Shown: positions 1 through 64,000 of the stretch, piece after piece
Numbering within the stretch: the stretch's first letter is position 1
Layout of the letters: each line of letters starts with the position of its first letter
IMG/VR virus record: IMGVR_UViG_3300021408_000001
Coordinates: 68,905 to 132,904 of that record
Length of the DNA stretch: 64,000 nt
Direction: 5' to 3' (one strand)
From: a virus
Taxonomy: Duplodnaviria; Caudoviricetes
The notes under the pieces: generated by a model
Databases searched by the model: none
What the model was told of the DNA's origin: nothing
The model's input: only the letters and a program-made list of their open reading frames with translations
Translations under genes and position numbers: made by a program

Positions 1-241
1 CAACTGACCTAGAATACGAACTTGACGAAACACTACGCGCCATCATCCTAAATTCTGGTGAAAACCTCGTTAAGATGGACCCCGATGAGTACCTTTGCAT
101 CCACTGCCTAGATTGGCGAGCACGTTACGTGGGCCTTAAGCTCCATTGGCGAGCTGACCCCTGGCTTAGCCTAAGCGAGTCCCAAGTTCCCTACCGCACA
201 GAAGCCCCAGAATACCAGTCAGAGCCTCCGGAGGTGCTATA

Positions 242-424
242 GTGAGCGGGTTCAAATCCATATGTGACAGGTGCACCCTTAGAGAAGCCATGCACTCAAC
301 CATTATCCAGGGTAGCTATAGCAACTACTGCTGCAAGTGTTACATGGATGGTGGTGGAATTGCTGACGATTGGCACCCCGAGTGCATGAAAGCTTTAGCA
401 GACCAACAAAAGCAGGCACCATGA
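242..424 (+). CDS. hypothetical small Cys-rich protein
   Basis: GGAGG RBS upstream; CxxC motifs; ATGA overlap with next ORF. Confidence 0.5.
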   Translation: MSGFKSICDRCTLREAMHSTIIQGSYSNYCCKCYMDGGGIADDWHPECMKALADQQKQAP

Positions 425-651
425 ATCTCTCAGAGGCACAGGGCCTTTTAGGCAAAAAGATAAATGGCCAACGCATCACGGATGTTATAACCAAAAAGTC
501 TTTCGGCATTTTGTCTGCCGCGTCGAGCGACCGCATCATCATAGTTCTCGATGGTGGCCAAGAAATCGATGGTGGCCAAGAAATCGATGGTGGCCAAGAA
601 ATCGATGTTACTTACAGTGACGCTTCTGCCCTTAACATCTCGTCATACTAG
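421..651 (+). CDS. hypothetical protein with DGGQEI x3 repeat
   Basis: ATG at 421 overlaps upstream stop; in-frame 18-bp tandem repeat. Confidence 0.55.
   Translation: MNLSEAQGLLGKKINGQRITDVITKKSFGILSAASSDRIIIVLDGGQEIDGGQEIDGGQEIDVTYSDASALNISSY
548..607 (+). repeat. 18-bp tandem repeat TCGATGGTGGCCAAGAAA x3.3
   Basis: Directly visible perfect tandem copies. Confidence 0.95.
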
Positions 652-925
652 CTTATTTATTTATTTATTACATACTAACCCACTTAGTTATTATTACGCA
701 CTAGCACGTGACAAAACTAGGTGAGCTAGCACCTTCCCCCCTTGAATGTTACTCAACAGTGACGCTTCAATCTAGTTACCAATCGGTAACATAATTAATC
801 GTAGCGCTCGCTAATTTTGGTCGGAATTTTTGGAGATTTTCAATTTTTTGTAATAAAAACGCTACAGCTCCGCTCAATTAAGGGAGCTTTCAGATTTACC
901 CAACAAAAGAAAGTAAGATAACCAG

Positions 926-1279
926 ATGAGTAGTGGAAGATTGCGCAAGGCTGTTTCTATAGCTGCTGGTGCTACGATGGCCCTAGGCGCATCATTTGTG
1001 ATTGCACCTAGTGAGGCATCAGCCCATCACTTCGACAACTACTCGCATTACTACTGTGCTAAGCACCGTTCACCTGGGACAGTGATTGTTCACTCATTGC
1101 CTACCCAGCTACAGCCTAACTATATTCGGTACTATTGCCGGCAGGACTTCTTCGGCGTCCAGGATCAATACGAAGTGTTTGTCGATCTGCCACTTAGCAG
1201 CGACAATTCAACTCGTCCGTTCCCAATGGAGCGTTGCTACCCAGCACCTGCATGGAACGAATATTGTCTAGAGCCGTAA
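926..1279 (+). CDS. secreted Cys-containing protein
   Basis: Basic N-terminus, Ala-rich hydrophobic stretch, ASA signal-peptidase-like site; 4 Cys in mature part. Confidence 0.7.
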   Translation: MSSGRLRKAVSIAAGATMALGASFVIAPSEASAHHFDNYSHYYCAKHRSPGTVIVHSLPTQLQPNYIRYYCRQDFFGVQDQYEVFVDLPLSSDNSTRPFPMERCYPAPAWNEYCLEP

Positions 1280-1281
1280 AC

Positions 1282-1373
1282 ACATAGTAACTTATCTATT
1301 TGTTGAATATACTAAACACTTTTAGTATCATGTTACTACATAGTAACTTATGTTTAGGCTGAATATACTAAAC
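1282..1373 (+). repeat. 36-bp imperfect direct repeat pair (1282-1317, 1338-1373)
   Basis: ACATAGTAACTTAT-N8-TGAATATACTAAAC occurs twice. Confidence 0.85.
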
Positions 1374-1398
1374 CCCACCGCCTTGGCATATGAGTGTG

Positions 1399-1481
1399 TT
1401 AGGTGAGCCTAATATAGTTAAATAAGTGGTCCGAACAGACGGAATTCGGGGGAGCCAATTTAGGCTATTAGGCACGCCTAA
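1399..1481. promoter_or_regulatory. two IdeR/DtxR-like boxes (1399-1412, 1468-1481)
   Basis: TTAGGTGAGCCTAA and TTAGGCACGCCTAA match the TTAGG-N4-CCTAA core of DtxR-family operators. Confidence 0.45.
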
Positions 1482-1698
1482 CACCCCCTAATAGGCGCAA
1501 ATCGCACAGGGCGGCCCTCGCCATTGACCGAGCAAGCGTTTGGTTTATTACATCATTGAGACATAGCAAGCGCTTGGTCATAACCACTTAGTGTTAATAG
1601 GTTAGTACATATAGCATGACGCATGCACCGTACCCATACGCACAGGTGCGCGTGTACGCATAGTGTATATACCCCACTACCACTAGAGCATGGCCTAT

Positions 1699-2211
1699 TT
1701 ACAATAGGCCATGCTCTTGCTTATATGCCCATGTATCCTTATATGCGTCATCGAATGTGGTACTCATAGTACTACTAGGGGTAGTACGTCTAGCACTACT
1801 AGTACTGTACATACTATCAAATACAGCCTTATCTACTATCTCTATAGTAGTACCATACTTAGCCTCTAGTTCTGTATGTGGCATGGGGTTATCATTAATA
1901 TCATCTATCATATACCCTATCTTGGTAGGCCCATATCTAGCCTGCCACCTAGCATTAACCCGTACATAGCAGGTACCGGTGTATAGCCATGCACCCATGT
2001 CGTTAGGCCCATGCTTAGCGGCTATCTCCTCGCGTACCATTTCGCTATACCCACTGTACTCATCTACAACATGTTGCATACCCCTACGTATTAGTTCCGC
2101 CATAGATACGAATAGATCACCCATATCTACTAGTTCCCTAGCTTGGTCGTATAGCTCTTCCGATATCCATACATGTATTTGCTTGCTCTTATGCCTATCC
2201 GTACTAGCCAT
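1699..2211 (-). CDS. ribbon-helix-helix (CopG/Arc/MetJ-like) DNA-binding protein
   Basis: N-terminal KQIHVWISEELYDQARELVD..SMAELIRRGM fits RHH pattern; GGAGGGG RBS upstream on - strand. Confidence 0.65.
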   Translation of the reverse strand: MASTDRHKSKQIHVWISEELYDQARELVDMGDLFVSMAELIRRGMQHVVDEYSGYSEMVREEIAAKHGPNDMGAWLYTGTCYVRVNARWQARYGPTKIGYMIDDINDNPMPHTELEAKYGTTIEIVDKAVFDSMYSTSSARRTTPSSTMSTTFDDAYKDTWAYKQEHGLL

Positions 2212-2409
2212 ATGTACCCCTCCGTACCTTAGTTATAGGTGTAAGTTTGTATCCCACAATACGTATAATAGCCCTGACCAGGGGTTATATGGGCGTTATC
2301 TTAGCCCTAACGCATGCCCTAAGTTTCGCCCCCAAGGGGTTACCGGGGGTAAGAACACCCTTGTTTATACATATCATAGTGCTTATGAGCGCGGGTACTC
2401 GGGTGCATG

Positions 2410-2418
2410 TTATCCACA
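2410..2418 (+). promoter_or_regulatory. consensus DnaA box TTATCCACA
   Basis: Exact 9-mer in non-coding DNA; single copy. Confidence 0.35.
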
Positions 2419-2569
2419 CCGAAATGCGCGTGTGGGTATAGCATCCACTAACACAAGCCCCCCCCCCCCCTATACTTCGCTTTATACGTATATGGAAATT
2501 CGCCTCCTCCAATATGTATGTAACTTTATTGTACTAATTGAGGGGAGTTATAAGAAGAGAGTGGATGCA

Positions 2570-2634
2570 CAGACGTATGTTCGTACGAACATATGTTGGG
2601 GGTACAAATGTTCCCAAAATCGAACAAATGTTCG
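2570..2634. promoter_or_regulatory. cluster of LexA (SOS) box-like sites
   Basis: TCGAACAAATGTTCG (2620-2634) fits CGAAC-N4-GTTCG; degenerate copies at 2570-2583, 2586-2599, 2601-2614. Confidence 0.6.
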
Positions 2635-3289
2635 CTCGTATAAAGTCGTTTCCTCGCATACCGTGCATCCCACTGATCTCGGTACATATGAGAGTTGCGT
2701 TCTAAGCCTCAGAATCCCCGCTTGGGTAGCGAGTCGCTCGGGAAGGGTTTCCTCCCCTCAGAACGTCGTTTGGGCGGCTCTCAGAGAACAGGGGTCACTT
2801 CCCTCGCGTTCCCAGGACCCAATTCCGCCGAATCCGCAAGGGGGTCGCCAGCGGGGAAAGTTACCGGCGGTAGGTAAACACTGTTTACCTGGGCTCGAAT
2901 CGGTCGGTAAATCGGTCGGTAAGTCGGCGGGTAAGCCCTAAGGCCCAGATTTGGGCACCCAAGAATCGGACTAAAGGCCAGGTCAGGACCTACAAACCAC
3001 GACTTAAAGCCAGGCCCAAACCAGCCGATTACGGACCCTAAATTTGGGAGCTGGCGCCGCGCGAAAGCCCAGCTCACGCCCAACCACCCACGGACTCACG
3101 CCCACAAGCCCCGGAGAGCCGCACCAGGAGTTGAGCGCGAGCTGGCGCCTGGAAAGCCAGGCCAGGGCGGCTACGGGCCGCACAGGGGCCTGTGCTGGCT
3201 TGCGCGGCCGAGTGCCAGCCACCAGGGCGCGCCCTGGGACGATAACAGTCGTTATGACTGTTACTTGGTGGGTGCAGGCGAGGCGTTGT

Positions 3290-3910
3290 TCGCAGTGACA
3301 AACAACAACCCACTAAGCCAGCACGGAATGCGAGCGATGGATGGCCTGTGCGCACGAAGACTGTTCGCGGACGCAAACAAGTGAGATAATGCGGATTATT
3401 AAGCCAGTAGGGTTGCCAGGTACTAACGCGGTCTGTAAGTTGGTGGGTGCCCGAGCAGTACGAATCGGGCGCAGGCATGGCACTGGATCGGGTTAGTCGC
3501 TTTCCAGCTCCCAGCCGAAATCGGGCAAACAGCCTGCTAGCGGTGCGAACCGCGGGGCGGGCGAACGACCAGGGTGCGACCTGGTCAGTAAGCGGTTTAG
3601 CCCTAGCGCTAAGGCGATATCCCAACCGGATTACCGGTAATGCGGTTTCCAAGCGAGCACGTGATGGTGAGAGACGTGCGGTTGCGAATCCCCTAACTTA
3701 GCAGCGCTTAAAGCTGAAACTCTCTATGGGAGTCCTACAAAGGTCCTGGTCACGGTACGTACCGTAGCTAAGCTAAGCGAACGGTCCAATGGGGTTAGGT
3801 ATTAGTGCTAACCCGGGCGGAACAAGTAGTAAGGCGATGGGTAAATACAGTCAAACCAGAATCCGGGCACAGGGTAGGTCAATTAGAGAGTGTTGCTTAA
3901 ACCCTTTCTT
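3290..3910 (+). ncRNA. candidate large structured non-coding RNA (boundaries approximate)
   Basis: No credible ORF or RBS; many stem-loops (GACCAGG..CCTGGTC, GCGGT-GCGA-ACCGC, GCACGT..ACGTGC, GGGTTAG..CTAACCC); long-range ACTCTCTA/TAGAGAGT pairing. Confidence 0.5.
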
Positions 3911-4270
3911 TCCCTAAAGGTGAGAATAACGGGGGATGGCATCGCCTAGGGGGTCACTTAGAAACCCGAACGGTGCCATCCCCTGCTCACTAACGATTTG
4001 AATACGCACAAGGGGTAGCTAGTTGTACTCATTGAAACCGCTTATGCCTAATCGTGCATAGGTATGGAACGTGGGCACTAGCTACCCCCTGTGTTTATTC
4101 AAGTCTAAGAGGCGGGTAGCACGTGAACGGTCACCTTAATAAGTGAAAGCTTGTGACCGAACACCTTAAAGTGCACAAACCCACTCTTGCTAGGCGTTAG
4201 CACTTACCGGTGAATAACAACCTGGTGGGTAGCTAGCGCCTAGCGGCTATCGCAAAGCACAGGGGGAGAC

Positions 4271-4423
4271 ATGAATACACCAAACGAAAGCGCTTATGAC
4301 TTCTACTACGCACAAGCGATGATGGAAGGCGTGAATGCCAAAGAGGCAAGCGAGTACGCAATTCAGCGCGCCAGCAACCCAGGGCGTGACTTCTACAGCC
4401 ATATGTTGGCGCAGGCTCGTTAG
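4271..4423 (+). CDS. hypothetical protein (50 aa), first cassette gene
   Basis: AGGGGGAG RBS; TAG stop is the first base triplet of element 1. Confidence 0.65.
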   Translation: MNTPNESAYDFYYAQAMMEGVNAKEASEYAIQRASNPGRDFYSHMLAQAR

Positions 4424-4495
4424 TGATACTGAGACGTTAGGACTTAGGCCCTAACGTTGATTGTAATACTAACAATGGGAAAGGGAGCTAGTTAA

Positions 4496-4834
4496 ATGAA
4501 TAAGTTCGGAATCAAGGTCATCGTGGGTCTGTTCATCTTCGTGATCGGTTACGGTGCTAACGCACTGGATACCGCGAACGCGACGAACACCCCTGTGAGC
4601 AAGAGCGTCAACCTGGTGGCCAATACCGATAACCCTGACGTAGTGGTTACGTGGGGTACTGGTAACGAGGACGAGGATAATCTAGTGATTACGGTTGACG
4701 GCGCGGAAGTGCTTCGCACCCACGTTGACCAGCTCGCTAGTGGTAAGCGTCTGGTCGTGGTTGATGCCGATTGGTTCAACGGTTACGTGACCTGGTATGA
4801 CGCCAACGGTGCAGAGTTCACCAAGAGCCGATAG
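4496..4834 (+). CDS. secreted/membrane-anchored hypothetical protein
   Basis: Signal-peptide-like N-terminus; element plus GGGAAAGGGA RBS upstream. Confidence 0.75.
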   Translation: MNKFGIKVIVGLFIFVIGYGANALDTANATNTPVSKSVNLVANTDNPDVVVTWGTGNEDEDNLVITVDGAEVLRTHVDQLASGKRLVVVDADWFNGYVTWYDANGAEFTKSR

Positions 4835-4885
4835 CGGTTGCGGTTAGCCAACTACGGTTGGCTAACCAATTATCCTTATCGGATA

Positions 4886-4928
4886 TGGGATTCTAGAGAG
4901 TTACTTTCGTAACTCTCTGGGTTGACCA
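4886..4928 (+). repeat. second-type hairpin element (copy 1; copy 2 at 9792-9835)
   Basis: GGGA.TCTAG.GA(C)GTTAC-N4-GTAACTCTCT.GGTTGACC in both places, between a main element and the RBS. Confidence 0.75.
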
Positions 4929-4947
4929 ATGGGAAAGGGAAGAAACA

Positions 4948-5220
4948 ATGCGCAAGGGTGGGGATTCCCGCGGTTCGTCCGCTAGCCGCCGTGCTCGCAA
5001 AGTTTGGATGTTAAATCACTTTGGCAATGGGCTTAACGTCAATTGCGTTCATTGTGGTAAGGAACTTGATTACACCACAGTGGAGAGTGATCGAATCATT
5101 CCGGGTAACTTGGGTGGTTCTTATAGGCGAGACAATGTGCAACCCGCGTGCCGATGCTGCAACGCACGGCGCGCCGATGACATGAGCTGGACTTACACTC
5201 CAGTTATGGCAATGGCTTAG
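4948..5220 (+). CDS. small HNH endonuclease
   Basis: CxxC..ESDRIIPG..GGSYRRDNVQPACxxCN HNH/Zn-finger pattern. Confidence 0.8.
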   Translation: MRKGGDSRGSSASRRARKVWMLNHFGNGLNVNCVHCGKELDYTTVESDRIIPGNLGGSYRRDNVQPACRCCNARRADDMSWTYTPVMAMA

Positions 5221-5287
5221 CACTTACTGAGTCGGGGTAATGCAAATTACCCCGACAATTGTAAATACTAAGTTAGGGAGAGGGATT

Positions 5288-5488
5288 ATGGCTATCAAGC
5301 ATACGCAACGTGGCATGGGTGGTGGTAAGACTCATGGTGTTGTTAGTGAAGCGCACCAAGTGTTGCATCATCGCAAGCGTGAGACGACCGAGCGCATCAT
5401 TTGGGCTAAGCGCGTCCTTTACCGTCACAAGGTGATTGGTTGGGACGACTTGACCCCAATCGAGCAAATGGGACTGACCAAGCACTAG
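5288..5488 (+). CDS. hypothetical protein
   Basis: ATG after element plus RBS; TAG in next element. Confidence 0.75.
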   Translation: MAIKHTQRGMGGGKTHGVVSEAHQVLHHRKRETTERIIWAKRVLYRHKVIGWDDLTPIEQMGLTKH

Positions 5489-5553
5489 TGATACTGAGAG
5501 CTAACGACATCGTCGTTAGTTCAATTGCATTACTAGAGATAGGGGAAAGGGAT

Positions 5554-5862
5554 ATGAGTGAGTATCGCACAGACGGTGCGGGCGCGGAAGCGCTTGCATT
5601 GCAACTAGACGCGGACGAACGTTTGCAACCTGGTGATGCCGGTTACTGGCAGCATTGGGGAGCACGTACGTTTGACGTCAAGGCTGGTGACATCATCGCT
5701 ACTCTTGATAATGGCGTCATCGTTCTAGACGAAATCGCTAGTGCTCGTGACAACACTGTTCAAATGGTCTACACCACGGTTAGTGGTAAGACGTTCTCGC
5801 TTGGACATTTGTTCAAAGGATTTCAAGTGTTCCGTTCGGGAACGCATAACACGCTCGCCTAG
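5554..5862 (+). CDS. hypothetical protein
   Basis: ATG after element plus RBS; TAG in next element. Confidence 0.75.
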   Translation: MSEYRTDGAGAEALALQLDADERLQPGDAGYWQHWGARTFDVKAGDIIATLDNGVIVLDEIASARDNTVQMVYTTVSGKTFSLGHLFKGFQVFRSGTHNTLA

Positions 5863-5931
5863 TGGTACTGACCTAGTACTAGCAATAGTGCTAGGGATTG
5901 CATTACTAGACAATGGGAAAGGGAAGACAAC

Positions 5932-6078
5932 ATGCGCACCTACACCACTACCGATTCCAGTGGTAACAAGGTCCGAGTCATGGCCGATTCGCAGGCTGCC
6001 GCGGCCGGTTGGGCAGAAGTTGAGCGCAAGCTTGCCGCGATGCGTGCCATCGCCTACAACCTGCGCGTTTGGTTCTAG
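5932..6078 (+). CDS. hypothetical protein (48 aa)
   Basis: Fills exactly the space between RBS and next element. Confidence 0.7.
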   Translation: MRTYTTTDSSGNKVRVMADSQAAAAGWAEVERKLAAMRAIAYNLRVWF

Positions 6079-6144
6079 TCGTTACTGACCTGGCACTAGC
6101 AATAGTGCCAGGGATTGTAATTACTAGTAAATGGGAAAGGGATT

Positions 6145-6276
6145 ATGACTACTTTCAATTTCAACCATGTTCCGACCGGTCAGAGTGGCAAGGTCATGGC
6201 GCGTAACCACGTCGCCGCGGTCAAGATGGTCCGTGAGGCTTACGGACCTGGTGACGTTGAGATTCACGCGGTCTAG
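6145..6276 (+). CDS. hypothetical protein (43 aa)
   Basis: Fills exactly the space between RBS and next element. Confidence 0.7.
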   Translation: MTTFNFNHVPTGQSGKVMARNHVAAVKMVREAYGPGDVEIHAV

Positions 6277-6348
6277 TCGCTACTGAGAGGTTAGGACTTA
6301 GGTCCTAACCTCAATTGTAGTTACTGGTTAAGGGGAAAGGGATAGACA

Positions 6349-6738
6349 ATGCTGGACATTATGGGCAACGAATACGAGCAACTCCCGATGTTCATCAATC
6401 CCACTACCATCATCGATAAGACGATTGATGGTAGGTGGGATAGTATAGACCATGTCACAAGTGAAGATGCTTGGAATGGAAAGCTTCAGAATTCACTGCG
6501 TGGTGGACATACCGGCTCGGACTTCAATAATATCACTAAGTGGCAAGCGTTCGGACCAATCACGCTGACAGTTCATCACGACAACGTGATTATGGGTAAT
6601 GGTCATCACCGAGTCGCCATGAGCGCAAATCAGGGAATGCAATTGATTCCTTGCTTGTGGAGTCATACTTCCTTCGCGGAAGACGAGTACAAATCAAAGG
6701 AACGGGTACTAGGTTCCGAGGAAAGTGAGTATTACTAG
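6349..6738 (+). CDS. ParB/Srx-like domain protein
   Basis: GPI..IMGNGHHRVA motif; paralog of 17303..17653 (shared QLPMF). Confidence 0.6.
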   Translation: MLDIMGNEYEQLPMFINPTTIIDKTIDGRWDSIDHVTSEDAWNGKLQNSLRGGHTGSDFNNITKWQAFGPITLTVHHDNVIMGNGHHRVAMSANQGMQLIPCLWSHTSFAEDEYKSKERVLGSEESEYY

Positions 6739-6807
6739 CAACGGTTGACCACTGATTAGCAGTAGTCAGTGGGATTGCAGTTACTAGAACAGGGAAAGGG
6801 ATAGCCA

Positions 6808-7119
6808 ATGGCAAAGCTAACCGCTAATGGCAAGCACAAGGTTGCTAGCGTGAGCTATACGACCAAGCCGCGGACGGAAATGCCCAATGGTGGCAGTGAG
6901 GAGCACTACACAACGTTTGCGCTTAGGAGCGATGGTGCAGTGCTGGAAGCGCATACGAGCGTCTATCGTCATAAGAGCGATGGTGGCAAGTACCCGCATC
7001 GTATGGGTGGCAATTACACCATCGTTGGCACCTTGCGTACTGGCCTACCGATCACGGAAGAGACCTTGCGCAACTTGCGAGTAGTCAAGGCCTACTCAAA
7101 CAAGTACAACGAACGCTAG
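6808..7119 (+). CDS. hypothetical protein
   Basis: Element plus RBS; TAG in next element. Confidence 0.75.
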   Translation: MAKLTANGKHKVASVSYTTKPRTEMPNGGSEEHYTTFALRSDGAVLEAHTSVYRHKSDGGKYPHRMGGNYTIVGTLRTGLPITEETLRNLRVVKAYSNKYNER

Positions 7120-7469
7120 TAGTACTGAGAGAGCACAAGCTAGCTTGTGCTCTTGATTGCATTACTAGAACAGGGAAAGGGATAGCTAATGGGATGGTAT
7201 ACACTCATTAGGGTCGTTCAACGCACCGTTTGGAACTATGTTCTCTTCGATAGCGACAATCTCGTTGTCGCTAGTGCTTTGCGAGCGTCGTGGTTAGCAG
7301 TATGATCGCGCACAGTGTGTTTGAAATCATAGGCGGCGGCGTCTTGGGTGTTACAACCCTAGCGTTCTTTGTATGGGTCGCATGGTTTCTTTGGTTAGCT
7401 AGTTAACTCTGAGAGTGCACTAGGTTTCCCTAGTGTGCTCGATTGAGCTAATTAGAAGGGAAAGGGATT

Positions 7470-7667
7470 ATGGTAACACGTCGCAAGGATGGCACTGAGG
7501 TTAAGTCTGGTGACATCGTTGATGATTTCCGAGGCGCGCCCTGGGAATTCAAGCGTGCTGTTAGAGCACAAACTACCGCTAAGTCTGGCAAGGTGCTGGT
7601 TAGCGATGGGGCATGGGTGCAAGAGTTCTACGATTTAGTCTTTGACCTTACGGTCACGGATAGTTGA
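7470..7667 (+). CDS. hypothetical protein
   Basis: Element plus RBS upstream. Confidence 0.75.
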   Translation: MVTRRKDGTEVKSGDIVDDFRGAPWEFKRAVRAQTTAKSGKVLVSDGAWVQEFYDLVFDLTVTDS

Positions 7668-7736
7668 TTCTGAGAGTGCTTAGCGAAAGCTGAGTGCTCG
7701 ATTGAATTAACTGTTAAAGGGAAAGGGAAGGCGGCA

Positions 7737-8552
7737 ATGAGGAAGAAATTTGATTACAAATTTGAGTTTCGCCATTGTCCTCTTTGCCTTAGCGATGACA
7801 TAGAAGTTGTGTTTGGGCATGATTGCCCATATGACCCTAGTAAGCTTGATAACGGAGCTATGTTCCCTGGTGTCAATATTGATGCTAAGGAGCGTGGTAA
7901 CGGTAGTGGCAAGGGGTCGGGCGGTAATAGCCCACCTAAGGCATCTCCTAAGCAAATCGCATATGCGATAGCGCTAGGGCTACCAGAACACATTGCTAAC
8001 GCAATGACTGCCGCGAGTGCTAGGGATCATATTCCTAGGCTCTTGGAAGAGCGTAAGCGCAAGGGTGTTGATGCTCCTGTGAGTGGCGCTAGCCCTAAGC
8101 AGATTGACTTTATCACTAGTCTGCTTAGAGATAGGCCCGGGGCATGGGATGGTGACGTTAATACACTGTCTAGCAGTGATGCTAGTGCGCTTATCAAGCG
8201 CTTGCTCGCTACACCTAAGAGTCAAGCGCCTAAGGTGGCAACGGAAATCGTTACTGACGGTTTCTATGTGGATGACAGTGATGTCATTTACAAGGTGCAA
8301 CGCGCTGTGCATGGTAGCGGGAATCTTTATGCTAAGGTTCTCGATACCGACACTGGCGTGTTTGAATATGCACAAGGTGCTATTCGCACGCTTGGTACGA
8401 TGGTGTCTAAGGGTACTGCTCACAAGCTCACGCTTGAAAGAGCTAAGGCTCTTGGTCACCTTTACGGGCGTTGCATCATTTGCGGTAAGACGCTTACAGA
8501 CGAAACGTCAATCGCTAACGGCATTGGGCCGGTGTGTGCAAAGCGTTTCTAG
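7737..8552 (+). CDS. DUF6011-like Zn-finger protein with ASPKQI repeats
   Basis: C-terminal CIICGKTLTDETSIANGIGPVCA; two ASPKQI modules. Confidence 0.7.
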   Translation: MRKKFDYKFEFRHCPLCLSDDIEVVFGHDCPYDPSKLDNGAMFPGVNIDAKERGNGSGKGSGGNSPPKASPKQIAYAIALGLPEHIANAMTAASARDHIPRLLEERKRKGVDAPVSGASPKQIDFITSLLRDRPGAWDGDVNTLSSSDASALIKRLLATPKSQAPKVATEIVTDGFYVDDSDVIYKVQRAVHGSGNLYAKVLDTDTGVFEYAQGAIRTLGTMVSKGTAHKLTLERAKALGHLYGRCIICGKTLTDETSIANGIGPVCAKRF

Positions 8553-8621
8553 TTGATACTGCGGGGTAGCTAGTGATAGTTGCCCCAATTGAATTAACTA
8601 GTAAGGGAAAGGGAAGAGCAA

Positions 8622-8873
8622 ATGGCATTCAAGCGCCATATTTGGCCTATGCGTGCTAACGAAGTGCGTGAGGATGACTACCTAATCCTTTGGTTGGATT
8701 ACGCTTCAACGATGGTCATGCGTGTTGATGTTATCATTAGTCGTCGGCCGGGTGATTACAAGTTCAGTGGTGATATTCGTTGGAATTATCACGATGGTTC
8801 TAGTCGAGTGTTAAATGGTTGGTCGCCCTGGTATGAGCACACCCAGTGGATACAAGTTGCTCGTTATCAGTAG
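8622..8873 (+). CDS. hypothetical protein
   Basis: Element plus RBS; N-terminus resembles 14522 ORF. Confidence 0.75.
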   Translation: MAFKRHIWPMRANEVREDDYLILWLDYASTMVMRVDVIISRRPGDYKFSGDIRWNYHDGSSRVLNGWSPWYEHTQWIQVARYQ

Positions 8874-8940
8874 CTACTGAGGATAGACGATAAGTCGTCT
8901 ATCCAATTGTAGTTATTGGATTAGGGAAAGGGAAGAGCAA

Positions 8941-9183
8941 ATGGCTAAGGTCAATTCTAGGCTAAAGCCTAAGACTATCAAGGGTAGAGTGTTTACGTCA
9001 TTGGTGACGTTCTCTGATGACAACGAACACGTTGCACTTGAGGCTTACGACGATAACGGTCGTCGTCATTTCGTCAAGTTCACGCCAACTGAACTAGTCA
9101 AGCTACACGGTGTGCTAGAGACCGTTGCGCAACGCGGCTGGTTCAAGGAAATGTTGTCAAAGGAAACCAGCGATTCGGTTTAG
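8941..9183 (+). CDS. hypothetical protein
   Basis: Element plus RBS; TAG in next element. Confidence 0.75.
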   Translation: MAKVNSRLKPKTIKGRVFTSLVTFSDDNEHVALEAYDDNGRRHFVKFTPTELVKLHGVLETVAQRGWFKEMLSKETSDSV

Positions 9184-9249
9184 TGGTTCTGACCTAGCAC
9201 TATAGATAGTGCTAGGAATTGAATTACTAAATAGGGAAAGGGAAGAGCA

Positions 9250-9498
9250 ATGGGTTTCTTTGAGGGTAAGTTCAAGATCACGCATCATAAGCGTGATCGG
9301 GAAGTAAGCGTACGTATGGATTTGCGCACGCTGGAAGACCTTTATCACCAGCTCGTTCATGCTGAGATCAATTGGGAGCAGCAAGTACTCACCAATGGTG
9401 AGTACGTCAACGAATCCCGAGAGATTCTTGCTGAGGTTAAGAACTACCGCAAGGAGCTACGTGAGGCTTATGCCAAAGCTACTGGCCGCGAGGTTTAG
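9250..9498 (+). CDS. hypothetical protein
   Basis: Element plus RBS. Confidence 0.75.
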   Translation: MGFFEGKFKITHHKRDREVSVRMDLRTLEDLYHQLVHAEINWEQQVLTNGEYVNESREILAEVKNYRKELREAYAKATGREV

Positions 9499-9569
9499 TT
9501 AGCAACGGTTGACCTAGTGCTAGCGATAGCACTAGGGATTGTCGTTACTAATCAATGGGAAAGGGATTA

Positions 9570-9740
9570 ATGATGACTCAGTACCGTTGCCCGAATTGTG
9601 GGCACACTGAAAGTCAGTTCTTCGCCAACATCGAAGTTTGGCATGCATGCCCTAAGACAATGGGTCATGCTGCTGTGAGGCTTAAGGTCGTTAGCCCTGT
9701 CAAAGAGGCTAACCGAGTGCGTGACCTGTTGAAGTTGTAG
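9570..9740 (+). CDS. small Zn-ribbon-like protein
   Basis: CPNCGH..HACP; element plus RBS. Confidence 0.65.
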   Translation: MMTQYRCPNCGHTESQFFANIEVWHACPKTMGHAAVRLKVVSPVKEANRVRDLLKL

Positions 9741-9856
9741 TTGCTGAGAGCACAGGAGATCGCTCTCCTGTGCTCAATTGCAATATCAACATGGGAGTCT
9801 AGGGACGTTACGAAAGTAACTCTCTAGGTTGACCCTAAATGGGAAAGGGAATAACA

Positions 9857-9997
9857 ATGGATTGCTTCGATTATCCGCTTAGTGATGATGAAATCGACCG
9901 CGATGCATGGGATACCGACAACTACGATGGTGACGCTTTCTATGAGCGTCGTCCGTCCCAGCGTGGTAGTACTATCGACGCTGTTCTCGCTTCCTAG
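9857..9997 (+). CDS. small acidic protein (46 aa)
   Basis: RBS upstream; TAG in next element; Asp-rich. Confidence 0.65.
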   Translation: MDCFDYPLSDDEIDRDAWDTDNYDGDAFYERRPSQRGSTIDAVLAS

Positions 9998-10380
9998 TCG
10001 CTACTGAGGGCTAAGGACTACGGTCCTTAGTCCAATTGTAGTTACTAAGGTGAAGGGTAGAATGATGCTCACTAAGGAAAGCGGTTGCAAGCATTGTGGT
10101 AAGCAAATTGCCCGCAATGCTGATGGTGTATGGGTGACTATTATTATTCAAGACGCCGAGTGCGTATGGAATTTCGCGGATTTGGTACATGTGCCAGCCT
10201 ATGGCAATTGGAGCTAGCAACGATTGAGGGTAGCCAATAACTATATTGGCTACCCGATTGTCGTTACTAAATAGGGAAAGGGATTGCAATGGAAATCTTT
10301 AGTCTTGTGCTCGTTGAGGTTTCTCGTCCGCGTGGTGGTAGCAAGTGGGCGCGGTTCCTGCGCTCGTTGGTGCGCTAGTC

Positions 10381-10614
10381 ATGGATGATAACAAGCTTTG
10401 GGTTGACGCCTACCAGATTGCTTACATTGGTGGGAGCAATAAGCGAGCAATCGCTAATGCACTCATCAATTACACCAAGCAATTAGGTAGCAAGCATGTC
10501 GCGGTTCGTGCTATCGCTGGTCACCTACTGTACCTTTACGGGTACGATTTGGGTCCGGAGATCACGGACCTTAACAAGGTGCTTGCTAAGGCTGTTGAAC
10601 TTGGTATTGCCTAG
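10381..10614 (+). CDS. hypothetical protein
   Basis: ATG just after a short upstream ORF; TAG in next element. Confidence 0.65.
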   Translation: MDDNKLWVDAYQIAYIGGSNKRAIANALINYTKQLGSKHVAVRAIAGHLLYLYGYDLGPEITDLNKVLAKAVELGIA

Positions 10615-10686
10615 TGCAAGCTGAGAGCACAGGGGAGTGATCCCCTGTGCTCGATTGTTAGTACTAGACAGGGGAAGGGAAGAGCA

Positions 10687-10884
10687 ATGGCAAGAATCAC
10701 AAACAAAGAAGTGATGCGCGAGCGTTATAACAACGCTTGGTATTACGCTCTTGGTCGACTGACGGAACGCGGATTCGGTAATAGCGGTAGCGTTGATGAT
10801 TTCGTTGACTATCTTCGTGCTCTTGACGATTACGAAGTTATGAGCAAGTCTCTTGCTCAACACTTTGAGAATTGGAGTCATTGA
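10687..10884 (+). CDS. hypothetical protein
   Basis: Element plus RBS. Confidence 0.7.
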   Translation: MARITNKEVMRERYNNAWYYALGRLTERGFGNSGSVDDFVDYLRALDDYEVMSKSLAQHFENWSH

Positions 10885-11028
10885 TGGCGGCTATTGACGT
10901 ACTGCGCGAGCGACTGGAAGAACAACGAAATTGGACGTCGGTAGTGTTTCCCTCTGGTGATTACGTCTACGAAGAGGGTAAGGCAGAAGGCATGCGCATT
11001 GCACTTAAGTTGATGGAAGAGGCTGAGA

Positions 11029-11220
11029 ATGCGGTTTGAAGATCCTAGTTGGGCTGAAATACAGCGTGTCAGAGAGCGTGAGGCTGCTTATAGGGATAAG
11101 GCACTTCCTGTTGTAAGCAAGCTCGATACGACGCTTAGTAACTACCGCAAGGGTACGCTTACCTTTGGCGAGTTGCTCCTTAGCGTCAATAACTCTCTAC
11201 ACCAGCTAGATCAAATCTAG
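11029..11220 (+). CDS. hypothetical protein
   Basis: TAG in next element. Confidence 0.6.
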   Translation: MRFEDPSWAEIQRVREREAAYRDKALPVVSKLDTTLSNYRKGTLTFGELLLSVNNSLHQLDQI

Positions 11221-11289
11221 TCGTTACTGACCTAGCACTAGAGATAGTGCTAGGGACTGTAATTACTGGTAAGGGAAAGGGAGAAAGCA

Positions 11290-11544
11290 ATGGCACATAG
11301 AAAGACAATCCATGTCGCTCGCGTCAGGGAGTTGGGCAATACGTACTTGAGATTGTCCAGTACTGGCGATAAGGAAGGCCGCTACGGAGTTGTTGGTTTA
11401 CTTGAGCAAGTGCTCATGGAGACTGACAACTACCACGGATTTAATTATCTGGATTCGGAATTTGTCGCTGATCCCAGCGAAGTTGATCCGAATGCAAGGT
11501 CGCTCCGCGACGACTACGACGATAGCCGTAGGAAGTACTACTAA
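11290..11544 (+). CDS. hypothetical protein
   Basis: Element plus RBS; TAATG coupling to next gene. Confidence 0.75.
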   Translation: MAHRKTIHVARVRELGNTYLRLSSTGDKEGRYGVVGLLEQVLMETDNYHGFNYLDSEFVADPSEVDPNARSLRDDYDDSRRKYY

Positions 11545-11780
11545 TGCCTACTGACGAATTTGGCGAGCCTCTGGAATGCCTTAACGGTCCGGAGGATTGC
11601 GTAGGCCCTGTGGACTATCGGCTAGCTCCTGGTGGTAAGGCGTGGCCACGTTGTGAGTACCACGCTAATAAGCGCTGGGACGACTACGACGATGAGAATA
11701 GCGTTGAGCGCTATGCGGATAGCGACGCTGTTCCCGAGTGGTTTGATCCGTCCTACGCTGGTGAAAGTTGGGATGATTAG
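11544..11780 (+). CDS. acidic Cys/His-containing hypothetical protein
   Basis: TAATG coupling; C..C..C..H; WFDPSYAGESWDD tail. Confidence 0.75.
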   Translation: MPTDEFGEPLECLNGPEDCVGPVDYRLAPGGKAWPRCEYHANKRWDDYDDENSVERYADSDAVPEWFDPSYAGESWDD

Positions 11781-11849
11781 TCGTTACTGAGAGCGTAGGG
11801 CTTAGGTCCTACGCTTGATTGTAGTTACTAAATGGGAAAGGGAAGAGCA

Positions 11850-12035
11850 ATGCTTGTGCCGGATGATAATATCATGGCTGACGATCACACATTCAGTACC
11901 GTTGCTATGTGGTATAACGAATCTGTTGATGTGTTGCAGCGAGTTGGTAATAGTTACCTTATTCGTAGGCCTTCTGGTATCACTATCACAGTGAGCCAGC
12001 GTGAACTTAGTGGTATTCGTCACACTTCACGTTAA
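11850..12035 (+). CDS. hypothetical protein
   Basis: Element plus RBS. Confidence 0.65.
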   Translation: MLVPDDNIMADDHTFSTVAMWYNESVDVLQRVGNSYLIRRPSGITITVSQRELSGIRHTSR

Positions 12036-12153
12036 CAAGTAGCTGAGAGCACAGGACGTTAGATTTACTAACCACTGAGATACTGTTTGGTGGTAGACAA
12101 TGTCCTGTGCTCAATTGCTAGTTGTTAGTGCAAATTGGGAAAGGGAGAAGCAA

Positions 12154-12600
12154 ATGAATGTGTTCAAGCTGATTAATGCAATCAACGATGTCGTTGCATT
12201 CAAGCCTGGGTACAAGCTGAGTGCCATTGATTGGAGTCGTCGTCACGCTGGGTCAATTCTTGTGCGAGTTACGTACAGGACCTTTGACTACAGCGCGGCA
12301 TACGCTCCCAACTACGGTAACTTTACCGAGTTGGAAATTTCGTGGTACTTCTGCATTGTTCCCGAGCACTACGACAACGAGCGTGGTTTCTGGCGAGGGT
12401 TCTTCGATAATCTCATGAGACTAGAGACTCATGAGAACCGTGAGGCTTTCCGTATCTTCAATCCTGATACGGATAAGTGGGAGGGGCCATTTAACCCCCA
12501 TGAGCCGAGTGGGCAGAAGAGCTTTGGCAGCATCGCTGAGGATATCCAGTTCGGCGATCTTGTCATCAACCCGGAAGACGTTGAGGTTCTGTTCGACTAG
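12154..12600 (+). CDS. hypothetical protein
   Basis: Element plus RBS; TAG in next element. Confidence 0.8.
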   Translation: MNVFKLINAINDVVAFKPGYKLSAIDWSRRHAGSILVRVTYRTFDYSAAYAPNYGNFTELEISWYFCIVPEHYDNERGFWRGFFDNLMRLETHENREAFRIFNPDTDKWEGPFNPHEPSGQKSFGSIAEDIQFGDLVINPEDVEVLFD

Positions 12601-12671
12601 TGCTAGCTGAGAGTAGCCAACAGTGTTGGCTACTCGATTGTTAGTATTGGTACGGGGAAAGGGAGAAAGCA

Positions 12672-13124
12672 ATGAGACAAGATTTCCAAGTGCTAGGTAA
12701 TTTGTATATCCCCAATGTCGATATCAGTCTTAGGTACCCCTTGTTTGAGGGGCCGCATTGGGGTCATCGTGTTCCTAGACAAGTGTTGAGTATCGCTAAT
12801 CGTGGTCCTAGCAGTGCTGCGAATCATTGGCATCACGATCAACCATTAGATATTGGTTTGATCCTGTGGTCAAACATGTTTCCAACAGAAATTAGGTTGT
12901 CGGATGGCAGAATTGTTACTGCTAAGCCATTTGATGTGGTGTTGCTGGACAATGCCAACGTTCACCATAGGACGCCAGAGTATGTCGTTAAGTTGGCGCA
13001 AAGAGGCGCTAGCATTAATCGTTATCTCATTCGTGGGATCTACGATGGCTATCCGTCCGATGATGTTATCAGTGAGTGGAAGAATCAACTAGCACGTAAG
13101 AAGACGCTTGTCAGTGCAAGCTGA
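12672..13124 (+). CDS. possible 2OG-Fe(II)/cupin-like oxygenase
   Basis: WHHD..VHHRTP..RYLIR spacing fits an HxD..H..R double-stranded beta-helix motif. Confidence 0.45.
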   Translation: MRQDFQVLGNLYIPNVDISLRYPLFEGPHWGHRVPRQVLSIANRGPSSAANHWHHDQPLDIGLILWSNMFPTEIRLSDGRIVTAKPFDVVLLDNANVHHRTPEYVVKLAQRGASINRYLIRGIYDGYPSDDVISEWKNQLARKKTLVSAS

Positions 13125-13186
13125 GGGTAAGCGGGCGGTTGCTCGCTTATCCAATTGTTAGTACTGAAAGGGAAAGGGAGAAAGCA

Positions 13187-13504
13187 ATGGGTGCACTACT
13201 ACTCATCGGCACAGTGGTCGTCATGACTGCAGTGCTACTAATCGTCGGCGCCGTATTGGCATCAATCGCAAGGGAAGACAATGGAAATCATCGCAGCAAT
13301 CGTCATCGTGGTGCTGATTCTGGCAGCAACACCCACAAGCAAGCCTCGCGAGAAGACGAATATCGTAGGGCAGGCAACGGGTCAAATGACGCCGGAGCAG
13401 CGCAGGTTGCGTTACGAGATATTGAGAGCATCATCAACGGCCGTCGCACATGGGTCAACACGTCGGACCAAGTGAGGGAAGTTCTTAGGTCGGTCGATTA
13501 CTAA
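13187..13504 (+). CDS. membrane-anchored hypothetical protein
   Basis: N-terminal TM segment; element plus RBS; could be two overlapping shorter ORFs. Confidence 0.55.
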   Translation: MGALLLIGTVVVMTAVLLIVGAVLASIAREDNGNHRSNRHRGADSGSNTHKQASREDEYRRAGNGSNDAGAAQVALRDIESIINGRRTWVNTSDQVREVLRSVDY

Positions 13505-14312
13505 TTGACTCTGAGGGTATAGGGCTTAGGTCCTATACCCAATTGAGCTAATTAGAAAGGGAAAGGGAGAAAGCAAATGAAAGTAACCACTACTACAGTG
13601 CGGTGGACGCTAGCACTGATCGTAGTGCTGGGATTCGCAGTCGCAGCACTAGTGCTTAATGACATCGCGGTACTCATCGGCGGTGCTATTGGCACTCTCG
13701 CTGTTACTGCGTTTCATGAGGTGCTGGACTACTTGGGGTATTAGTTAGTGTTGAGAGAACACAGGACTCCTGTGTTCTCAATTGCACTAATTGATTAAGG
13801 GAAAGGGAGAAAGTAATGATCTTTATTTACTTTGTGAAGAAGGTCATTGAGGCTGTCAAGGAGTATAAGAAGGCAAAGAGCAATGGTTGATTACGTCAAG
13901 CGGACCAACGGTGGCTATTACATCCTCTACCTGAATCAGAAGCTTGGGCACATTGTGCCTATTGGGGATGGCTATTGGGCTGCTGTTGATAACGCTGGGT
14001 TCCGGGTATGGAACCCTACGACTAGTGCTGAGACTGCCGCGCAACTTCTATTTGTGAGTCAGGCGGTTTAGGACCATGGCACTTCGATATGAAATCAAGG
14101 ACACGTATAACCCTACGTGGCGCGGCCAGCGTTTCAGTACTAAGGAACGAGGTAAGCGTGAGCTTGCTCATGCGTTTCCGCCGGGTAGGTGGGAGCTAAT
14201 TGACCGTGAGACCAAAGAGGTTATCGCAGTAAGCGAGTAGTGATTGCGGCAACACAGGGTCCTCCTGTGTTGCCAATTGTCATTACTGGTAAATGGGAAA
14301 GGGAGAAAGCAA

Positions 14313-14522
14313 ATGCAAATCACTCATGAGTACAAGCTGACCCGTACGGATCATATCAAGTACAAGCACAGTCCGGCCGGGCATTACGACAACGCTGTTG
14401 TTGAGCTGACACGCAAGGATGTTGAGGATCTCGTTAGCGCACTGCCTGCGCGTAGTGCTGTTCGCGGTAACCTCTCTGCCATTCGTGCGAAGCTGGTCAC
14501 AGTGCTTGACACTGAGGGTTAA
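14313..14522 (+). CDS. hypothetical protein
   Basis: Element plus RBS; TAATG coupling. Confidence 0.7.
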   Translation: MQITHEYKLTRTDHIKYKHSPAGHYDNAVVELTRKDVEDLVSALPARSAVRGNLSAIRAKLVTVLDTEG

Positions 14523-14785
14523 TGCTTACTTACGAGAAGATGTCAGGTAAGGACATTCGCCCCGGTGATTACGTCATTCTTCATCTAACCCCATATGAAA
14601 TTGAAGTCATGTATGTGGAGTCATTATCTGTTAGCAATGACCTTGATTTCAGGTACAGCGCAGATGGTCCACAGCGATACATGAATAACTTGTACGACGA
14701 CGAGTTTACTACAGGCTCTCGTTATAGGAATTACTACGCTATTTGGAAGCATTCCTCTTACAAGGTAATTAGGTTTCCCGACTGA
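14522..14785 (+). CDS. hypothetical protein
   Basis: Translationally coupled to upstream gene. Confidence 0.7.
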   Translation: MLTYEKMSGKDIRPGDYVILHLTPYEIEVMYVESLSVSNDLDFRYSADGPQRYMNNLYDDEFTTGSRYRNYYAIWKHSSYKVIRFPD

Positions 14786-14999
14786 GTAGTAATTGAGACA
14801 GCACAGGAGTAAATCATGGCTGATGTACTGTTCTTTGTGAACTGCATTGCTATGTTCGCATCAATCGATAGAGAAATAGCACTCTTTCTAGCTGGTGGTG
14901 CGGCTGGCATTGCTGATTCTTAGTAGTAATTGAGAGCATGCACCAATGGTGCATGCTCGATTGTTACTATTAGCAATAGGGGAAAGGGAAGAGCACAAA

Positions 15000-15344
15000 A
15001 TGGATACCCGCACGGTTACTGTTACCATTGGCCGAAACGTAGGGGACGACCCGCTTAGCGCTAGCTCTTGGAATGACTATTTCCGAGAGACGCGCGATGC
15101 GGTGGAAGCGTCTAGCGCTGCGCTGCTCACGGTTGCCCCTTACCGGGGCGCCTGGGAAGGCGTTAAGGAAGACGCTGGTATCTTCTACGGTTTGGGCGTT
15201 GACGACGACGACCTAGCGTCGCTGCGTGCGCGGCTGGAAACGCTCGCTAGCAAGTACGGACAGGCCGCTATCGGCCTGTCCGTTGGCGAGAACGAGCTTG
15301 TCCGGCCTTTCGCTACCGCGGCTCCGCTGGTCAGTACGGTTTAG
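15000..15344 (+). CDS. hypothetical protein
   Basis: Element plus RBS; TAG in next element. Confidence 0.8.
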   Translation: MDTRTVTVTIGRNVGDDPLSASSWNDYFRETRDAVEASSAALLTVAPYRGAWEGVKEDAGIFYGLGVDDDDLASLRARLETLASKYGQAAIGLSVGENELVRPFATAAPLVSTV

Positions 15345-15415
15345 TAGTTACTGAGAGCACAGGGCTTATGTCCTGTGCTCAATTGCAATTACTAGATAGG
15401 GGAAGGGAGAAAGCA

Positions 15416-15601
15416 ATGATCTATACAAATGGACTGCCCGATTTCGATAGGGGTGTGCTCGCTGGTTACAACGACCATGCCACGAATAAGGGTCTAGATC
15501 CTGATCTAGAGCACTATCGTAAGGCGTACGCTACCGGCTACAGTGTCGGGTATTCGCTTTACGGTACCCTACTGCTAGCTCGCGCTGGTGAATTGCATTG
15601 A
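15416..15601 (+). CDS. hypothetical protein
   Basis: Element plus RBS; YxxGYxxGY motif. Confidence 0.65.
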   Translation: MIYTNGLPDFDRGVLAGYNDHATNKGLDPDLEHYRKAYATGYSVGYSLYGTLLLARAGELH

Positions 15602-15860
15602 GCAATGACTCTACTCATTGTCTCAGTGGTGTTATGGGTTAGTGTCATAGGGGTACTGGCATACGACCAGAGTAGGGAAGAGGCGTAGTGCAAATCAATA
15701 TTAATATCACGTTTCCGGCCCTACTGTTTATCGTAGGGCTGATCGCTCTTGTGGTATTCCTAGTACTGCAAGTGCCGAACATCCTTTGGGGTATGGGTAC
15801 CGTCGCGATCTATCTATTGGTCGCGTGGGTACTTTGGCCCAATAGGTACTGAGGGGTCTA

Positions 15861-16055
15861 ATGTCTCACATTAAAGTAGTAAGAAACGAGGGTGACTCCC
15901 TAACTATAAAGGACTCAAGAGGACGTGAGTACTTGCTCGTTGATATGGGCACAGGACTAGCGATATCGACAGAGTCGCTTGTTGAAATTGTCGCAGCGAA
16001 TAGGGAACAGTCAGTTACACTAAATGGTGCCGATGTTATCGTCTATAGGGCTTAG
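15861..16055 (+). CDS. hypothetical protein
   Basis: GAGGGG RBS; TAG in next element. Confidence 0.65.
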   Translation: MSHIKVVRNEGDSLTIKDSRGREYLLVDMGTGLAISTESLVEIVAANREQSVTLNGADVIVYRA

Positions 16056-16121
16056 TAGCTGCTGAGGATAGACGACAATGTCGTCTATCCAATTGCAATT
16101 ACTAAAAAAGGGAAAGGGATT

Positions 16122-16313
16122 ATGCACGAGTGGTTTGAGAACCTTGTCATGCTCGTTAAGCCTCACATTGAGGATATCGCCGGTGACTTGAGCAATACTA
16201 CCGATTTCATGTTTGGCTATTTCGTCGGTACCGACACTGCCACGCTTGTCATTGATGCTCCTGATATTGATGGCGAGTATAAGTATTCGTTTACTTATAC
16301 CACGTACGGTTAG
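16122..16313 (+). CDS. hypothetical protein
   Basis: Element plus RBS; TAG in next element. Confidence 0.75.
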   Translation: MHEWFENLVMLVKPHIEDIAGDLSNTTDFMFGYFVGTDTATLVIDAPDIDGEYKYSFTYTTYG

Positions 16314-16385
16314 TAGCTGCTGAGGATACACAGGTTCTCCTGTGTATCCAATTGCAATTACTAAATAGGGAAAGGGAGAAAGCAA

Positions 16386-16661
16386 ATGGACGGTATTTAC
16401 GTTAACATTGATGGCAAGGGGTGGGTTCGCCCTAAGTCCAAGAAAGAGATCAAGGAAATCGTTAGTACCAACCCGGAAGGTGTGAAGGTTGAATACACTT
16501 CACTCTTCAACATCGCTGAGGTTGAGGATAACGTAGCAGAGCTGCGTGTTGGGGCTAAGATCAACTTTGTTGGTCCTGACCCTTACACGCGTCGCAACTT
16601 CTACGGAACCATTACCGTTAGCGAAGATGCTGATGGTAACAAGCGAATCGTGGTTAAGTGA
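16386..16661 (+). CDS. hypothetical protein
   Basis: Element plus RBS; VGPDPY..RNFY motif. Confidence 0.75.
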   Translation: MDGIYVNIDGKGWVRPKSKKEIKEIVSTNPEGVKVEYTSLFNIAEVEDNVAELRVGAKINFVGPDPYTRRNFYGTITVSEDADGNKRIVVK

Positions 16662-16846
16662 TGAGTTATCAAGAAGGATCAGCTTATTGGCACAAAGAGC
16701 AGGCTGAGAAGCAACTTGCTATTGCTGAGGATATCCTCACGAAAGACAAAGGCTTTAATCAGCATCACTCTGATAGGGCAAGCGCTCATGCGGCTATCGC
16801 TGATGCCCATGCGCGCATCTTTGCTGCCATGCTACCTACTCTTTAA
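16658..16846 (+). CDS. hypothetical protein
   Basis: GTGA overlap with upstream gene. Confidence 0.6.
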   Translation: MMSYQEGSAYWHKEQAEKQLAIAEDILTKDKGFNQHHSDRASAHAAIADAHARIFAAMLPTL

Positions 16847-17104
16847 GTAGTTGGCGAAGTACGTAGCTGAGTCCGGTGATCACGTGATACCTGGTAGTTA
16901 CGATAGAGTTAGTGGATTCGTTCGCTACCGACTATCTAGTGAGCACAGGGCGGACGTGACCTATAGCGTTTATCGAATTGACTCACAAGAAAGATTCGTA
17001 GGCCATTGGGTTAATGGTGGCTGGATCTAGTGCTAGCTGAGGATACACAGGTCCTCCTGTGTATCCGACTGTTAGTATTGATCAATAGGGAAAGGGAAGG
17101 CACT

Positions 17105-17299
17105 ATGAGCAAGTACGAGGTTGCTCAATTTGATGGTGGGTGGTGGGTGTTGAGGGAAGAGCGTAGGGATAGCGATAATAGGTATATCCAATCGTCTGAT
17201 ACCTATTATGTTCCCCACGCTACTACCGGAGGTGACGAAGATACAGCGTTTGAAATCGCTAATACGCTTAACACTTCTTATTACAACCTAGAGACTTGA
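17105..17299 (+). CDS. hypothetical protein
   Basis: Element plus RBS. Confidence 0.7.
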   Translation: MSKYEVAQFDGGWWVLREERRDSDNRYIQSSDTYYVPHATTGGDEDTAFEIANTLNTSYYNLET

Positions 17300-17302
17300 T
17301 TA

Positions 17303-17653
17303 GTGGAGATGTATACGCAGCTGCCTATGTTCATGTCTGGCAAAGAGATATGGGATAACATCTTTGCTGGTAGTTGGGTAACTGCTGACCATTACGGACA
17401 GTATCCACCAGAGGAAGTCTATGACATGAAGCTAAGAGCTACTCGGCATCTGCGATCTAGTGTTGCAGAACACGGTGTCAAAAGACCAATTGTTCTCATG
17501 TCCGATTATATCGAAGGCTTTGTCACTATAGGCAATGGTCACCACCGCAGTGTTCTAGCTAATGAGCTGGACCTAATCGTTCCGGTCGTATGGACTACTG
17601 ATGATGTCCATGCTGTCGATTATCTAGGTCACGATGATTCTTGGACATGGTAG
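17303..17653 (+). CDS. ParB/Srx-like domain protein
   Basis: LRSSVAEHGVKRPIVL..IGNGHHR..VPV. Confidence 0.7.
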   Translation: MEMYTQLPMFMSGKEIWDNIFAGSWVTADHYGQYPPEEVYDMKLRATRHLRSSVAEHGVKRPIVLMSDYIEGFVTIGNGHHRSVLANELDLIVPVVWTTDDVHAVDYLGHDDSWTW

Positions 17654-17721
17654 CTACTGAGACTAGACATCATTGATGTCTAGTCAATTGTAGTTATTTG
17701 ACTAGGGAAAGGGAATAGCAA

Positions 17722-17976
17722 ATGGCATTCACACAGGAGCACTTTGAGTTTGTGGCGGCCCTGATTCGTGATAGCGAGGAGCACTTCAAATCAAACAAGG
17801 CACATGCCGAGTTTGCTAAGAAGGCAGCGCGGCGACTTGGTAGTACCAACCCACGCTTTGATTTCAAGCGCTTTATCAGTGCCTCTATGCCTCGATGGCT
17901 AGTTGGCGCTCGTGGTGAAATTGCTTGGAACAAGGTTAGTCGTGAGCTGATTGAGGAGAACAAGGAAGGCGTTTGA
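17722..17976 (+). CDS. hypothetical protein
   Basis: Element plus RBS; NPRFDxxRF motif. Confidence 0.75.
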   Translation: MAFTQEHFEFVAALIRDSEEHFKSNKAHAEFAKKAARRLGSTNPRFDFKRFISASMPRWLVGARGEIAWNKVSRELIEENKEGV

Positions 17977-18194
17977 AGATGGCAACTACTAGAATGAGTG
18001 GTGCGGCTGAACGTGGCCGGGCGATTGTTGATATGGCCAACGGCTATGACGACATCGTCTCTATGCTTGCTGACATTGACGCCTTTCTTCTAGCTGATGG
18101 GAGACAACCAATTGATGTAGTGAGCACGTATGCTCGCACTATGTCATTGGAACGCATGCGCTTAGATGAAGTGTGGGATAGACGACATAGCTAA
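17973..18194 (+). CDS. hypothetical protein
   Basis: Coupled to upstream gene; stop in next element. Confidence 0.65.
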   Translation: MKMATTRMSGAAERGRAIVDMANGYDDIVSMLADIDAFLLADGRQPIDVVSTYARTMSLERMRLDEVWDRRHS

Positions 18195-18262
18195 TGCAAG
18201 CTGAGGGTAGGCGAGAAATCGCCTATCCAATTGTTTGTGTTGGACAAGGGAAAGGAATAAAG

Positions 18263-18586
18263 TTGCAAATCAAGGGGTTGAGTACCCAAGAGCGCGTTGC
18301 CAACGGTATTGCTCTGTTCAATGAGCACGTACCGGACTGGCGCGAACGCATTGACACCAACATGCTTGACGTTGGTGACCTGCTGTCGTGCCCTGTTACA
18401 CAAGTGATTGGCGGTTTCACGGCTGGACTCAAGAGGTTGGGTCTAGAGATGGACCGTAGTGGCATCTACGTGGATGCTTACAAGTATGGATTCGATGTTC
18501 CTGTAGATAGTGGGGACTATGGTGATGAATACGAGGATCTTACTAACGAGTGGTATTTCCAATTGACCGGTAAGGTTCGTTCCTAG
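18263..18586 (+). CDS. hypothetical protein
   Basis: TTG start after element plus RBS; TAG in next element. Confidence 0.7.
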   Translation: MQIKGLSTQERVANGIALFNEHVPDWRERIDTNMLDVGDLLSCPVTQVIGGFTAGLKRLGLEMDRSGIYVDAYKYGFDVPVDSGDYGDEYEDLTNEWYFQLTGKVRS

Positions 18587-18655
18587 TCGTTACTGAGGAT
18601 AGGCGAGAAATTGCCTATCCAATTGTAGTTACTAGATAGGGGAAGGGAAAGCAAT

Positions 18656-18901
18656 ATGGAAGATAGAATCTGGGCATACGCTGAATCACCTTATCAACAT
18701 TGGTTCGATGGTTTATGTGATGGAATGCTTGACGCTCCTGAGGGTATTCGACGCGTCCCTCATCACAAAATGATTATTGATGATAATTTGGAGGCTGTTC
18801 ATCTGTTTTCAGACGGCTATACAATTGGGTTTAACCTGGTGACAAACCTTCTAGATCAGGGTATCATCAATGATGATGGCGCAATCACTGAATACGAATA
18901 G
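18656..18901 (+). CDS. hypothetical acidic protein
   Basis: Element plus RBS. Confidence 0.7.
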   Translation: MEDRIWAYAESPYQHWFDGLCDGMLDAPEGIRRVPHHKMIIDDNLEAVHLFSDGYTIGFNLVTNLLDQGIINDDGAITEYE

Positions 18902-18987
18902 CACCTACCGGGTGACACTAGCCTTAGTTAGTGTCATTCCGCATGGCTGCTAATTGGTAGCAGTTATGGGAAAGGGATAAAATCAAC

Positions 18988-19218
18988 ATGTGTGGTTCCT
19001 ATGAGGACGATAACACTGACGTCAACGACTACGACGATGAGGTCTACGAGACTGACGTTGTCGCGGCCGATGAGTCCGAGTGGTTGACGCGCGTGCGTGA
19101 TGCGCAGCGCGACGACCGAGAGGCTGCTGAGCTGGAAGTGGTTAAGGCCGAGGGTGGCAATGAGATTGACGCCATCCTTGCGGCTCTTGCTGATCGGCAT
19201 CCGGCCTTCGCTCGGTAA
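18988..19218 (+). CDS. highly acidic small protein
   Basis: RBS upstream; Asp/Glu-rich; ends IDAILAA like the 9857 ORF (IDAVLAS). Confidence 0.75.
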   Translation: MCGSYEDDNTDVNDYDDEVYETDVVAADESEWLTRVRDAQRDDREAAELEVVKAEGGNEIDAILAALADRHPAFAR

Positions 19219-19910
19219 TCGTTAGCACACACTGAGGGCACCTATCATTGATAGGTGCTCAAATGTTTGTACTAACGACAGGGAGAGGTAATGGCGTACG
19301 ATTACGGTGATGACGAGCGCGAGATGTGGGTTAGTAACGATCTAAGTCTTTATCTTGCCTGGCAGAATTCTGGCATTCCAATTGAGGATTATGTTAGAGA
19401 TAATCGAACCCAGCTCGATGAGTACATCGATCGGCATATTCGATGAGTAGTATTGATACGCTTTATGTAGTTCGTGCCGATATGAATGACGGTTCCGTAA
19501 AGACGTTTGGGACATTCACAGAACTAGAGGCTTACCAATTCGCTGATAGCCTAGATGATCTAGGTCTTCCAGCCTTAGCGGTGCCTCTTACTCATGTGCC
19601 TAAGTGGTGGAAGTATGTTGAGTGAATTTCTTCACTGACGATTTAAGCGGTTTGCCGTACAAGCTGAGAGATACTGTTAGTCTCAATGGATTAGCTGGTA
19701 CCGTAGATGGTATAGGAATTCGCCACATTGAATTCCGGGGTACATACCATCCCTACTTAGTGCTACTAATTCGCTGGAAGGACGGTACGCGCTCTGAGTT
19801 GGGCGGCAACGAACTATACCAATTGTTGGAAGAGGATGATTAGTACTAGCTGAGGGTGCACAGAACTTCTGTGCATCCGATTGCTGTTACTAAAAGCAGG
19901 GAAAGGGAAT

Positions 19911-20081
19911 ATGGACAAAGATGTGTTCGCGCAAGCCATTGGCTTTGCTGATATCCTTGATGCCTCGCAGGCTCTTATCGATGTGATTGAGACGCCGCAT
20001 GCTACGCAAAGAGATATCATCAACTTCAAGGATAAGTTGAAGCGAGCTATTGCTGATAACGGGTTTGGTCCTCAGGGATGA
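19911..20081 (+). CDS. hypothetical protein
   Basis: Element plus RBS; ATGA coupling downstream. Confidence 0.65.
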   Translation: MDKDVFAQAIGFADILDASQALIDVIETPHATQRDIINFKDKLKRAIADNGFGPQG

Positions 20082-20296
20082 AAGACCAAATCAAACTCGA
20101 TAGAATGGTGCTTTCATCTAGCACGCTGCCAGGTTATCGTGCAGTTTGGGAGCCTGCCGAAAGCGAGTTGACGATTGAGCATGGTGATGATGACTTATGG
20201 GAGCCAGTTGAGGTTGTACAAGTAGAGCGCTTAGGTTCTAAGTACACCATTATGATTGCCCAATCAAGGCTACAGAAGATCTACGATAGTTTCTAG
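20078..20296 (+). CDS. hypothetical protein
   Basis: ATGA overlap; TAG in next element. Confidence 0.65.
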   Translation: MKDQIKLDRMVLSSSTLPGYRAVWEPAESELTIEHGDDDLWEPVEVVQVERLGSKYTIMIAQSRLQKIYDSF

Positions 20297-20371
20297 TACT
20301 AGCTGAGGATACACAGGTCCCCCTGTGTATCCGATTGTTAGTGTTAGCCAAATGGGAAAGGGAGAAAGCAA

Positions 20372-20620
20372 ATGAATACGTTTACTGTTGACCGTAAGGT
20401 TCGTACTGGTCATGGATCTAGTGAGAGCGAGCACGTGGACTACACTGTGCTCGCTCTCACCGGCCCTGAGGCTGCCAGGGTGGCCGACCACGCGAAGGCC
20501 ACTGAGGAGGCTCGTAGGGGCCTTGTGAAGGCCCCTGACGACGTGCCCAGTAGGCTCACGCAGCGTATCCCCCGGGTGACGCTCTACAGGGGCAAGCTTA
20601 AGATTGCTAGCAATTACTAA
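20372..20620 (+). CDS. hypothetical protein
   Basis: Element plus RBS. Confidence 0.7.
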   Translation: MNTFTVDRKVRTGHGSSESEHVDYTVLALTGPEAARVADHAKATEEARRGLVKAPDDVPSRLTQRIPRVTLYRGKLKIASNY

Positions 20621-20859
20621 TGCGACTTGAGGTTGCAACCTTTACGTACTGGTCGCATGCTAACTTGCCTAGTAGGTATTACGTCGTTAGGCGTGATGCT
20701 GAGGGCAAGGAACCGCGAGGGTACGTCTACATCTATGCAAACAAGTCAGATGTCAAGACGTTTCGCAAGCCGCTAGAAATTCGTGAATTTCTTAGTGCTG
20801 CTGACGCTATGACGTTTGCACTTGTGGATAACGGTTGGGGTGAGGTAGTTTCTAGTTAG
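20620..20859 (+). CDS. hypothetical protein
   Basis: TAATG coupling; stop in next element. Confidence 0.7.
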   Translation: MRLEVATFTYWSHANLPSRYYVVRRDAEGKEPRGYVYIYANKSDVKTFRKPLEIREFLSAADAMTFALVDNGWGEVVSS

Positions 20860-20922
20860 CACTGAGAGTGCACAGGGTTCCTGTGCACTCGATTGAGCTA
20901 ATTGGATAAGGGAAGGGGACAT

Positions 20923-21180
20923 ATGCGAACAGATAACGGCAACGTCATCATGACCAGCAAGGAATATGATGACGAGTATCTAGGCAACCTGGTTAAGGGC
21001 TATGCTCGCGGCCGTCTAGATGCTGATAATGTTGAGGCTCATAAGGCAATGTTGATTATAGGATTTCATGAATTCTTTATGAAGCGGCGATACGACTACC
21101 CACGAAACAGTGATTGGGCCACTGCGTGGGATCATTACGTCATGAGTCTAGAGTTGCTAAGGGCTATGAAATACCGCTAG
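20923..21180 (+). CDS. hypothetical protein
   Basis: Element plus RBS; GYARGRLDA resembles FYAYGRMDE in 25343 ORF. Confidence 0.7.
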   Translation: MRTDNGNVIMTSKEYDDEYLGNLVKGYARGRLDADNVEAHKAMLIIGFHEFFMKRRYDYPRNSDWATAWDHYVMSLELLRAMKYR

Positions 21181-21262
21181 TGTAATCTGAGAACATTCAT
21201 CGTTGATGAATGTTCGATTGTTTGCACTGGGCAAACGTGTAATAGGGAAAGGGAAAAAGTAA

Positions 21263-21607
21263 ATGAATAGTGTTAGCCCGGAGGAACTGACGGCCAATAC
21301 CTTTGCTGCTGTTAAGGCGCAGTGGCCTGGTATTACGGAGAAAAGTCTTCGTATTAGTCCTTTCGAGGATAATACTCTCCTCCTGCTGATCGGCAGTCCG
21401 TATTCTCTCTACTCGTTCACTACGCAGGATCGGATTGATAGTGCCGAGTTGAGTGGTGCTATTCCTGAGCAGTTGGGGGTTATCATCAACGATAGTACTG
21501 GTGAGATTGAAGTCTTCGCTGACTTTGACGCTTTCCAGGAGCGCTTTGAAGCTATTGTTCGGGGCGCGACTATCACCAACACTGACAATGGGATTATGTC
21601 CGTCTAG
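21263..21607 (+). CDS. hypothetical protein
   Basis: Element plus RBS; TAG in next element. Confidence 0.8.
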   Translation: MNSVSPEELTANTFAAVKAQWPGITEKSLRISPFEDNTLLLLIGSPYSLYSFTTQDRIDSAELSGAIPEQLGVIINDSTGEIEVFADFDAFQERFEAIVRGATITNTDNGIMSV

Positions 21608-21679
21608 TACAAGCTGAGGGCACACAGGAATAACCCTGTGTGTCCAATTGCTCGTAATTGGACGATCACAGGGAAAGGA

Positions 21680-22066
21680 ATGATGCACGAAGATAATGAT
21701 TACACCTGGGCGGATAATTCAACCCAGTATGAGGAAGCTGAATTCTCGCAAGCAACCGCGTATGTCCATGATTTGGCTATATCGTTTGCTGATGAGCATG
21801 TCGGATCATCGGACGATCTAGGTCGATATCACCTTGTTTATCTTGATTTGCGTCAAATTGACAAGGTAGTAGAGCTTGGTTGGAAGAGGGACGCAGACGC
21901 GGCCCCTGAGTCAAAGCCTACTGCTGTTATCGTTGTGGAGCATCCACAAGGTAACGTTACTGCGGCTTTCTATGACTCAGAAGAACCAATCCAATTGGAT
22001 TGGGACGAGATCCTAGACATGTATGAGGGTTACGACGTAAAGAATTCACCCGGGGAGATCCACTAA
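21680..22066 (+). CDS. acidic hypothetical protein
   Basis: Element plus RBS. Confidence 0.75.
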   Translation: MMHEDNDYTWADNSTQYEEAEFSQATAYVHDLAISFADEHVGSSDDLGRYHLVYLDLRQIDKVVELGWKRDADAAPESKPTAVIVVEHPQGNVTAAFYDSEEPIQLDWDEILDMYEGYDVKNSPGEIH

Positions 22067-22245
22067 TGGACGCAAATCCATTTAGTATTGGTCAAATCAT
22101 CGCATACGAGCAAGGTGAGCTAGACGACGAAGCAACTATAGAACTGTTTCAAGGTCTAGTCGATAGTGGCATGGCTTGGCAGTTGCAGGGGCACTACGGC
22201 CGAACGGCTACGGCTCTGATTGATGCGGGACTAGTAAATGGATGA
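22066..22245 (+). CDS. small hypothetical phage protein (59 aa)
   Basis: TAATG coupling; FQGLVDSGMAWQLQGHYGRTA motif that I recall from small phage proteins. Confidence 0.65.
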   Translation: MDANPFSIGQIIAYEQGELDDEATIELFQGLVDSGMAWQLQGHYGRTATALIDAGLVNG

Positions 22246-22491
22246 CGCATCACTTATGCGATCCTACAAGGCAGAGATTGATATGTATAGGAACTCGGTC
22301 GTTCAGATACTAAATCTAACTCATGGTCGTAAGCGGATTGATGCTGACGAAGTGCGTAGGCTCGCAGAGCAAGCGCATGAGGAAAGTAACCGGTTATCAC
22401 GACTCCGAAGGCAAGGTTAGTACCTATTGAGGACACTCAGGCTAACTGAGTGTCCGATTGTAGCTATTAAACAAAGGGAAAGGGAATATAA

Positions 22492-22692
22492 GTGAGTATG
22501 TTTCCAGGTCCGGGCGCTCGCGTTGATTACAACGAGGCGGGTGAGCCTATCGGTTGGGACTATCCATCGGAAGATGACGATATCTATCCGGGATATGATG
22601 TTGCATACGATCGTGACGACGATGATGACGACATCTGGGAGACTAGATGGGCGCGTCAGGAGCTAGAGCGTCAGCGAGAAGAGGGCAATTAG
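22492..22692 (+). CDS. highly acidic small protein
   Basis: Element plus RBS; poly-Asp run; TAG in next element. Confidence 0.7.
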   Translation: MSMFPGPGARVDYNEAGEPIGWDYPSEDDDIYPGYDVAYDRDDDDDDIWETRWARQELERQREEGN

Positions 22693-22765
22693 CACTTGCT
22701 GAGAGTACCTATCAATGATAGGTACTCAATTGTTAGTACTAATACAAAGGGAAAGGGTTAAGATA

Positions 22766-22984
22766 ATGGCACGCAAGGTATTTAAGGCAGCTTACGTACT
22801 TCCTATGGCCGCCGGCCACAGCTACGGCGAGCTTTACACAGATATTGCTATTGATAAGGCTCTCTTGGGGTATCAAAGGGAGCATGGCCACATTGATTAC
22901 GACAGTCTTGTCGTGACATTGCGGTTCACTCCTACTGATATTCTCGTTGATGTTGATAGCGAGGAGGAGAAAGTTGGCGCGTAA
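22766..22984 (+). CDS. hypothetical protein
   Basis: Element plus RBS. Confidence 0.7.
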   Translation: MARKVFKAAYVLPMAAGHSYGELYTDIAIDKALLGYQREHGHIDYDSLVVTLRFTPTDILVDVDSEEEKVGA

Positions 22985-24076
22985 TGGATTCCCCCTACCC
23001 AATGACTACCTTCTCTTAGAGCGTAATGTTGGCAATGAGATGGTTCTTAGTGGTCTAGTGGTTGCCTCTGTGCACTACGATGATAACAATGATTCCGCTA
23101 CGATTCTAGTACTTAACCCTATCTCACCGTACTTTACGGTGATGAATGTTAAGTACCGGTATTCTCATGATAAGGATTCTGCATTTGAAATCGTTCAGGT
23201 TTTCCATGCGGAGAATCATCTAAACATCGTCACTGCGGTGGAGAGTTATCAGGAGTGGGGAGGCGATATCTAGTGGCCAGGATTTGGATTGGTAAGGCGT
23301 TTCTTGGCGATAAGCAAATCACTGAGACAACCTTTACCGAGGATGAAGATAGCCAACGGTGGTTGGAACACTTCATAAGTGATGCTCGCAATAACCATCA
23401 TCCCGCATTTAGTTATGTGGTTGCTGAGTATGAACTTCTCAATACTGAGACGATCGTTCCAGCGCACCCCATGACTCTTAAAGAATTGGGGCTTTAGTGG
23501 CAGTGATTCGTCAGACGCGAGTCTACGATCTTAGGCAGGGCGATGAGTTCTCCTTTGACGCTGATATCTACAAGTCAACTCGTTATACGATTGACGAGAT
23601 CACACCTGACCATCGCTCTAGACCATTCAATCACCTCGTAACGAAGATTGTTACTACTAGAAAGAATGTGGCGCAGGTTCGGCTAGACTTTGATGTCTGG
23701 GAAATTTCTGACAATCAAACTCTAGTCTGGGTCATAGGCTAGTACATACTGAGGATGCTTAGCTAAGCTAAGCATCCAATTGTCTGTATTAGAAAGGGAA
23801 AGGAATATGGCTACAGGAAACGTTCAAGTGGTAATCAAGGTCGTTCGTACTCCCGAATTTAAGCTATGGATGCAACGATTGCGCTTTGATGCTGCAATTG
23901 ATGCCATTCTCCGTAAGAGGTCATAGATGTGTTAGGTCCCATCGTTGGATGGTCGATCATTATCGCATGTGTCTCATTGATCTTGTGGATCATCATCCAG
24001 AATGTTAGTGACCATAGGCATCATAAGCAGATAGGTAAGTGGCTCAACGATAGAGCTGCTGAGGAGAAGAAAAAGC

Positions 24077-24433
24077 GTGGATAAGTTCTATGTTGGCAAG
24101 AATCTAACGGAAGCTAGAATGCGTGTGCCATTTGATTCCAATCAAGCGGCTCATGCTTATGCTTCGCAACTTGGGTTGAATGTGTATACCCATGGTGAAG
24201 CGTTTCCGCATGATGACTCTGATAGTTATGAGAATCGTCATGATCCCGGACCTAGCATGATCGAAGTGGAGCATGTAGCACTAGCTATTGCTGAGGCACC
24301 ACATGCGTTTGCTGGTACTGAGGGTATCAAGCTCTTTGTTGATAACCTCATCCATGTGCTGAGTCAAGATGGCGCTTTGCGTGATCGTGATCGAATGCAC
24401 GATGAACTGATGCACTACATGATTAGGCAGTAG
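24077..24433 (+). CDS. hypothetical protein
   Basis: GAGGAG upstream; TAG in next element. Confidence 0.7.
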   Translation: MDKFYVGKNLTEARMRVPFDSNQAAHAYASQLGLNVYTHGEAFPHDDSDSYENRHDPGPSMIEVEHVALAIAEAPHAFAGTEGIKLFVDNLIHVLSQDGALRDRDRMHDELMHYMIRQ

Positions 24434-24498
24434 TAATTGAGAATGCACAGTAGGCCTGTGCATTCAATTGTTATTACTGATTGAAGGGAAAGGGAAGC

Positions 24499-24684
24499 AT
24501 GACACTTAAGCATAAGTCGGTTAAAAAGACGTTCAATAAACCAGGGGCGAACTTTGGCCAAGTCAAAGAGTTTCTTAATTCTATTGATGACGCTCCTGAT
24601 GATGCGTACGTAAGTATCCAAAGCTATTACTGGTCTAGTACACGCATCAAGTGGGTTGAAGTTTCTTGGGATGTAGATGAATGA
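24499..24684 (+). CDS. hypothetical protein
   Basis: Element plus RBS; ATGA coupling. Confidence 0.7.
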   Translation: MTLKHKSVKKTFNKPGANFGQVKEFLNSIDDAPDDAYVSIQSYYWSSTRIKWVEVSWDVDE

Positions 24685-25109
24685 ATCTCGGTGATGCTGC
24701 CATTTTGGCTAGAGACCTAATGAATTACCATGGACTCATTGATTGGAATCTTGATTTCGATCGAGCTAAGAGGCGTTTCGGGCAAGCTAAATTCGATACC
24801 AAGACCATTAGTCTCAGTGTACCACTTGTTATTAGGAACAATGAGATTGATGTTGGCGAAACTATTAGGCATGAGATTGCTCATGCTTTAGTTGGTCATA
24901 GTCATGGTCACGATGACGTGTGGCGTGACAAGGCTCTTAGCATTGGGTCTAATGGTAAGGTTACTTACGACGGGAATAAGATAGAAACTCCTGTAGGTAA
25001 GTGGATTGGTGTCTGCGAACTTGGCCATAGAACTAGGCCTAGGCACCGGCGAGGTAATCTAGTGTGTAAGAAGGACCTAACGTCAATCAGGTGGGTTGAG
25101 AACAAATGA
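24681..25109 (+). CDS. SprT-like Zn metalloprotease
   Basis: AKRRFG..ISLS..TIRHEIAHAL..HGHDDVW. Confidence 0.85.
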   Translation: MNLGDAAILARDLMNYHGLIDWNLDFDRAKRRFGQAKFDTKTISLSVPLVIRNNEIDVGETIRHEIAHALVGHSHGHDDVWRDKALSIGSNGKVTYDGNKIETPVGKWIGVCELGHRTRPRHRRGNLVCKKDLTSIRWVENK

Positions 25110-25342
25110 AGACATATGTCATTAACTATATTCTAGAAAGTGTGCCTGAGCGAGTGGTTGAGGCTGAGTTTATGGAATATAGTAGGGATGGGTTCACGTT
25201 CTTTAATAATGGAGTGGAGCCTGGTCCTTTCTTGTTTATTCATAAGTCGGCTATCAAATCGCTAGAGCGCGAGTAGTACTAGCTGAGGGTACACAGGACT
25301 CCTGTATACCCAATTGTTAATACTGCCGGGAAGGGGAATAGC

Positions 25343-25582
25343 ATGACCAAAGCACAAGACGAACGTCACTATGACAAATTCCAACGAACCATGGCTAGGT
25401 TCTATGCCTATGGTCGTATGGATGAGGCTATGATGGGAGATAGCCTAGACGGTATCAATGTCGTTGATAGGTTTGTAGAATTCTTCCTAAATAGCACGAC
25501 ACCATCAGTAAGACTTGCGTGGATTATGTATCACGCGACACTAGTTGAACTACAGGAAGCTGGATACACGTCTCATACGTAG
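25343..25582 (+). CDS. hypothetical protein
   Basis: Element plus RBS; TAG in next element. Confidence 0.7.
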   Translation: MTKAQDERHYDKFQRTMARFYAYGRMDEAMMGDSLDGINVVDRFVEFFLNSTTPSVRLAWIMYHATLVELQEAGYTSHT

Positions 25583-25874
25583 TGATAGCTAAGAGCTAGC
25601 AATCTTGAGATTGCTAGCTCGACTGTTAGCACTGCACGATGTCAGGGCTAGCCGGGCAGGTTGGAATCCAGCCTGACCACGATAGAATCCAGTACAGCCA
25701 GTACAACCCGGGAATAACAGACCATAGGTTGTGGTTGTACGGGTTAGGCGCTACACTAGTTGGTGCCTGAGAGGGTACGGAATTCAACCCCGCACTCTCA
25801 ACTGGCGCAAGCTAGCGTCAAGAGAAGTAATACCAACCAACAACGAAACCCAAAAGGGAAGGGAATAACACAAA

Positions 25875-26147
25875 ATGGCAAACACGACTGAGAAGACGAG
25901 TAAGGCCAACGAGGCTAAGGACGCCGAGGCGACCGAGGTTGAGGCCAGCGAGACGAACGACAGCGCCGATCTGGTGCCCGTTCTTTTCAAGGTCACCCCG
26001 GCCCAGCGTGCGTCGCTGAAGCTGGTCGCCGCGGCTGAGGACAGCACCCTTCAGGGCCTGTTCGCCCGGCTGACCGAGGCTGTCATCGCTGAGAACAAGG
26101 TGTGGCTGGACGTGGTCAACGCCCGCCGCACGCAGGCTGCCGCCTAA
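25875..26147 (+). CDS. possible RHH-type DNA-binding protein with acidic N-tail
   Basis: VPVLFKVTPAQRASLKLVAAAEDSTLQGL pattern; strongly G/C-ending codons; perfect RBS. Confidence 0.5.
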   Translation: MANTTEKTSKANEAKDAEATEVEASETNDSADLVPVLFKVTPAQRASLKLVAAAEDSTLQGLFARLTEAVIAENKVWLDVVNARRTQAAA

Positions 26148-26358
26148 CCAAAGGGTGTAGCTACTGCGGGGATAGGGACTTAGGTCCCTATCCCCAATTG
26201 TAGTTAAAGCTAGGATGCTAAGAGACTCAAGCTTATTAGAAGTCTTTGAGAGCATTTCTTACAGTCTGGGTCCCTAATACGGATGTCAGGCCATCCTTGT
26301 AACTACATAATATAAGGGTATATTTATAGGTAGCTAGAGTGAGCAAGCCTATATAAAT

Positions 26359-26391
26359 TAGGAGGGGATTAGCTTAGCTAATCCCCTCCTA
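26359..26391. terminator. perfect 15-bp hairpin, possible terminator
   Basis: TAGGAGGGGATTAGC-TTA-GCTAATCCCCTCCTA; no clear U-tract. Confidence 0.45.
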
Positions 26392-26413
26392 TTCGCATAC
26401 AGAAAAGGGAAAG

Positions 26414-26788
26414 ATGGATACGATTACAGTGTATCGGGTACTCGAAGTCGCTAAAGAATTAGTGGCTGAGAATCCCGATGCTATTAATCCTCGTGTTGCT
26501 ATGGATATGGCTTGTGCTTATGTTCGTAGGGATGATATCGAAAACCCTGCTAACGCAGCGCCCAACTGTTTCGGTGGAGCTATTCTCCTCCGACTCGGCC
26601 TAGGTTTACCAAAAGAGGGACATTTAGTAGATAAGAGTCCCGATGTAGACAGGTTATCAGACAATGCTATGAAGCTGCTTATGTATATGCAGTGGCATGC
26701 TGATACTAGCTTAGTCTGGTCAGAAGCCTTGCCTAAGGCGGTTGCTGAGTATAACCGGAACCATGAGGATGAGAGAATCAGCCTTTGA
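26414..26788 (+). CDS. hypothetical protein, paralog A1
   Basis: A.EIV..NP...NP..C.Y..C.GG..L.RL.L..P.E shared with next two ORFs. Confidence 0.8.
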   Translation: MDTITVYRVLEVAKELVAENPDAINPRVAMDMACAYVRRDDIENPANAAPNCFGGAILLRLGLGLPKEGHLVDKSPDVDRLSDNAMKLLMYMQWHADTSLVWSEALPKAVAEYNRNHEDERISL

Positions 26789-27156
26789 CTGACACACTGA
26801 TCACCATGGAACGTGTCAGGGAAGTAGCACAAGAGATTGTTGCTGAAACCCCTGACGCGACCAATCCTCGTGAGCATGGGGTTACAGGTACGTGCCTTTA
26901 CACTAGGCTTGATGGTGTTAATAATCCACCTAATGCTGCACCTAGGTGTCTTGGTGGTGAGGTTCTAGTTCGTCTAGGACTTAGACTTCCAGAGGAGGAT
27001 CAGCTAGTCAGTACCTCTCTAGATAAAGATAAGTTAGATATGTTCGCTATGGACTATCTATGGAGTTTACAGAATATTGCTGACCAGTCCTTTGGGCCAT
27101 GGTCAGATGTACTGGAAGAACTAGAGACAAGAATTGCAAGGGAGTCTGATGGTTGA
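26785..27156 (+). CDS. hypothetical protein, paralog A2
   Basis: Same motifs; overlapping start/stop. Confidence 0.8.
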   Translation: MTDTLITMERVREVAQEIVAETPDATNPREHGVTGTCLYTRLDGVNNPPNAAPRCLGGEVLVRLGLRLPEEDQLVSTSLDKDKLDMFAMDYLWSLQNIADQSFGPWSDVLEELETRIARESDG

Positions 27157-27541
27157 CAAGATCAAGTACAACCAGGTGTTAGGGTTAGCGCAAGAGATTG
27201 TTAATGCTAATCCTAACATGGTCAATCCACAGGGCCTTAATGGTGAGTGCGTTTATAGCAAGCTTCCTGGGTTCGATGACACCATCAATGTCGCTAATCG
27301 ATGCATCGGTGGTGAAATCCTGTCTCGTCTAGATCTCAGTATTCCACATGAGGGAACTACAGTTTATGAATCCCCAGATAGGTATAAACTAACCACTAGA
27401 GCAATGCAATTTCTAGCTGAACTACAGAGAATGGCGGACTATAGAGATCCGTCAACTCGTACGCCCCGACCTTGGGGTAAGGCGTTAGAGATAGCAATCT
27501 CTGCCTTCGCCGAATATGATGCACATCTAGAGGACGAGTAG
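27149..27541 (+). CDS. hypothetical protein, paralog A3
   Basis: Same motifs; TAG in next element. Confidence 0.8.
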   Translation: MVDKIKYNQVLGLAQEIVNANPNMVNPQGLNGECVYSKLPGFDDTINVANRCIGGEILSRLDLSIPHEGTTVYESPDRYKLTTRAMQFLAELQRMADYRDPSTRTPRPWGKALEIAISAFAEYDAHLEDE

Positions 27542-28266
27542 TAATTGAGGGCCGATCAGTCTATGATCGGCCCAATTGTTATTACTGGCGAAAAGAGAGG
27601 AGTTTTAGTGTTAGAGAACTTTGTAACATACGTCCTTAAGCTTCATAGAGACAACCCGGAGTGGAGGGAGGGTCAGGCGTTGTTTAATGCTCTGCAAGAA
27701 GAGCATCCTTCGCTTGCTGCTAGTGTTCGTGGTAGTCTTAATGATCCCTATTACGATGACAGTCGGATTGAAGCGTTCTGGGCCTATGTGGAGACGAATT
27801 GGAACCGGTAGTAGATAAGCGCCTAGCTATTGCTGAGAGCGAAGCAGTACTCATCGGCGCTATAGTTGATGAGACTAAAGAGGCACTTCGTACTCTCAAG
27901 GAAGATATCGAAGTACTAATTAACGGCTATAATTTGGACATTGCAAGGCTGACTTCGTTGCTTGCCGATACCGTAGCTGCTGCTGAGTACTACATGAAAA
28001 TTGTCATGAGGGATGATCCATCTTATCATGACATCTCAGATGGAATAATTCATGAACAAAGCATTGATAGGGTTAAGGATATTTTAGGTGTCTGAATGGA
28101 AACGCCACAACATTACTATGAAGCTCTGTTCTCGATGTGATAGTGTTGAGTTTATGTCAGAGCGAGGATGGCACTATTGGCGATGTGAGGAGTGTGGCGG
28201 TCGCATTCAAAAGACTGTTGAGGATAAAGAACTAATCAAGAAGTCGCAAAAGGGAAAGGGAAGAAA

Positions 28267-28893
28267 ATGACACTTGCAATTGAAGACGTTCTAGGTGCGG
28301 TGATTGGCTACACTCATGAGGAGCTTGCCGATGCACTGATTAGCACCATCAAGTCTTATGGCTTTAGTGTAGTTGCCAACACCGATCGGTTGAGGGAACT
28401 GTCACCTGATGACCAGATGGGCCATAAGGTAGTTGTTCCTGCTGGTGTGCCAGGAGAAATCTACGACCGGGAATTGGGCGGGCCTGGTGGGTTGACTTAT
28501 CACTCTGATAAGATTGTTGTTACTCGCGATGATCTTAGTTCTTACGATAGGGTTCGGGTTCTTAGTCATGAGCTAGCTCATGTTGTTCTTCACGGTAGGT
28601 TGAATGAGGGTGATCTAACCACCCATGAGAAGGTACTACTTCTTATGGGTGGTGCAGAAGTCATCACCATTAAGGGCGAGATTGAGGCAGAGCTTTCTTC
28701 GTACATGATCCTTACGTTGTATGGCATGGCTGATGGAGGTATCTCTGATGATTATATCCAGCATTACTTTGGCATGCTGCACCCTTTCTTTGCCATGAAG
28801 ATTAGGGAGGATGTCAGTAAGGTTGGTGCCAAATTCATCTTTGACATCATGCCTACAATCAACGGGTATCTTCTGGATCAGAAGAGCTATTAA
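28267..28893 (+). CDS. ImmA/IrrE-like HExxH metallopeptidase
   Basis: GGLTY..IVV..VLSHELAHVVLH..EIEAE. Confidence 0.7.
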   Translation: MTLAIEDVLGAVIGYTHEELADALISTIKSYGFSVVANTDRLRELSPDDQMGHKVVVPAGVPGEIYDRELGGPGGLTYHSDKIVVTRDDLSSYDRVRVLSHELAHVVLHGRLNEGDLTTHEKVLLLMGGAEVITIKGEIEAELSSYMILTLYGMADGGISDDYIQHYFGMLHPFFAMKIREDVSKVGAKFIFDIMPTINGYLLDQKSY

Positions 28894-29783
28894 GTAGCTG
28901 AGAGCCAACGAGTCTAACTCGTTGGCTCGATTGTTATTTGGAAGCAAAAGGGAAAGGGATAGGTAATGAGTAGATCATGTGCTTGTACTCATTCCGTAAG
29001 CGACCACAGGACGAAGCGAGAGGATGACTTTCCGGCTGGCTCCTGTAGGCTCTGCGCGTGTAGGGCCTACGATCGTGCCACTGACAGGCCGTTCGTCTCC
29101 CCCTGGCATTGACTAAAGGAAAGGGACAATGACAAAGTACGAATCTATTAAGTCTGTTTATGGTGCGTATGGTTCAACCTCTAATCATGAGCTAAGCAAG
29201 CTGCTCGAAGATGGTTGGGAGCCATTCGCTGTAACCGGCGACACTGGGTCTACGCCTGTTGTTTGGCTTAGGTTGCCTGCTAAAGAGCAGGGATCAATTA
29301 ATTTGTGATCCATAGAGCCGATTGCGATAAGCCCCATCGTTGCCCAGAATGCTGGACTATTCCTAATATCATTTGGGAAAAGCACGGTAGTGCAAAGTGG
29401 TGGTACATCTACACTTGTAGAAGTGGTCATAGATTCACCCGACTGCTGGGTAGAGATGGCAATTGGAAGATCCATTGGTACAGATTCAAGATTTGGTGGA
29501 AGCATCGAAATGAGTGACGATTACGGAACACACATTGAGGATGATGGTAGTCCTCAAATCATCGTAGTAGATGGAGAAGATCAGGGTCTATGGGTTCGTG
29601 TTGGTCCTATTTTCACTGGCGATGATGACAACCCTATTGATGCCGCGCCTGGTGTTTGGATTGATTACCAGGACACATACATGGGGTCGAAGCTAGAAGG
29701 CCCAGTGCTGATCCCTATTGATGTTTGGGATCATCTAGATACTTGGGTTAGAGCTAGAGCCGCTAAGTTTGATAAGGGTGGTT

Positions 29784-30257
29784 ATGCGCCCCGCAGTGAT
29801 ATTTGATCGCGACGGTACGCTAGCGTCTGTTAAGCACGTTGCACCAACAACTAAGGACAAGGGTGCATGGGCACAGTTCAACGCTGCTCTACCCTTTGAT
29901 GCACCGGTGCCGGTAGTTGCTGGACTGTTGCGAGCTATTCGACCAGACGTCACTAGAATTATGACATCTGGTCGTATGGCTGGTGACCGTGTTGGCGATG
30001 AGCATCGCTGGTATCAAATGCGCAACTGGCTAATCAAGCACGATTTACCCATTGACATATTGCTGATGCGTCAAGGTGGTGATACCCGCCTTGACTCCAT
30101 CGTAAAGGAGGAGATGTATAGACAAATCTCTAAGCGTTACGATGTGCGATATGTTGTAGATGATAGACCTGCGGTAGTACAAATGTGGCGCTCGCTAGGA
30201 CTGCCAGTGCTAGCGGTTACCGATCCAGGTATTCTTCCGCCTATCGCAATGATGTGA
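29784..30257 (+). CDS. HAD phosphatase, polynucleotide kinase-phosphatase (PseT C-terminal) type
   Basis: IFDRDGTLA, TSGR, LLMR..GDTRLDSIVKEE, VDDRPAVVQMWRSLGL. Confidence 0.85.
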   Translation: MRPAVIFDRDGTLASVKHVAPTTKDKGAWAQFNAALPFDAPVPVVAGLLRAIRPDVTRIMTSGRMAGDRVGDEHRWYQMRNWLIKHDLPIDILLMRQGGDTRLDSIVKEEMYRQISKRYDVRYVVDDRPAVVQMWRSLGLPVLAVTDPGILPPIAMM

Positions 30258-30267
30258 AGAGGGATAA

Positions 30268-30522
30268 GTGGCTGCTGCATCACTAAAGAATATTGAAGGA
30301 TGGTACCAGAGTGGTATTGTCCGAGGTGCTACCCATATGTTGGTAGTTACTGATACTTGGACAATGGTAGACACTCCGATATTTGTTCTTCGATGGGATG
30401 ATGTCAACGAAGTCATTGCTAAGTATCTCAAGATGGAACATACCAAGATCCAAGAGGTTTATAATCTAAGCATGTTGTGGGCAGAGCAGAATACACCGCG
30501 TGAGAAGGTGTGGAATATTTAG
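30268..30522 (+). CDS. hypothetical protein
   Basis: GATHMLVVTD..EVYNL; TAG in next element. Confidence 0.7.
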   Translation: MAAASLKNIEGWYQSGIVRGATHMLVVTDTWTMVDTPIFVLRWDDVNEVIAKYLKMEHTKIQEVYNLSMLWAEQNTPREKVWNI

Positions 30523-30548
30523 TACTAGCTGAGGGTAGTGGGTAGCTC

Positions 30549-30677
30549 AGTCCTCTAGGACGTAAGGGCCTAGACGATGTGAGCATTGATAGTGGAGCTG
30601 CGTAGGACGGGAAACCTTGACGCAGAGTAAGACGGACGGCCTATAATGGAGCGAGTCTTACGGTCTATCGATGTTCG
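30549..30677 (+). ncRNA. candidate structured small RNA nested in the loop of a repeat element
   Basis: 129 nt enclosed by GGGTAGTGGGTAGCTC/GGGCTACCCACTGCTC; four internal helices. Confidence 0.55.
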
Positions 30678-30727
30678 GGGCTACCCACTGCTCAATTGTT
30701 AGTATTAACCAAGGGAAAGGGAAGTAA

Positions 30728-30949
30728 ATGGCAAGACTAGTCATCATGATTGATGTTAAGGGCATTGACCCTACGATCATGGATCCACAGGTGCTAGCGG
30801 AAGATATCGTTATGGATGGTCCAGAGTATTCTGACGGTGTTAGATTCACCATTGCTGATAATGCTGAATGGATCGCAGAAAACGATGATCCTCTAGCGTG
30901 GCGTAGATCAATGCGGAAGCTGAGTGATAAACTGTTTCCGGACGACTAG
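30728..30949 (+). CDS. hypothetical protein
   Basis: Element plus RBS; TAG in next element. Confidence 0.75.
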   Translation: MARLVIMIDVKGIDPTIMDPQVLAEDIVMDGPEYSDGVRFTIADNAEWIAENDDPLAWRRSMRKLSDKLFPDD

Positions 30950-31017
30950 TAATTGAGAGTGCACAGGAGGCCTGTGCATTCGATTGTTATTAGTACACAA
31001 GGGAAAGGGAAGCAACA

Positions 31018-31434
31018 ATGAGTGAATTTAGGCCTATTGGTACCGTTGAGACTTTTCGTGGTCGACAGTATGCCCTAGATGCAGAGATGCACAGTGAGCC
31101 ATTGGCCACCTGGGTTAGTGTTAATCCTGGTGTGTACACACTGTACAGTAATGGACTTAGCACTTTCTGGATGATGAAGGGTCAGATCGTTACCAACTAT
31201 ATGAATCGTATGGGAGACGGTATGTTTTCCGTAGGTGGCCCAATGACTGACGATAGTCGTCCTGAGGTTGTGTTCCCATCTAGAGTCTTTGGGATCGATG
31301 AGTGGGATGACTTTGTCAACCGGGACGTAACCACCAGGGAAGGTCACCCAGAGCAGCGAGTTCGCATCCTGATTGATCAGGCAGCTATTGATGGATACGC
31401 TGCAATCGATAAGCTTAAGGAGTCAGATGGCTGA
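31018..31434 (+). CDS. hypothetical protein
   Basis: Element plus RBS. Confidence 0.75.
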   Translation: MSEFRPIGTVETFRGRQYALDAEMHSEPLATWVSVNPGVYTLYSNGLSTFWMMKGQIVTNYMNRMGDGMFSVGGPMTDDSRPEVVFPSRVFGIDEWDDFVNRDVTTREGHPEQRVRILIDQAAIDGYAAIDKLKESDG

Positions 31435-31896
31435 GCAGCAGAAACTTATTTACACCATTGATGGTGAGCCGTACGTGGGTACTTTGCATAGCTATGCTAA
31501 TGCCCTAAAGAACGGATTCTACACAGGAGTAGAGATCAGTGATGGTGTTTGGATCGTTGAGTATGGTCACATGCGATTCATTGAGCCTACAGAACAGGCA
31601 TCACAAGGTGATGATTATCTCATTCGAGAGCTGACATTGCCTAACGGTGAGTCGGCTAGGTATAGGGTAGACCTACGTGGCTAGAAATGTAGCTATCGTT
31701 TTTAGACTAGCGGAAGATGTTACCCCAGAAATCTTCTCTGCTAAGGTGTTTCATACCTTGGTAGCAAATGGTGTTCTTCGAGAATATGAAGGACTAGAAG
31801 AGCTACATAGCGGTTATAAATGGACAATCAACCCTCATCAGGTTGAGGAGATTATGACCGCTGTCGATACCTTCATGACATCGGTGAGAGGTAAGG

Positions 31897-32424
31897 ATGA
31901 CTGATCATACGAAGTGGGAAGATATTAAGGCAGATAGAACCAAGCCGGGATACGTAGTTTGGACTGGCAAGAACGCTGAGGAAGTTGAGGCGTTCGCTAC
32001 TAATGCTAATTTTGGCTTTGTCATTGGTTCCTATAGGACCAATAGACGGCCGCCATTTCACAAGCTAATTGCTAGAATTGCCGCCAAGCTCGAAATTTTC
32101 TCTCTTGGTGGTGAAGATAAGCGACTTCTTGAAATCTTTCCGGATCGTAAGGAATCCCGAGAGGAAATTGAGAAGGAAACCGAAAAGATCATTAGCGTAA
32201 CTGGTAAGCTAAACGCTGCGTACAGTCGCATTGAATTTGTTGATACAAAGATGATGCGGAAGATTCGTGAGCTATTCAATGAGGCTGATGAGGGTGATTA
32301 TGTACCCTGGCACTGGACACTCGCTAGTCCTGGTGACAGAATCTACCATGATGGTACGGTAGAGAAGCCTGCCATGAGTAGAATTCGCACGAACCTAGAA
32401 GAAAGACGAGGTTCAGAAACCTAG
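31897..32424 (+). CDS. hypothetical protein
   Basis: Overlap-coupled; 175 aa. Confidence 0.7.
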   Translation: MTDHTKWEDIKADRTKPGYVVWTGKNAEEVEAFATNANFGFVIGSYRTNRRPPFHKLIARIAAKLEIFSLGGEDKRLLEIFPDRKESREEIEKETEKIISVTGKLNAAYSRIEFVDTKMMRKIRELFNEADEGDYVPWHWTLASPGDRIYHDGTVEKPAMSRIRTNLEERRGSET

Positions 32425-33483
32425 AGTGTGGTTACTAGCTATATTAATTGGCGGTGTAGCAATGGCCGTAATGGTTTTTATGGTGGTACACTCCATTGTA
32501 AAAAGGTAATGATTGAGGGTGCACAGGGGAACTTGTGCATCCAATTGTCATTATCAATAGGGAAAGGGAAAGTATGGAGGAATTTAAGATAGGGGACATC
32601 GTTGAGGTAGATGGTGAAACTGTCTATCATATGCACGAAGATACACTCCGAGGAACTATCGAAAAGATTTCCCCGGGGCTATTTGATATTCCTCTTTACC
32701 TAGTTCAATTTAGGGATTTCACTTTTTGGCTCTATGCTCATCATTTGACTGAGGTTAATTAGCATGAGTGATCTTGACGTACAAGTTGAGGGTCTAGCTA
32801 GACTCAATTCTAATTGGGATAGTCATGGTGGCACACCACCTACCCATGAAGCTATTAAAACTCTATGTAATATAGTCTTTGTGCCACTGCCCAATGGTGG
32901 TATTCAGGTTGAGATAGATGATGGTGATGTCTACGTGGAGACTGAGATTGCCCCGGATGGGAATATAGTCTACACCATGAAGTTTAGCAAACACAAAGGA
33001 AAGTGAGGTGATAACAAAATGAAGTTAAAGAAAGGTGATCGTGTCGAGCTTCTAGACAAGTTCAGGAACGCCCCATTCCAGGGACATACTGGAACCGTGC
33101 TAAGGCGCGGCAAAATTGGTCGAATGTGGCATGTCAAGTTAGATATGCCTGGCTTAATGGGGCAGACAATGGCTAGGGTTCCAACTAGTGGCCTACAGAA
33201 GATCCAGCAGGCCTAGCGAATTCAGGTGCCCCGGAGCGACGCATGGCACCCCCTACGTTGCCTCCTAAGGCTCTCCCAGAGGTCGGAAGGTCCGAGAGTG
33301 CCGGGAACCCTGATTCGGCCGCATTGGCCCCTAGAATGCCCCAGAATCGATTTGGTGGACGGAGCGTGAGATCGAACTACGGAACGTGTGATTCTAGTGC
33401 TAGCTAAGAGCTAACAAGTTCAAAACAAAAGGACAACCTTGTTGGCTCGATTGTTACTACTAGATATAAGGAAAGGGGTAGCG

Positions 33484-33885
33484 ATGGATGACGAAAAGGT
33501 AAATGCACTAGATAGGGAAGCTAGATCTATTGAGTACCTAGCCGAACGGCTAAAAGAAAGCCTTGATCGTGCACCTATTGGTATCTTGCCCAGGCAGGAT
33601 ATTGATACAATCTTGCACCATGCCAAAAGAATTCAGACGACGTTATATGATAACCTAGACGAAGATCTAGGTGAACCAGCACCAACACTGGTACCTGTTA
33701 AAGTTCGAGTAGAGTTGACGAAGACAGATACTGGGTTTGTCACTGTTGAGATTCTTGATCCAGTTAGTGTTCATGAGGTAATGGAAGCTACCAAAGAATA
33801 CTTCGCCATTGATCCTCTAGCGGTGTATGAAGTCGAAGAGGGTTCATGGGAAGTGTTAGATTGGAATGAGGTTGAAAGTATCTGA
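33484..33885 (+). CDS. hypothetical protein
   Basis: Element plus RBS. Confidence 0.7.
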   Translation: MDDEKVNALDREARSIEYLAERLKESLDRAPIGILPRQDIDTILHHAKRIQTTLYDNLDEDLGEPAPTLVPVKVRVELTKTDTGFVTVEILDPVSVHEVMEATKEYFAIDPLAVYEVEEGSWEVLDWNEVESI

Positions 33886-34032
33886 TCATCTTGTAGAGCA
33901 CGCCTTGATCGTCTTTCAAGGGCAAGCATTTGAAGGTGGCGACGCAAGAGATAATGCTAGAGAAGCAATGAGGATGGCACTAGAAGCAGTAATTAAAGAT
34001 CTTGCTGCGTTACTCGGGTACGACGAAGAGTC

Positions 34033-34087
34033 TTAGCCGTACAAAAGCACCCTGTGAAATATTCACAGGGTGCTTTTGTACGGCTAA
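34033..34087. terminator. bidirectional terminator-like perfect inverted repeat (26-bp arms)
   Basis: TTAGCCGTACAAAAGCACCCTGTGAA-ATA-TTCACAGGGTGCTTTTGTACGGCTAA between convergent ORFs. Confidence 0.75.
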
Positions 34088-34099
34088 AACTAAAAAAGC

Positions 34100-34255
34100 C
34101 TACTCGTTCTCATTTGAGGGAGTAGGCTCGTGTCCAGGGTTAGGCTGTGTGTTAGGATTGGGATTTGGCTCCGGAGTAGGGTTATCCGGGAAATCTGGAT
34201 CGGTAGTTTCCTTAACAGGAGGGCCGTCCGGAACTGGTGTATCGCGTACAGACAT
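34100..34255 (-). CDS. Pro/Asn-rich small protein (51 aa)
   Basis: AAAGGAATGAGG RBS on - strand; MSVRDTPVPDGPP..PEPNPNPN; ends at the terminator. Confidence 0.55.
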   Translation of the reverse strand: MSVRDTPVPDGPPVKETTDPDFPDNPTPEPNPNPNTQPNPGHEPTPSNENE

Positions 34256-34349
34256 CAGAACCTCATTCCTTTAATAAAGGTTAGTTCCACCCGCTCTGTA
34301 CTATGTACCCAGGAACTAGCTCATATATACCCGGTCCTTAACGGCTGCG

Positions 34350-34376
34350 CCGACTCGGCTCGCAGTCAGGTATAAT
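34350..34376 (+). promoter_or_regulatory. sigma70/SigA-like -10 (GGTATAAT) upstream of the DUF3987-like gene
   Basis: Consensus TATAAT in intergenic DNA; similar sites near 52768, 56600, 61468. Confidence 0.45.
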
Positions 34377-34462
34377 GAGGGCCTAGAACGTCAAAGCCCC
34401 CCGTCCTGTGCAACCAGGTCCGGGGGGCGTGCCGAGCACCACAGGGAAAGGGTTAATCCGCA

Positions 34463-35836
34463 ATGCTCGACAAGGAAGATGATACCGGGAATGGGGGCAC
34501 GTCCACCATTCCTGGGAGTTTCCTCGTAAACTCGTTTCCTCGTAGCACACCGACGCTCGCCGAGGAGGCCTTCCATGGCCTGGCGGGCGACATTGTGCGT
34601 ACTATCGAGCCTCACTCGGAAGCCGATCCCGCTGCACTACTACTTCACTTTTTGGTATTTTACGGTAATGCGGTAGGTAACGGCCCTTATATCGAGCTAG
34701 GCTCTGATAATCAACCGTCACGTTTGTTCGCAGTGGTCGTTGGTGATGCTGCATTGGGGCGTAAGGGTACGGCTGGCTCAGAAATTGAGCGTCTTATGAG
34801 GGATGCTGATCGTAAGTGGTACAATCGTGCCCTTACTAGTGGTCTTCAATCCTCCGAGGCTATCGTAACTGCCGTTGATGATGAGATGGGGCAAAGCAAG
34901 GACTTGCTAATTTATTACTCTGAGTTCGGTGGACTTTTGTCTGCTATGAATCGGCGTGATAACATCTCTGATACCCTTAAGCTTGCCTATGATGGTAAGA
35001 CGCTTAAGATTCGTACTAAGCATCATAATGGTTGGCGTACTGCGTCGCATGCTCACATTTCGGTGATGGGTCATGTGACTCCTAGTATTCTGGCTGATCG
35101 ACTGTCTAGTGCAGAAATTGCTAGTGGTTTCGCTAATCGTTTCATTTACTTCGCAGTGGAAAGGTCAAAGCTGCTTTCTCGGCCGAGGCCTATCCCGGAG
35201 GAGACTCGCGAATCGATGGCTGATAGGGTAGATGAATCTCTGTACTGGGTTAACGACTTCGTATTTGCAGGTGTTGATCCTATTAGTGCTGATCTTTATA
35301 GGCATTTCGGAAGAAAGCCTAAGCGAGAGATGCATCTTAGCGATGCTGCCTGGGACTATTGGGACGAGCTTTATCTTGTGCTAAGTGAGAAGCGCCCCGG
35401 TGTTGTGGGTGAACTAATGGGTCGTGCCCCGGCTAATGTTATCCGCCTTGCATTGATCTATGCTCTACTAGACAAATCCATTGTAATTGACGTGCCTCAC
35501 TTGAAGGCCGCAAAAGCTGTTATGGACTATTCTGAGGAATCTATTGCTCAAGTCTTCGCAGGCATCACTGGCGACCACCAGGTAGACAGAGTACTATACG
35601 AGCTTTCTACGGCTGTAAACCAGACTCTAAGTCGTAATAACATTCTTAATATCTTCAATAGAAATCTTTCTGTTGCTCAAGTTACTAAGGTTATCGAACG
35701 ACTTATGGAAACTGGCCTAGTGACTCATACAAGAGGCACCACTGGGCCACGTGGAGGGCGTCCTCCGGATCTCTACACCCTTACGAGGGAACGAGGGAAC
35801 GAGGAAACTACCCTTGAAATCCCAGAGCCAAAGTAG
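34463..35836 (+). CDS. DUF3987/YfjI-like P-loop protein (primase-helicase associated)
   Basis: HSEADP..LFAVVVGD..GRKGT (Walker A-like), SEFG, SGFANRF, C-terminal winged-helix-like GGRP. Confidence 0.75.
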   Translation: MLDKEDDTGNGGTSTIPGSFLVNSFPRSTPTLAEEAFHGLAGDIVRTIEPHSEADPAALLLHFLVFYGNAVGNGPYIELGSDNQPSRLFAVVVGDAALGRKGTAGSEIERLMRDADRKWYNRALTSGLQSSEAIVTAVDDEMGQSKDLLIYYSEFGGLLSAMNRRDNISDTLKLAYDGKTLKIRTKHHNGWRTASHAHISVMGHVTPSILADRLSSAEIASGFANRFIYFAVERSKLLSRPRPIPEETRESMADRVDESLYWVNDFVFAGVDPISADLYRHFGRKPKREMHLSDAAWDYWDELYLVLSEKRPGVVGELMGRAPANVIRLALIYALLDKSIVIDVPHLKAAKAVMDYSEESIAQVFAGITGDHQVDRVLYELSTAVNQTLSRNNILNIFNRNLSVAQVTKVIERLMETGLVTHTRGTTGPRGGRPPDLYTLTRERGNEETTLEIPEPK

Positions 35837-36110
35837 GCATACTCTCTACAGATTGTTTGGGGGGACTGGTGAACTGTTATATATTGGAAGAACGATTAGT
35901 CCACGTCTTAGGCTCAAGCAACATGAAGCCACCAAAGATTGGTGGGACGAGGTTGCATTCATAACGTTAAAGAAATTCGGTACACTAGAAGAACTAAGTG
36001 ATGCCGAGTTTACTGCTATAAATACAGAGAATCCGAAATTCAATGCGGCCAAAGAACTTTTTGGGGAATTTGCCAATCTTAATTTTCCAGAGAAGGAGAA
36101 TGACAAGTGA
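35814..36110 (+). CDS. GIY-YIG nuclease family protein
   Basis: LYRLF..LLYIGRT..RLKQH..E..AI..ENPKFN; start could be further upstream (35751). Confidence 0.8.
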   Translation: MKSQSQSRHTLYRLFGGTGELLYIGRTISPRLRLKQHEATKDWWDEVAFITLKKFGTLEELSDAEFTAINTENPKFNAAKELFGEFANLNFPEKENDK

Positions 36111-36271
36111 ACATCGGTGAAGAACAAAACCCTATCGAAGTGCCTGAGCCGCTGAGTCCAGAGCGAGAGCCGATTAAGGAACCTTCTCCTCCGGTTAAGG
36201 AGCCAGTTCCGGCTAAGACGGTTTATGCCAACGAGGTACCCTTTGTGCGTCCAACGGTAACTATTAGTTAG
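36107..36271 (+). CDS. Pro/Glu-rich small protein (54 aa)
   Basis: GTGA overlap, AAGGAG RBS; MNIGEEQNPIEVPEP; TAG abuts the last element. Confidence 0.6.
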   Translation: MNIGEEQNPIEVPEPLSPEREPIKEPSPPVKEPVPAKTVYANEVPFVRPTVTIS

Positions 36272-36345
36272 TAGTACTACCTAAGAACTAGCAAGCTAGG
36301 CTTGCTAGTTCGACTGGTAATATTACAGAAAGGGAAAGGGATGAA

Positions 36346-36621
36346 ATGGAAAAGGGTCCTATTGAACTCACACCATGGTATGTGATAGCCATTATTGATC
36401 GGGAAGTTAACTCTGACGAAGAAGCCTCACTAGCCAAGCTAAATATATCCATCGTTGCTCATGATGATGGACATACGGCTATAACAGGGCATCACACTAC
36501 CGCAACCATTGCGCTCGCGGTAGTAGCTCACTTCGTCACGATCGAAGCTGCTATTAAGACCCCAGATCGAAAGTATGAAATTACTGAAGTCAGGGCATGG
36601 CCAAAGGATCAAGTATTCTGA
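36346..36621 (+). CDS. hypothetical protein
   Basis: Last element plus RBS. Confidence 0.7.
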   Translation: MEKGPIELTPWYVIAIIDREVNSDEEASLAKLNISIVAHDDGHTAITGHHTTATIALAVVAHFVTIEAAIKTPDRKYEITEVRAWPKDQVF

Positions 36622-37305
36622 TGATTAAATGGGATGTTATCCACGTATTTGAAGGTAGAATGACCAGCGATCAAAAGGATGCAGTTAACAACCTTTCAGT
36701 CGCTACCGGCGTGTACAATGCTAGCGGTGATAGAAGCATCATTGGTATGCATATCATAGCTGAGTACGCTACGATAGCTGCGATGAGGGCTGGTGAGCTT
36801 ATCCGGAACACTCTGGATAGAGAGCACTTAGATGTGCACTCAATCACTATTAAGCGTGCTTGATGGATAATCGACGGTTCATACCTCTAGCAGTCCGCAG
36901 ATGGATAATAACTGTAGCTGGCACTATCGTGCTGATATCGCTGGTTGTATATTCTGGACTCCTAGCTTTCGTTACTATAATAGCTACCATTCTTACGATG
37001 GCGGCTGTTATGAGCTTAATTGTAGATAGGGGTAAAAATGAGGCATGACAAAGTAACAACTGTCCATGCTACAACTGCCCCACCTGAACCTAGCCAAGCT
37101 GAGATTGAGCATGTACGTAGATATATGGACGGTGAGCTTTGTGATTCCTGTTGGGCTGAACTATCTTTAGAAGAACGTCAAAGTGATTGGACAATCTTCT
37201 GGCGAAACAAGGGTAGTGAAGGTCCGTATCAAGCTTGTTTCAAATGCTATGATGACAAGCTTGAACTGACGGATTTCGGTCAATAAAAGCGGAAAGGGAT
37301 TTAGT

Positions 37306-37917
37306 ATGAGCGAAGATGTTGTTAAAATTCCAGACACCGCTGAGCCTATGCTTGGCTTTCGTGTTTGGAGGTTCCGAGAAGATGATTTGACGCTATGGTC
37401 TGTGACTAAGGGTAATCCCAAGGATGTAGACAAGAAGCGAGAGCTTCTTAGTGGCACTACGCCAAATGGTTATTGGCCTAAGAAGATGGGTCCTATGGGA
37501 ACCTCAGTTCTTGAGGCCAAGTGCCTGGCTAATAACGACCATCATGTGCCGGACAAGAACTGCACATGTGGAATCTATGCCACCTATGACAGCGCGGTTA
37601 TTGCACAGTACATTCTACAAGGCCCTGTGCTAGGCCTTGTCCAGGGGTATGGGACGGTCGTTCCCGGAGAGGCGAACGACGAAACCCTGGGCGGATTCCG
37701 GGCGGAGAAGGCTAAGCTGGTGGCGCTGTTCGAGATTTCTCCGGACTTCACCATTCCCCGGAGACAGCTTCACAGGGTGGGACAGGAATATGGTGTTCCT
37801 GTCATTGTCCCCTGGTCTGTACATGCTGGCGATTATGCCGCTGCGGTTCGTGAGAACACTTTGGTGTCATTGGCCAATGCAGCGCGGGCGCAGTGGTCAC
37901 CAGGTGAGCTTGACTAA
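37306..37917 (+). CDS. conserved-looking hypothetical metal-binding protein
   Basis: GFRVWR..C..H.P..CTCGIYA..GFRAE motifs; GGAAAGGGA RBS. Confidence 0.75.
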   Translation: MSEDVVKIPDTAEPMLGFRVWRFREDDLTLWSVTKGNPKDVDKKRELLSGTTPNGYWPKKMGPMGTSVLEAKCLANNDHHVPDKNCTCGIYATYDSAVIAQYILQGPVLGLVQGYGTVVPGEANDETLGGFRAEKAKLVALFEISPDFTIPRRQLHRVGQEYGVPVIVPWSVHAGDYAAAVRENTLVSLANAARAQWSPGELD

Positions 37918-38464
37918 TGAGAGTGCGAAACAATAAGAATAAGCCTCATCAGCACAAATGGTCTAGATGGCTTGTTGATTTCGTTATCATGAACTTAACT
38001 ATTCACAAAATCCGATATCGTGATTGCAAGTGTGGAGCACTTCAAAGACATGACATCACCACAGGCGAAATCACCATTTGGGAATCTGATGGTGTGAATT
38101 CTGGTCTGTTGGATAGAGGCATAACTAGGCAGACTTATGAAGAACTAGATGGGCCTTGGTAATATGAGAACAGAGAAAATCAAGCTCGACTACGAAGGCC
38201 TTCGATGGGATGGTACCATCGAAGGCGCGAGGGAAATTTGCGTTGCTATCGAGGATACTAAGCCCTCGTGGGATATTAGGGAGTCGCCTTATAGCAAGTT
38301 TGATGAGGCTACTACTTTAACTCTGACGATTGTCGAGATACTTTTCGGTTCTGGCTCTAGATCATGGGAACTTAAGGCTGGAGATTTGCTAGCCTGTTGC
38401 GCCGTTGATGGGACGCTAAGACCGGAGAGAGTAATCAAGGCTCACGAAGTTTAGTGAGCCATTT

Positions 38465-38538
38465 GCGGGTGTAGCTCAGTTGGATAGAGCACTTGATTAC
38501 GGATCAAGGTGCCGGGAGTTCGAATCTCTCCACCCGCG
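38465..38538 (+). tRNA. tRNA-Arg(ACG)
   Basis: Cloverleaf GCGGGTG/CACCCGC; anticodon loop TT-ACG-GA. Confidence 0.93.
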
Positions 38539-38776
38539 CTAAAAAAGGATTTGACGATGTCATATAAAGGGGTAGTTTATTTTTATGTAGCGTTTCTAGT
38601 AATTGAGTTATTATATCTAATACTAACTATATCAATGCTGTTCCTTACGACCATTGTCGTAAGGCGCAGAAGAAAGTACGTTCTACTTGAATTGGAAAAG
38701 ATTCAAATAGATCCAATCAGTAGATACTTGTATATCAAAAAAGCTAAGTATCCTAAGAAAATATTGGGGAAAGACG

Positions 38777-39133
38777 ATGCTATCGAATGACGAAATCGAA
38801 TTCGTACTCCATGGTGAATGGCAAGAGTCTCGTAGTACACCGTGCGCTGAATGTCCATGGCGACGCGCGTCGGTTCCGGGACACACAGGGCCTGTCGAGC
38901 CAGAATCTTGGGTAAACCAGGCCCATGCTGATGGACCTATTCATTGCCATCAGACTATCGCTGAGCATGACATGAGCTTGGACGATTCCCGGCTACGTCA
39001 GTGTGCTGGTGCTGCACGATTCAGGGCTAATGTATGCAAGACGCCACGTAATCCAACGGCTGCAAAGGGTCCAGCTGATAGAGAGAAAATCTTTGTATCG
39101 AACAAGGAGTTCTTGGATCATCATGGCCGGTGA
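38777..39133 (+). CDS. DUF6283-like Cys-rich protein
   Basis: PCAECPWRR..CH..CAG motif. Confidence 0.6.
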   Translation: MLSNDEIEFVLHGEWQESRSTPCAECPWRRASVPGHTGPVEPESWVNQAHADGPIHCHQTIAEHDMSLDDSRLRQCAGAARFRANVCKTPRNPTAAKGPADREKIFVSNKEFLDHHGR

Positions 39134-39340
39134 CATTGTTCCGCGCAATGATGAAATCATTAACAGAACACGCAACCGATGAAGAGTGAATTCAAGGATC
39201 AGTACCCTGGGTTCACCATCATATGTGACAGATGTGATAATCCAGATGTGTACATTAGATCTACTCTTGGTGGTAGATGGGCCTGTGTCAGGTTGTATTG
39301 TGATTATTGTAAGAACGAGGTAACTGTTACAGTACCCTAA

Positions 39341-39415
39341 GCGGGTGTAGCCCAATTGGCAGGAGGCGCGACATTCAAACCGTCGACAGTGTGGGTTCGA
39401 ATCCCATCGCCCGTA
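39341..39415 (+). tRNA. tRNA-Leu(CAA), short variable loop
   Basis: Cloverleaf; loop TT-CAA-AC; one anticodon-stem mismatch. Confidence 0.88.
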
Positions 39416-39445
39416 CGTTAACGAATATTTTCTGGGGCATAAAAC

Positions 39446-39877
39446 ATGGCTTACAAAAACTTAGATTCCCAAAGAGAATATCAACGCCTATGGAATAGGA
39501 ATAGGCGTATACGCTGGTTAGCGGATAATGGGCCATGTACAGATTGTGGTACGTGGGAGGAACTCGAAGTAGACCACGAAAATGCAAAAGAAAAAATCAC
39601 GCATAAGGTGTGGTCATGGTCCGAACTTAGAAGAAACCAGGAACTAAGTAAATGTGTGGTTAGATGTCATGATTGCCATGCTGCTAAGAGGATCGTTAAT
39701 AGAGAATACGCATACGGTGAAAATCATGGTAATGCCCAGCTGACAAATAATCAGGTTATAGATATAAGAAGAAGAGTTGCCTCCGGAGAGCGCCAAGTGG
39801 ATCTAGCGAAAGAATTCGGAGTTAAAAAGAATACTATTTGTGATATTATTAATGGGCGCACGTGGAAAACCGTGTGA
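39446..39877 (+). CDS. HNH endonuclease with C-terminal HTH
   Basis: CTDCG..LEVDH..CVVRCHDCH; YGENHGNAQLT..LAKEFGV..I..GRTWK. Confidence 0.85.
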   Translation: MAYKNLDSQREYQRLWNRNRRIRWLADNGPCTDCGTWEELEVDHENAKEKITHKVWSWSELRRNQELSKCVVRCHDCHAAKRIVNREYAYGENHGNAQLTNNQVIDIRRRVASGERQVDLAKEFGVKKNTICDIINGRTWKTV

Positions 39878-40180
39878 AGGTACGTACTATGAAGTATAGA
39901 ACAATGCTTCTTTCCAGTCAGTGTCTAGCGCAAGTCGTTCTGCTGGGTACAATAACTGTCGGACTCGGAATAGCAACTATTAAATGTCTCCGTACGAAAT
40001 TCTATTAAACATAATCATACCCATTGAAGCACTAGTAATGATAGTGGTAATTGGGTCAGTGGTGCATAGTGATGTCAAATACCATATGGAGCAGAAAAAG
40101 AAAAAGCGTAGAGCAATATATTACGCCAGACGAGATCCATTTAGCTATGAATTATATAAGCGCTTTGGAAGATTACCTGA

Positions 40181-40253
40181 GGGGGCGTAGCCCAATGGCA
40201 GAGGCAATAGGTTGAGGGCCTATCCAGTGTGGGTTCGACTCCCACCGTCCTCA
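40181..40253 (+). tRNA. tRNA-Leu(GAG), short variable loop
   Basis: Cloverleaf; ATAGG-TTGAGGG-CCTAT. Confidence 0.9.
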
Positions 40254-41500
40254 CGGTAAAATGGTTTAAGCAACACTCTCTAATCGACCTACCTATCCGG
40301 AAAGGCTGGCTATGACTGCGGTCGTGCTTGCCATGATGGCTTTAGTAGTATCCATAATTGCTGCTCTATGTGCTATTATTCAAACATATAGAGAACGCAA
40401 CAAGGACCAAGGTGGGGGCGTATGATCAGGAATGTTGGGTCTAAATTTGGGGTGGTAGAGAAGTGGACTTACATGATCCTCTTTTTCATACCGAGTGTTA
40501 TACTATGGGCATACTTCCGACTTTTTGATCGAGAGCGGTTACAGAGTGGTCATGAATACACTGACTACTGGATATCCATATACGTACGCGTGTCCGTAGC
40601 CATCGAGCTGACCTTGATATTATGGGTCCTACTAGTGATCTTTGGAGACTGAGCATGTCCAATGAAGATGTTAGCGCTGGGTTAGCTGTTTATGGTAACA
40701 TCATCAAACGACTTCTCTCCGGCTGGATACCTAATCATAAGAGCGGTGTTTTAGTACATCAGTGGTGGCATCCTCATAAACCAAATAACTATATAGATCC
40801 GATGTCCGAAGCTGAGTTCCTAATTCTTGATGAATTAGAGCATGAATTGGACACGGAAACAATCAAGGGACTGAAAATAAATGAATGAGACCCAATTCGA
40901 GCTAATTTGTGAGCGTGTCCATTATACATGGATAGATAAGAAACTGAAGCAGGGTATCATATCACGCCGCGCTGAAGATGGCGAAGAGTTGATGGTTGGA
41001 TACAAGAGACTATCTGAAAAGGCTAAAGATCTCGATAGAGATACAGTTCGTACGGTTTTAGACGCAGTAGATGAGCTAGATGAGCTAGATCTATGAGCAG
41101 TGTCTATGAGCATTATCTTCCTCTTGCTTTTCCATACCGACTAGAAGCCCACAAGGATACAGTTGATGACTTAGTCAGGCAACTAATATCTTGGACTAGG
41201 TCCGACACACCTGTTGGCTCTAGCTTCGCTGTAACAGTCGAGCGCGCACCAGAGCGTACCTACCTATGGTTGAGTAGGGTGAGTGCTGATTTTATCAGAA
41301 AGTATCTAGTAGATGATATAATCGTATCAACCGTAGAAACTAGAGAGTGACATGCGCGAAGATCCGAAGTTCCAGTGCTCTTGTGTGGTATGTCCATGCG
41401 AATACCCAGTTTTCAATGAGAACGTTTTTTGTCAAAAATGTACTATTGGGTATCATGTCCTAGTAGATCTCGGACGTGACCCAGGGGAATCGGACTAGTA

Positions 41501-42706
41501 ATGCCTACTGTAGAAACAGGAAACCCCAAGCTGCTATCTTGGGCATCAGACCAGGACGGGGCCGTGCTAGCACAGGCCTCTCGTAGCGCGAGCTTGCCTA
41601 TTGTCCATGGACATGTGGCACTTATGCCGGATGCACATATCGGCTTTGGTGCAACGGTAGGTTCTGTTATACCTACAGAGGGTGCGATTATTCCCTCTGC
41701 TGTTGGAGTTGACATTGGTTGCGGAATAATTGCAGCTAAGCTACCACTAACGTCTGCTGCGCTTGGAGACAACCTAGAGCGCCTACACACAGTGGGATTG
41801 CTCGCGCTGTACCGGCTGGTGTTGGCCAGGGTCATAACAAGATAGTACATACCACAGATCACGAGCATTTCCCAAGGGCTATTTCGCACACGCTTCATGA
41901 CCACAAGACTCATGGTCCTCTTAAGTCTTTGTGGGCTAGAGCTGAGCACCAATTTGGTACGTTAGGTTCAGGCAATCATTTCATTGAGATCAGTCTTGAT
42001 GAAGCTGATGGTGTTTGGGTTGTACTGCACAGTGGGAGCCGTAACGTAGGCAAGGAGCTTGCTGAGCTACACATTGATGTAGCTAAGGGTGTCATGAAGG
42101 AATTGCACGTTAAGATCCCTGACACTGACCTTGCGTACCTTATTCAGGGTACAGATGAATTTGATCATTACATTGCTGATATGCTATGGGCACAGGAGTA
42201 CGCTCTAGGCAACCGCCGAGGTGATGATGGATGCCGTACTAGATGAGGTTATGCACCATTTGGGGGTTAGATTCAATCCTCATTCTCGTAGTACACCTCG
42301 TATCAATTGCCATCACAACTATTCTGCTTTGGAGTACCATGATGGTAAGGAGTTGTGGATCACCCGCAAGGGTGCAATCAAGGCGAGCATAGGAGATCCA
42401 GGAATCATCCCTGGTTCGATGGGAACCAATACCTATATCGTTGAGGGTCTAGGTAACTCGCTGAGCTATGAATCGTGTAGTCATGGCGCTGGTCGTCGGA
42501 TGAGCCGTGGTCAGGCTAGGCGCTCGCTAGACGTTGAAACCGACCTTATGGGTGCAATGGCTGGTAAGGTCTGGAACAACAGTAAAAAGCTAATTGATGA
42601 GGCGCCAGGCGCTTATAAGGATATTGACCAGGTCATGAAAGATCAAAGCGACTTGTGTGTCATCAAGCATACGCTGAGTGCAGTACTTAATTACAAGGGA
42701 CACTAA
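41501..42706 (+). pseudogene. rtcB: RtcB RNA ligase, split by two frameshifts (real or assembly error)
   Basis: MPDAH.G.G..VG, AVGVDIGCG, GTLGSGNHF, LHSGSR, HHNY, RKGA, PGSMG, SHGAGR, DEAP.AYK; extra AC near 41789 and extra C near 42217. Confidence 0.88.
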
Positions 42707-42947
42707 ATGGACGTAGTAGAATCAATCGTCAATTCATGGACAGTGTTTGAACACATTAGACGTGTAAAACGCTGGAAGGATGACGATTTAGCTTGGATCA
42801 AGATGTCACAAGATGCTCTACAGGATAGTCTTGGGCAATTGATTGGTAGAGATAAGGCTGTTAAGCGCATAGCTAATGCGCGCATCGCTCTTCGTGAGTG
42901 GCATGAAGAACAAAATCAACCAGTAGATGAGGGGCCTAAAAAACAAA

Positions 42948-43406
42948 ATGAAGTTCCATGAGGATCATACCTTACCTGAGAATTACGAGGTGTGGGTGTT
43001 TGGCAGCAACCTAGCTGGTGTTCATGGTGGCGGTGCCGCTAAGGTGGCTCGTGAGCAATTTGGTGCCAGATTGGGTATTGGTGTAGGAATTATCGGTCGG
43101 ACGTATGCCATTCCTACTAAGAATGAGCTTATAGATACGATGTCTCTTAATGAGATCTTGCCCTATATCGATCAGTTTGTGCAGTTTACTCACGACAATC
43201 CAACCGTGGATTTTTTCGTCACAAGAGTAGGCTGTGGCCTTGCTGGTTATCGAGACGACCAGGTAGCACCCTTGTTCTATGGCGCTAATAATGCTAATTG
43301 CAACTTCCCGGAAGAATGGCAAGATTATCTTTTAGGTGAGAATGCCAGCGCCAACGCCGATGTACTCAAAAGGTTGCTACAGAATGATGAGGGATCAAAT
43401 GAGTGA
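42948..43406 (+). CDS. A1S_2505-like conserved phage protein
   Basis: VFGSNLAG.HGGGAA..YAIPTK..VTRVGCGLAGY. Confidence 0.75.
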   Translation: MKFHEDHTLPENYEVWVFGSNLAGVHGGGAAKVAREQFGARLGIGVGIIGRTYAIPTKNELIDTMSLNEILPYIDQFVQFTHDNPTVDFFVTRVGCGLAGYRDDQVAPLFYGANNANCNFPEEWQDYLLGENASANADVLKRLLQNDEGSNE

Positions 43407-43734
43407 CGACCCGTGGAAGTCAGAAGAAGCACAAGCGTGGGTGAAACACATCGTTGATGATGTTCTGCCAAACATGGAAGACTCATCATTTGTGATATCT
43501 ATCACACCTAGTGATGAAGGTGATGTTAAATATTGGGTAGAACTTGGCGCATCTATCATGATGAACAAGCCTATCTTGGTAGTCGCCGTAGATAATAGGG
43601 ATGTGCCTGATAAGCTGCGATTGGTAGCTGACGAGATAGTTATTCTTCCTGGTAAACTCAGCAAGGATGAGCCCTCACTTAATGCGGCTATTGAGCGTAT
43701 GAAGGCCAAGATTGATGCTGAAGATAACTCATGA
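43399..43734 (+). CDS. hypothetical protein (possible nucleoside deoxyribosyltransferase-like fold)
   Basis: VELGASIMMNKPILVV resembles the E-x-G-x-A..KP motif. Confidence 0.45.
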   Translation: MSDDPWKSEEAQAWVKHIVDDVLPNMEDSSFVISITPSDEGDVKYWVELGASIMMNKPILVVAVDNRDVPDKLRLVADEIVILPGKLSKDEPSLNAAIERMKAKIDAEDNS

Positions 43735-43939
43735 TCATAGGAACCAACTAGTCGAAGTTGGTCATTTACTACTAATGATTGCTACTGATCAAGGATTTCG
43801 CAAGTCTGTGAAATCTGATTCATGAGTACTGTACATTACGTTATCTTACTTATCGTCCTAATTATTTGTGGTATCTCTGCGGTTACGGGAATAATTATAG
43901 AAGGCATAAATCGTAGGCGAGAACGCAAGAGGTCGAATC

Positions 43940-44239
43940 ATGACGAAGGTGGTCAATCTAAAAGATGAATCTTTTGATGTATACATAGGTCGAGCTAATC
44001 CAACCTATGGACTAGATAGATCTGTATGGCGTAATATCTATACCATCAGAAAAGATGGCAATAGAGAAGAAGTCATCCAGATGTACGAAGTCTATGTTCG
44101 TAGTAATCCTTACTTGCTAGCGCGCTTGTCTGAGCTGCGCGGCAAGACATTAGGTTGCTGGTGCGCTCCCTTGCCTTGTCATGGGGATGTATTAGTTAAG
44201 CTCCTACAAGAGCTTGATGAGGGCAGGTTAGAGATGTGA
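43940..44239 (+). CDS. DUF4326 domain protein
   Basis: DVYIGR..ELRGKTLGCWCAPLPCHGDVL. Confidence 0.85.
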   Translation: MTKVVNLKDESFDVYIGRANPTYGLDRSVWRNIYTIRKDGNREEVIQMYEVYVRSNPYLLARLSELRGKTLGCWCAPLPCHGDVLVKLLQELDEGRLEM

Positions 44240-44563
44240 CTGAACTATGTCGCCGGTGTGGTGTAAAGCCAGGCACAGAACGGTTTTACACACCTAACCC
44301 CAAACAGCCATACCCGGCATTAGCCGGGATGCAGGTGAAGTTCTCACTCAAAAGAACTGTTGGCTGCGATACTTGTTGGGCAGAGTTTGAAGACGAGATC
44401 AAAACATACATATCAACATATGACGAATGACTTCCTATTCAACCTATTACTCAAATTCATAGGATTTGTGATAATGTGCGGGGTTCTCGGATTAACGTTC
44501 GAGCAATCGCTAGGCATGTTAATCGCATTATTCCTGATGACATCCGAATTCAAGGTTAAGTGA

Positions 44564-44599
44564 AATGAGGGGGAGCTTAGCTCCCCCTCATTCCTTTTT
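44564..44599. terminator. intrinsic terminator between convergent genes
   Basis: AATGAGGGGGAGC-TTA-GCTCCCCCTCATT followed by CCTTTTT. Confidence 0.75.
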
Positions 44600-44601
44600 A
44601 T

Positions 44602-44820
44602 TTAAGAATTAGCGTGTGGTGGACCATCAACGCTACGAACATCACTTATGGCGTTCATAACATGGCCACGAGGTCGAGGCCTACGAGATTCCCGTGAATA
44701 AATCTCGTTAGCTCGAAGACTACGCTCTGTAGGACTAACGTTAGTATCAGTTACCCACTCAATTACAGCCTGATCATCTTCGATATCAGGTTGCTTGTCC
44801 TTGGTATCTTTACCGGCCAT
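44602..44820 (-). CDS. hypothetical protein (lone - strand gene)
   Basis: AAGGAG RBS on - strand; ends at terminator. Confidence 0.65.
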   Translation of the reverse strand: MAGKDTKDKQPDIEDDQAVIEWVTDTNVSPTERSLRANEIYSRESRRPRPRGHVMNAISDVRSVDGPPHANS

Positions 44821-45899
44821 GGCTTACAGCTCCTTGACTTGTGGAGTAAAGCTAGCTACTTCGTATGTTCTACCCCAGGAACCGCGGCCGAACCAGCGCC
44901 CGGCCAGGAAGGCGAACAGGCGTTCGGGATAAACGAGGTTTACGAACCGTCTCTCTACTGTTATCGTACGACGGCATGCCGGTTCCCTACGGATGGATGC
45001 TCGCCACGATCGCTGCTCTTCGCGCCCGGGGACAGAGCGAGGTTCAAACTAGGGATTCATTGGGGGAATTGAAAACATTCAAAGACCTAGAAGGTGCTGC
45101 CGCGTACGCACTGATCAACCAAGATGTATGGAAAATCAGTTATAGCGAACGGGACGGAAAGAGGCGTAGATTCGTTCGGTGCGGGTGCGAGTGCAACTAC
45201 TTCTACGAAGAAGCGTTGGATAAGATCATCCTAGACCAAATAGCTAATCTAGAGAATGGTTGACAGCGGCAGGTACATAACAGTAAGAAGAACACTGACC
45301 CTCTGTCGCACCTGTGAGCGCGTTGAGTTCATGGTGGAGGCTGGGCCGTTCTTCTGGCGTTGTAGTGAATGCTACCAATTGCAGGCTAAGGAGCTTGATT
45401 GATGAGCTGGCTTTTAACAGTACTCTGTATAGGCGGTGCGAGTTGGGCACTCCTAGACAGCATTGTGAATTTCCATAGTCAATTCATGGATAGCCTCTTG
45501 GGTGAGCAGACAAAGATCACTCCTACACATCAGGTTTATGTTTACGTTAGAAATGACAAGGATCTCAATTACTTCAAGGAAATTGAAGTTACTAGAAATC
45601 TGGGTACATCTAACTATATTCGGTTCCTAGATGGATTGATTTCTAGGACTGATGGTAATAGAGGATATTGGGTTGATCATTTTGATGCTGATCAGGAACA
45701 TCATTATATGAAGTTCGGAGATTAATGCGTAGTAGTTATCTACCTACATGTTGTAAATGTGATAGTGCTGCATCATGGACAGATAATGGTTGGCGTTACT
45801 ACTGCCCTAAGCATAGGCACGACTTCTGCGAACCACTAACTAGTCATACAATTAGTATGAGAAATGCAGCAATGACAATTCTAAATGAGCGGAAAGAAG

Positions 45900-46274
45900 A
45901 TGGCTGAACTAACATCAGAAGAAGTAACTGACATTTTTAGTGAGGTTTATGATGAGCATGGGGATCTAGAAGTAGAACTTTCTATAGGTGGTGTTCGTAG
46001 GTTTCGTACGAGCATGCTCGAACAGCACAGGAGTAGGATCCGCGAGCTGCTTCTAGACCTTCCTGACCTCTTTATGAAGTCAAAGGGTGGTGGCTGGTCA
46101 TTCCTTAATGCTTGTGATAATAAGGATGGGAATCAGTGGACTGGACTACACATGGTTATGGGGCAACTCTTTGGAATGGGTGAGGCCCTCGGGTTAGTCG
46201 AATCTCTACTGCCCAAAGAAATGTGGAGTGCGCTCCCCGGCGGAATGCCTTACTACGTAGTCGATGACACCTAA
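45900..46274 (+). CDS. conserved-looking hypothetical protein
   Basis: GGGWSFLNAC..G.QWTG..LPGGMPY. Confidence 0.75.
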   Translation: MAELTSEEVTDIFSEVYDEHGDLEVELSIGGVRRFRTSMLEQHRSRIRELLLDLPDLFMKSKGGGWSFLNACDNKDGNQWTGLHMVMGQLFGMGEALGLVESLLPKEMWSALPGGMPYYVVDDT

Positions 46275-46800
46275 CAGATTGATTGAATTGGTAAATCTAA
46301 ATAACCTCGTTTTCGTAGATGTAGAGGCCACAGGAAGATCTCCGTGGTCCGGCATCATGACCGAGTTTGGCGCTGTACACTATACGAGTCGAGAGACTTT
46401 CCACGGGGTGCTCGTTGACTCTGAACCAAGTAAGGAAAATCCAGCCATCCCCAGCATTATTCTTGGTGGCACTGAATATGACGCCGAGAAAGTCATGTCT
46501 GAATTTGTTCAATGGCTAGGGAATCTGACTGCTCATAGGCCAGTATTCGTTAGTGATAATCCGGCATATGACTTTCAGTGGATCAATTACTACACTGATA
46601 AGTACCTAGGGTTAAATCCTTTCGGGTACTCTGGTAGACGCATTGGTGATTTTTGGGCAGGTTATAAGAATGATTTTGGAGAGGCTCAGTCTTGGAAGCA
46701 ACTGCGTAAGACCAAGCATGATCACAATCCTGTGAATGATGCTATGGGTAACGTTGAGGCTTTCGAGGAGATCCTGAGAAGAATCAAAAATGAAGCTTAG
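46264..46800 (+). CDS. DEDDh 3'-5' exo(ribo)nuclease
   Basis: VDVEATG (ExoI), NPAYD (ExoII), HNPVNDA (ExoIII). Confidence 0.8.
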   Translation: MTPNRLIELVNLNNLVFVDVEATGRSPWSGIMTEFGAVHYTSRETFHGVLVDSEPSKENPAIPSIILGGTEYDAEKVMSEFVQWLGNLTAHRPVFVSDNPAYDFQWINYYTDKYLGLNPFGYSGRRIGDFWAGYKNDFGEAQSWKQLRKTKHDHNPVNDAMGNVEAFEEILRRIKNEA

Positions 46801-47418
46801 GGCATTCGTCGTAGAGGTAGTTTGCGCGCTGGTGCTCATGGCTATCGGAATGTGTATAGGAGTCGTCCTAGACCCATTTATGAATGGGAATGCCGAGGAC
46901 CCAGCAGAAGAGGAAGAGACGGAACGAGTAGAAGTAGAAATTCCACCTATCGAAGAATCGATAGTGTGGATGCTAAATGAAGACGGTAGTTGGACATGCA
47001 TTCCTGGCGGCCCAGAAGCAAAGTCTATGAAGGTGTGTGATGGAGCAGTCCCATAAATGCGAAATATGTAATGGTACCAGATACGAGTTCCGGGATTATC
47101 ACACACTGACTATTGAGCCATGCCGCGCATGCTCTGACTCTGATGAGGATGATTAATGAGTACCACGGAAAACCCTGAGCTATCAGAACTCGCATTTAGA
47201 AATCTTGTCGATAGAAGAAAGTTTATAACAAACATTCTCTTGGATATAGCAATTTTGGTGGCTGTTTTGTCTTTTGCGGGCGGCGCCACATATATGATTA
47301 TTAATTATCAAAATACCGAACGAGACACAAAAGTAAGTAGGATCGAGCAGTGCAGATCTATTGAAGATACTATTGACAGGTCGAAATGCATTCGGGGCTC
47401 TTAAGTAGGGAGAATCAA

Positions 47419-47613
47419 ATGGATGATGCTGATCGTGCTACCCTTAAGATGCGTCTGGCATGGTATAACTCTGAAGATAGTAAGAGGCGAGAACTTCTTC
47501 GAGTATTACATGATGATTTTGGCATGTCTGTCAAAAATATCGGGATACTACTGGGCCTCACTAATGGGGAAGTTCGTTACGCTTACTGGAAGCATATAAC
47601 GAGTGTAGCGTGA
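47419..47613 (+). CDS. small HTH-like protein
   Basis: RRELLRVLHDDFGMSVKNIG; paralog of 53281 ORF. Confidence 0.55.
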   Translation: MDDADRATLKMRLAWYNSEDSKRRELLRVLHDDFGMSVKNIGILLGLTNGEVRYAYWKHITSVA

Positions 47614-48382
47614 GGGAAAGAGTCACAGAATCCACGTACGTTGAACCTCACATTGTAACTAGATATATCGTAACCTGTGACGAATGCCCATTCGAGGTAG
47701 ATTTCTCTACCGAAGAGTTCGCTCAACAAGTTGCTTCCACACATAAAAAGGTTCATTTGAATGGCGTTTTCGACCAAATTTTTACTGGGACTAACCCGGC
47801 GTGGTAAGAAGTGGCATATTATCGGCATCAGCGAAAAGAGATTTAATAATGAATTAGCTGTATACGGCAGTGCTATATCGTACTGTGACTCAGAAGTAAT
47901 TGACCTAGTGACAGATGAATCGGGTAAGCCACGTTATTTTCCACCTCATGACATATTCAATATGTGTGTGAATTGTGTCAAGTCTAGTGGGATTGATGAA
48001 AACGAAATAGGTGAGTTAAATAAGACGGCATAAAGGAGGTTCCGGAGTGATTAGTGCTGTTGATCTAGTCGGAGCCAAGAAGGACAAGGGATTTGGGGTA
48101 AACAGAGTTTGTGCTGAAGATGACTGCCAAACCGTACTTAGTCGATACAACCAAAACGATAAGTGTTCGCTACACTTTAGTGTTTGGATGAATCGATGAT
48201 AGATAATCTTGATAGCCTAGGAAGATTCATTGCCCGGGCAGTAGCTGACGAAGATACCAGTGGCGGTATTGACATGGTCAGAACCTACGGCGTAGTAGCT
48301 AACCTTATTCATATCACATTAACTAATGGAAAAATATTTTCGATAGATATCTATTCCGCCGAAGAGAAGTAACAACCAACTA

Positions 48383-48457
48383 GCCCCTATAGCCCAATTG
48401 GCAGGAGGCAAGGGACTTAAAATCCTAACAGTGTGGGTTCGAATCCCACTGGGGGCA
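48383..48457 (+). tRNA. tRNA-Leu(TAA), short variable loop
   Basis: Cloverleaf; loop CT-TAA-AA. Confidence 0.9.
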
Positions 48458-48676
48458 CAGGAGGTTCGAAGTGCATACATATACACCGGAAGGAAAACGC
48501 TGTACCACCTATGTTTCTCCATTTGAGGATAGCATAGGTGGTTACTCACACGAACCATGTTTGGAATGTGGTACCTCCTGGTATGGTCACAACAATATTG
48601 GGCCTGGGTGGAGAGCCAGATCAGAAGCAAGAAAAATTCAATTGGGGTTGTATCCACATATCGTATTAGGAGAAAA

Positions 48677-49318
48677 TTGATCAAGCGAATCTTAATTCCT
48701 ACCGCTATCGCTATCTTTGCACTCGTCATAACGGCCTGTGAGCCAGCCGTCAAGGCTCCTCCGGTGCCGGATAGGGTCGCCATGGCAGGGGATAGCATCC
48801 TCTGGCAGGCCGCTTTGTACGGTGGTGATCTCCATGGCGCGGATCTCGACGGGAAGCTGTATCCTGGGTGGGAGTTCCGTCAGCCGCTCCCCCGGGTGAT
48901 CCAAGACGTGGCCGGAGCTGAGACGAGTCCAGACGTGTTAGTCATTGCTCTGGGCCAAAATGCTAGGGATGTTTATGGCTCCATTGAGTGGAGCGAACTT
49001 ACTAGCTTGGCTTTCTCGCCGCATGACGATGCTTGTGTCGTGTTGGTGAAGCCTCATATTGGATCAAGTAATCCAACGTATGTGGATAACTTGACGAGAG
49101 TTCGCAACGACATGCAGTCGATTGCGAACTCACGGCCAAATACCCCGATCGTTGATGTTACGGATCTATATACAGCACACCCAGAGCACCTAGCTGCCGA
49201 TGGTGTGCACTTAAATGTGCCAGCTAACTGGAACGATTGGATTCTTAATCCAATTTCGATTCCAGCAGCAATCGACTATGCCAACCTGATCTGGTCCGGC
49301 GTAGAACAATGTGGGTAA
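48677..49318 (+). CDS. SGNH/GDSL hydrolase lipoprotein
   Basis: Lipobox ITAC; GDS, LGQN and DGVH blocks. Confidence 0.75.
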   Translation: MIKRILIPTAIAIFALVITACEPAVKAPPVPDRVAMAGDSILWQAALYGGDLHGADLDGKLYPGWEFRQPLPRVIQDVAGAETSPDVLVIALGQNARDVYGSIEWSELTSLAFSPHDDACVVLVKPHIGSSNPTYVDNLTRVRNDMQSIANSRPNTPIVDVTDLYTAHPEHLAADGVHLNVPANWNDWILNPISIPAAIDYANLIWSGVEQCG

Positions 49319-49511
49319 GCTTTGAATACCGTGTTAGGGGAGCATCAACTCCCCTAGCATGGGGTAAAGCACAAGTGCTGCCAACTATAGGTCACACTGT
49401 AGTAATCAATGGTAATCCATGCCTAGTAGAAGACGTTGTCTGGTACTTAGGTGAGGATGACGTGCGAGTGATTCTCTATGTAAAACCATTATAGGTGAGA
49501 GGAGGTGGAAT

Positions 49512-49829
49512 TTGAGTAAGACTAAGATTGTCGTTTGGTCCATATTGGGGGTTGTCCTAATTGGCCTCGCTAGTTGGGGAGCATATGAGCTAGGATGGTT
49601 CCTAGAGGCCGAGAATACAGAGCGGCAGGTCCAGATTGACAATAATAACTCTGGTACCCAGACTGCCTGGCAGGATAAGGTACAGAACAACATCGCCAAG
49701 ATTGAGACTCTTGGAGAGGGTTCTCCTGCAAGCCGGGCACTGACTCATGAAGCTTGCGAGTATGCGGGCAAGCTGACTGATCAGTTCTTCACACGAGATA
49801 TCGAAGACTGGTACAATACAAACTGTTAA
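49512..49829 (+). CDS. membrane-anchored protein
   Basis: GAGGAGG RBS; N-terminal TM. Confidence 0.75.
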   Translation: MSKTKIVVWSILGVVLIGLASWGAYELGWFLEAENTERQVQIDNNNSGTQTAWQDKVQNNIAKIETLGEGSPASRALTHEACEYAGKLTDQFFTRDIEDWYNTNC

Positions 49830-49851
49830 TCACAACCAAAATAAGGACACA

Positions 49852-50466
49852 ATGTCAATTCTTAAGAACAAGAAGCTTTGGCTTCTAGCAGGACTTGTCT
49901 TGGTCATTGAACTACTCGCCTCTTGTGAGCAGGACGGTTCCGAGGGTGCCGAGGATAGACAGTCAGATACTATTAATACCGGTGTCAACAGGATTGTCGA
50001 GTCTGTAGAGAAGGTACAGAAGTCTAGTCCCCTTCCTGTGTTCGATTTTTCGCAGGAGTATCAGACTCTTGTTGATGTTCTGACCATTAGGGCCGAGGGT
50101 ACTAATGGTACTGCGGTTGCTACTAATCTCGATGGTAGTTTGAAGTGGTGGTGCCCTACTCTTGGTGCTCCAATTCCATCTACATACCAGGTCACACCAT
50201 CGCAGCAGTACGTGGACATCGACAGTGATGGAACACGAGAGAAGCTCCCTGTTGATTTGCCTGAACCCACAGGTGTAATTGTTGGTGACTCATCGGCAAC
50301 GTGGATTCTGTGTCTAGATAACGCAGGCACCAAGTTTGCCAAGTATGATGAGGCCAACATCGAGTGGGTTTCCGGTGAGGTCAGTGGACTACCTGCCGAC
50401 AAGCGTTCTCGGGTCGATGAGATCACTTTTGAGTTCACCGACCTTAACGAGGAAGACGAAGGTTAA
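49852..50466 (+). CDS. lipoprotein
   Basis: Lipobox LASC. Confidence 0.75.
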   Translation: MSILKNKKLWLLAGLVLVIELLASCEQDGSEGAEDRQSDTINTGVNRIVESVEKVQKSSPLPVFDFSQEYQTLVDVLTIRAEGTNGTAVATNLDGSLKWWCPTLGAPIPSTYQVTPSQQYVDIDSDGTREKLPVDLPEPTGVIVGDSSATWILCLDNAGTKFAKYDEANIEWVSGEVSGLPADKRSRVDEITFEFTDLNEEDEG

Positions 50467-50903
50467 TGTCAGCTGGTAGAAAGGCCCTATTCATCATCGG
50501 TGGTGTGCTCTTTGTAGTGCTGCTGATTGGTGGACCCTTTGCATGGCGCTGGATTACAGCGGAGCCTAAGGGTGCACTAGAGGCTAGAGAGCAGACTCTC
50601 GGAGATGGTGATTTCCGACTTCAAGCGTATGACTATTTCTTCGGGCTTTGCGGTACAGTGCAGAGCCAGGAAGATAGAATTGATGCTCTGAATCAGGAGC
50701 TTGCCACTAACCCAAGTCAAGGTCGCGTTGAGCAAATCAATGCGTCACTGACGGCAGTTAGAGCAGGTAGATCAGAAGCCATCAATGAGTACAACAATGC
50801 ATCCACAGGTGAGTATACCCGTGGACAGTTCAGGGATTCGGACCTTCCGTATCAACTTGATCAAAACGATGAGGACACTGAATGCGTAATCGTAGACGGG
50901 TAG
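50466..50903 (+). CDS. membrane-anchored protein
   Basis: N-terminal TM; TAATG coupling. Confidence 0.75.
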   Translation: MSAGRKALFIIGGVLFVVLLIGGPFAWRWITAEPKGALEAREQTLGDGDFRLQAYDYFFGLCGTVQSQEDRIDALNQELATNPSQGRVEQINASLTAVRAGRSEAINEYNNASTGEYTRGQFRDSDLPYQLDQNDEDTECVIVDG

Positions 50904-51484
50904 TCGCTGTACTACTCGGTATTGTTATCCTGGTTCTTGCAGCCTGCGAGCAGCCAAGTGAGGGCAGTAAGTCCAATGAAGAGCGGCGCAATGAGTCCGT
51001 TCAAGCACTGGAAGATGGACAGCCCGCGGAGACGATGGATTGGTCGCCTTCTATCGAGACGATTAATTTCTGGATCAACACGTGGGAAGAGCCTGGCAAG
51101 CTCAGCTTCGTTTACATCGAGCGAGCTAACGGCGAGTATGGTTACTTCATCCTAGAGGGACTGCCGGTTAGTTACTGTGCCGGTCTTACATCTCCATGGG
51201 ATACAGCTAAGATTGATAGTGGCGATGATTCCGATGACAATGATATGGAAGCCATCGTTCCTGCACCTGGTATGGATGGTGTTTACTACTCTGGTGGGCA
51301 GTGCAATGTCTACTACGGTAAGGACGCCACTACAGGCGCATATGTTGAGTGGAGCATCGGACAGGGTCAGAACTACTTCCTGTACGATGAGCCAATGCCT
51401 AGGTTGAATAGTGCTCAGCCTTTGGGTCCCTCTGAGTTCAATGACGTCCCCGCGAACGAGCGGGACGGAGTTGACCAGGGCTAA
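50882..51484 (+). CDS. lipoprotein
   Basis: Lipobox LAAC. Confidence 0.75.
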   Translation: MRNRRRVVAVLLGIVILVLAACEQPSEGSKSNEERRNESVQALEDGQPAETMDWSPSIETINFWINTWEEPGKLSFVYIERANGEYGYFILEGLPVSYCAGLTSPWDTAKIDSGDDSDDNDMEAIVPAPGMDGVYYSGGQCNVYYGKDATTGAYVEWSIGQGQNYFLYDEPMPRLNSAQPLGPSEFNDVPANERDGVDQG

Positions 51485-51532
51485 TAAACGCCTTGTGGTG
51501 GCTCTGGCGTGATGCTAGGGTCACCACATCAA

Positions 51533-51606
51533 GGTCGGGTAGCTCAGTTGGCAGTAGCGCCTGTTTGAAACACAGGAGGTCGTGAGTTCAAATCTCACCC
51601 TGACCA
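51533..51606 (+). tRNA. tRNA-Phe(GAA)
   Basis: Cloverleaf; CCTGT-TTGAAAC-ACAGG. Confidence 0.92.
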
Positions 51607-51609
51607 CAA

Positions 51610-52014
51610 ATGGTTGATAATTCCACTTATAGCAAGATACGAAGGCAAGAAAGAAGACTACTTGCCTTCGAGTTGCTTGGTGATAAGTGTGTTAAATGCG
51701 GTTCTACAGATAATCTTGAGTTTGATCATATTGATCCAACTACTAAGCATTATTGTATAAGTGAGATCTTGGCGTTTCGAATGGAAAAGCTACTAGCTGA
51801 GCTTAGTAAATGCCAGTTACTATGTACTGACTGCCATAGAGAGAAAACGTCGAATTGGCATAAAACCTACTTCGCTCACAACAGAAACTTCTCACCACAT
51901 GTTCATGGAACAGCTCGTACTTATCATGAACTGAAATGTCACTGCGAGCCGTGTCAACTAGCTAAACGTCTATATCGACAGAAACTAATTTCCTACACTG
52001 AAGTAGCACAATAA
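51610..52014 (+). CDS. HNH endonuclease
   Basis: LGDKCVKCG..LEFDHIDP..KCQLLC.DCH; HGT..Y..C.C..C. Confidence 0.88.
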   Translation: MVDNSTYSKIRRQERRLLAFELLGDKCVKCGSTDNLEFDHIDPTTKHYCISEILAFRMEKLLAELSKCQLLCTDCHREKTSNWHKTYFAHNRNFSPHVHGTARTYHELKCHCEPCQLAKRLYRQKLISYTEVAQ

Positions 52015-52051
52015 GTGGGCGAGGTCACCGGATCGATGCCGGTCCCGACCA
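52013..52051 (+). pseudogene. orphan 3' half of a tRNA(Phe-like)
   Basis: AA-GT-GGGCG-AGGTC-ACCGG-ATCGATG-CCGGT-CCCGACC-A; CCCGACC is complementary to GGTCGGG of tRNA-Phe. Confidence 0.7.
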
Positions 52052-52272
52052 CTTAGGGGAGATGTGGAATTACTTAACTATATCAGAAAAGATGATAAGC
52101 CAGCACATGATCCTACAGAGTACATAGTACTATTTGAGGATATTGTAGATTTAAATGATTTCAGCGATTGGGAAATCTTAAGTTTGCAAGGACACTGGTG
52201 GAATCTTATTAAATTCGTAGGTCTTTTCAAAGACGTTCCTGGCAAGTTTCCAGTTAGGATTCGTAAGCAACT

Positions 52273-52653
52273 GTGACTCGCGCCAAAGATAAAATAGAGG
52301 CCACTTTTAACCGGCCTGTTAAGGCAACGCTTGTCGTTCGCACAGGAAATGACGAAGAGTGGGAAGCGACTACCGAAGATCTAGACAAGTTTCAATTGGC
52401 CAGGAAATCAGATATGTATCTTCGAATCGTCCAGATGTTCGCTGAGGGCCTTGGTCTAAAGCACTTTGATGAACTTAGTGATCACGAAGGCCCTAACATA
52501 ATTCGTTATATCATTGAGTGTGGTATCTATTACGATCATACACCTTGGGCTAATGCACAAGGTGAACCGTGGCCTGAAAATGAAGAGGATGAAGTTAGCT
52601 ACAAGGACCGCCTACGCGCCACCTTCACGGAGGATTGGTCGCCGGCTACGTAG
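52273..52653 (+). CDS. hypothetical protein
   Basis: GTGA overlap; 126 aa. Confidence 0.7.
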   Translation: MTRAKDKIEATFNRPVKATLVVRTGNDEEWEATTEDLDKFQLARKSDMYLRIVQMFAEGLGLKHFDELSDHEGPNIIRYIIECGIYYDHTPWANAQGEPWPENEEDEVSYKDRLRATFTEDWSPAT

Positions 52654-52661
52654 GCCGCTTG

Positions 52662-52754
52662 GGTCGGGCTGGACGGCAGAGCCTGCAACACAGGGCCTCG
52701 GCAACCGCTCACTGGGCGCTCTGGCAGGTGAGGGTTCAAATCCCTCCCCGACCA
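52662..52754 (+). ncRNA. tRNA-like RNA with non-canonical core
   Basis: Acceptor GGTCGGG/CCCGACC-A and T-arm GAGGG-TTCAAAT-CCCTC, but no normal D or anticodon arm. Confidence 0.6.
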
Positions 52755-52787
52755 CGAGATAAGCGTGGTATAATACATCCGAGTCTT

Positions 52788-52862
52788 GGCCCTGTAGGCG
52801 AAGTGGTTAGAGCCGTCACCCTCTCAAGGTGAAGTTTGCGAGTTCGAATCTCGTCAGGGCCT
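52788..52862 (+). tRNA. tRNA-Glu(CTC)
   Basis: Cloverleaf; TCACC-CTCTCAA-GGTGA; TGGTATAAT just upstream. Confidence 0.92.
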
Positions 52863-53125
52863 CAATGAAAACTGAATTTGAAGGTGTAATAACTTTCGTG
52901 AATCCATCTACGTTATATATGGATGGAACTACGCCAGTAGGTATCAAGATGCGCAGTCCAGGTACGGATCGATTGCTGTACCTAAAGGGTAAGAATGTTA
53001 AGATCATAGTACTAGATGACTAAATACTACGTATGTCAGCACTCTAAATGCTTGTTCTTCTTTAAGACTCCGAAAGAACTTAATGAGCACTACGTAAAAG
53101 ATCATGGGGCAGTAATGCCCACCAA

Positions 53126-53200
53126 GGCCCCGTAGACAAATTGGTTAACGTCACCACCCTTTCAAGGTGGAATTTGCGGGTTCGAATCCCGTCGGGGCTG
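53126..53200 (+). tRNA. tRNA-Glu(TTC)
   Basis: Cloverleaf; CCACC-CTTTCAA-GGTGG. Confidence 0.92.
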
Positions 53201-53280
53201 CTATGAATGAACCATACGCTAGAGAGCGCGAAGAGCAAGCGGGATGGTTACCAGACTTGAATACCAAAGGGGGAATTTCA

Positions 53281-53535
53281 ATGAATGAAGAAGCTGAGGT
53301 AATTGATCCTTATCTGGTTCAAGATGAATATCTAGTTGCAGCATTAAAGAAGTTCGCAAAAGGCTATGCGAACGCGACTGACGATCAAAAGCGTCGTCTT
53401 CTAATTATTCTACATGATGAGTTCGGCTTGTCGCGTCGGAATATTCGACAATTCATTCGCCTGCGCAGTGGACAGATGGAGTACCAGTGGTGGAAGCTCG
53501 TAAGAGGTGCATCAAAGTCAAGTAAGGTCGGTTGA
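53281..53535 (+). CDS. small HTH-like protein
   Basis: RRLLIILHDEFGLSRRNI; paralog of 47419 ORF. Confidence 0.55.
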   Translation: MNEEAEVIDPYLVQDEYLVAALKKFAKGYANATDDQKRRLLIILHDEFGLSRRNIRQFIRLRSGQMEYQWWKLVRGASKSSKVG

Positions 53536-53709
53536 GTGGCCGAGTTTATTGACATCGTAATCCTACGCAATCCGGAAGACAACTCTGTTGCTGATATGTG
53601 GTTTGAGGATGATCACGGCAAAAGAATAGCCATCCCACAGGTGTTCGATGAGCCGTATTGGGATCGCCACAGAATCCAACATGATACTATCGACAAGCTG
53701 TAGTATCAT

Positions 53710-53782
53710 TCCGGAGTAGTTCAATTGGCAGAACGCTAACCTTTGGAGTTAGTTGTTAGAGGTTCGAACCCTCTCTCCGGAG
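53710..53782 (+). tRNA. tRNA-Gln(TTG)
   Basis: Cloverleaf; CTAAC-CTTTGGA-GTTAG. Confidence 0.92.
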
Positions 53783-53788
53783 CGACAT

Positions 53789-54169
53789 ATGATAGAACCC
53801 ACATCACAAGAACTGGCAGACTGGTTCTTCAATAGCGGCACATGGCGCAAGACTCAAGGTGCCGATGGATTCAACTACGCTAAAAACGATGATCGCGGGT
53901 ATGTTTACGTCTGGGTAATGGCTCACGTAGATATGGATCTAACGCAGCATTACCTGCTTGATGTTAGAGTTAGCCAGCCTGACGATACATGGGAACATAG
54001 GCACTTTCTCTACGTTAGCATAGATGCATGGCATAATGAGAGTGTTAAAAACGAGCTTGTTGGCGATCGAATCAAGTTCAATGCTGACGCCAATGAGCAT
54101 AAAAATCGCTTAGACATCGGGTTACATAGATTTGCTGAGATTGTAGTTCAATCGCAATTCGAGGAGTAA
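53789..54169 (+). CDS. hypothetical protein
   Basis: ATG just after tRNA-Gln. Confidence 0.65.
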   Translation: MIEPTSQELADWFFNSGTWRKTQGADGFNYAKNDDRGYVYVWVMAHVDMDLTQHYLLDVRVSQPDDTWEHRHFLYVSIDAWHNESVKNELVGDRIKFNADANEHKNRLDIGLHRFAEIVVQSQFEE

Positions 54170-54390
54170 TCACATGCTTTAGGTGACTTACTTTTGTAAA
54201 ACCAAAGAAGAGTGGTCGTTTCGCTGGTCTATTGCCAAGTCGAGCCGCGGCAATAGAAAACAAAAGATTAAGAAAACTAGTTGGTTCAATGATGGTTGGT
54301 GGGAAGAGGGATACCTACGCCGTCTAGCTAGCTTGAAATCTGAACATCAATACGAAATTCACAATTGGGAAGATTACACTTAGTAGACAT

Positions 54391-54467
54391 GGTGGCCGTA
54401 GCTTAGTCTGGCTCAAAGCGTCGCGTTGTGGTCGCGAAGATCGCGGGTTCGAATCCCGTCGGTCACC
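54391..54467 (+). tRNA. tRNA-His(GTG) with encoded G-1
   Basis: Cloverleaf; TCGCG-TTGTGGT-CGCGA; G-1:C73. Confidence 0.93.
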
Positions 54468-54482
54468 CTTTAGGAGAACAAA

Positions 54483-54854
54483 TTGGGGGCTAGAAACAAG
54501 ACTAGATTATTTGATAGGGATGGCAAGCCTATAACCTTTCTTGCCCACCCGAGGCTATTTGAAGATCCAAAATATAGGTTTCTAGCTAAGACTAGAATCA
54601 ATGGTGTGTGTATAACCACCATCTGGCTAGGGCTTAGTTATGAGGATGATCGTCCTGTAGGTATCTTCGAAACAATGGCTGTAGGTAATATTCAACAAGA
54701 AAAAATAGAAATAGATACAACAGGTATGGACCCTTTTAGTGCTTATCTTCATGAGTGGGTCAGCCCCTATGAAGATGACGAGATTATAGTTAGAAGTGAC
54801 ACGGAGGTGGAAGCTATGGATACCCACAAATCACTAATAGCCAAGTTTTCGTGA
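54483..54854 (+). CDS. hypothetical protein
   Basis: AGGAG RBS; T.WLG..IFETM motif. Confidence 0.65.
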   Translation: MGARNKTRLFDRDGKPITFLAHPRLFEDPKYRFLAKTRINGVCITTIWLGLSYEDDRPVGIFETMAVGNIQQEKIEIDTTGMDPFSAYLHEWVSPYEDDEIIVRSDTEVEAMDTHKSLIAKFS

Positions 54855-55165
54855 AAGAATTCTACTCTCTTAGCGTTCCAGAAACATGGAAACCTTGCGT
54901 AGCAGATTTGATACCACCGTTAATATGTAGTCACTGGCGCATTACTCGAATCAACGTACCAGTTGCGGCTAGACACAATGGTTACGGAAGACGGTTACTA
55001 GAAACAATCATTGTTGATGCTGATAATGAGCGCCTAGATCTGTGCGTAGAGCCACATGGATCGGACGGTCCTACTACGACAGAATTAATCTCCTGGTATG
55101 AGAAATATGGATTTGTGTTTGTAAATACAACCCAATGTGCTATGGTGAGGACCTGGAATGAGTAG
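54851..55165 (+). CDS. GNAT acetyltransferase
   Basis: INVP...RHNGYGRRLL..WYEKYGF. Confidence 0.8.
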   Translation: MKEFYSLSVPETWKPCVADLIPPLICSHWRITRINVPVAARHNGYGRRLLETIIVDADNERLDLCVEPHGSDGPTTTELISWYEKYGFVFVNTTQCAMVRTWNE

Positions 55166-55464
55166 AGAAGAACTGATCAGGACATTCGCCACGCTGTATA
55201 CGGGCTTGCAAGTACCAGTGTCTATGTCGATGCCTTTGGGCGCAGCTGATGATGCTTGGCGCACTATCAATGCTGGGCTAGGCCTAGTTGGTTGGGTAAA
55301 CGTGGAGGATGTCGAAGCTGCTATGAGTAAGGTCTTTGACAATGAATAGCCCATACGATCACAAAGAGGGAAGAATCTTCCCCCTTGTAATAATCATCGC
55401 ATCACTACTTGTGGTTGTAGTGGCAGTAGTTATAATCGCTATCTCTGCCGTTAGTTAAAGGTTT

Positions 55465-55543
55465 GCCAGTGTAGCATACGTTGGTTTTATGCACCTATCT
55501 TGTAAATAGGGGAACGCAGGTTCGATTCCTGTCGCTGGCTCCA
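55465..55543 (+). tRNA. tRNA-Thr(TGT), CCA encoded
   Basis: Cloverleaf; CCTAT-CTTGTAA-ATAGG. Confidence 0.9.
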
Positions 55544-55554
55544 AATTGTTAAAT

Positions 55555-55628
55555 GCGCTTGTAGCTCAGTTGGATAGAGCAAATGCCTTCTAAGCATGAG
55601 GTCGCAGGTTCGAGTCCTGCCGGGCGCG
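55555..55628 (+). tRNA. tRNA-Arg(TCT)
   Basis: Cloverleaf; loop CT-TCT-AA. Confidence 0.92.
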
Positions 55629-55643
55629 CTATACTGTAAATAT

Positions 55644-55680
55644 GGAGTGGTGGCAGAGTCCGGTCGATTGCGGCACTCCC
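55644..55680 (+). pseudogene. orphan 5' half of a tRNA-Ser-like gene
   Basis: GGAGTGG-TG-GCAGAGTCCGGTCGATTGC-G-GCACT; same acceptor 5' strand as tRNA-Ser at 56503; stops at the anticodon loop. Confidence 0.65.
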
Positions 55681-55695
55681 AATGAGGAGGATAAA

Positions 55696-56221
55696 ATGCT
55701 AACCCAAGAATTTATTGATAAATTTCTGGAATTAAGAGACGATGAAGATGATTCTCTCTGGGCGCAGGGGGACATGCTGAGAGAGTTAGATCCAACGCAA
55801 TCCGAGTTAGTTAAAACTATCCGAAATCACGCAACTCGCAGTAAATACTTTAAAGCTCCGACGAAGAGTTTCTACCGAAATACCTAAAGATAAGCGTCGA
55901 GCACATCGTTGGTCAGTTTATAGAGAATTTATTCGTATCACAGACCCTGCTAGGCGTGATGAGATAATGTCAACTCGCTCCGAATGGACAGCTTCAGCAG
56001 CACAAGAGGCAGTTAGAACCTGCCTTTCACCTAAGGACCTGCTTCCATATCCTGCACCCAAAACTAATATGAAATCCATGAGAGTAGGCGACATATCTAT
56101 AAGAGCCGAAACTGACGGAAACAACCTCACCTTAAGAGTGAAGGGGATGGGCAACAATCACGAAGCAGAAACATTCCAGAGCGCCCAAGACACTATTTTT
56201 ACTCTGACACCTAATGAATGA
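55696..56221 (+). pseudogene. hypothetical protein with one apparent frameshift
   Basis: GAGGAGG RBS; removing one A from the run near 55813-55816 joins the 55696 and 55967 ORFs in one frame. Confidence 0.55.
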
Positions 56222-56498
56222 TGAAGACTTCAAAAGAGCTATAGAAGTAATAATCTCTGAACGTCTAATCTGTCCAAATTGTAGACTAAAATTTGGGCCA
56301 GTGTATCCTAACCAGAAATATTGTAGCTCTGGGTGCATGGTTTCGTTTAACCGAGGTATTAAGCGGAGCGTCTACATATGTGTAATCTGTAACAAGAAGT
56401 TTCCTGGTGGATCTAAAAGGGTCAGAAAAACATGCTCTGACAAATGTCGAGTAGTGTATATTCAAGGGAGAAGAAGAAGAAGAAGAAGCAAGGGTTAA
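56214..56498 (+). CDS. double Zn-finger (CxxC..CS..C) basic protein
   Basis: CPNC..YCSSGC..CVIC..TCSDKC. Confidence 0.7.
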   Translation: MNDEDFKRAIEVIISERLICPNCRLKFGPVYPNQKYCSSGCMVSFNRGIKRSVYICVICNKKFPGGSKRVRKTCSDKCRVVYIQGRRRRRRSKG

Positions 56499-56502
56499 CT
56501 TT

Positions 56503-56589
56503 GGAGTGGTGACCGAGTCTGGCTTAAGGTGCTGTCCTGCTAAGACAGTGGGTGTAACAGCCCCGAGGGTTCAAATCCCTCTCACTCCA
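56503..56589 (+). tRNA. tRNA-Ser(GCT)
   Basis: Long variable arm; CTGTC-CTGCTAA-GACAG. Confidence 0.92.
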
Positions 56590-56642
56590 CTTTCCTAGGC
56601 TATAATACGATCGATACCCAATCTAAGAACGCTTAGGAACCT

Positions 56643-56716
56643 AGGCCAATAGCTCAGTCTGGTAGAGCGCTTCTCTTACAAGGAAGATGCCGGGGGTTCG
56701 AATCCCTCTTGGCCTA
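56643..56716 (+). tRNA. tRNA-Val(TAC)
   Basis: Cloverleaf; CTTCT-CTTACAA-GGAAG. Confidence 0.92.
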
Positions 56717-56721
56717 CTAAT

Positions 56722-57219
56722 ATGGGTAGCCACGACAGTAGAGAAGAATACAATTCCTACATGCGTGACTACATGCGCAAGCGCATTGCATATAGAAAAG
56801 CCGCTGCTATAGAGATTCTTGGTGGCAAATGCGCTTCGTGTGGCACGCAGTATAATCTTGGGATAAAATGCGTCAAGGCTGATGCTACAGTTCGCACCGC
56901 AGGACAACTAGGTGGGCTGTCAGAGCGCAGGTTCATAAAGGAGCTGTCTAACTGGTCCGTACTTTGCCAACCTTGCGCTAAGCCAGCTAAAAATAGGACT
57001 AACTCATCCGCAATTTATATGGGACATGCTAATGCCTTCTCGGTATTACATTATATCAAGGGAGAAGGTACCAAGGCCTTGTGCGGAGCAAATATTGCGC
57101 ATATACTATGCAATGATCAAGACGTCCCAATCGTGTACGCGGATCATTGGGGCGGCCGGTACAGCAACTGCATGAATTGCGAAAGGCTGCTTAAAAGAAG
57201 TAAGCTTGCCACTTTCTAA
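56722..57219 (+). CDS. degenerate HNH-like protein fused to a Cys/His domain
   Basis: EEYNSYMRDYM..LGGKCASCG like the 57206 ORF, but lacks the DH catalytic motif. Confidence 0.6.
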   Translation: MGSHDSREEYNSYMRDYMRKRIAYRKAAAIEILGGKCASCGTQYNLGIKCVKADATVRTAGQLGGLSERRFIKELSNWSVLCQPCAKPAKNRTNSSAIYMGHANAFSVLHYIKGEGTKALCGANIAHILCNDQDVPIVYADHWGGRYSNCMNCERLLKRSKLATF

Positions 57220-57583
57220 TAAAGAAGAATACAATGCTTACATGCGTGACTACATGTTGCGTAGATATCACGAGAGACGTGATTTCGCTTTGAAGCAGTT
57301 AGGCGGCGTCTGCGTTAGTTGTGGTGCAGGCGAAAATTTAGAATTTGATCACATTGACCCATCTGCTAAGTCTTTTTCCATCAGTAAATTATGGAGTATA
57401 TCCTACGAGAGGTTCCAAGCTGAGCTAAGCAAGTGTCAAATCTTGTGCTATGATTGTCATAAAGATAAGCACAAATCCAAAGCACAACATGGCACAACAC
57501 AGAGATATTGGCGAGGATGTAGATGTATACCGTGCACTACAGCTAACTCAGACTATAATAAGAAGTATAGGCAAGGAAACTAA
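57206..57583 (+). CDS. HNH endonuclease
   Basis: LGGVCVSCG..LEFDHIDP..KCQILC.DCH; HGT..Y..C.C..C. Confidence 0.88.
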   Translation: MPLSNKEEYNAYMRDYMLRRYHERRDFALKQLGGVCVSCGAGENLEFDHIDPSAKSFSISKLWSISYERFQAELSKCQILCYDCHKDKHKSKAQHGTTQRYWRGCRCIPCTTANSDYNKKYRQGN

Positions 57584-57586
57584 CAA

Positions 57587-57659
57587 GCCCCTCTAACTCA
57601 ATTGGCAGAGTACCGTCCTTTTAAGTCGGGAGTTGTGGGTTCGAGTCCCACGGGGGGCA
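57587..57659 (+). tRNA. tRNA-Lys(TTT)
   Basis: Cloverleaf; loop CT-TTT-AA. Confidence 0.9.
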
Positions 57660-57678
57660 CGTAACAAAAATGCTGCAC

Positions 57679-57752
57679 GGGGGTGTAGCTCAGCTGGCCA
57701 GAGCAGCGGCCTCTTAAGCCGAAGCGCGTGGGTTCGAATCCCTCCACCCCCA
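57679..57752 (+). tRNA. tRNA-Lys(CTT)
   Basis: Cloverleaf; loop CT-CTT-AA. Confidence 0.88.
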
Positions 57753-58301
57753 CTCCCCACTACAGTGTATAAGGTTGTCATAGTCCCTTTCCCCGGCAGA
57801 GCAACCTGCACTGTAGTGGGGGCTTATAGATGAGTGAATAAATACATGCATGCCAGAGTCCTTGGATTCGGCTAAGCCTTACCACAATCATCTACTTCGC
57901 AGTTACAATGGAGTGACGAGGAAGGAAATGATATGCGAGGCCCCGATACAGGAGAGTTTCTTGCTCTGGATATCCCAGAGGATCAAGCAAGACTCTCGGC
58001 AGTCGAGTGGAAAAATGAGGCAGATAAATTTAAGTCTGCTTACGAGCGTCTAGTCGTAAGACATCATGAAAATTCTCACAGATTAGAACAAGGAAATTAT
58101 AACGGATCATGTCAGTTTCTAGCCTGTGACAGAATTACATGTAGAGAGGCTAGAAACCTACTAAGTATCGGAGATAGAGGTGGCTACTAAAAAGCCAATG
58201 AACTGGTGGAATGTTGCCGGCTGGACTATAATTGCTACAGTAGTGGCAACTGTAGTTAGCGTACTATTGGCCGTCAATAAACTGATCTCTTCTGTATAGA
58301 A

Positions 58302-59030
58302 ATGTTTGATATTACAGAGATTCTACGGGTTGAAGCTGGCTCTAGAGCTAATGGTACGAGTATTTCAGATGATTCTGATAAAGATGAAATCTCAATCGTT
58401 GTCGAGCCTCTTAAAACTGTCATGGGCCTAAATAGACAAGGTTTTAAGACACTGATGGTACGCACCCAACCAGACGGTGTTCCATCTGGGCCAGGTGACC
58501 TAGACCTAAATGTTTACTCACTTAGAACCTTTCTAGAGCTAGCTGCTGCGGGCAACCCGTCGATTCTTGCTGCACTGTGGGCACCGATCATCAATAGCAA
58601 CGATGACGGGGACCTACTACGCAGCAGCAGTAAATTGTTTATCGGCCGTCATGTGATCCCGAAACACAGGGGGTACATGCGCCAACAAGTTCTTCGCCTA
58701 TTTGGTCTTCGGGGTAATCCTAGAGAAGAGTATGTAGGCGGACATGGCTACGATGTTAAGCTTGCTATGCATGCTACTCGTCTGGGAATGCAGTGCATCG
58801 AGCTGCTCACCACGGGTGGACTAGAGCTTCCTCTCTCAGAAGATCGAGCCCTTAGGTTAAGGGAAATTCGTAAGGGCAATGTACCATTTGATGACTGGTG
58901 GGATGAGTGCCAGTCTTTGGACAGTAAGCTAGAAGCTATGTTGTCTGATGAATCCATCAGGGAAAACGCGGACACAACTTGGATCGTAAAACTATCAATT
59001 AGAATTCATAGTAAGTACTGGATCTTCTGA
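58302..59030 (+). CDS. pol-beta superfamily nucleotidyltransferase (T4 NrdC.11/RlaP-like)
   Basis: GSRANGT..SDKD; GNPS; GYDVK.AMH..RL. Confidence 0.8.
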   Translation: MFDITEILRVEAGSRANGTSISDDSDKDEISIVVEPLKTVMGLNRQGFKTLMVRTQPDGVPSGPGDLDLNVYSLRTFLELAAAGNPSILAALWAPIINSNDDGDLLRSSSKLFIGRHVIPKHRGYMRQQVLRLFGLRGNPREEYVGGHGYDVKLAMHATRLGMQCIELLTTGGLELPLSEDRALRLREIRKGNVPFDDWWDECQSLDSKLEAMLSDESIRENADTTWIVKLSIRIHSKYWIF

Positions 59031-59725
59031 TGCTCTACGTTGTTACCCACACCATGGAAGAGTTTAAGCAGTGGCAGTACGTCACATGGACGAGTAGAAA
59101 TGCCTATATAAAACATATTTCAACTATGTTGATGCCCGACCGATTAAGAGGCATCAGATTCAACTCATCCATCCCCAAGCGAATTATACAAGATCCATTT
59201 AGTGCTGCTCTTTTTAGATTACATCCTTTTCACGGGTGTGACGAAATCGAATTCTTTGGCACTCCTGAGAGAGGCAAATACGCTAAAGATGTACATAGAG
59301 CATTGTTCTATGCACGCGTACCAGAGTCTTATTTAAGGTCATTCGAATATGACATTAAGCGGTGGGAACGCGAAGAGCAATACTATGCCGACAGTCGTAA
59401 CTACCTTTGGTATAGTAAAAAATACAAAATAGAATATACACTCCCACCTCGGGTAAAAGGTTATTAAGCGTGGACGACGAGGAGCCGCCACCATACTCTG
59501 ATCCATTTAGTATGGCCTTATCTAAGCACCTCGTGTTTAGAAATGGGCGGTGGATGCATGGTTGCGAGCTTCACCATACTATATACGCAAGGGCATTTGG
59601 AAAATCTTTAGCTGCCATTGGCATTGCCTTTGCAAACGTTACCTATGCTATAAACAATGCTATAAGCCAGCAAGAAATGGCACAAAGGATTAAACAACAT
59701 CAGGATGCTATACTAAATAGGGAAT

Positions 59726-60412
59726 ATGAAAAAGTACCACAAAATTCAAACCCTGTACGAGCGCGACGGTCGTGGGAAGATCGTTACTCAAAATCTAACA
59801 CGGCCTATCTACGGAACAATCAAAGACTGGGCGGTAACCGAAAAGGTCAACGGTACTAACATCCGTATTGGGTTCACCATGCCTTATGGTGGATGCCCGG
59901 CAGTAAAGTGGGAGCTTGCAGGCAGGACGGATACGGACACCCCTGACATCCCCGATAAGCTCGTACGCCACGTCACCGGCCTTGCGGTGAACATCTCCCC
60001 CGTCGTACGTGATATCATGGACGGACACGGGCTAGAGCGGTACACCCTCTATGGTGAGGGTTATGGGGCTGGTATTCATAAGGGCGGAAGGTATCGGGAT
60101 GACAATGGGTTCATCCTGTTCGATGTCGCTGTCCACGATCTCCAGATGGGTCAATTATACCTATCTGACGATGTTGTTACAAAGACTGCAAAGGAACTAG
60201 ACATCCCACGCGTTCCGCTGTTAAATAGTGGCGAGACTATGACGATTGAAGAAATCGTTGAGCTTGTACGCTACGGGTATGCCTCTGATGTCGCTGAGAA
60301 GTTTGATGAGAACTTTCTAGCAGAAGGCATTGTTGCTCGGCCAGTGGAACCTCTTTACGACAACCGTAAAGAGCGGGTTATGTTCAAATTGAAGTCCTCA
60401 GACTTCGATTAA
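59726..60412 (+). CDS. RNA ligase, Rnl2 family
   Basis: KYHKI, TEKVNGTN (motif I), LYGEGYG, FILFDV, EGIV, FKLK. Confidence 0.85.
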   Translation: MKKYHKIQTLYERDGRGKIVTQNLTRPIYGTIKDWAVTEKVNGTNIRIGFTMPYGGCPAVKWELAGRTDTDTPDIPDKLVRHVTGLAVNISPVVRDIMDGHGLERYTLYGEGYGAGIHKGGRYRDDNGFILFDVAVHDLQMGQLYLSDDVVTKTAKELDIPRVPLLNSGETMTIEEIVELVRYGYASDVAEKFDENFLAEGIVARPVEPLYDNRKERVMFKLKSSDFD

Positions 60413-60788
60413 CGCTTACTAGAACGAGTTGGAGTAAGTCAAAGTGAGCACGTATAACGGTAGTGGCTGGGAATCTGATCAAGAAACCCAGCCACTGGCG
60501 CGCTCAAGTGATCTACCAGACACGGGGGAACTGAGTCACGAGCCTACAGCGAAGTTGGAGCATCGATCAGTAATAGATGTTAAGACTAAAAAGGATAAAG
60601 TTAAGATATCCTCTGAAGATGATAAGTCCGCATTCATGCATCGCCAACGGCGTCGGCGTGAATTCATGGTTAAGTGCGATACCGTTCAAAAGGCTGCTAT
60701 AACTACTGCTATTGTTTGGGTTAGCATCGTAGTCATCATCATGTCAACCTGGGTTGTCATGTATGTGTATGGCGGAGGTAAATCCTAA

Positions 60789-61451
60789 ATGTCCCACCCG
60801 GCAAAATTCTCCCCACAGGTGCTCGTATGTATCAAGCCCTTGATATTAGAGATAGGGCTGCCTGTACATGACCCATTTGCCGGGACAGGTGAACGTCTTG
60901 GTGCCCTGTGCGACGAGCTAGGCGTGGTATATACAGGATCAGAGATAGAGCCAGAATACATAAAAGATGATCGTGTTGTGGGCGCTGACTCTACCCGTAT
61001 TACATCGTACCCTTTTCATGACCACATGATAGTGACTAGCCCAGTCTATCCGAACGGGATGACAGACCACTTTCATGCACAAGACGATTCCAAGAGGCAT
61101 ACATATAGGCAAGGCCTAGCTGCGATACTGGGCTATGACAGACCCCTTAAATTGAATAATATGGGGCGCTACGGCAATCGCTATCGTAGGAGTTTGGCCA
61201 GTGAATTAACGCACTTCGGCATTGCCGAGGATTGCGTTGAGCACTGGCCGACTCATGCGATAGTGAATGTTAAGAATGTTGTAGCTAGTAGTTACACTGT
61301 CGACGTAATAGGTAAGTGGAAAGATCTACTTGCCAAGGAGGGGTTCAGGGTGAGTGCAGAGATAGAGATAGCGACCCCTGGACAGCGCCACGGGGCCAAC
61401 GGCGACTTACGAGCGGACCACGAGGCCGTCATCGTCGCCGCCCGCGGTTGA
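60789..61451 (+). CDS. DNA amino-methyltransferase-like protein (N4-C/N6-A)
   Basis: HPAKF, DPFAGTG (SAM binding), TSPVY (SPPY-like). Confidence 0.7.
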   Translation: MSHPAKFSPQVLVCIKPLILEIGLPVHDPFAGTGERLGALCDELGVVYTGSEIEPEYIKDDRVVGADSTRITSYPFHDHMIVTSPVYPNGMTDHFHAQDDSKRHTYRQGLAAILGYDRPLKLNNMGRYGNRYRRSLASELTHFGIAEDCVEHWPTHAIVNVKNVVASSYTVDVIGKWKDLLAKEGFRVSAEIEIATPGQRHGANGDLRADHEAVIVAARG

Positions 61452-61533
61452 GGGGGCAAACGAGCGTGGTATAATGCCGGTATCGGATGGCGGGGCCGCG
61501 GATGCCCGCCAAAGGGAAAGGGTAAATATTAAC

Positions 61534-61839
61534 ATGCATAATAGACAGCATCCTCTTTCGGGTGCGAAGGTTAAGCTCAATGACACGACTAAGGACCCTG
61601 TAAGGGGTATGGTCATGCCGGGTATGGTCTATCGCATCGAAGGTTGGTGGGATAGCCTCACGGGTGAGTCATGGACTGAGTCCAGTGGTAACCCCGCTGC
61701 GATGCAGTACACCATTCGCGTGGCCACGAGCGGTCACGTACCTTTGGACGATGAGGTTGTGTACGGACATATCAACGGTATCGGACACCTCGTTCACGTC
61801 AGTGAGCTGAGTGAAGAGCCGGTAGAGGATGAAGATTAA
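61534..61839 (+). CDS. hypothetical protein
   Basis: TGGTATAAT and GGGAAAGGG upstream. Confidence 0.7.
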   Translation: MHNRQHPLSGAKVKLNDTTKDPVRGMVMPGMVYRIEGWWDSLTGESWTESSGNPAAMQYTIRVATSGHVPLDDEVVYGHINGIGHLVHVSELSEEPVEDED

Positions 61840-62564
61840 GCTCCTAGAAAATCGAAGAAGGAGCAACGAGGAGCAAGTTATTGAGGCTCTCCGTACGACT
61901 ACCTTCGATACTAGGGACGAGTGGCATTACTTAGTAGAATTAGAATTTGTATCTAATATGCCCATTGTTAGGCTAGTGAAGACACTGACTAGACTAACAA
62001 AATCTGGTGTAACTCAATGTAAATATGATGACCCTAATCTACCAATGGTGAATATTTTTAGCAATCGGCCCTATCGTCGTCGCATGTACAGATTGGTAGA
62101 GAGTGTCGAAAAGGAAGAAAACACCAGCTCCCGAGAAGAGTGATGGGGATCACATAGTTGTGCTTGCTCTGAAGTTCAACACTTATGGGACTTCAGAGCA
62201 AGCAATTGATACAATAAAAAGTATTAGAACCAAACTATCAGTCATCATGCATAGAGAGATAGAAACCTCGGCCTATGCTATCTCACAAGGCCAAAAACAA
62301 GCAGTGGGCTTGAATAGCTCATTGTCTGTAGAGGACATAATCGAGGAGATCATAATTGGCAACACAAATGATCAAGATGCATCTACACGGGAGCAAGGAA
62401 AATAGCTCCTGGTATGCGGAGAATAATAATCTAGTCTTCTCTAACGAAGACGCACGAACGACATTCCTCTACGCTCTCTACGAGGTTGCGTTCGACGTAG
62501 AGGTTGATCTCGATACTGGGAACACCAGGATTATCACTGTCGACAATAGACTGGTTAATGATTA

Positions 62565-63017
62565 ATGGGTGACCTAACAGAACAGCAATTGGCCAACCGA
62601 GTGACTTGGGTCAGGGCACTACTTTCGAAGAAATACAAGCAGGGAACAGGGAGACTTAAGAAGCAGATTAAGAATGAGTTCTTTTACTGCTGCATCGGAG
62701 TTGCTTGCGAAGTAATTGCCCCTGATGCACATGAGCTTGAACTTACTGGGGAGTATGAAGGCAACGCCTGTGGCCTGGCGTATATGAATGCAGACCGGGC
62801 GGAGGATATGTTGGGATTTGACGTCCATGGCATTAATCAGCGCCAGGCGGGAATGTGGAACGATCAACACGATTACTCGTTTGACCGCATCGCTGACTAC
62901 ATCGCTTACGCTACAGCATACGGACTATCTTTCCGTAATCTCGCAGAGGGGCATAATATTCCCTCCGGATATGCTCTAGATTGGCTGGAAGAATTCGATG
63001 CTGCTTCTGAATCCTAA
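62565..63017 (+). CDS. hypothetical protein, paralog B1
   Basis: W...LLS..YKQG.G.L..CC.GV.CE..WND..F..IAD. Confidence 0.8.
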   Translation: MGDLTEQQLANRVTWVRALLSKKYKQGTGRLKKQIKNEFFYCCIGVACEVIAPDAHELELTGEYEGNACGLAYMNADRAEDMLGFDVHGINQRQAGMWNDQHDYSFDRIADYIAYATAYGLSFRNLAEGHNIPSGYALDWLEEFDAASES

Positions 63018-63417
63018 AAAGGTAGTCGAGCGCAGAGTACGCTGGGTTAGAGCCTTGCTTTCAGGTGAATACAAGCAGGGTACTGGTGTTCTTAAGAAGT
63101 TAGTCAGTGGCGGTGCTGAGCACTGTTGTCTTGGTGTGGGGTGCGAAGTCATTGCACCACATTCAACGGACCTTAGCACCTATATCATCATGGGGAAGAC
63201 TAAGCTAAGTTGGCGGAACGCTAGAAAGCTTGGACTGACCACACAAGCGCAAAGCGTTGCAACCATCTGGAATGACACATACCAGCATAGCTTTGCGACA
63301 ATTGCAGACTATATCGCATACGCAACCGAAAACGATCTTAGTCTACGATCAATAAGGACAAATAGTGTACCTAAGGGTTACGCTAGAGAGTGGCTGACTA
63401 AGTATGACGAAGATTAG
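62998..63417 (+). CDS. hypothetical protein, paralog B2
   Basis: Same motifs. Confidence 0.8.
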   Translation: MLLLNPKKVVERRVRWVRALLSGEYKQGTGVLKKLVSGGAEHCCLGVGCEVIAPHSTDLSTYIIMGKTKLSWRNARKLGLTTQAQSVATIWNDTYQHSFATIADYIAYATENDLSLRSIRTNSVPKGYAREWLTKYDED

Positions 63418-63877
63418 ACTAACCAAAAATCAAATCTTACATAGAATCCAGTGGATCAGAGACCTGCTATCAGACGAATTCAAGCAGGGATCTGGGGCAC
63501 TTAAGGAAATTGTAGGTGGGAGAGCGCAACACTGCTGTCTCGGTGTCGCCTGTGAGAGGGCTATGCCTAGATCGCCGGCACTACGCATCTTGCTGCACAA
63601 TGGCCAGGAAGGATCATCGGCGGATGGTACAATGAGTAGGAACACTGCTCAATTGTTCGGTCTATCTACCGATCCGTCACCAACGTCTGACAACACATCC
63701 GATCAGGATATTGCTGTCGAATGGAACGACAATCTAGGGTATAACTTTGCTACCATCGCCGACCTAGTTGCTTACTCTACCGAACACCGCCTCAGGTTTG
63801 TTGATCTCCCCACGATTCGTAATATTCCTGGCGGATACGCAGTAAAGTGGTTAGGACAACTTGATGCGCTTGCTTAA
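63404..63877 (+). CDS. hypothetical protein, paralog B3
   Basis: Same motifs. Confidence 0.8.
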   Translation: MTKIRLTKNQILHRIQWIRDLLSDEFKQGSGALKEIVGGRAQHCCLGVACERAMPRSPALRILLHNGQEGSSADGTMSRNTAQLFGLSTDPSPTSDNTSDQDIAVEWNDNLGYNFATIADLVAYSTEHRLRFVDLPTIRNIPGGYAVKWLGQLDALA

Positions 63878-64000
63878 GAATCATAAGAGCCGCAAGATTA
63901 CGGCTAGGCGCGTAAGGTGGGTTAGGGACCTAGTGTCTGGAAATTACACACAAGGTAAGGGCGCCCTCAAAATGCAATCTGGTGGTTCTACCAAGCATTG

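Follow-up and report, generated by a model that had tools for sequence, protein, structure and literature searches.

The stretch of DNA analysed here (the window; 64,000 nucleotides) derives from a soil metagenome, where it makes up bases 68905-132904 of a viral contig of 132.9 kb. On the - strand, the genes for terminase, portal and tail run from ~72 kb to 18 kb, and from 72 kb onward the + strand carries small early genes, 15 tRNAs, a primase and a PolA-type polymerase; GC skew changes sign at window 2500-3200, coincident with this switch in gene orientation. An ENA contig of 155,744 bp, from a second assembly, is colinear with the 132.9-kb record and supplies a further 22.7 kb linking the end of that record to its start, such that the true genome should be ~155.6 kb; the size of the ENA contig is compatible with a circular assembly plus a k-mer overlap. 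The added 22.7 kb includes a 541-aa TROVE (Ro60-like) gene and an Excalibur-domain gene (L050 13213-20663, L051 1-6566), whilst genes with RlaP and RNA-ligase domains (window 58302-60412) adjoin the tRNA cluster; together with the TROVE gene, this suggests an RNA-repair/RNA-quality-control set. The subject of this work is a 2.06-kb gap without a credible gene, between a leftward RHH-like gene and the first rightward gene, with the following features in and around it:

1699-2211, leftward: RHH-like gene, 170 aa
2212-2700, no strand assigned: divergent control region, AT-richer, adjoining the RHH-like gene; partly alignable to relatives L046, L054 and L061
2657-3696, no strand assigned: GC-rich island, the largest in the genome, overlapping the 5' half of the conserved element described below
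2861-2890, no strand assigned: operator-like block, GTTACC-N4-GGTAGG plus a GTAAAC..GTTTAC palindrome
4271-4423, + strand: first + strand gene, 50 aa, RBS GGGGGAG, with no homologues outside this phage
4424-36340, + strand: cassette array, with ~45-55 spacers that carry a common element before the start codon

Independent gene callers also left the gap empty, and its ORFs have a junk-like composition, no Pfam matches and no codon-position GC periodicity; nor did recoding of TAG as Q (six-frame ORFs, Pfam, codon-position GC plot) open a frame in it. Scans of 2715-4143 gave neither a convincing sigma-70-type promoter nor anything resembling a terminator, and none of the genome's large ORFs was recognised as a phage RNA polymerase. 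The sequencing runs that contain this sequence are of DNA from the source soil sample, with no RNA runs listed.

Parts of the gap, notably 2212-2900 with its operator-like blocks and perfect palindromes, may have purely DNA-level roles. The control region holds a DnaA-box-like TTATCCACA near 2410 and an 18-nt perfect palindrome at 2576-2593 (CGAAC..GTTCG, LexA-box-like), and the adjoining island reaches 72% GC against ~47%, is T-poor at 3050-3170 and has a GC-raised counterpart at the same location in the relatives. The operator-like block recurs in L061 (9249-9287) and L059 (263-301) as GTTACC-N4-GGTA(G/A)G followed by a GT(A/T)AAC..GTT(T/A)A palindrome, the arms conserved and the spacer variable, which is the behaviour of a DNA site; in several relatives it lies 500-700 nt upstream of the RHH gene. 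Perfect palindromes of at least 14 nt number three in 1.2 kb of the gap (2576-2593, 3222-3237, 3752-3765) against 15 in 133 kb, and this local enrichment of zero-spacer palindromes suggests that DNA-level sites are present as well. Elsewhere in the window there are near-perfect palindromes of 63 nt (34029-34091, the strongest local fold of the genome scan) and 33 nt (26359-26391).

Relatives were obtained by profile search with two RHH proteins, and proved to be four uncultivated phages of common layout: an RHH gene, ~2 kb without genes and then a cassette array. In L061 (JGI, 34.5 kb), the RHH gene is followed by 2,037 bp without genes and an opposite-strand array of small genes ~70 nt apart, whose spacer element is that of the window; the gene-free stretch upstream of the RHH gene is at least 1,935 bp in L056/L057 and 1,322 bp in L060. 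Similarity of the flanking RHH proteins is remote (profile E of 1e-20 and 1e-7). Window 3420-3990 can nevertheless be aligned with the relatives at the DNA level: with L056 at 3600-3954 (67%, E 4e-36) and at 3451-3528, and with L061 at 3885-4019 (E 3e-13) as well as 3422-3467. The closest relative, L046 (66% RHH identity), ends at ~window 2590, before this stretch; its positions 1-25 are Illumina adapter (AGATCGGAAGAGC...), an assembly artefact in this Logan contig. Neither the second assembly nor the Logan contigs differ in sequence over this stretch, and they thus offer no micro-diversity. No homologue of the stretch was found by blastn against phage GenBank, in IMG/VR (by flanking proteins, RHH alignment and three DNA motifs) or in JGI metagenomes (by RHH alignment and cassette motif); terminase-related IMG/VR phages, with genomes of 50-80 kb, contain nothing similar to it, and homologue searches with the 50-aa and 112-aa rightward genes came back empty.

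An initial annotation, made from the letters alone, had proposed a large, helix-rich non-coding RNA at 3290-3910, at the head of the cassette array. The stretch is indeed ORF-poor (no Pfam matches or codon-position GC periodicity, with or without TAG read as Q), it lacks the cassette RBS, GGGAAAGGG first occurring at 4477, and all seven of the helices that had been named can be found in place. Their supposed abundance did not hold up: against dinucleotide shuffles, 3290-3910 scores z -0.58 on the + strand and -0.56 on the - strand, and none of its 150-nt windows (z -1.7 to +0.65) stands out. Folding no better than shuffles had been named as grounds for abandoning the proposal, and for 3290-3910 that is the outcome, but it is overturned by covariation in the relatives, so that the shuffle test on this stretch is not decisive. 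Four of the seven helices have such backing (GTGCCCGA/TCGGGCGC, GCACGT/ACGTGC, GGGTTAG/CTAACCC and the long-range ACTCTCTA/TAGAGAGT) and three do not: GCGGT-GCGA-ACCGC recurs in L056 as sequence, at a different position; an ACCG/CGGU hairpin takes the place of CCGG-ATTA-CCGG; and GACCAGG/CCTGGTC has no counterpart. The boundaries, too, must be moved: the element with covariation support spans ~3440-3991, and the segment of exceptional folding energy, 3915-4285, begins just past the proposed end. As to class, cmscan at gathering scores found only tRNAs in the whole window, sensitive mode on 2500-4700 gave two chance miRNA matches (E>3), and GOLLD, ROOL, group I and RNase P, the suggested affiliations, are matched neither here at E<=10 in Rfam nor in the relatives. 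Of the two options offered, a described class or a new one, it is therefore the second that survives, as a conserved structured element on the + strand; the initial annotation had the nature of the feature largely right, but not its particulars.

The features of the covariation-supported core are as follows:

3447-3473, + strand: hairpin h1, with invariant loop GAGCAGUNCGAAU and a different stem in each of four phages
3541-3554, + strand: hairpin GCGGU-GCGA-ACCGC; L056 has a near-identical copy, GCGGUGCUAACCGC, upstream of h1
3629-3651, + strand: hairpin ACCG-GUAAUG-CGGU, invariant in L056
3657-3680, + strand: hairpin h5, with loop GAUGGUGNNAG after a conserved AGCGAG
3719-3891, + strand: rod domain, an irregular ~40-bp helix closed by ACUCUCUA/UAGAGAGU, the long-range pair of the initial annotation
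3919-3991, + strand: hairpin H1, with basal helix GGUGAG/CUCACU and a 15-bp main stem

Compensatory pairing is seen in four parts of the core, namely two hairpins with invariant loops, the 173-nt rod and H1; this covariation evidence comes from three to four related sequences only, and two of the structures were scored on the very alignments that yielded them. In h5 the stem reads CACGU/ACGUG, CGUGG/CCACG and UCUGC/GCAGG in three phages, with 94% of cells paired and double changes in three of six pairs, against 17-50% pairing in slid controls. The h1-type loop sits at another position in L060, and the location of the L056 copy of GCGGU-GCGA-ACCGC upstream of h1 means that module order differs between relatives; at 3629-3651 the outer pairs are GG/CC in the window and CCCC/GGGG in L056. 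For the rod, L056 retains every one of the 40 consensus pairs, 12 through compensatory change, with closing partners ~170 nt apart and the closing slot filled in L056 by a different, equally complementary helix; the apical loop is GUAUUAGUG (3799-3807). Since the rod structure was derived from the same alignment, it was controlled by shuffling columns within conservation classes, which gave z -4.7 for the consensus energy and 3.9 +/- 1.8 compensatory pairs against the 12 observed, a number reached in 0 of 200 shuffles. In the three-phage alignment of H1, 62 of 62 cells of its 21 pairs are standard and seven pairs are compensatory, against 42-58% pairing and 0-1 compensatory pairs when partners are displaced by one to three columns; the idea that H1 is tRNA-like was considered and dropped.

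As to strand, three G-U positions of H1 are conserved on the + strand, and the consensus (alifold) energy is -93.0 on the + strand versus -74.6 on the - strand. Not every comparison gave a signal: transfer of the single-sequence MFE structure to L056 kept 33% of pairs against 37-43% in slid controls, and no common structure across 3420-3720, the middle part 3480-3650 included, was significant. Upstream, 2890-3440 has a high structure score with L061, on which we do not rely, the alignment being only 24% identical. Invariant loops on covarying stems are the reverse of the pattern of a dimeric DNA operator. Overall, the comparison shows a structured element at ~3440-3991 that is conserved, + strand-biased and outside all Rfam families.

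The core contains a pyrimidine tract and runs on into an array of long hairpins:

3902-3915, + strand: pyrimidine tract CCCUUUCUUUCCCU, 14 nt, complementary to the cassette RBS AGGGAAAGGGAG
3993-4250, + strand: three long hairpins, H2 (3993-4107, 43 bp), H3 (4106-4190) and H4 (4186-4250)

With H1, these form four long hairpins in 3915-4285 that score z -10.97 against shuffles, with energies of -165.8 kcal/mol on the + strand versus -142.0 on the - strand, and 13 G-U pairs versus 6. Equivalent arrays in L061 (z -11.1) and L056 (z -11.9) have little sequence similarity to it, such that the comparison shows the presence of a hairpin array abutting the first RBS to be conserved, and its sequence not. 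The paired lengths (H1 20-21, H2 43, H3 28 and H4 25) are those expected of RNase III-type substrates, i.e. near-continuous dsRNA of at least ~20 bp. Within H2, the 3' arm, CCCCCUGUG (4085-4093), has an alternative partner in the SD region of the first gene, CACAGGGGG (4257-4265). Within its own array, L056 carries tandem GAGTGAAGA repeats and three AGAGAGTGTT copies (186-361 on the - strand; S 1575-1750).

Further downstream, the spacer element of the cassettes consists of CTGAG, a variable hairpin of 10-12 bp, (C/G)AATTG, TTACTA(G) and GGGAAAGGGA, and is the same in L061. Its AATTG..TTACTAnATAGGGA portion bears a loose likeness to T3/T7-type promoters. The cassette hairpins have no U-tracts and are not canonical terminators, so that a need for antitermination is not evident. 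On the + strand GGGAAAGGG occurs 44 times against 0.4 expected. The pyrimidine tract, CCCUUUCUUUCCCU, is unique in the window and identical in all three of the phages that reach it (the window, L056 and L061); its duplex with the RBS AGGGAAAGGGAG is 12-13 bp long at -19.4 kcal/mol, as compared with -9.7 kcal/mol for a B. subtilis-type 16S anti-SD tail. In the alifold consensus the tract can also pair locally with AAAGGUGAG. The one GTDB match to the tract was set aside, as it falls within a bacterial ORF of 1215 aa and is no better than expected by chance.

The left part of the tract also belongs to the genome's only dispersed inverted repeat, in which 3873-3907 is an inverted copy (33/35) of 40259-40293:

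3873-3907, + strand: left copy, comprising the 3' base of the rod, a linker and the start (6 nt) of the pyrimidine tract
40259-40293, + strand: right copy, 4 nt after tRNA-Leu(GAG) (40181-40254), in the 5' UTR of a 37-aa ORF

The duplex of the two copies has an energy of -66.6 kcal/mol. The ORF (40312-40425) encodes one hydrophobic helix, the repeat match ending 18 nt before its start codon; faint similarity runs on into the tRNA 3' end (GTGAG) on one side and into TCCGG on the other. Of the 35-nt segment, the AGAGAGUGUU part folds into a local hairpin in L061 and is absent at that place in L056, which has three copies further downstream; pairing in trans is thus not conserved. The partners are 36 kb apart, rather than adjacent as in the antisense RNAs of type I toxin-antitoxin systems. 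Contigs across both copies show no rearrangement or joint, and a transposon reading of the 35-bp repeats was dropped for want of a target-site duplication.

Synthesising these observations, we propose, with a probability of about 0.55, that ~3440-4260 on the + strand encodes a new family of large structured RNA, which forms the leader of the long early cassette operon. The RNA would arise as the 5' portion of the rightward early transcript, with its action mainly in cis. That it is a leader we infer from the lack of any terminator-like or sigma-70-like site between the element and the genes; a free-standing gene is less likely. Position, strand and the absence of terminators make plausible the earlier suggestion that it is the first product of the early transcript. 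We suggest that the core might serve as a protein- or RNA-polymerase-binding ‘platform’ that, on the pattern of put, EAR or conAn2, programmes a 36-kb hairpin-punctuated operon, with the long hairpins acting as RNase III-type processing or 5'-stabilising sites and one of them, by way of an anti-SD/anti-anti-SD alternative, ‘gating’ the first RBS. In addition, the pyrimidine tract could pair with the RBSs of the cassettes.

That last property can be taken further, into a possible if doubtful scheme in which the core is cut out (e.g. by RNase III at H1-H4) as a stable trans-acting RNA. The conserved tract would then mask the early GGGAAAGGGA RBSs as an anti-SD stronger than 16S, thus gating translation of the early programme of ~45-55 cassettes through their private RBS, AGGGAAAGGGAG, in a global early-to-late translational switch, whilst a second antisense arm, the 35-nt segment, would pair with the tRNA-Leu trailer that is also the 5' UTR of the small membrane peptide's mRNA. 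The invariance of the tract in three phages, its more favourable energy relative to the B. subtilis-type tail (-19.4 versus -9.7 kcal/mol), the 44 RBS copies where 0.4 are expected and the 33/35 complementarity to 40259-40293 (-66.6 kcal/mol) are all consistent with this, and long dsRNA hairpins would suit such processing. Against it, a single tract would face ~45-55 RBSs, unless the RNA accumulates, the tract may have a local partner in AAAGGUGAG, and the trans pairing of the 35-nt segment is kept in neither L061 nor L056. We also weighed a role for the 35-bp inverted repeats alone, as DNA boundary signals of a 36.4-kb early region. They bracket the cassette array plus the first tRNAs almost exactly, and Twort-like phages have 12-bp inverted repeats at their terminal-repeat borders (PMC7596081), but the left copy lies inside a covariation-supported RNA structure, contigs run through both copies without joints and a terminal repeat of 36 kb would be unusually long, such that we regard this as highly improbable.

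Location raises the question of whether the stretch functions solely as DNA, a divergent control region and origin with protein-binding sites of which the helices are by-products. It lies at the GC-skew minimum and gene-orientation switch, in a gap enriched in palindromes of at least 14 nt (3 in 1.2 kb versus 15 in 133 kb) and with an operator-like block of conserved arms and variable spacer; furthermore, the window contains 10 copies of TAGAGAGT where 2.5 are expected, and tandem AGAGAGTGA repeats occur in L056. We nevertheless think it unlikely, as several hairpins combine invariant loops with covarying stems, the opposite of dimer operators, compensatory pairs span 170 nt, and G-U pairs favour stability of the + strand, something that sites in duplex DNA offer no means of selecting. 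Less likely again is an origin transcript akin to the ColE1 RNA II primer, with a persistent hybrid at a polypurine/polypyrimidine tract that initiates bidirectional replication. The location at the skew switch, the length, the multi-hairpin architecture, the invariant homopurine/homopyrimidine tract and a DnaA-box-like site ~1.5 kb away would all fit, but the minimum of the skew lies closer to 2800-3200 than to 3900, the pyrimidine side would be on the RNA strand, no replication initiator gene lies alongside, and the exact match of the tract to the RBS motif points instead to translation.

If the leader reading is correct, its nearest functional precedents may be HK022 put, Bacillus EAR and especially conAn2, all cis-encoded structured RNAs that lie in the 5' leaders of very long operons. 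Large RNA antiterminators head such operons (PMC8191782, PMC9378689), and the present element takes up an equivalent position between a divergent control region and ~55 co-oriented cassettes, with the + strand favoured; conAn2, from Gram-positive conjugative plasmids, has 260-600 bp with essential GC-rich and stem-loop parts, and its sequence is poorly conserved between systems (PMC9378689, PMC8191782). The element nevertheless has no sequence or model similarity to any of the three and is larger (a core of ~550 nt plus ~260 nt of hairpins), and, unlike conAn2, it comes with no recognised ConAn1-like gene and with downstream hairpins that lack U-tracts. With GOLLD and ROOL (PMC5737381; bioRxiv 10.1101/2024.12.08.627333) it shares a length of several hundred nucleotides, predicted structure and a tRNA-rich phage host, whereas neither Rfam model matched at E<=10 and its place at the head of an operon suggests a leader instead of a free-standing gene.

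The hairpin array has its own parallels, as does the tract. In the RNase III-processed early leaders of phages, such as the lambda N leader and the T7 early RNA sites, near-perfect hairpins of 20-45 bp lie directly upstream of the first early gene, as here, and one arm can mask or unmask an RBS; the present array differs in having four consecutive hairpins after a large conserved core, and its cleavage is predicted. Anti-SD sequestration and antisense control of translation are known from P22 sar, lambda OOP and the type I antitoxin RNAs, with which the element has in common a conserved, predicted single-stranded tract complementary to an RBS, along with 35 nt that are antisense to the 5' UTR of a gene for a small hydrophobic peptide; here, though, the tract fits a motif of ~44 genes, not one, and the antisense partner is 36 kb away. 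T4 RegA is a protein that represses translation, and were the anti-RBS reading true, the element would be an RNA counterpart of protein translational repressors of this kind.

The element would, then, be a previously undescribed, evolutionarily conserved folded RNA ahead of the early genes of a soil phage, and probably acts in cis on the early operon. The case illustrates that a real RNA can be missed by a negative shuffle test and revealed by comparative data. Large structured phage RNAs are few and their functions mostly unknown; in this instance a position at the head of an operon, covariation, and an invariant motif with a candidate target in the operon's own RBS make concrete experiments possible. 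Depending on which reading holds, the element would extend the RNA-based operon-level regulators by a third or fourth kind, or represent a new form of global translational control.

Follow-up and report, generated by a model that had tools for sequence, protein, structure and literature searches.

What does a hairpin do that recurs, together with a strong ribosome-binding site, between nearly all of the roughly 100 small accessory genes of a phage? The phage in question is uncultured and known only from soil metagenome DNA, no RNA run being found to contain it; its genome (132.9 kb) is 94% complete, and the 64,000-nt stretch that we analysed is referred to as the window, whose numbering we use throughout. 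A first-pass annotation had described about 55 structure-conserved copies in a single orientation, some 48 of them by 26.2 kb and none beyond 36.3 kb. This observation is fully confirmed: we count 55 co-oriented copies of a two-tier stem-loop of ~55 nt, all on the + strand. The first 48 are found up to 26.2 kb and the last ends at 36327 (Table 1); the other 97 kb of the genome contain no copy. The example quoted at the time, TAGTCGCTAC-TGA-...-AATT-GTAGTTACTG, is present as written at 6274-6326.

The array and its gene junctions

A strict pattern scan of the whole genome returned 47 clean copies, every one on the + strand of the window, and eight reverse-strand matches, all poor. A covariance model trained on 45 copies and run against the whole genome found 53 + strand matches (32-70 bits, E <= 2e-5), all within 4419-36327, and none on the - strand or in the genome's other 69 kb; two more copies, with large apical inserts (12032-12126 and 30518-30710), complete the total. 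A 22-base composite pattern matched the window 12 times, compared to no match in 100 shuffles. The elements mark off 54 units of one to six small genes, 29 of them with a single gene.

In most copies the stop codon of the upstream gene falls within the 5' arm of the element. This stop is TAG in 43 of the 55 copies, and 27 of these TAGs are at position -10. The 3' arm is followed by a gap of 3-7 nt, then by the extended Shine-Dalgarno (SD) sequence GGGAAAGGGA and, mostly 3-12 nt further on, by the start codon, which is mostly ATG. The genome has 41 occurrences of GGGAAAGGGA on the + strand and one on the - strand; those on the + strand all lie at 4.4-37.3 kb of the window, bar one at 61.5 kb. 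Junction lengths are bimodal, with 62-77 nt where an element is present, whereas element-free neighbours overlap by 1, 4, 8 or 11 nt and are therefore translationally coupled, as the annotation had claimed. Wherever it is present, the element takes the place of translational coupling, and these repeated modules are the chief non-coding DNA of the array. The number of sigma-70-type promoter-like sites in the array (28, against 25.8 and 31.3 in shuffles) shows no excess, which is consistent with long transcripts; that such a transcript would be an early one is an assumption of the annotation.

Table 1. Coordinates of the array, its Shine-Dalgarno sequences and the individual element copies in the window; bit scores are matches of the covariance model (CM R1).
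Feature	Position	Strand	Evidence
Whole array, 55 co-oriented elements, 54 units	4419..36327	+	pattern scan + covariance model
Extended Shine-Dalgarno GGGAAAGGGA, dispersed, 40 exact copies	4477..37300	+	exact matches
Element copy	4419..4474	+	42.9 bits
Element copy, loop TGC, second hairpin downstream	4827..4883	+	32.8 bits
Element copy	5216..5272	+	51.3 bits
Element copy	5484..5538	+	52.8 bits
Element copy	5858..5911	+	39.8 bits
Element copy	6074..6128	+	58.1 bits
Element copy, example of the first-pass annotation	6272..6328	+	62.7 bits; fold -30.9 kcal/mol, z -4.1
Element copy	6734..6788	+	45.7 bits
Element copy	7115..7170	+	51.4 bits
Element copy	7398..7456	+	51.2 bits
Element copy, upstream of DUF6011 gene	7659..7715	+	49.5 bits
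Element copy, loop TGC	8548..8602	+	33.4 bits
Element copy	8866..8920	+	64.5 bits
Element copy	9179..9232	+	44.5 bits
Element copy	9498..9552	+	47.4 bits
Element copy, second hairpin downstream	9733..9791	+	50.4 bits
Element copy	9993..10049	+	62.1 bits
Element copy	10213..10271	+	58.9 bits
Element copy	10610..10668	+	62.4 bits
Element copy	11216..11270	+	53.9 bits
Element copy	11776..11832	+	60.5 bits
Element copy, 66-nt inner part (nested apical hairpin)	12032..12126	+	pattern scan; fold -45.8 kcal/mol, z -5.5
Element copy	12596..12651	+	65.4 bits
Element copy	13110..13168	+	52.6 bits
Element copy	13500..13556	+	58.2 bits
Element copy	13740..13795	+	64.1 bits
Element copy, loop TGC	14233..14290	+	51.9 bits
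Element copy	14919..14974	+	62.4 bits
Element copy	15340..15396	+	68.3 bits
Element copy	16051..16106	+	68.9 bits
Element copy	16309..16365	+	69.5 bits; fold z -4.4
Element copy	17026..17082	+	62.6 bits
Element copy	17646..17701	+	59.6 bits
Element copy	18190..18244	+	54.3 bits
Element copy	18582..18636	+	59.8 bits
Element copy, 3' loop AAAT	19221..19276	+	42.7 bits
Element copy	19839..19894	+	63.4 bits
Element copy	20292..20348	+	63.1 bits; fold z -3.9
Element copy	20851..20906	+	61.6 bits
Element copy	21176..21231	+	54.1 bits
Element copy	21603..21661	+	55.2 bits
Element copy	22416..22471	+	60.4 bits
Element copy	22688..22743	+	60.0 bits
Element copy	23738..23793	+	61.6 bits
Element copy, upstream of SprT cassette	24426..24481	+	61.9 bits
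Element copy	25272..25327	+	59.9 bits
Element copy, loop TAA / GACT, left border of replaced segment	25578..25636	+	32.1 bits
Element copy, loop TGC, right border of replaced segment	26153..26211	+	33.3 bits
Element copy, left border of replaced segment	27534..27589	+	57.0 bits
Element copy, right border of replaced segment	28887..28944	+	50.3 bits
Element copy, ~130-nt structured insert ('cargo') in apical loop	30518..30710	+	pattern scan
Element copy	30942..30997	+	61.5 bits
Element copy	32502..32558	+	54.6 bits
Element copy, 41-nt inner part, loop TAA	33393..33464	+	41.9 bits
Last element copy, loop TAA / GACT	36270..36327	+	39.0 bits

Structure and conservation of the element

In the element, an outer stem of 10 bp leads through a (C)UGA / RAUU internal loop to an inner hairpin of 10-12 bp. 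On the 5' side of the loop, TGA is present in 48 of the 55 copies and the preceding C in 43; on the 3' side, RATT is present in 50 and the subsequent G in 54. The two-tier hairpin is kept by compensatory change, and its covariation is very strong. Among 1357 stem cells, 94.0% are paired, compared to 64.8% in shuffles and 26-47% with the partners slid, and all 21 stem pairs show changes on both sides. Alignment-free measures gave 548 paired cells out of 550 in the inner stem, with three to six pair types per position, and a self-pairing score of 9.96 as against 5.85 across copies. G-U exceeds A-C in the stems (124 vs 20), indicating that it is the sense strand whose structure is read, in the simplest case as mRNA, and this fits the mRNA-level role that the annotation had considered. 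The helices fold with -28 to -31 kcal/mol (z about -4), the SD being unpaired in all folds.

The motif had not been recognised as a named family, and indeed an Rfam search returned no match even at E <= 0.1. The family was also not found in IMG/VR and GTDB genomes, but 13 more copies occur in L082, L083 and L022, three related contigs assembled from the metagenomes of other samples. The loop and SD motifs are retained in these relatives, whose proteins share only 33-68% identity; the element is conserved in kind, and often in position, across related phages. For instance, the position of the copy upstream of the SprT cassette is also occupied in L082 (1620-1675) and L083 (479-534), and the syntenic pair window 24426 / L082 1620 differs by A-U to G-C and C-G to U-G changes.

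A proposed mRNA processing and insulating module

We give an about even chance to the reading that the element serves to process and insulate mRNA between cistrons, with host RNase III as the probable cutting enzyme, and doubles as a preferred cassette boundary. Most likely, the hairpins act on one long message, cutting or insulating it gene by gene, much as T7 does at a few sites. The element would work in the sense transcript of the long co-directional array of small accessory genes, and its interrupted helix of ~20-22 bp would be a substrate of the double-strand-specific RNase III of the host. We propose the host enzyme because the phage encodes none: Ribonuclease_3, Ribonucleas_3_3, dsrm and Csy4 domains are all absent from its 94%-complete genome, so that the effector must be host-encoded or unknown. 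Cleavage may fall within the conserved (C)UGA / RAUU loop or next to it, comparable to the T7 R sites. The inner hairpin would then stay on the upstream message and protect its 3' end, and the downstream message would begin some 15-25 nt 5' of GGGAAAGGGA. With a CCUCCUUUCU-type 16S 3' end, this motif is predicted to form a duplex of about 8 nt; it could promote initiation and, at the same time, protect the newly made 5' end. In sum, every unit of one to six genes might become a separate, insulated message whose stability and translation are its own. Since the stop codon lies within the stem, the lower helix must be opened by ribosomes that terminate there; cleavage of translated messages may be limited in this way, which counts against processing.

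The RNase III sites of T7, reportedly R0.3, R0.5, R1, R1.1, R1.3 and late sites, are said to have been described by Dunn and Studier in 1983. When folded from the T7 record, R0.3, R0.5, R1.1 and R1.3 show a lower stem, an asymmetric internal loop and an upper stem of ~10 bp, which is the architecture of the elements and upholds the likeness to T7 that had been noted. Both kinds of site also have a small apical loop, are intercistronic within a long co-directional transcript and conserve their loop sequences among copies, the 3' side reading UAUGAUU(G) in T7 and RAUUG in the elements. They differ in number (10 sites in 40 kb in T7, 55 in 32 kb here, about one per gene) and in their stems, as the sequence of the upper stem is conserved in T7, whereas both stems vary and covary in the elements. 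Further, only in the elements does the helix begin at the stop codon and join a fixed SD. The likeness is one of architecture, with no sequence homology beyond a short GAUUG; cleavage is proven at the T7 sites, whereas the elements are known here from sequence alone.

It is possible, though somewhat unlikely, that the hairpin is not cut but acts passively as a stabiliser and insulator, like REPs within operons. It would then block 3'-to-5' exonucleases, uncouple cistrons and keep the strong SD clear of upstream coding sequence, in line with the stable helices, the exposed SD at a set distance from the helix base and the replacement of translational coupling. A simple barrier, however, needs neither a conserved internal loop nor a fixed length for each of two tiers (10 + 10-12 bp) nor invariant closing pairs. 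REP/BIME sequences resemble the elements as short intergenic imperfect palindromes just past stop codons inside operons, and they, too, can stabilise upstream mRNA. Yet REPs form inverted pairs, are spread by a Y1 (RAYT) transposase and have no SD attached, whereas the elements have one orientation and the phage genome encodes no Y1 transposase.

E. coli RNase III can do without a conserved loop sequence, and a sequence-specific factor could therefore lie behind the near-invariant CUGA / RAUUG. We regard it as rather improbable that the phage itself encodes an RNA-binding protein or nuclease, from an unknown family, that binds or cuts at the loop (alone or together with GGGAAAGGGA) and would switch the whole array jointly on or off, like T4 RegA/RegB at early ribosome-binding sites. 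Loop and SD are conserved far beyond the needs of pairing, here as in the diverged relatives, and some 90% of the proteins encoded in the array lack a family. But no candidate was found; besides the absence of the domains listed above, the only nucleases seen in the phage are HNH and GIY-YIG homing-type enzymes. The same possibility was raised for the start-associated sequences (SAS) and extended SAS (ESAS) of cluster K mycobacteriophages, whose function is unknown (Pope et al. 2011, PMC3203893). Their layout matches that of the elements: an asymmetric G-rich motif starting with GGGA shares sequence with the ribosome-binding site, 3-7 nt ahead of start codons that are mostly ATG, in a single orientation, only in the non-structural arm and within unusually long gaps (>50 bp), with an inverted repeat with variable spacer immediately upstream and the upstream stop sometimes within the motif (PMC3203893). 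In contrast to the SD of the elements, SAS reads GGGATAGGAGCCC and has 11-19 copies per genome; the repeat is present at only about half of SAS, and the ESAS arms have a 17-bp consensus without covariation, two-tier helix or conserved internal loop (PMC3203893).

Gene replacement at the elements

Comparison with an 11-kb relative placed synteny breakpoints at 8 of 9 element junctions and at 7 of 19 element-free ones (Fisher p = 0.016; 0.10 under conservative scoring), a statistic from this single relative and from small fast-evolving proteins, where some 'absent' genes may be diverged orthologues. Two replaced segments have an element at each end, in both phages. These results show in part that the elements are preferred, but not sole, sites where relatives differ by gene replacement, as 7 of the 15 breakpoints are at element-free junctions. 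Of the gene shuffling that the annotation had proposed, a preference for element junctions in related contigs thus stands, exclusivity does not, and its interpretation as a whole is partly supported.

We see only a slim chance that a role in DNA is primary, with the elements as cassette-mobilising recombination sites, either attC-like folded single strands or homologous exchange points like the promoter-early/stem-loop (PeSL) cassettes of T4-type phages (Arbiol et al. 2010, PMC2839356; Comeau et al. 2014, PMC4122927). Such a role would agree with the breakpoint enrichment and the element-bounded segments, as well as with the free recombination of outer and inner tiers among copies (r = 0.07). 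Moreover, the cargo-bearing copy has 83% DNA identity to L082:2680-2895 but a different location there, and in L022 the element that precedes the DUF6011 orthologue follows a different gene and is similar to window copies that are not syntenic with it. Like attC, the elements are imperfect palindromes at or near the stop of small promoterless genes, in co-oriented arrays of variable gene content. As a mechanism, however, the integron analogy is not supported: the genome encodes no IntI or other integrase or tyrosine recombinase, the attC core sites (R''/R'; RYYYAAC / GTTRRRY) are absent, the better-paired strand is the sense and not the bottom strand, many units hold several coupled genes, and nearly half of the breakpoints are element-free. 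PeSL are likewise short repeated regulatory stem-loop modules flanking small ORFan genes in hyperplastic regions, where they mark the places at which close relatives differ by insertion, deletion or replacement, but they carry a sigma-70 promoter and a working terminator and form mini-circles (PMC2839356, PMC4122927). The elements have neither promoter nor U-tract, and the two DNA runs in which the phage is present contained no deletion or circle junctions.

It is highly improbable that the elements terminate or attenuate transcription, be it alone or with promoters next to them, as in PeSL: a loose terminator scan flags 29 inner hairpins because their 3' side (RATTGTTA...) is moderately T-rich, but this tail starts with a purine and A and is itself base-paired to the 5' arm, the full helix leads into a purine run instead of a U-tract, the hairpin-SD gap has neither space for a promoter nor a conserved -35/-10, promoter-like sites are at shuffle level, and fifty-five terminators in series would silence the array.

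As a minor observation, the element at 26153..26211 is followed by a 200-nt non-coding stretch.

A covarying two-tier stem-loop in 55 copies

The array of stem-loops recurring between small genes, which the first-pass annotation had described, is present in every point. Scanning the whole genome with a strict pattern yielded 47 clean copies, all on the + strand at 4.4-32.6 kb of the window, and R1, a covariance model of the element built from 45 copies, gave 53 + strand matches of 32-70 bits, all within 4419-36327. There were no R1 matches in the other 69 kb of the genome, and on the - strand we found weak palindromic echoes only. Two extra copies (12032-12126 and 30518-30710) have the usual flanks and long apical inserts; the total is thus 55, of which 48 lie before 26.2 kb, the number and placement originally stated.

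Each copy consists of an outer stem and an inner hairpin, separated by an internal loop. The loop reads TGA in 48 of the 55 copies and RATT in 50, with a C preceding TGA in 43 and a G following RATT in 54, and a 22-base composite pattern matched the window 12 times, compared with 0 matches in 100 shuffles. The arms, which read TAGTNNNNNC ... GNNNNNACTA, are freely variable. Counted outwards from the internal loop, without an alignment, 548 of 550 cells of the inner stem and 498 of 550 of the outer stem are standard pairs, with three to six pair types at all positions (five at outer position 9); arms taken from different copies pair at just 5.9 and 6.5 of 10. In an alignment of 66 sequences, including relatives, 94.0% of the pairing cells are paired, against 64.8% when shuffled and 26-47% with slid partners. 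Double changes occur at 21 of 21 pairs of this alignment, which bears out the proposed conservation of structure; the alignment was fitted to R1, and the alignment-free count is concordant with it. Because the sense strand has 124 G-T pairs as opposed to 20 A-C oppositions, the fold is under selection on that strand, most simply as RNA. Predicted folds have energies of -28 to -31 kcal/mol (z about -4), and in them GGGAAAGGGA, the extended Shine-Dalgarno (SD) motif just after the 3' arm, is unpaired; the copy at 12032-12126 folds with -45.8 kcal/mol (z -5.5).

Over all 55 copies, the pairwise identities of outer stems and inner hairpins are uncorrelated (r = 0.07), and the same inner hairpin is seen in unrelated outer stems and vice versa. 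Similarity between adjacent copies slightly exceeds that of random pairs (0.53 vs 0.47).

The elements are a real, statistically overwhelming family of structured RNAs without an earlier name. In agreement with the initial impression that the motif belongs to no named family, Rfam yielded only tRNAs at the gathering threshold, and at E <= 0.1 none of the elements was matched (4.3-37 kb of the window, and the related metagenome contigs L082 and L083), and our literature search found no published description.

Placement between genes

Each of the 55 copies has the same strand as the genes and is placed between a stop codon and the SD motif that comes after it. This motif begins 3-7 nt beyond the 3' arm and is in turn followed, mostly after 3-12 nt, by a start codon, in most cases ATG. 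Over the whole genome, we counted 41 occurrences of GGGAAAGGGA on the + strand and one on the - strand, confined to the array except for one at 61.5 kb. The upstream stop is TAG in 43 of 55 copies (position -10 in 27, -7 or -9 in 13); TAG terminates 51 of 98 array genes, compared with 13 of 74 downstream genes. For 20 of the 43 element TAGs there is a second in-frame stop within 0-1 codons, and the element may be a back-up stop as well.

As had been noted for genes not separated by an element, which were described as mostly translationally coupled, the junctions fall into two classes: those with an element are gaps of 62-77 nt, whereas at those without one the genes overlap by 1, 4, 8 or 11 nt. 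The 54 inter-element intervals contain one gene (29 intervals), two (10), three (10) or four to six (5). Among the 105 array proteins only nine Pfam families are represented, namely HNH, HNH_5, GIY-YIG, SprT-like, PNKP phosphatase, M78 peptidase, DUF3987, DUF6011 and DUF7417.

Individual features of the array and its surroundings (window coordinates; L082 is a related metagenome contig)
Feature	Position	Remark
HNH-endonuclease gene	4948-5220	carries both HNH and HNH_5 (Pfam)
Second, distinct hairpin, 12-13 bp	4886-4925 and 9799-9838	between normal element and SD
Element with 66-nt inner part	12032-12126	14-bp inner stem and second nested hairpin
Non-coding gap	26212-26413	sole long one in array
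Three tandem paralogous genes, 123-130 aa	26414-27541; L082:4632-5779	
Best host-type promoter candidates	34370 (GGTATAAT box); 61469 (similar TGGTATAAT box)	

The second hairpin has a core GAGAGTTAC...GTAACTCTC followed by GGTTGACC and is found in two gaps of 113-116 nt, one of them ahead of the HNH endonuclease gene. The long non-coding gap contains a strong 15-bp hairpin on the - strand (26359-26391) and promoter-like hexamers, and a non-coding gap of equal length lies at the same place in L082 (4436-4631). It is probably a transcription-unit boundary, which would account for the thinning of the elements past 26.2 kb. At 34340-34462, the GGTATAAT box and a G+C-rich hairpin stand ahead of a DUF3987 primase-like gene (34463-35836).

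Relatives carrying the element

An orthologue of the DUF6011 protein (7737-8552), 50% identical to it, is encoded on L022, a 969-bp contig from another sample, where a 56-bit copy of the element, then GGGAAAGGGA and ATG, precede the gene. The gene upstream differs, and the element resembles window copies 10213 and 22416 and not the syntenic one. The SprT-like protein (24681-25106) has relatives on L082 (11 kb, 59% identical) and L083 (1.5 kb, 68% identical), which have nine and three R1 matches, respectively; L082 has two further copies, one degenerate (near 6700) and one with a cargo (about 2683-2870). For the closest related contig, 19.4 kb from JGI 3300056388, which encodes a 57% identical protein, the gene table, which was our source here, shows ~75-nt gaps among small genes.

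Pattern scans of IMG/VR returned 3 and 60 single matches, none of them upheld by the covariance model and all attributable to chance, and a scan of the 185,579 prokaryotic species genomes of GTDB returned 5 single matches, which is the chance level. IMG/VR phage contigs with a 45-49% identical portal are without the element, a metagenome scan with the DUF6011 protein alignment found distant phages only, also without elements, and an ORFan query (12672-13121) matched only itself. The element family seems restricted to a single small lineage of soil phages.

The element at 30518-30710 holds in its apical loop a structured cargo of ~130 nt, for which we found no Rfam match and no ORF. The cargo-bearing element of L082 (2680-2895) has 83% DNA identity to it, compared with 33-59% identity for the neighboring proteins, and lies at a non-syntenic place, after the SprT cassette. 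The cargo is probably a conserved non-coding RNA with the element as its scaffold.

Gene turnover at element junctions

Between 24.4 and 33.9 kb, the window and L082 have 12 common genes, interleaved with unrelated ones; 11 of these are collinear and the twelfth (33484, a weak match) is inverted relative to its neighbor. Elements are syntenic at at least five places (window/L082: 24426/1620, 25578/3427, 26153/4370, 27534/5775 and 28887/~6700), and 30518/8106 is likely a further pair. In the pair 24426/1620, the inner stem shows A-U to G-C and C-G to U-G changes. Two segments have been replaced wholesale between elements that flank them in both phages (two genes vs four, and four vs three). The three paralogous genes, 35-52% identical to each other's counterparts, are kept in both phages, with an element at the end.

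Over the 28 window junctions of this comparison, synteny breaks at eight of nine junctions with an element (seven without one weak match) and at seven of 19 without, an enrichment (Fisher p 0.016; 0.10 by a conservative count) that is based on few junctions and on small, fast-evolving proteins. It had been suggested that accessory genes are gained, lost and shuffled at the elements; a preference for them is indeed apparent but it is not exclusive, given the breakpoints at element-free junctions. Nothing points to a dedicated recombinase, and short homology in the stretch of loop, arm, SD and leader (e.g. GGGAAAGGGAGAAAGCAA), or the lack of coding constraint there, would be sufficient for exchange. 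Contigs of two DNA runs revealed no indels or true joints over 4.4-24.4 kb: an apparent joint and three loose ends were the genome's other element copies, aligned at 80% likeness, and the remaining two loose ends were foreign sequence.

Comparison with known systems

The first-pass annotation had likened the elements to the RNase III sites of T7. With 10 bp, a 3x4-nt loop and 10-12 bp, an element amounts to about two turns of dsRNA with an asymmetric internal loop. We folded the T7 intergenic regions with R0.3, R0.5, R1, R1.1 and R1.3, using the sequence of the T7 record and site positions that we take to be those of Dunn and Studier (1983). R0.3, R0.5, R1.1 and R1.3 have a lower stem, an asymmetric internal loop, an upper stem of ~10 bp and a loop of 3-5 nt, and R1 shows a clear upper stem only. 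Plan and dimensions equal those of the elements, yet the shared sequence is only a short GAUUG: the 5' side of these T7 sites has ACUC and the 3' side UAUGAUU, and R1.1 has UAUGAUUG where the elements have RAUUG. Further, the upper stem is conserved among the T7 sites, whereas that of the elements covaries. The analogy therefore holds for the intercistronic placement and the interrupted two-turn helix, but does not extend to sequence relatedness, and we would treat it as resemblance, not membership.

The other analogy, to integron cassettes and their attC sites, is not supported as a mechanism. The tyrosine recombinase family of IntI (PF00589) is absent from the 94%-complete genome, the control being detected in 14 of 14 genomes, and R''/R' core sites (RYYYAAC ... 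GTTRRRY) are not found in the element arms. Moreover, the wrong strand is folded: attC sites recombine through a fold of the bottom strand, whereas that strand of the elements, due to the excess of G-T over A-C oppositions in the sense strand, would carry mismatches.

In the SAS/ESAS of cluster K mycobacteriophages, a motif starting with GGGA covers the ribosome-binding site (RBS) at 3-7 nt from the start codon, mostly ATG, and is immediately preceded by an inverted repeat; the SAS/ESAS are all oriented alike, lie in gaps of >50 bp within the non-structural arm, and are of unexplained function (PMC3203893). The elements share with them an asymmetric RBS motif in a single orientation, limited to the array. 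However, the elements have neither the 13-bp consensus GGGATAGGAGCCC nor inverted repeats of the 17-bp consensus, their own motif differs, and ESAS arms follow a consensus whereas those of the elements covary. Unlike ESAS, the elements have two tiers and a conserved loop, and their copy number is three to five times that of SAS/ESAS.

For the cassette aspect, the nearest case are the PeSL modules of T4-type phages, which are promoter-terminator units (PMC2839356). No strong sigma-70 promoter is tied to the elements; promoter-like sites are at the level of shuffles (28 vs 25.8 and 31.3). REP sequences form inverted pairs, whereas the elements are all in one orientation, and the transposase of REP/RAYT systems (PF01797; Y1, IS200-like) is absent from the genome, with the control detected. 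Two further candidates were rejected. An extended -10 promoter in the 3' arm (TGTTAGTAT) is present in a subset of copies only, in arms that covary with the 5' arm. For a kink-turn or box C/D motif, CUGA has the letters of box D, but tandem G-A pairs are, as read by eye, unavailable on the opposite strand, which has G followed by U, C or A and not GA (R is A in 30 of 55).

Proposed function

We consider it likely that the element is an intercistronic RNA element that acts post-transcriptionally. The full reading, in which host RNase III would cut the element to produce 3'-capped upstream and SD-led downstream messages, is about evenly balanced in our judgment. It is based on a sense-strand structure under selection, the fixed placement from stop codon to stereotyped SD, the substitution of the element for translational coupling, its conservation in relatives, and the fact that the phage encodes no dsRNA nuclease: RNase III domains (both Pfam models), dsRBD and Csy4 are absent from the genome, with controls detected each time. 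Cleavage by the host enzyme in or beside the internal loop would leave the 3' end of the upstream message capped by the inner hairpin, and the downstream message would start ~15-25 nt ahead of the SD. The latter could pair over ~8 nt (GGAAAGGG vs UCUUUCCU) with a CCUCCUUUCU-type 3' end of 16S rRNA, which is common in Gram-positive and actinobacterial ribosomes. According to the STAB-SD idea, a bound 30S subunit shields the 5' end of a message, and the proposed SD-led 5' end would mirror such a 30S-protected end.

The same fold and placement might also serve, uncleaved, as a stabilizer or insulator, which we hold to be rather unlikely. Taken furthest, the module would go beyond a passive processing signal and form the basic unit of a cassette system of the phage: a factor would recognize the invariant CUGA / RAUUG loop, outer and inner tiers would each move as a unit from copy to copy, as their uncorrelated identities suggest, and the apical loop would be a landing pad for a conserved non-coding RNA of ~130 nt, located at different elements in different phages, such that one structure organizes transcript processing, translation and gene-cassette turnover; this joint proposal is speculative and, to our mind, unlikely. 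Quite unlikely, too, is a site for a phage RNA-binding factor of unknown family. A site acting mainly in recombination at the DNA level, to which the preference of breakpoints for element junctions might point, appears improbable next to the selection for a sense-strand fold. A role as terminator is highly improbable, as a terminator scan picked up 29 inner hairpins merely because RATTGTT is T-rich, while the RAUUG that follows the inner stem pairs back to the 5' arm and a purine-rich run, not a U-tract, follows the full helix.

From the sequence evidence we infer that the elements are phage intercistronic processing-type hairpins in an ESAS/SAS-like layout, notable for their density, their covarying two-tier design and their link with gene turnover. 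If cleaved, they would represent the most extreme natural gene-by-gene punctuation of an operon, with 55 sites and 54 units, and the combination of hairpin and SD would offer a compact natural insulator for synthetic operons in Gram-positive or actinobacterial hosts. They also provide a mechanistic lead on the mycobacteriophage SAS/ESAS repeats, which have the same layout and have been unexplained since 2011. Should the link between junctions and gene replacement hold in more relatives, it would show how a post-transcriptional signal can shape accessory-gene turnover in phages as well. The covariance model and the 66-sequence alignment could seed an Rfam-type family.

Phage genome and likely host

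The window is the right-hand 64 kb of a linear, 132,904-bp virus record, 94% complete by CheckV estimate, in which we found no terminal repeat. Since a protein collection places the phage's proteins also on a 155,744-bp contig, the record may lack ~23 kb, possibly a terminal repeat. Two DNA runs from one soil metagenome sample contain the phage, and no RNA run is listed as containing it.

An 8-kb query had no megablast match among 50,697 phage records. The nearest portals of cultured phages, from Arthrobacter and Corynebacterium phages, are about 30% identical (closest, Arthrobacter, 32%), and array proteins with DUF6011 and DUF3987 match Streptomyces, Thermobifida, Gordonia and Tsukamurella phages; due to these matches, the host is likely an actinobacterium. 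An assignment to the Streptomyces cluster BE phages was dropped, given the lack of a megablast match and a closest portal that is just 32% identical and from Arthrobacter phages.

The phage encodes a DNA polymerase of family A that carries a fused UDG domain, a RepB-primase/DUF3987 protein, a Mu-type portal and a terminase. There are 15 tRNAs in the window and a further 6 in the remainder of the genome, including one whose anticodon is CUA (amber-reading; genome record L001:1201-1275). Where - strand genes give way to + strand genes, at window 650-900 and 1280-1700, the non-coding DNA is AT-rich and contains twice a motif of ~35 nt (catagtaacttat...tgaatatactaaac); this region may hold early promoters or an origin.

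Follow-up and report, generated by a model that had tools for sequence, protein, structure and literature searches.

Intercistronic Elements in Other Phages

Substrates of RNase III span approximately two helical turns, and internal loops restrict the enzyme to one phosphodiester, leaving a protective 3' hairpin (PMC1540722). The phage T7 signals R0.3, R0.5, and R1.1 were folded in this study and are two-tier hairpins between co-oriented early genes, with a lower stem of 8 bp, an internal loop of 4 nt (5' side) and 5 nt (3' side), an upper stem of 9–10 bp, and a tetraloop. The same architecture was identified in the ~133-kb genome of an uncultured phage, which carries 54 copies of one two-tier hairpin within the window (the whole 64,000-nt stretch of DNA that was analyzed) compared with ~10 in T7. 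Here, the lower stem measures 10 bp, the internal loop 3 and 4 nt, and the upper stem 10–12 bp (mode 11), capped by an apical loop of 3–4 nt. In both phages, the 3' side of the internal loop is one nucleotide longer and the 3' strand contains GAUU; furthermore, the lower stem is weak and can include the upstream stop codon, and the next ribosome site lies just downstream (PMC1540722). The two differ in loop sequence (UGA/RAUU here, CUCA/UAUGAU in T7) and, unlike the T7 signals, the present element has an invariant purine block, GGGAAAGGGA, fused to it. The T7 sites were not scored by the covariance model of the element (R1) and share no sequence homology with it. The T7 RNase III signals, missed by an earlier note on this DNA, are the element's nearest counterpart in architecture.

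The start-associated sequences (SAS) and extended SAS (ESAS) of the Cluster K mycobacteriophages and the Cluster EF Microbacterium phages are of unexplained function; the authors who described them saw little to suggest that the ESAS repeats pair as RNA and preferred DNA-binding proteins (PMC3203893; PMC7302621). Like GGGAAAGGGA, the SAS is a highly conserved purine-rich motif in the position of a ribosome site a few nucleotides ahead of the ATG. Both systems share a single orientation and a restriction to non-structural genes, and in both the motif is immediately preceded by a conserved stretch or an inverted repeat. The Cluster EF motif of phage Hager (GGGAAAGGACCCC) has its first 8 bases in common with GGGAAAGGGA, and the terminase of the present phage is ~37% identical to that of Hager. 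In contrast, there are 10–19 SAS copies compared with ~55 copies of GGGAAAGGGA, all 21 base pairs of the present element covary, and the Hager sequences upstream of the motif look promoter-like rather than like the hairpin; no R1 match was found in Hager.

The early mRNA of Bacillus phage SP82 also has RNase III sites (PMC4838370) and is cut by the host enzyme, and a strong purine-rich ribosome site stabilizes the RNA (PMC4838370; PMC7509114; PMC11805744); strong ribosome sites stabilize 5' ends, that of SP82 included (PMC7509114). The likeness of the SP82 RNase III sites and polypurine 5' stabilizer to the present junctions is drawn from descriptions of SP82. The SP82 stabilizer is said to adjoin the cleavage site (Hue et al. 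1995). Folding of the intergenic regions of SPO1, a relative of SP82, returned terminators, promoters, and small hairpins but no two-tier element.

Distribution of the Element

The array consists of ~100 small open reading frames (ORFs) in the same orientation, with hairpin and ribosome-site junctions between them (n = 54, table 1). The R1 search identified 53 full-length copies between positions 4419 and 36328 of the window (E-values 1e-17 to 4e-7), every one of them on the + strand, and the 54th copy bears a 129-nt insert. No full element was found on the − strand, where the R1 matches are partial inner-stem echoes only. There were no copies in the remaining 69 kb of the phage genome or in unrelated viral loci totaling 430 kb searched with R1, and a search of both strands of ~1.3 Mb of metagenome and other viral DNA gave none (just 12 weak chance look-alikes). 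The element was also absent from the relatives examined and matched no Rfam family.

Table 1. Coordinates of the array, the element copies, and associated features within the window.
Feature	Coordinates	Strand	R1 score (bits)	Folding data
Whole array, ~100 ORFs, 54 junctions	4271..36345	+		
First gene of array	4271-4423			
Element copy	4419..4474	+	39.6	
Element copy, loop UGC/AAUU, outer stem atypical	4827..4884	+	39.7	
Element copy	5216..5273	+	50.9	
Element copy	5484..5538	+	48.1	
Element copy	5858..5911	+	38.4	
Element copy	6074..6129	+	59.9	folded
Element copy	6272..6329	+	63.5	
Element copy	6734..6789	+	45.9	
Element copy	7115..7170	+	52.3	
Element copy	7398..7457	+	52.7	
Element copy	7659..7716	+	54.4	
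Element copy, loop UGC/AAUU	8548..8603	+	48.2	
Element copy	8866..8921	+	62.8	
Element copy	9179..9233	+	41.9	
Element copy	9498..9553	+	48.6	
Element copy	9733..9792	+	57.9	
Element copy	9993..10050	+	59.0	
Element copy	10213..10272	+	57.3	
Element copy	10610..10669	+	61.3	
Element copy, 3' loop GACU	11216..11271	+	55.2	
Element copy	11776..11833	+	60.2	
Degenerate remnant, 3' half-element (..CUC AAUU GCUAGUUGUUAG) ahead of GGGAAAGGGA block	12060..12136	+		
Element copy	12596..12652	+	65.0	
Element copy, loop UGA = stop of upstream gene	13110..13169	+	53.8	
Element copy	13500..13557	+	60.6	folded
Element copy	13740..13796	+	64.5	
Element copy, loop UGC/AAUU	14233..14291	+	62.0	
Element copy	14919..14975	+	60.4	
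Element copy	15340..15397	+	66.4	
Element copy	16051..16107	+	69.2	
Element copy, top R1 score	16309..16366	+	70.1	MFE -28.3 kcal/mol, z -7.2
GGGAAAGGGA purine block, example	16368..16377	+		
Element copy, 3' loop GACU	17026..17083	+	60.1	
Element copy	17646..17702	+	57.7	
Element copy	18190..18245	+	54.3	
Element copy	18582..18637	+	59.5	
Element copy, 3' loop AAAU	19221..19277	+	40.7	
Element copy	19839..19895	+	63.8	
Element copy	20292..20349	+	62.1	
Element copy	20851..20907	+	62.5	
Element copy	21176..21232	+	53.7	
Element copy	21603..21662	+	56.6	
Element copy	22416..22472	+	60.7	
Element copy	22688..22744	+	60.0	
Element copy	23738..23794	+	62.1	
Element copy	24426..24482	+	61.5	
Element copy	25272..25328	+	61.3	
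Element copy, loop UAA/GACU	25578..25637	+	34.5	
Element copy, loop UGC/AAUU, last before non-coding break	26153..26212	+	50.8	
200-nt non-coding break in array	26213-26413			
Element copy	27534..27590	+	56.6	
Element copy	28887..28945	+	45.6	
Element copy, 129-nt branched insert replacing apical loop	30519..30709	+		MFE -86.3 kcal/mol, z -7.1
Element copy	30942..30998	+	59.1	
Element copy	32502..32559	+	54.2	
Element copy, loop UAA/GAUU, apical loop enlarged	33393..33465	+	43.4	folded
Element copy, loop UAA/GACU, array's last	36270..36328	+	39.9	folded

Covariation and Folding Strand

The earlier note described stems that change in concert and quoted four stem pairs (4421, 7661, 10214, and 13501), all of which were found where it placed them. 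Changes on both sides were identified for 21 out of 21 base pairs and 94.5% of the cells are paired, compared with 63.1 ± 1.0% in shuffles (0/500); sliding the partners against each other lowered pairing to 26–48%. The closing pair alternates as described (C-G in 41 copies, U-G in 11, U-A in one).

The note had proposed in advance a count of G-U against A-C appositions per strand. In a census of 44 copies, in whose selection G-U pairs were given no weight, the outer-stem cells comprised 321 Watson–Crick, 80 G-U, 16 A-C, and 23 other combinations, and column shuffles gave 80 G-U, 28 A-C, and 120 others, so that G-U is tolerated as a pair and other mismatches are purged. The inner stem contained 21 G-U and one A-C in an earlier census of 48 copies, in whose selection wobble pairs did count, and the ratio was 8:1 at the inner-stem positions unused in the 44-copy selection. 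Combining the outer stem of the 44-copy census with the inner stem of the 48-copy census, G-U outnumbers A-C by 101 to 17 (binomial P = 3.6e-7 for a composition-based expectation, 5e-16 against 1:1), which identifies the + strand as the folding strand, almost certainly as RNA. By far the simplest reading is RNA, given that the element is oriented in gene sense, shows an asymmetry of wobble pairs, and sits after a stop codon and ahead of a ribosome site. The proposal of selection on the folded + strand is thereby borne out.

Internal Loop and Junction Layout

Conservation is centered on the near-invariant asymmetric internal loop, as the note had claimed, with 1.68 bits per position compared with 0.78 in the outer stem and 0.55 in the inner stem; the loop thus exceeds all other parts, as would be expected if it were recognized or cut. 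The loop lies one helical turn below the apical loop, again in agreement with the note, and the upper-stem pair beside it is G-C in 44 out of 53 copies. The listed loop variants were recovered: UGC at 4827, 8548, 14233, and 26153, UAA at 25578, 33393, and 36270, and a GACU 3' side at 11216, 17026, 25578, and 36270. They seem coordinated (UGC with AAUU in 4/4, UAA with GAYU in 3/3) but are too few for statistics. The upper hairpin is strong (−17.0 kcal/mol, GC content 0.55) and the lower duplex, rich in A-U and G-U, is weak (−7.6 kcal/mol, 0.36).

The placement of the element is strictly intercistronic. The lower stem begins where the upstream gene ends, mostly at a TAG, and this stop codon falls within the 5' arm in ~45 out of 54 copies, and the conservation of the outer stem (TAG...CUA) is in part that of the stop codon and its complement. 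A backup stop directly or one codon past the stop codon in 22 out of 50 copies indicates that termination at the junctions is under selection. The ATG follows the hairpin by 12–25 nt, and GGGAAAGGGA is located 2–6 nt past the stem, 0–4 nt past the end of the model, and 1–9 nt ahead of the ATG. Genome-wide, ~55 + strand copies of the block (≤1 mismatch) were found, nearly all within the array, and its mean pairing probability is 0.37 compared with 0.52–0.55 in the flanks. Neither the UAG coupling nor the GGGAAAGGGA block had been recorded in the note.

Proposed Processing by RNase III and Alternative Explanations

The element is best read as an RNA module that acts in cis within the long polycistronic message of the early (accessory) genes in a large tailed phage, and the copies most likely mark where this message would be cut, stabilized, and restarted. 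Modules for RNase III-type processing and insulation of the early mRNA are tentatively predicted, with close to an even chance of being correct, and for these we infer the following enzyme, cut, and stabilizing effect. Host RNase III would bind the ~22-bp coaxial helix and, as in the early sites of T7, the internal loop would limit the cut to a single strand, at the 3' RAUU or next to it. After this, the weak lower stem would melt, the strong upper hairpin would stay on the upstream cistron as a block to 3' exonucleases, and the downstream cistron would be left with a short unstructured purine leader to which a ribosome could bind at once, shielding the new 5' end. Good reactivity requires at least 11 bp between cut and tetraloop (PMC1540722), and the dimensions of the upper stem fit this value. 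The division into a strong upper and a weak lower part is what a processing site needs. The G-C pair adjoining the loop counts against RNase III since catalysis in Escherichia coli is suppressed when a G-C pair adjoins the scissile bond (PMC1540722), a rule that may not be that of the host. Furthermore, RNase III needs no particular loop sequence, and the model does not call for a UGA/RAUU that stays nearly invariant in 54 otherwise diverged copies.

That excess constraint, set against stems whose sequences have diverged completely, is the point of departure of the main rival, a loop-specific RNA-binding protein or dedicated endonuclease (a phage orphan or a host factor) that docks on UGA/RAUU, which we regard as possible but unlikely. 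A helix of fixed length would present the loop and ~54 translational units would be treated as one regulon, for example with early genes switched off or on post-transcriptionally as ribosomes are blocked or recruited at GGGAAAGGGA; given the gap of 2–6 nt between hairpin and block, a bound protein would occupy the mRNA exit side of the ribosome. The apparent coordination of the loop variants points the same way, within the limits of their number. However, the T7 sites also share a conserved loop sequence without a dedicated protein, and no recognizable RNA-binding or endoribonuclease family was found among the phage proteins, which favors a host enzyme, although a partner could hide among the 94 out of 103 array ORFs without a known family. 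It is improbable that the element is instead a passive insulator that is never cut, halts 3' exonucleases once random decay has begun, keeps the ribosome site from pairing with upstream coding sequence, and brings a ribosome terminating at UAG near the next site for an efficient restart. The low pairing of the purine block and the backup stops suit such a role, as does the juxtaposition in space of stop and restart sites that follows from a stop at the stem base and a block just past the stem, but a plain hairpin would do, leaving the invariant loop and the fixed 10–12-bp upper stem unexplained.

The remaining alternatives are more remote. With a single element for each of the small and mostly orphan gene units, structure kept more than sequence, and an outer stem, unpaired center, inner stem, and variable tip (129 nt in one copy) that resemble a folded attC, the array could be pictured as cassettes shuffled by recombination at DNA-level boundaries, either integron-like or through homology patches like the T4-type promoter-stem-loops; the genes between the elements are mutually unrelated (4 paralog pairs only). 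This is very unlikely, as no tyrosine recombinase (integrase) was found in the genome, the R-box consensus (RYYYAAC/GTTRRRY) was not found in the elements, sigma-70-like promoters are not in excess, the wobbles lie on the coding strand (A-C on the other) whereas attC folds its bottom strand, and the tight register that the elements keep with stop codon and ribosome site is an indication of RNA. Tandem sheared purine pairs and a U-U pair are possible in the loop, and 5' CUGA set against 3' GAU can be aligned to give G-A, A-G, and U-U as in the non-canonical stem of a box C/D k-turn, but the suggestion in the note of a kinked k-turn or SECIS-like core for an L7Ae-family protein now appears extremely improbable: there is no 3-nt bulge beside the G-A pairs (the lone extra base is the far-side U), the purine corresponding to the key 1b guanine is A in 26 out of 48 copies, no L7Ae or Pfam Nop match was found in the phage, the element matches no Rfam family, and the loop UGA serves in frame as a stop in just 2–3 copies and is never in a read-through context. 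We give as little credence to a leaky intrinsic terminator or attenuator, since the many upper stems flagged by a terminator scan owe this to a moderately T-rich trailing RAUUGUURNU, which is no real U-tract and pairs in the lower stem with covariation. The same holds for a phage RNA polymerase promoter: AATTG..TTACTA..GGGA at the elements bears what we take to be a distant resemblance to T3/T7-type promoters, but the spacing from ACTA to GGGA is variable and a search run without a positive control found no single-subunit RNA polymerase in the phage.

Variant Copies

The copy that precedes the non-coding break has no ribosome block downstream. The insert-bearing copy combines a normal outer stem and a UGA/AAUU loop with an inner stem of 16 bp; the 129-nt structured RNA that it encloses matches no Rfam family and is like a processing stalk. 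In the degenerate remnant, the 5' half has decayed.

The Element Array and Its Genomic Setting

The window covers the terminal 64 kb of one IMG/VR virus record, which is 132.9 kb long and has a completeness estimate of 94%. The source is a large tailed phage, because the other half of the genome encodes a portal protein, a terminase, a tape measure protein, a UDG-PolA fusion, and a primase-helicase. Nearly all transcription in the window is directed from the + strand, and 15 tRNA genes are found at 38.4–57.8 kb. The phage is without a close isolated relative: isolated phages gave no nucleotide match, and its best protein matches are 31–39% identical. Pattern scans of viral and metagenome contigs returned only single chance matches, all of which were rejected by R1 (the covariance model of the element) and by the structural script. 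Phages related through the portal protein (29–49% identity) have a very different GC content and lack the element, and a glycosyltransferase-like gene used for host inference had no match in bacterial genomes.

A Pfam family could be assigned to only 9 out of 103 ORFs in the array, and more than 90% of the array proteins are orphans. Only four paralog pairs were identified among ~108 array ORFs (table) and the genes between the elements are otherwise mutually unrelated; gene duplication was therefore rejected as the route by which the repeats spread.

Census and Covariation of the Element

The element is a hairpin of two tiers, with an outer (lower) stem, a UGA/RAUU internal loop, an inner (upper) stem, and an apical loop. 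Across the genome, a structural script identified 50 + strand candidates and a single − strand candidate. R1, built from an alignment of 48 of the script's candidates, returned 53 full-length copies on the + strand (4419–36328, E values 1e-17 to 4e-7) and only partial inner-stem echoes on the − strand. No match to R1 was present in the remaining 69 kb of the genome or in 430 kb of unrelated viral DNA, and the loose structural script produced 12 weak chance matches in 1.3 Mb (both strands). In a 54th copy the outer stem and loop are normal, but the inner stem has 16 bp and a branched insert of 129 nt is present. To our knowledge, 54 copies within 32 kb place this among the densest arrays of a single structured RNA element in a phage.

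The stem pairs quoted at four positions in an earlier note, made from the sequence alone, are present where that note placed them and its loop variants are correct. Its claim of covarying stems was borne out among the paralogous copies of this one genome, the scope within which covariation was measured: both sides vary in all 21 pairs, and 94.5% of cells in the model-based alignment are paired compared with 63.1 ± 1.0% in column shuffles. Sliding one partner by 1–3 columns reduced pairing to 26–48%. Conservation is likewise centered on the internal loop (1.68 bits per position, against 0.78 for the outer stem and 0.55 for the inner). Counted over the 48 aligned copies, the 5′ side of the loop is U (48/48), G (48/48), and A (45/48), and the 3′ side is R (26 A, 22 G), A (48/48), U (46/48), and U (48/48). 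Every copy has three 5′ and four 3′ loop nucleotides. The stems are of unequal strength: the upper hairpin (−17.0 ± 2.7 kcal/mol, GC 0.55) has 10–12 bp with a mode of 11 (10 pairs in 14 copies, 11 in 26, and 12 in 7), and the lower duplex of 10 bp is wobble-rich (−7.6 ± 2.1 kcal/mol, GC 0.36). One decayed element has kept its 3′ half and lost its 5′ half (table), and copies can therefore degenerate.

The question of which strand folds was addressed by comparing G-U with A-C appositions. The first census had scored G-T as a pair, and copies for a repeat census were chosen without counting wobble pairs, based on loop motifs, inner-stem Watson–Crick pairs, and the downstream purine block (44 copies). 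The outer stems of these copies contain 321 Watson–Crick, 80 G-U, 16 A-C, and 23 other appositions, compared with 212, 80, 28, and 120 in column shuffles. G-U is thus neither enriched nor depleted relative to the shuffles, and other mismatches are purged approximately five-fold. Adding the inner-stem ratio of the first census (21:1) gives a total of 101:17 for G-U over A-C (binomial P = 3.6e-7 against the composition-based expectation). The + strand folds, as had been proposed, and RNA is the natural reading of the folded strand because of the gene-sense orientation of the elements and their register with translation signals.

Coupling to Stop Codons and Ribosome-Binding Sites

The elements are intercistronic within a co-oriented polycistronic unit. 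The 5′ arm contains the stop codon that closes the longest upstream open frame in ~45 out of 54 copies, and a conserved TAG at model positions 3–5 is the upstream stop in 29 copies; TAG accounts for 58% of stops in the array versus ~20% elsewhere. Part of the outer-stem conservation (TAG/CTA) therefore represents the stop codon and its complement. On the 3′ side, a purine block, GGGAAAGGGA, lies 0–4 nt past the model end and 1–9 nt ahead of the ATG. It occurs ~59 times in the genome, 55 of these on the + strand and nearly all of those in the array, and other genes of the phage have ordinary GGAGG-type ribosome sites. The stop-codon register, the GGGAAAGGGA motif, the unequal strength of the stems, and the unrelatedness of the intervening genes had all been overlooked in the earlier note. 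Overall, the element is a genuine RNA module under strong selection, located at the junctions between cistrons.

A UAG at the base of the hairpin, together with an amber-suppressor tRNA encoded by the phage, would allow read-through into a polyprotein. This was rejected on frame analysis: the next in-frame stop follows the UAG within 0–1 codons in 22 out of 50 copies, and the frame stays open for more than ~30 codons and continues into the downstream gene region in only two. The second in-frame stops look like protection against read-through and not like its use.

Possible RNase III Processing and Alternative Readings

The early RNase III sites of phage T7 were folded from the T7 record for comparison. 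In both R0.3 and R0.5 the upstream stop codons are part of an 8-bp lower stem; above it come an internal loop of four 5′ and five 3′ nucleotides (CUCA/UAUGAU), an upper stem of 9–10 bp, and an apical loop of 4–5 nt. The element has the same plan, and GAUU is found in the 3′ strands of both, although the loop is 3/4 here and 4/5 in T7. The likeness is architectural only; no T7 site was scored by R1 with filters off, indicating no sequence relatedness. Substrates of Escherichia coli RNase III span about two helical turns, internal loops can confine cleavage to one phosphodiester, so that a 3′ hairpin stays behind as protection, and the shortest helix with good reactivity has 11 bp between cut and tetraloop (PMC1540722). 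All three points fit the element: the 10-bp lower and 10–12-bp upper stems, with 94.5% of cells paired, form a helix of about two turns, the 3/4 loop in all copies provides an asymmetric candidate site for the scissile bond, and the upper stem, with its mode of 11 bp, matches the spacing called for between the loop or cut site and the apical loop. A single-cut site needs a weak lower stem if its products are to separate, and the copy that encloses a 129-nt structured RNA resembles a processing stalk, from which a small RNA may be released. The likeliest reading, though at slightly less than even odds, is that the element serves as a T7-type signal for RNase III processing and insulation and is joined to a strong ribosome site of fixed sequence. 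The upper-stem pair beside the loop is G-C in 44 out of 53 copies, which would be unfavorable for the E. coli enzyme if the cut adjoined it, and no RNase III encoded by the phage was found.

The main live alternative, because the loop is more invariant than RNase III is known to need, is recognition of the element by a loop-specific protein or nuclease. The orphan status of most array proteins leaves room for such a factor, but no candidate partner is recognizable in the phage: searches for dsRBD, L7Ae, Nop, and tyrosine recombinase domains found none, and bulk Pfam scans of 210 ORFs returned RNA-repair enzymes and homing-type nucleases and no obvious hairpin-binding protein. A loop-specific factor is considered somewhat unlikely. 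In a related and rather improbable reading, the hairpin and the GGGAAAGGGA block form one composite address label for early genes that is read by a dedicated factor other than RNase III. Such a factor, whether an orphan protein of the phage or a host factor of an unusual kind, would recognize the UGA/RAUU loop, and the phage would then process, time, or shut off ~54 translational units (~100 mostly orphan genes) jointly. The earlier note had also likened the loop to k-turn and SECIS-type cores, and neither likeness held. As in box C/D k-turns, G-A, A-G, and U-U pairs can be drawn between the 5′ CUGA and the 3′ GAU. However, the loop is 3 × 4 and its flanking pairs covary, so that the 3-nt bulge cannot be drawn. 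The one extra base, a U, is distal to the GA. The 1b guanine of the first sheared pair is an A in 26 out of 48 copies (G in 22), and no L7Ae or Pfam Nop match was found in the phage (positive controls succeeded). A SECIS element was rejected since in most copies the loop UGA is not in frame, and in the others it ends the ORF.

Several further readings are very unlikely. Integron attC sites would require folding of the bottom strand, whereas wobble pairs place folding on the coding strand; the RYYYAAC/GTTRRRY consensus of the R-box is absent from the element alignment, and the phage has no match to the integron-type tyrosine recombinase family PF00589 (control positive in 14/14 genomes). An intrinsic terminator lacks its uninterrupted U-tract here, and the tail RAUUGNNNUUACUA pairs with the 5′ arm. 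For a promoter, sigma-70-like sites are not in excess, spacing to GGGA is variable, and no T7-type polymerase was found in the phage (a search without a positive control). A ribozyme, acting in cis or in trans, was dropped: no known ribozyme was found, CUGANGA occurs in only a subset of copies, and the GAAA strand is missing after it. Rfam searches at gathering score returned only tRNAs, and relaxed searches of the elements and the 129-nt insert gave noise.

Comparison with Other Phage Repeats

The purine block recalls the 5′ stabilizer of phage SP82, in which cut site and stabilizer are reportedly adjacent. Strong ribosome sites protect 5′ ends from decay, the SP82 stabilizer being one example (PMC7509114), and SP82 early mRNA is cut by Bacillus subtilis RNase III (PMC4838370; PMC11805744). 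The intergenic regions of SPO1, when folded, show a layout unlike that of the element.

Start-associated sequences (SAS) at the position of the ribosome site have been described in Cluster K mycobacteriophages (PMC3203893) and Cluster EF Microbacterium phages (PMC7302621); they are often preceded by an inverted repeat or a conserved stretch and their function is unexplained (PMC3203893; PMC7302621). The ~55 GGGAAAGGGA copies on the + strand share with SAS/ESAS repeats their large number of over-conserved copies, the ribosome-site position, a single orientation, and the association with nonstructural genes. Little support for RNA pairing was reported in Cluster K (PMC3203893), whereas pairing is beyond doubt here. 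The first eight bases of the Cluster EF motif GGGAAAGGACCCC (PMC7302621) are shared with GGGAAAGGGA. Microbacterium phage Hager, the source of one of the best terminase matches, carries nine copies of GGGAAAGGACCCC ahead of start codons (27108–40564). The stretch before each copy is promoter-like (TAGCGAAA … TAGAGT/TATAGT) and not a hairpin, and these upstream sequences do not form the element, R1 finding no copy in Hager. Terminase identity is only ~37%, and GC content is 47% here against 64%.

Three things set the array apart: the number of copies (54), the invariance of the loop, and the link to SAS-like blocks. Since divergence among the copies has spared only the positions that function requires, the array works as a natural mutagenesis experiment that marks as important the loop identity, the 3/4 asymmetry, the 11-bp upper stem, the weak wobble-rich lower stem, and the register with stop codon and ribosome site. 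Should the elements be RNase III sites, they would show how a large phage can make ~50 messages, each stable and translatable on its own, out of a single long transcript, and synthetic operons could draw on them as ready-made insulators. Should a specific factor read them, they would represent a new post-transcriptional regulon, and such a factor or address label may offer an initial route to the mechanism behind the SAS/ESAS repeats of actinobacteriophages, which are so far unexplained.

Other Features of the Region

The features that accompany the canonical elements are collected in the table. The non-coding break within the array may be the start of a second transcription unit. The RNA-repair set of the window consists of RtcB, RlaP, an RNA ligase, a PNK kinase, and a PNKP phosphatase domain in the array; as a side remark, these enzymes and the tRNA genes are a second, tRNA-based punctuation of a long transcript.

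Features in and around the array (window coordinates unless stated otherwise)
Feature	Position	Description
Structured non-coding sequence	3600–4270	~550 nt, ahead of the first array gene (4271–4423)
Short repeats	near 3600–3700	with CGATATCCCA / CGAATCCCC
Array	4271–36345 (+)	~100 small co-oriented ORFs
Second hairpin type, two copies	4892–4921; 9799–9827	12–13-bp stem (CUAGAGAGUUAC..GUAACUCUCUGG) then GUUGACC; each between a canonical element and the GGGAAAGGGA block
Decayed element	12060–12136	3′ half intact ahead of the GGGAAAGGGA block
Paralog pair	17303–17653 with 6349–6738	30% identity; with the trio at 26414–27541 the only array paralogs detected
Non-coding break	26213–26413	200 nt, after the element at 26153; promoter-like TTGTAA..TATATT and perfect 15-bp palindromic hairpin (26359–26391), then AAAAGGGAAAG ATG
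Three tandem paralogous genes	26414–27541	37–51% identity
PNK kinase	29769–30257	
54th copy	30519–30709	multi-branched insert replaces the apical loop; MFE −86.3 kcal/mol, z −7.1; no Rfam family matches
tRNA genes and RNA-repair genes	38465–57753; 58302–60412	15 tRNA genes mixed with small ORFs, together with the RNA-repair set
CUA-anticodon tRNA	1201–1275 (genome coordinates)	amber suppressor; ARAGORN: Pyl

Follow-up and report, generated by a model that had tools for sequence, protein, structure and literature searches.

A structured 129-nt insert in the tip of one member of a covarying intergenic hairpin family in a soil phage

One copy of an intergenic hairpin that recurs between the early genes of an uncultured soil phage carries 129 nt of structured RNA in its apical loop. 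We consider the best explanation, to which we assign a probability of roughly 45%, to be that this insert is a structured expansion specific to the phage lineage and accommodated by a permissive hairpin tip; it would be transcribed together with early genes and, if the hairpins are cut, either kept as a 3′ domain of the upstream mRNA or released. Should that explanation hold, we think it somewhat less probable that the insert is selected as a functional RNA than that it is a tolerated passenger. The element (30520–30707) lies in a 64,000-nt stretch of DNA, the window, comprising bases 68905–132904 of an IMG/VR virus record that is 132.9 kb long and derives from a soil metagenome; the same sequence occurs in an ENA assembly as part of a 155.7-kb contig (100% identity over 6.3 kb). 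It is a complete copy of the phage's intergenic hairpin, consisting of a TAG stop codon, a 10-bp lower stem, a UGA/AAUU internal loop and an upper stem, followed by the motif GGGAAAGGGA and an ATG. In window coordinates, the features are as follows.

30268–30522, + strand: upstream gene of 84 aa, assigned to no family in Pfam or PHROG; the first three bases of the element are its TAG stop (30520–30522)
30520–30529, + strand: 5′ strand of the lower stem, TAGTACTAGC, pairing with 30698–30707 (10 bp including 2 G-U)
30530–30532, + strand: 5′ side of the internal loop, TGA, conserved by family comparison
30533–30548, + strand: 5′ strand of the upper stem (P1), pairing with 30678–30693 (16 bp including 3 G-U)
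30549–30677, + strand: the 129-nt insert (apical loop), made up of P2 and of P3 enclosing P3a and P3b
30554–30559 and 30569–30574, + strand: P2, TCTAGG with CCTAGA, from the fold
30581–30592 and 30665–30676, + strand: P3, 12 bp including 2 G-U
30598–30603 and 30620–30625, + strand: P3a, CTGCGT with ACGCAG, with GGGAAACC in its loop
30617–30647, + strand: sigma-70-like TTGACG-N19-TATAAT within the insert, at chance level genome-wide
30627–30633 and 30655–30661, + strand: P3b, GTAAGAC with GTCTTAC, from the fold
30678–30693, + strand: 3′ strand of the upper stem (P1), from the fold
30694–30697, + strand: 3′ side of the internal loop, AATT (RATT in the family), conserved, by motif match
30698–30707, + strand: 3′ strand of the lower stem, GTTAGTATTA, by motif match, fold and covariation
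30713–30722, + strand: family-typical ribosome-binding motif GGGAAAGGGA, followed by the ATG at 30728–30730
30728–30949, + strand: downstream gene of 73 aa, starting with the ATG at 30728–30730

The original prediction had described normal flanks, a 16-bp inner stem and a multi-helix loop free of open reading frames, and this description holds in full. The flanks (TAGTACTAGC-TGA at 30520–30532 and AATT-GTTAGTATTA at 30694–30707) have no mismatches to the family motifs, the pairing of 30533–30548 with 30678–30693 is confirmed in both the sequence and the fold, and every helix proposed within 30549–30677 is recovered in the minimum-free-energy fold of the + strand. The stop codon, GGGAAAGGGA and ATG stand at family-typical positions, and P1 is 16 bp long in the insert-bearing copy versus 11 bp in the canonical copies. 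A small-ORF reading of the insert was rejected, as its longest + strand ORF has at most 18 codons and the family ribosome-binding motif is absent.

The structure of the insert exceeds chance. The + strand of 30515–30712 folds at −86.5 kcal/mol (z = −6.39), a value that none of 200 shuffles reaches; for the 129-nt loop by itself the figures are −46.5 kcal/mol and z = −3.09, reached by a single shuffle of 200. The − strand of the element folds at −60.3 kcal/mol, 26 kcal/mol worse than the + strand. The insert is predicted to form two nested three-way junctions closed by the 16-bp stem, and its P2 and P3a loops may touch one another (UAAGG with CCUUG). Five G-U pairs occur in the element stems (three in the inner stem, two in the lower) with no A-C or other mismatch, and P3, the only helix of the insert with non-Watson–Crick pairs, contains two G-U and no A-C; the presence of G-U without A-C in the element stems and P3 fits pairing kept in + strand RNA. 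The remaining helices, P2, P3a and P3b, are perfect Watson–Crick palindromes and could equally stem from events at the DNA level. By these folding calculations the predicted fold is real; any function of the insert itself is hypothetical.

The element belongs to a large family. Besides the insert-bearing copy, the window contains 49 that are detected by a covariance model (R1) built from 14 family copies; every one of them lies on the + strand, and the rest of the genome has none. The copy at 30520–30707 has both stems and the YUGA/RAUUG internal loop that define the family, but R1 misses it because of its 129-nt insertion. Among the 49 copies, 94.7% of the cells are paired and 293 cells carry double changes, which affect 20 of the 21 pairs, and many pairs are G-U; both stems covary strongly, none of 500 shuffles scores as high and slid controls collapse. 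We read the family as acting through + strand RNA, with the frequent G-U pairs pointing to pairing in such RNA and not to a recombination substrate. Each unit follows the same order, namely a TAG stop, the 10-bp lower stem, UGA, the 11-bp upper stem with a loop of 2–6 nt, RAUU and the returning lower stem, after which come 3–8 nt, GGGAAAGGGA, a few nucleotides and a start codon. Apical loops measure 2–6 nt in 48 of the 49 canonical copies and 19 nt in one (33395–33462), and against these the 129-nt loop is a clear outlier. A scan for intrinsic terminators flagged the family elements only because RATTGTTAGT is T-rich; a terminator has no need of a covarying lower stem, and this candidate was rejected. 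Nearly all start codons downstream of a family element (window 4421–36325) are preceded by GGGAAAGGGA; the motif recurs in the two related contigs described below, is more uniform than an ordinary Shine–Dalgarno sequence and may be a specific recognition site.

Positions 4.4–36.3 kb of the window are occupied by a series of small genes, all on the + strand. No close cultured phage was found (there were no DNA matches, and protein identities are <40%); weak matches of the primase, along with several domains of unknown function, suggest an affinity with actinobacterial phages. The 84-aa protein encoded upstream of the element has no word-sharing homolog in a set of 5.8 billion proteins and has 220 distant homologs by full HMMER, the best of them 47% identical. 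The IMG/VR record is incomplete (132.9 kb vs 155.7 kb in ENA), and genes for RNase III, Ro60 or a tyrosine recombinase could sit in the missing ~23 kb. An RtcB homolog is split across three + strand ORFs (41501–41845, 41929–42246 and 42221–42706), which match profile positions 1–72, 133–249 and 249–426, with positions 73–132 unmatched and the middle piece in a different frame; frameshifts, an intervening element or assembly errors could account for the split. Directly upstream of tRNA-Glu, window 52662–52754 is tRNA-like: its acceptor stem has 7 bp (GGTCGGG/CCCGACC) and its T arm is canonical (GAGGG-TTCAAAT-CCCTC), but its core is odd, and it is called by neither ARAGORN nor Rfam. Two inverted repeats are possible regulatory or origin-type sites: a hairpin with 30-nt arms, 97% complementary, ~370 nt upstream of the primase gene (34029–34091), and a repeat with 29-nt arms and a 53-nt spacer (3995–4105) just before the first copy of the hairpin family at 4421.

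Related phages bear on whether the tip can carry additional RNA, as the original prediction had proposed for one element. Primase homologs with 54–59% identity occur in metagenomic contigs, and the hairpin family is present in two of these, L108 (Logan SRR31245171; primase 54%) and L109 (JGI 3300062131; about 57–58%). A 59% identical primase, protein P0003 of JGI sample 3300041967, is encoded on a contig whose small genes are separated by gaps of 205–440 nt, wide enough to accommodate possible large-loop elements. Three copies in L108 (3537–3609, 6374–6444 and 7077–7165) have apical loops of ~31–45 nt, and together with the 19-nt loop of 33395–33462 in the window they bear out the proposal that the apical loop is a site for extra RNA. 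These recurrent expansions indicate that the hairpin tip tolerates insertions and is a reused insertion point, of which 129 nt is the extreme. The L108 loops resemble each other, share the motif ACGATRTCC ... ACG, which is possibly a conserved loop module, and are unrelated to the 129-nt insert; a profile of this module did not match the insert. L108 also encodes a homolog of the 84-aa protein, and no hairpin element follows that gene. No element was found in the contigs with further primase matches (L110–L112 and L116–L118, the model search covering L110, L111 and L116–L118), nor in three contigs found via a PNKP-type phosphatase that is 74% identical (L113–L115).

The phosphatase-bearing contigs hold structured RNAs of their own. 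A pistol ribozyme lies at L113:15262–15320 (56 bits, above the gathering score) and a tmRNA gene at L115:19347–19789 (68 bits). The L114 phage encodes Ro60 together with YrlA-like RNAs 1.5 kb downstream of the phosphatase: the region L114:11457–13765 comprises the Ro60 gene (TROVE + vWA domains) and, upstream of it, an 856-nt gap with two YrlA-like matches that score 44 and 25 bits, neither reaching the gathering score, as well as two further hairpin-type matches.

The insert itself is an orphan. A search of Rfam 15, which took in hammerhead, twister, pistol, hatchet and HDV-like ribozymes, riboswitches, 6S and tmRNA, gave no match at the gathering score and nothing better than E = 9 (E ≤ 10). 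The insert is single-copy, with no second copy in the genome, and a covariance model built from its sequence alone (R2), run on the window, on the entire genome and on every related locus, recovers nothing but the insert. Neither the 2.2-kb region nor the insert alone has a DNA match, close or distant, among 50,697 phage records; scans of IMG/VR that used the primase, the proteins encoded on either side of the element and two patterns each for element and insert gave chance matches only, none of which was confirmed by R1 or extension, and a scan of JGI metagenomes with an element-plus-ribosome-binding-site pattern gave 59 matches, none recognized by R1. A 21-mer of the insert has 0 matches in 185,579 prokaryote genomes. 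The insert sequence is present only in the source soil sample (two runs), where contigs cover it without differences, and an insert-less form was not found in the contigs of the two runs. No homolog of the insert was found in these searches, so that its inner helices draw no support from covariation.

This singularity lends itself to a reading in which the insert is a functionless passenger that arose at the DNA level, whether by nested palindromic insertion, by template switching or as what remains of a small mobile element, and is tolerated because the tip is of no consequence. Perfect palindromes make up three of the four inner helices, the loop demonstrably accepts insertions, the insert occurs in this phage genome alone and in neither of the family-bearing relatives found, and P3 with its 5′ flank loosely resembles the family upper stem (TGAGCAT... 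vs TGAGAGCAT...). Mobility, however, finds no backing, the insert being single-copy, lacking a target-site duplication and ending in no more than a weak inverted repeat of 5 nt, and a mobile element was rejected on these grounds; so was a nested family copy, the likeness being confined to the 5′ side of P3, with no RATTG and no lower stem. The insert fold moreover beats 199 of 200 shuffles, and the presence of G-U without A-C mismatches in P3 argues weakly in the same direction. We regard the passenger reading as doubtful, if still deserving serious weight.

The favored explanation, a structured expansion carried by a permissive tip, draws on the anatomy of the family, which suggests an intercistronic site of RNase III-type processing or insulation like those of T7. 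The lower stem starts at the upstream stop codon and ends 3–8 nt before the next ribosome-binding site, and the near-invariant UGA/RAUU loop between it and the 11-bp upper stem would complete a hairpin of about two helical turns in total. The architecture of a T7-type RNase III site is present, with 10 + 11 bp (10 + 16 bp in the insert-bearing copy) around a 3 × 4 nt loop between cistrons. Substrates of RNase III are about two helical turns long, and internal loops can restrict the enzyme to one strand, leaving a protective 3′ hairpin (PMC1540722). We hypothesize that the tip alone is free to vary, so that extra RNA can be carried without disturbing the element, and that the insert would be transcribed within an early polycistronic RNA and fold into a stem-closed domain. 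Host RNase III would then be the probable enzyme, cutting at or near the internal loop: a T7-like cut in one strand would leave the insert as a nuclease-resistant domain at the 3′ end of the mRNA that encodes the 84-aa protein, and a cut in both strands would release a stem-closed RNA of ~165–190 nt. No phage RNase III gene was found in the incomplete record. RNase III has little sequence preference, and the near-invariant sequence of the internal loop suggests a sequence-specific factor rather than this enzyme. Alternatively, the hairpins might serve translational (termination–reinitiation) coupling or insulation without being cut, in which case no discrete RNA would be expected.

A cut in both strands would also be the starting point for an RNA acting in trans, either as a small RNA or as a protein sponge, with the hairpin serving as its excision frame, possible circularization by RtcB or Rnl2, and titration of a protein that binds GGA or GGACG, or mimicry of GGGAAAGGGA, as the mode of action. 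Such a role is compatible with the stable 16-bp stem that closes the fold and with the RNA-repair genes of the phage, which are the RtcB homolog and a PNKP-type phosphatase gene two genes upstream of the element. GGACG occurs three times, once at the 5′ side of each hairpin loop, and the loop of P3a displays GGGAAAC, but 31.5% of shuffles contain some 5-mer at least three times. The original prediction had pointed to GGA motifs as fitting a CsrA/RsmA sponge; all six are indeed present, but they are not enriched, as at least six occur in 12.6% of dinucleotide shuffles (p = 0.13), and only some of them lie in loops, the pattern of CsrB/RsmZ-type RNAs being many motifs in hairpin loops above background. 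The absence of conservation, paralogs and homologs in the searches above, together with the RtcB frame broken into three ORFs, further counts against this reading, in which circularization is pure conjecture; overall, we hold it to be unlikely. A bolder version, which we rate as quite improbable, would make the whole family a general RNA-excision frame and the insert a new trans-acting small RNA, cut on both strands at UGA/RAUU, perhaps with its ends healed and sealed by PNKP together with RtcB or Rnl2, and serving, e.g., as a GGACG/GGGAAAC decoy for an RNA-binding protein of host or phage, with the 31–45 nt loops of the relatives as smaller cargos. The analogy originally drawn with bulge-helix-bulge processing does not survive inspection: that motif comprises two 3-nt bulges on opposite strands with a 4-bp helix between them, and here UGA and AAUU face each other in one 3 × 4 nt internal loop.

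Several tRNA-like traits raise the question of a tRNA-derived or tRNA-mimicking RNA (a pseudo-tRNA, an anticodon-nuclease decoy or an RNase P/RNase Z signal) or of a YrlA-like partner of Ro60. The 12-mer GGGTAGCTCAGT in the 5′ strand of P1 (30540–30551) equals positions 5–16 of four phage tRNAs, but with a BLAST E of ~1, and a T-loop-like motif, G-UUCGGGG-C, adjoins the 3′ strand of the stem. ARAGORN in its relaxed mode (introns allowed, threshold of 80%) places at 30535–30693 a tRNA-Ala interrupted by a 78-nt intron; its D and T stems, however, have 2 pairs each, default ARAGORN calls none and the Rfam tRNA model is silent at E ≤ 10, and the tRNA candidate was rejected. The Ro60 gene and YrlA-like RNAs of the phage that shares the PNKP phosphatase (L114) would speak for the Y-RNA variant, which was nevertheless rejected as well: the YrlA model (RF02553), which scores 44 bits in L114, has no match in the insert at E ≤ 10, and no TROVE/Ro60 gene was found in the incomplete phage record. 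Taken together, a tRNA or Y-RNA mimic appears very improbable.

Still harder to credit is an internal sigma-70-type promoter within the insert (30617–30647) that would restart transcription of the downstream genes. Its −10 hexamer is perfect and its −35 hexamer matches at 5 of 6 positions, but the 19-nt spacer falls outside the usual 16–18 nt, and a scan allowing 16–18 nt does not report this match. Matches at 11 of the 12 hexamer positions number 4 in 133 kb on both strands vs ~3.5 expected by calculation, no part of the region is enriched in promoter-like sites, and a promoter would leave the nested helices unexplained; this candidate was likewise rejected.

Should the insert accumulate as a discrete RNA, a repeated hairpin that punctuates mRNA would also serve as a vehicle for small RNAs, offering a simple, evolvable path to new phage non-coding RNAs and a scaffold for structured RNAs in polycistronic transcripts. 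If it does not, the tip of the family is still seen to tolerate insertions from 3 to 129 nt, a tolerance that assigns the function of the family to its lower stem, its internal loop and the basal part of its upper stem. In either case the hairpin family, with ~50 covarying copies and representatives in two related contigs, outweighs the insert in importance, the latter being one unusual member.

Among known systems, the early RNase III signals of T7 (R0.3–R1.3, e.g., R1.1) are similarly hairpins of about two turns with a conserved internal loop that lie between early cistrons. They differ from the soil-phage elements in number (~10 in T7 vs ~50 copies here) and in that the soil-phage element contains the stop codon within its 5′ end; the internal loop of the soil phage has a different sequence, UGA/RAUU, and its cleavage is something that we infer. 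We know of no T7 site with a structured 129-nt domain in its tip. YrlA (RF02553) combines a long closing stem with tRNA-like motifs and occurs in phages with RNA-repair genes, features that the insert-bearing element shares; unlike YrlA, the insert is without an Rfam match at E ≤ 10, has the reverse motif order and comes from a phage record without a Ro60 gene. Integron attC sites resemble the family in being structure-conserved, sequence-variable hairpins in a single orientation between small promoterless genes, and the tip of the attC hairpin varies from 3 nt to >100 nt. An attC identity was nonetheless rejected, as no tyrosine recombinase (PF00589, E ≤ 0.1) was found in the incomplete phage record, the flanks are unlike GTTRRRY and the elements have no RYYYAAC/GTTRRRY core sites, and G-U pairs are frequent. 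The pre-rRNA stems processed by RNase III (16S and 23S) share the arrangement in which a long stem formed by flanking sequences encloses a structured RNA, and there the cutting of both stem strands frees the enclosed RNA; the phage stem, by contrast, encloses a 129-nt orphan RNA and belongs to a repeated family of mRNA-punctuation hairpins, not to an rRNA operon.
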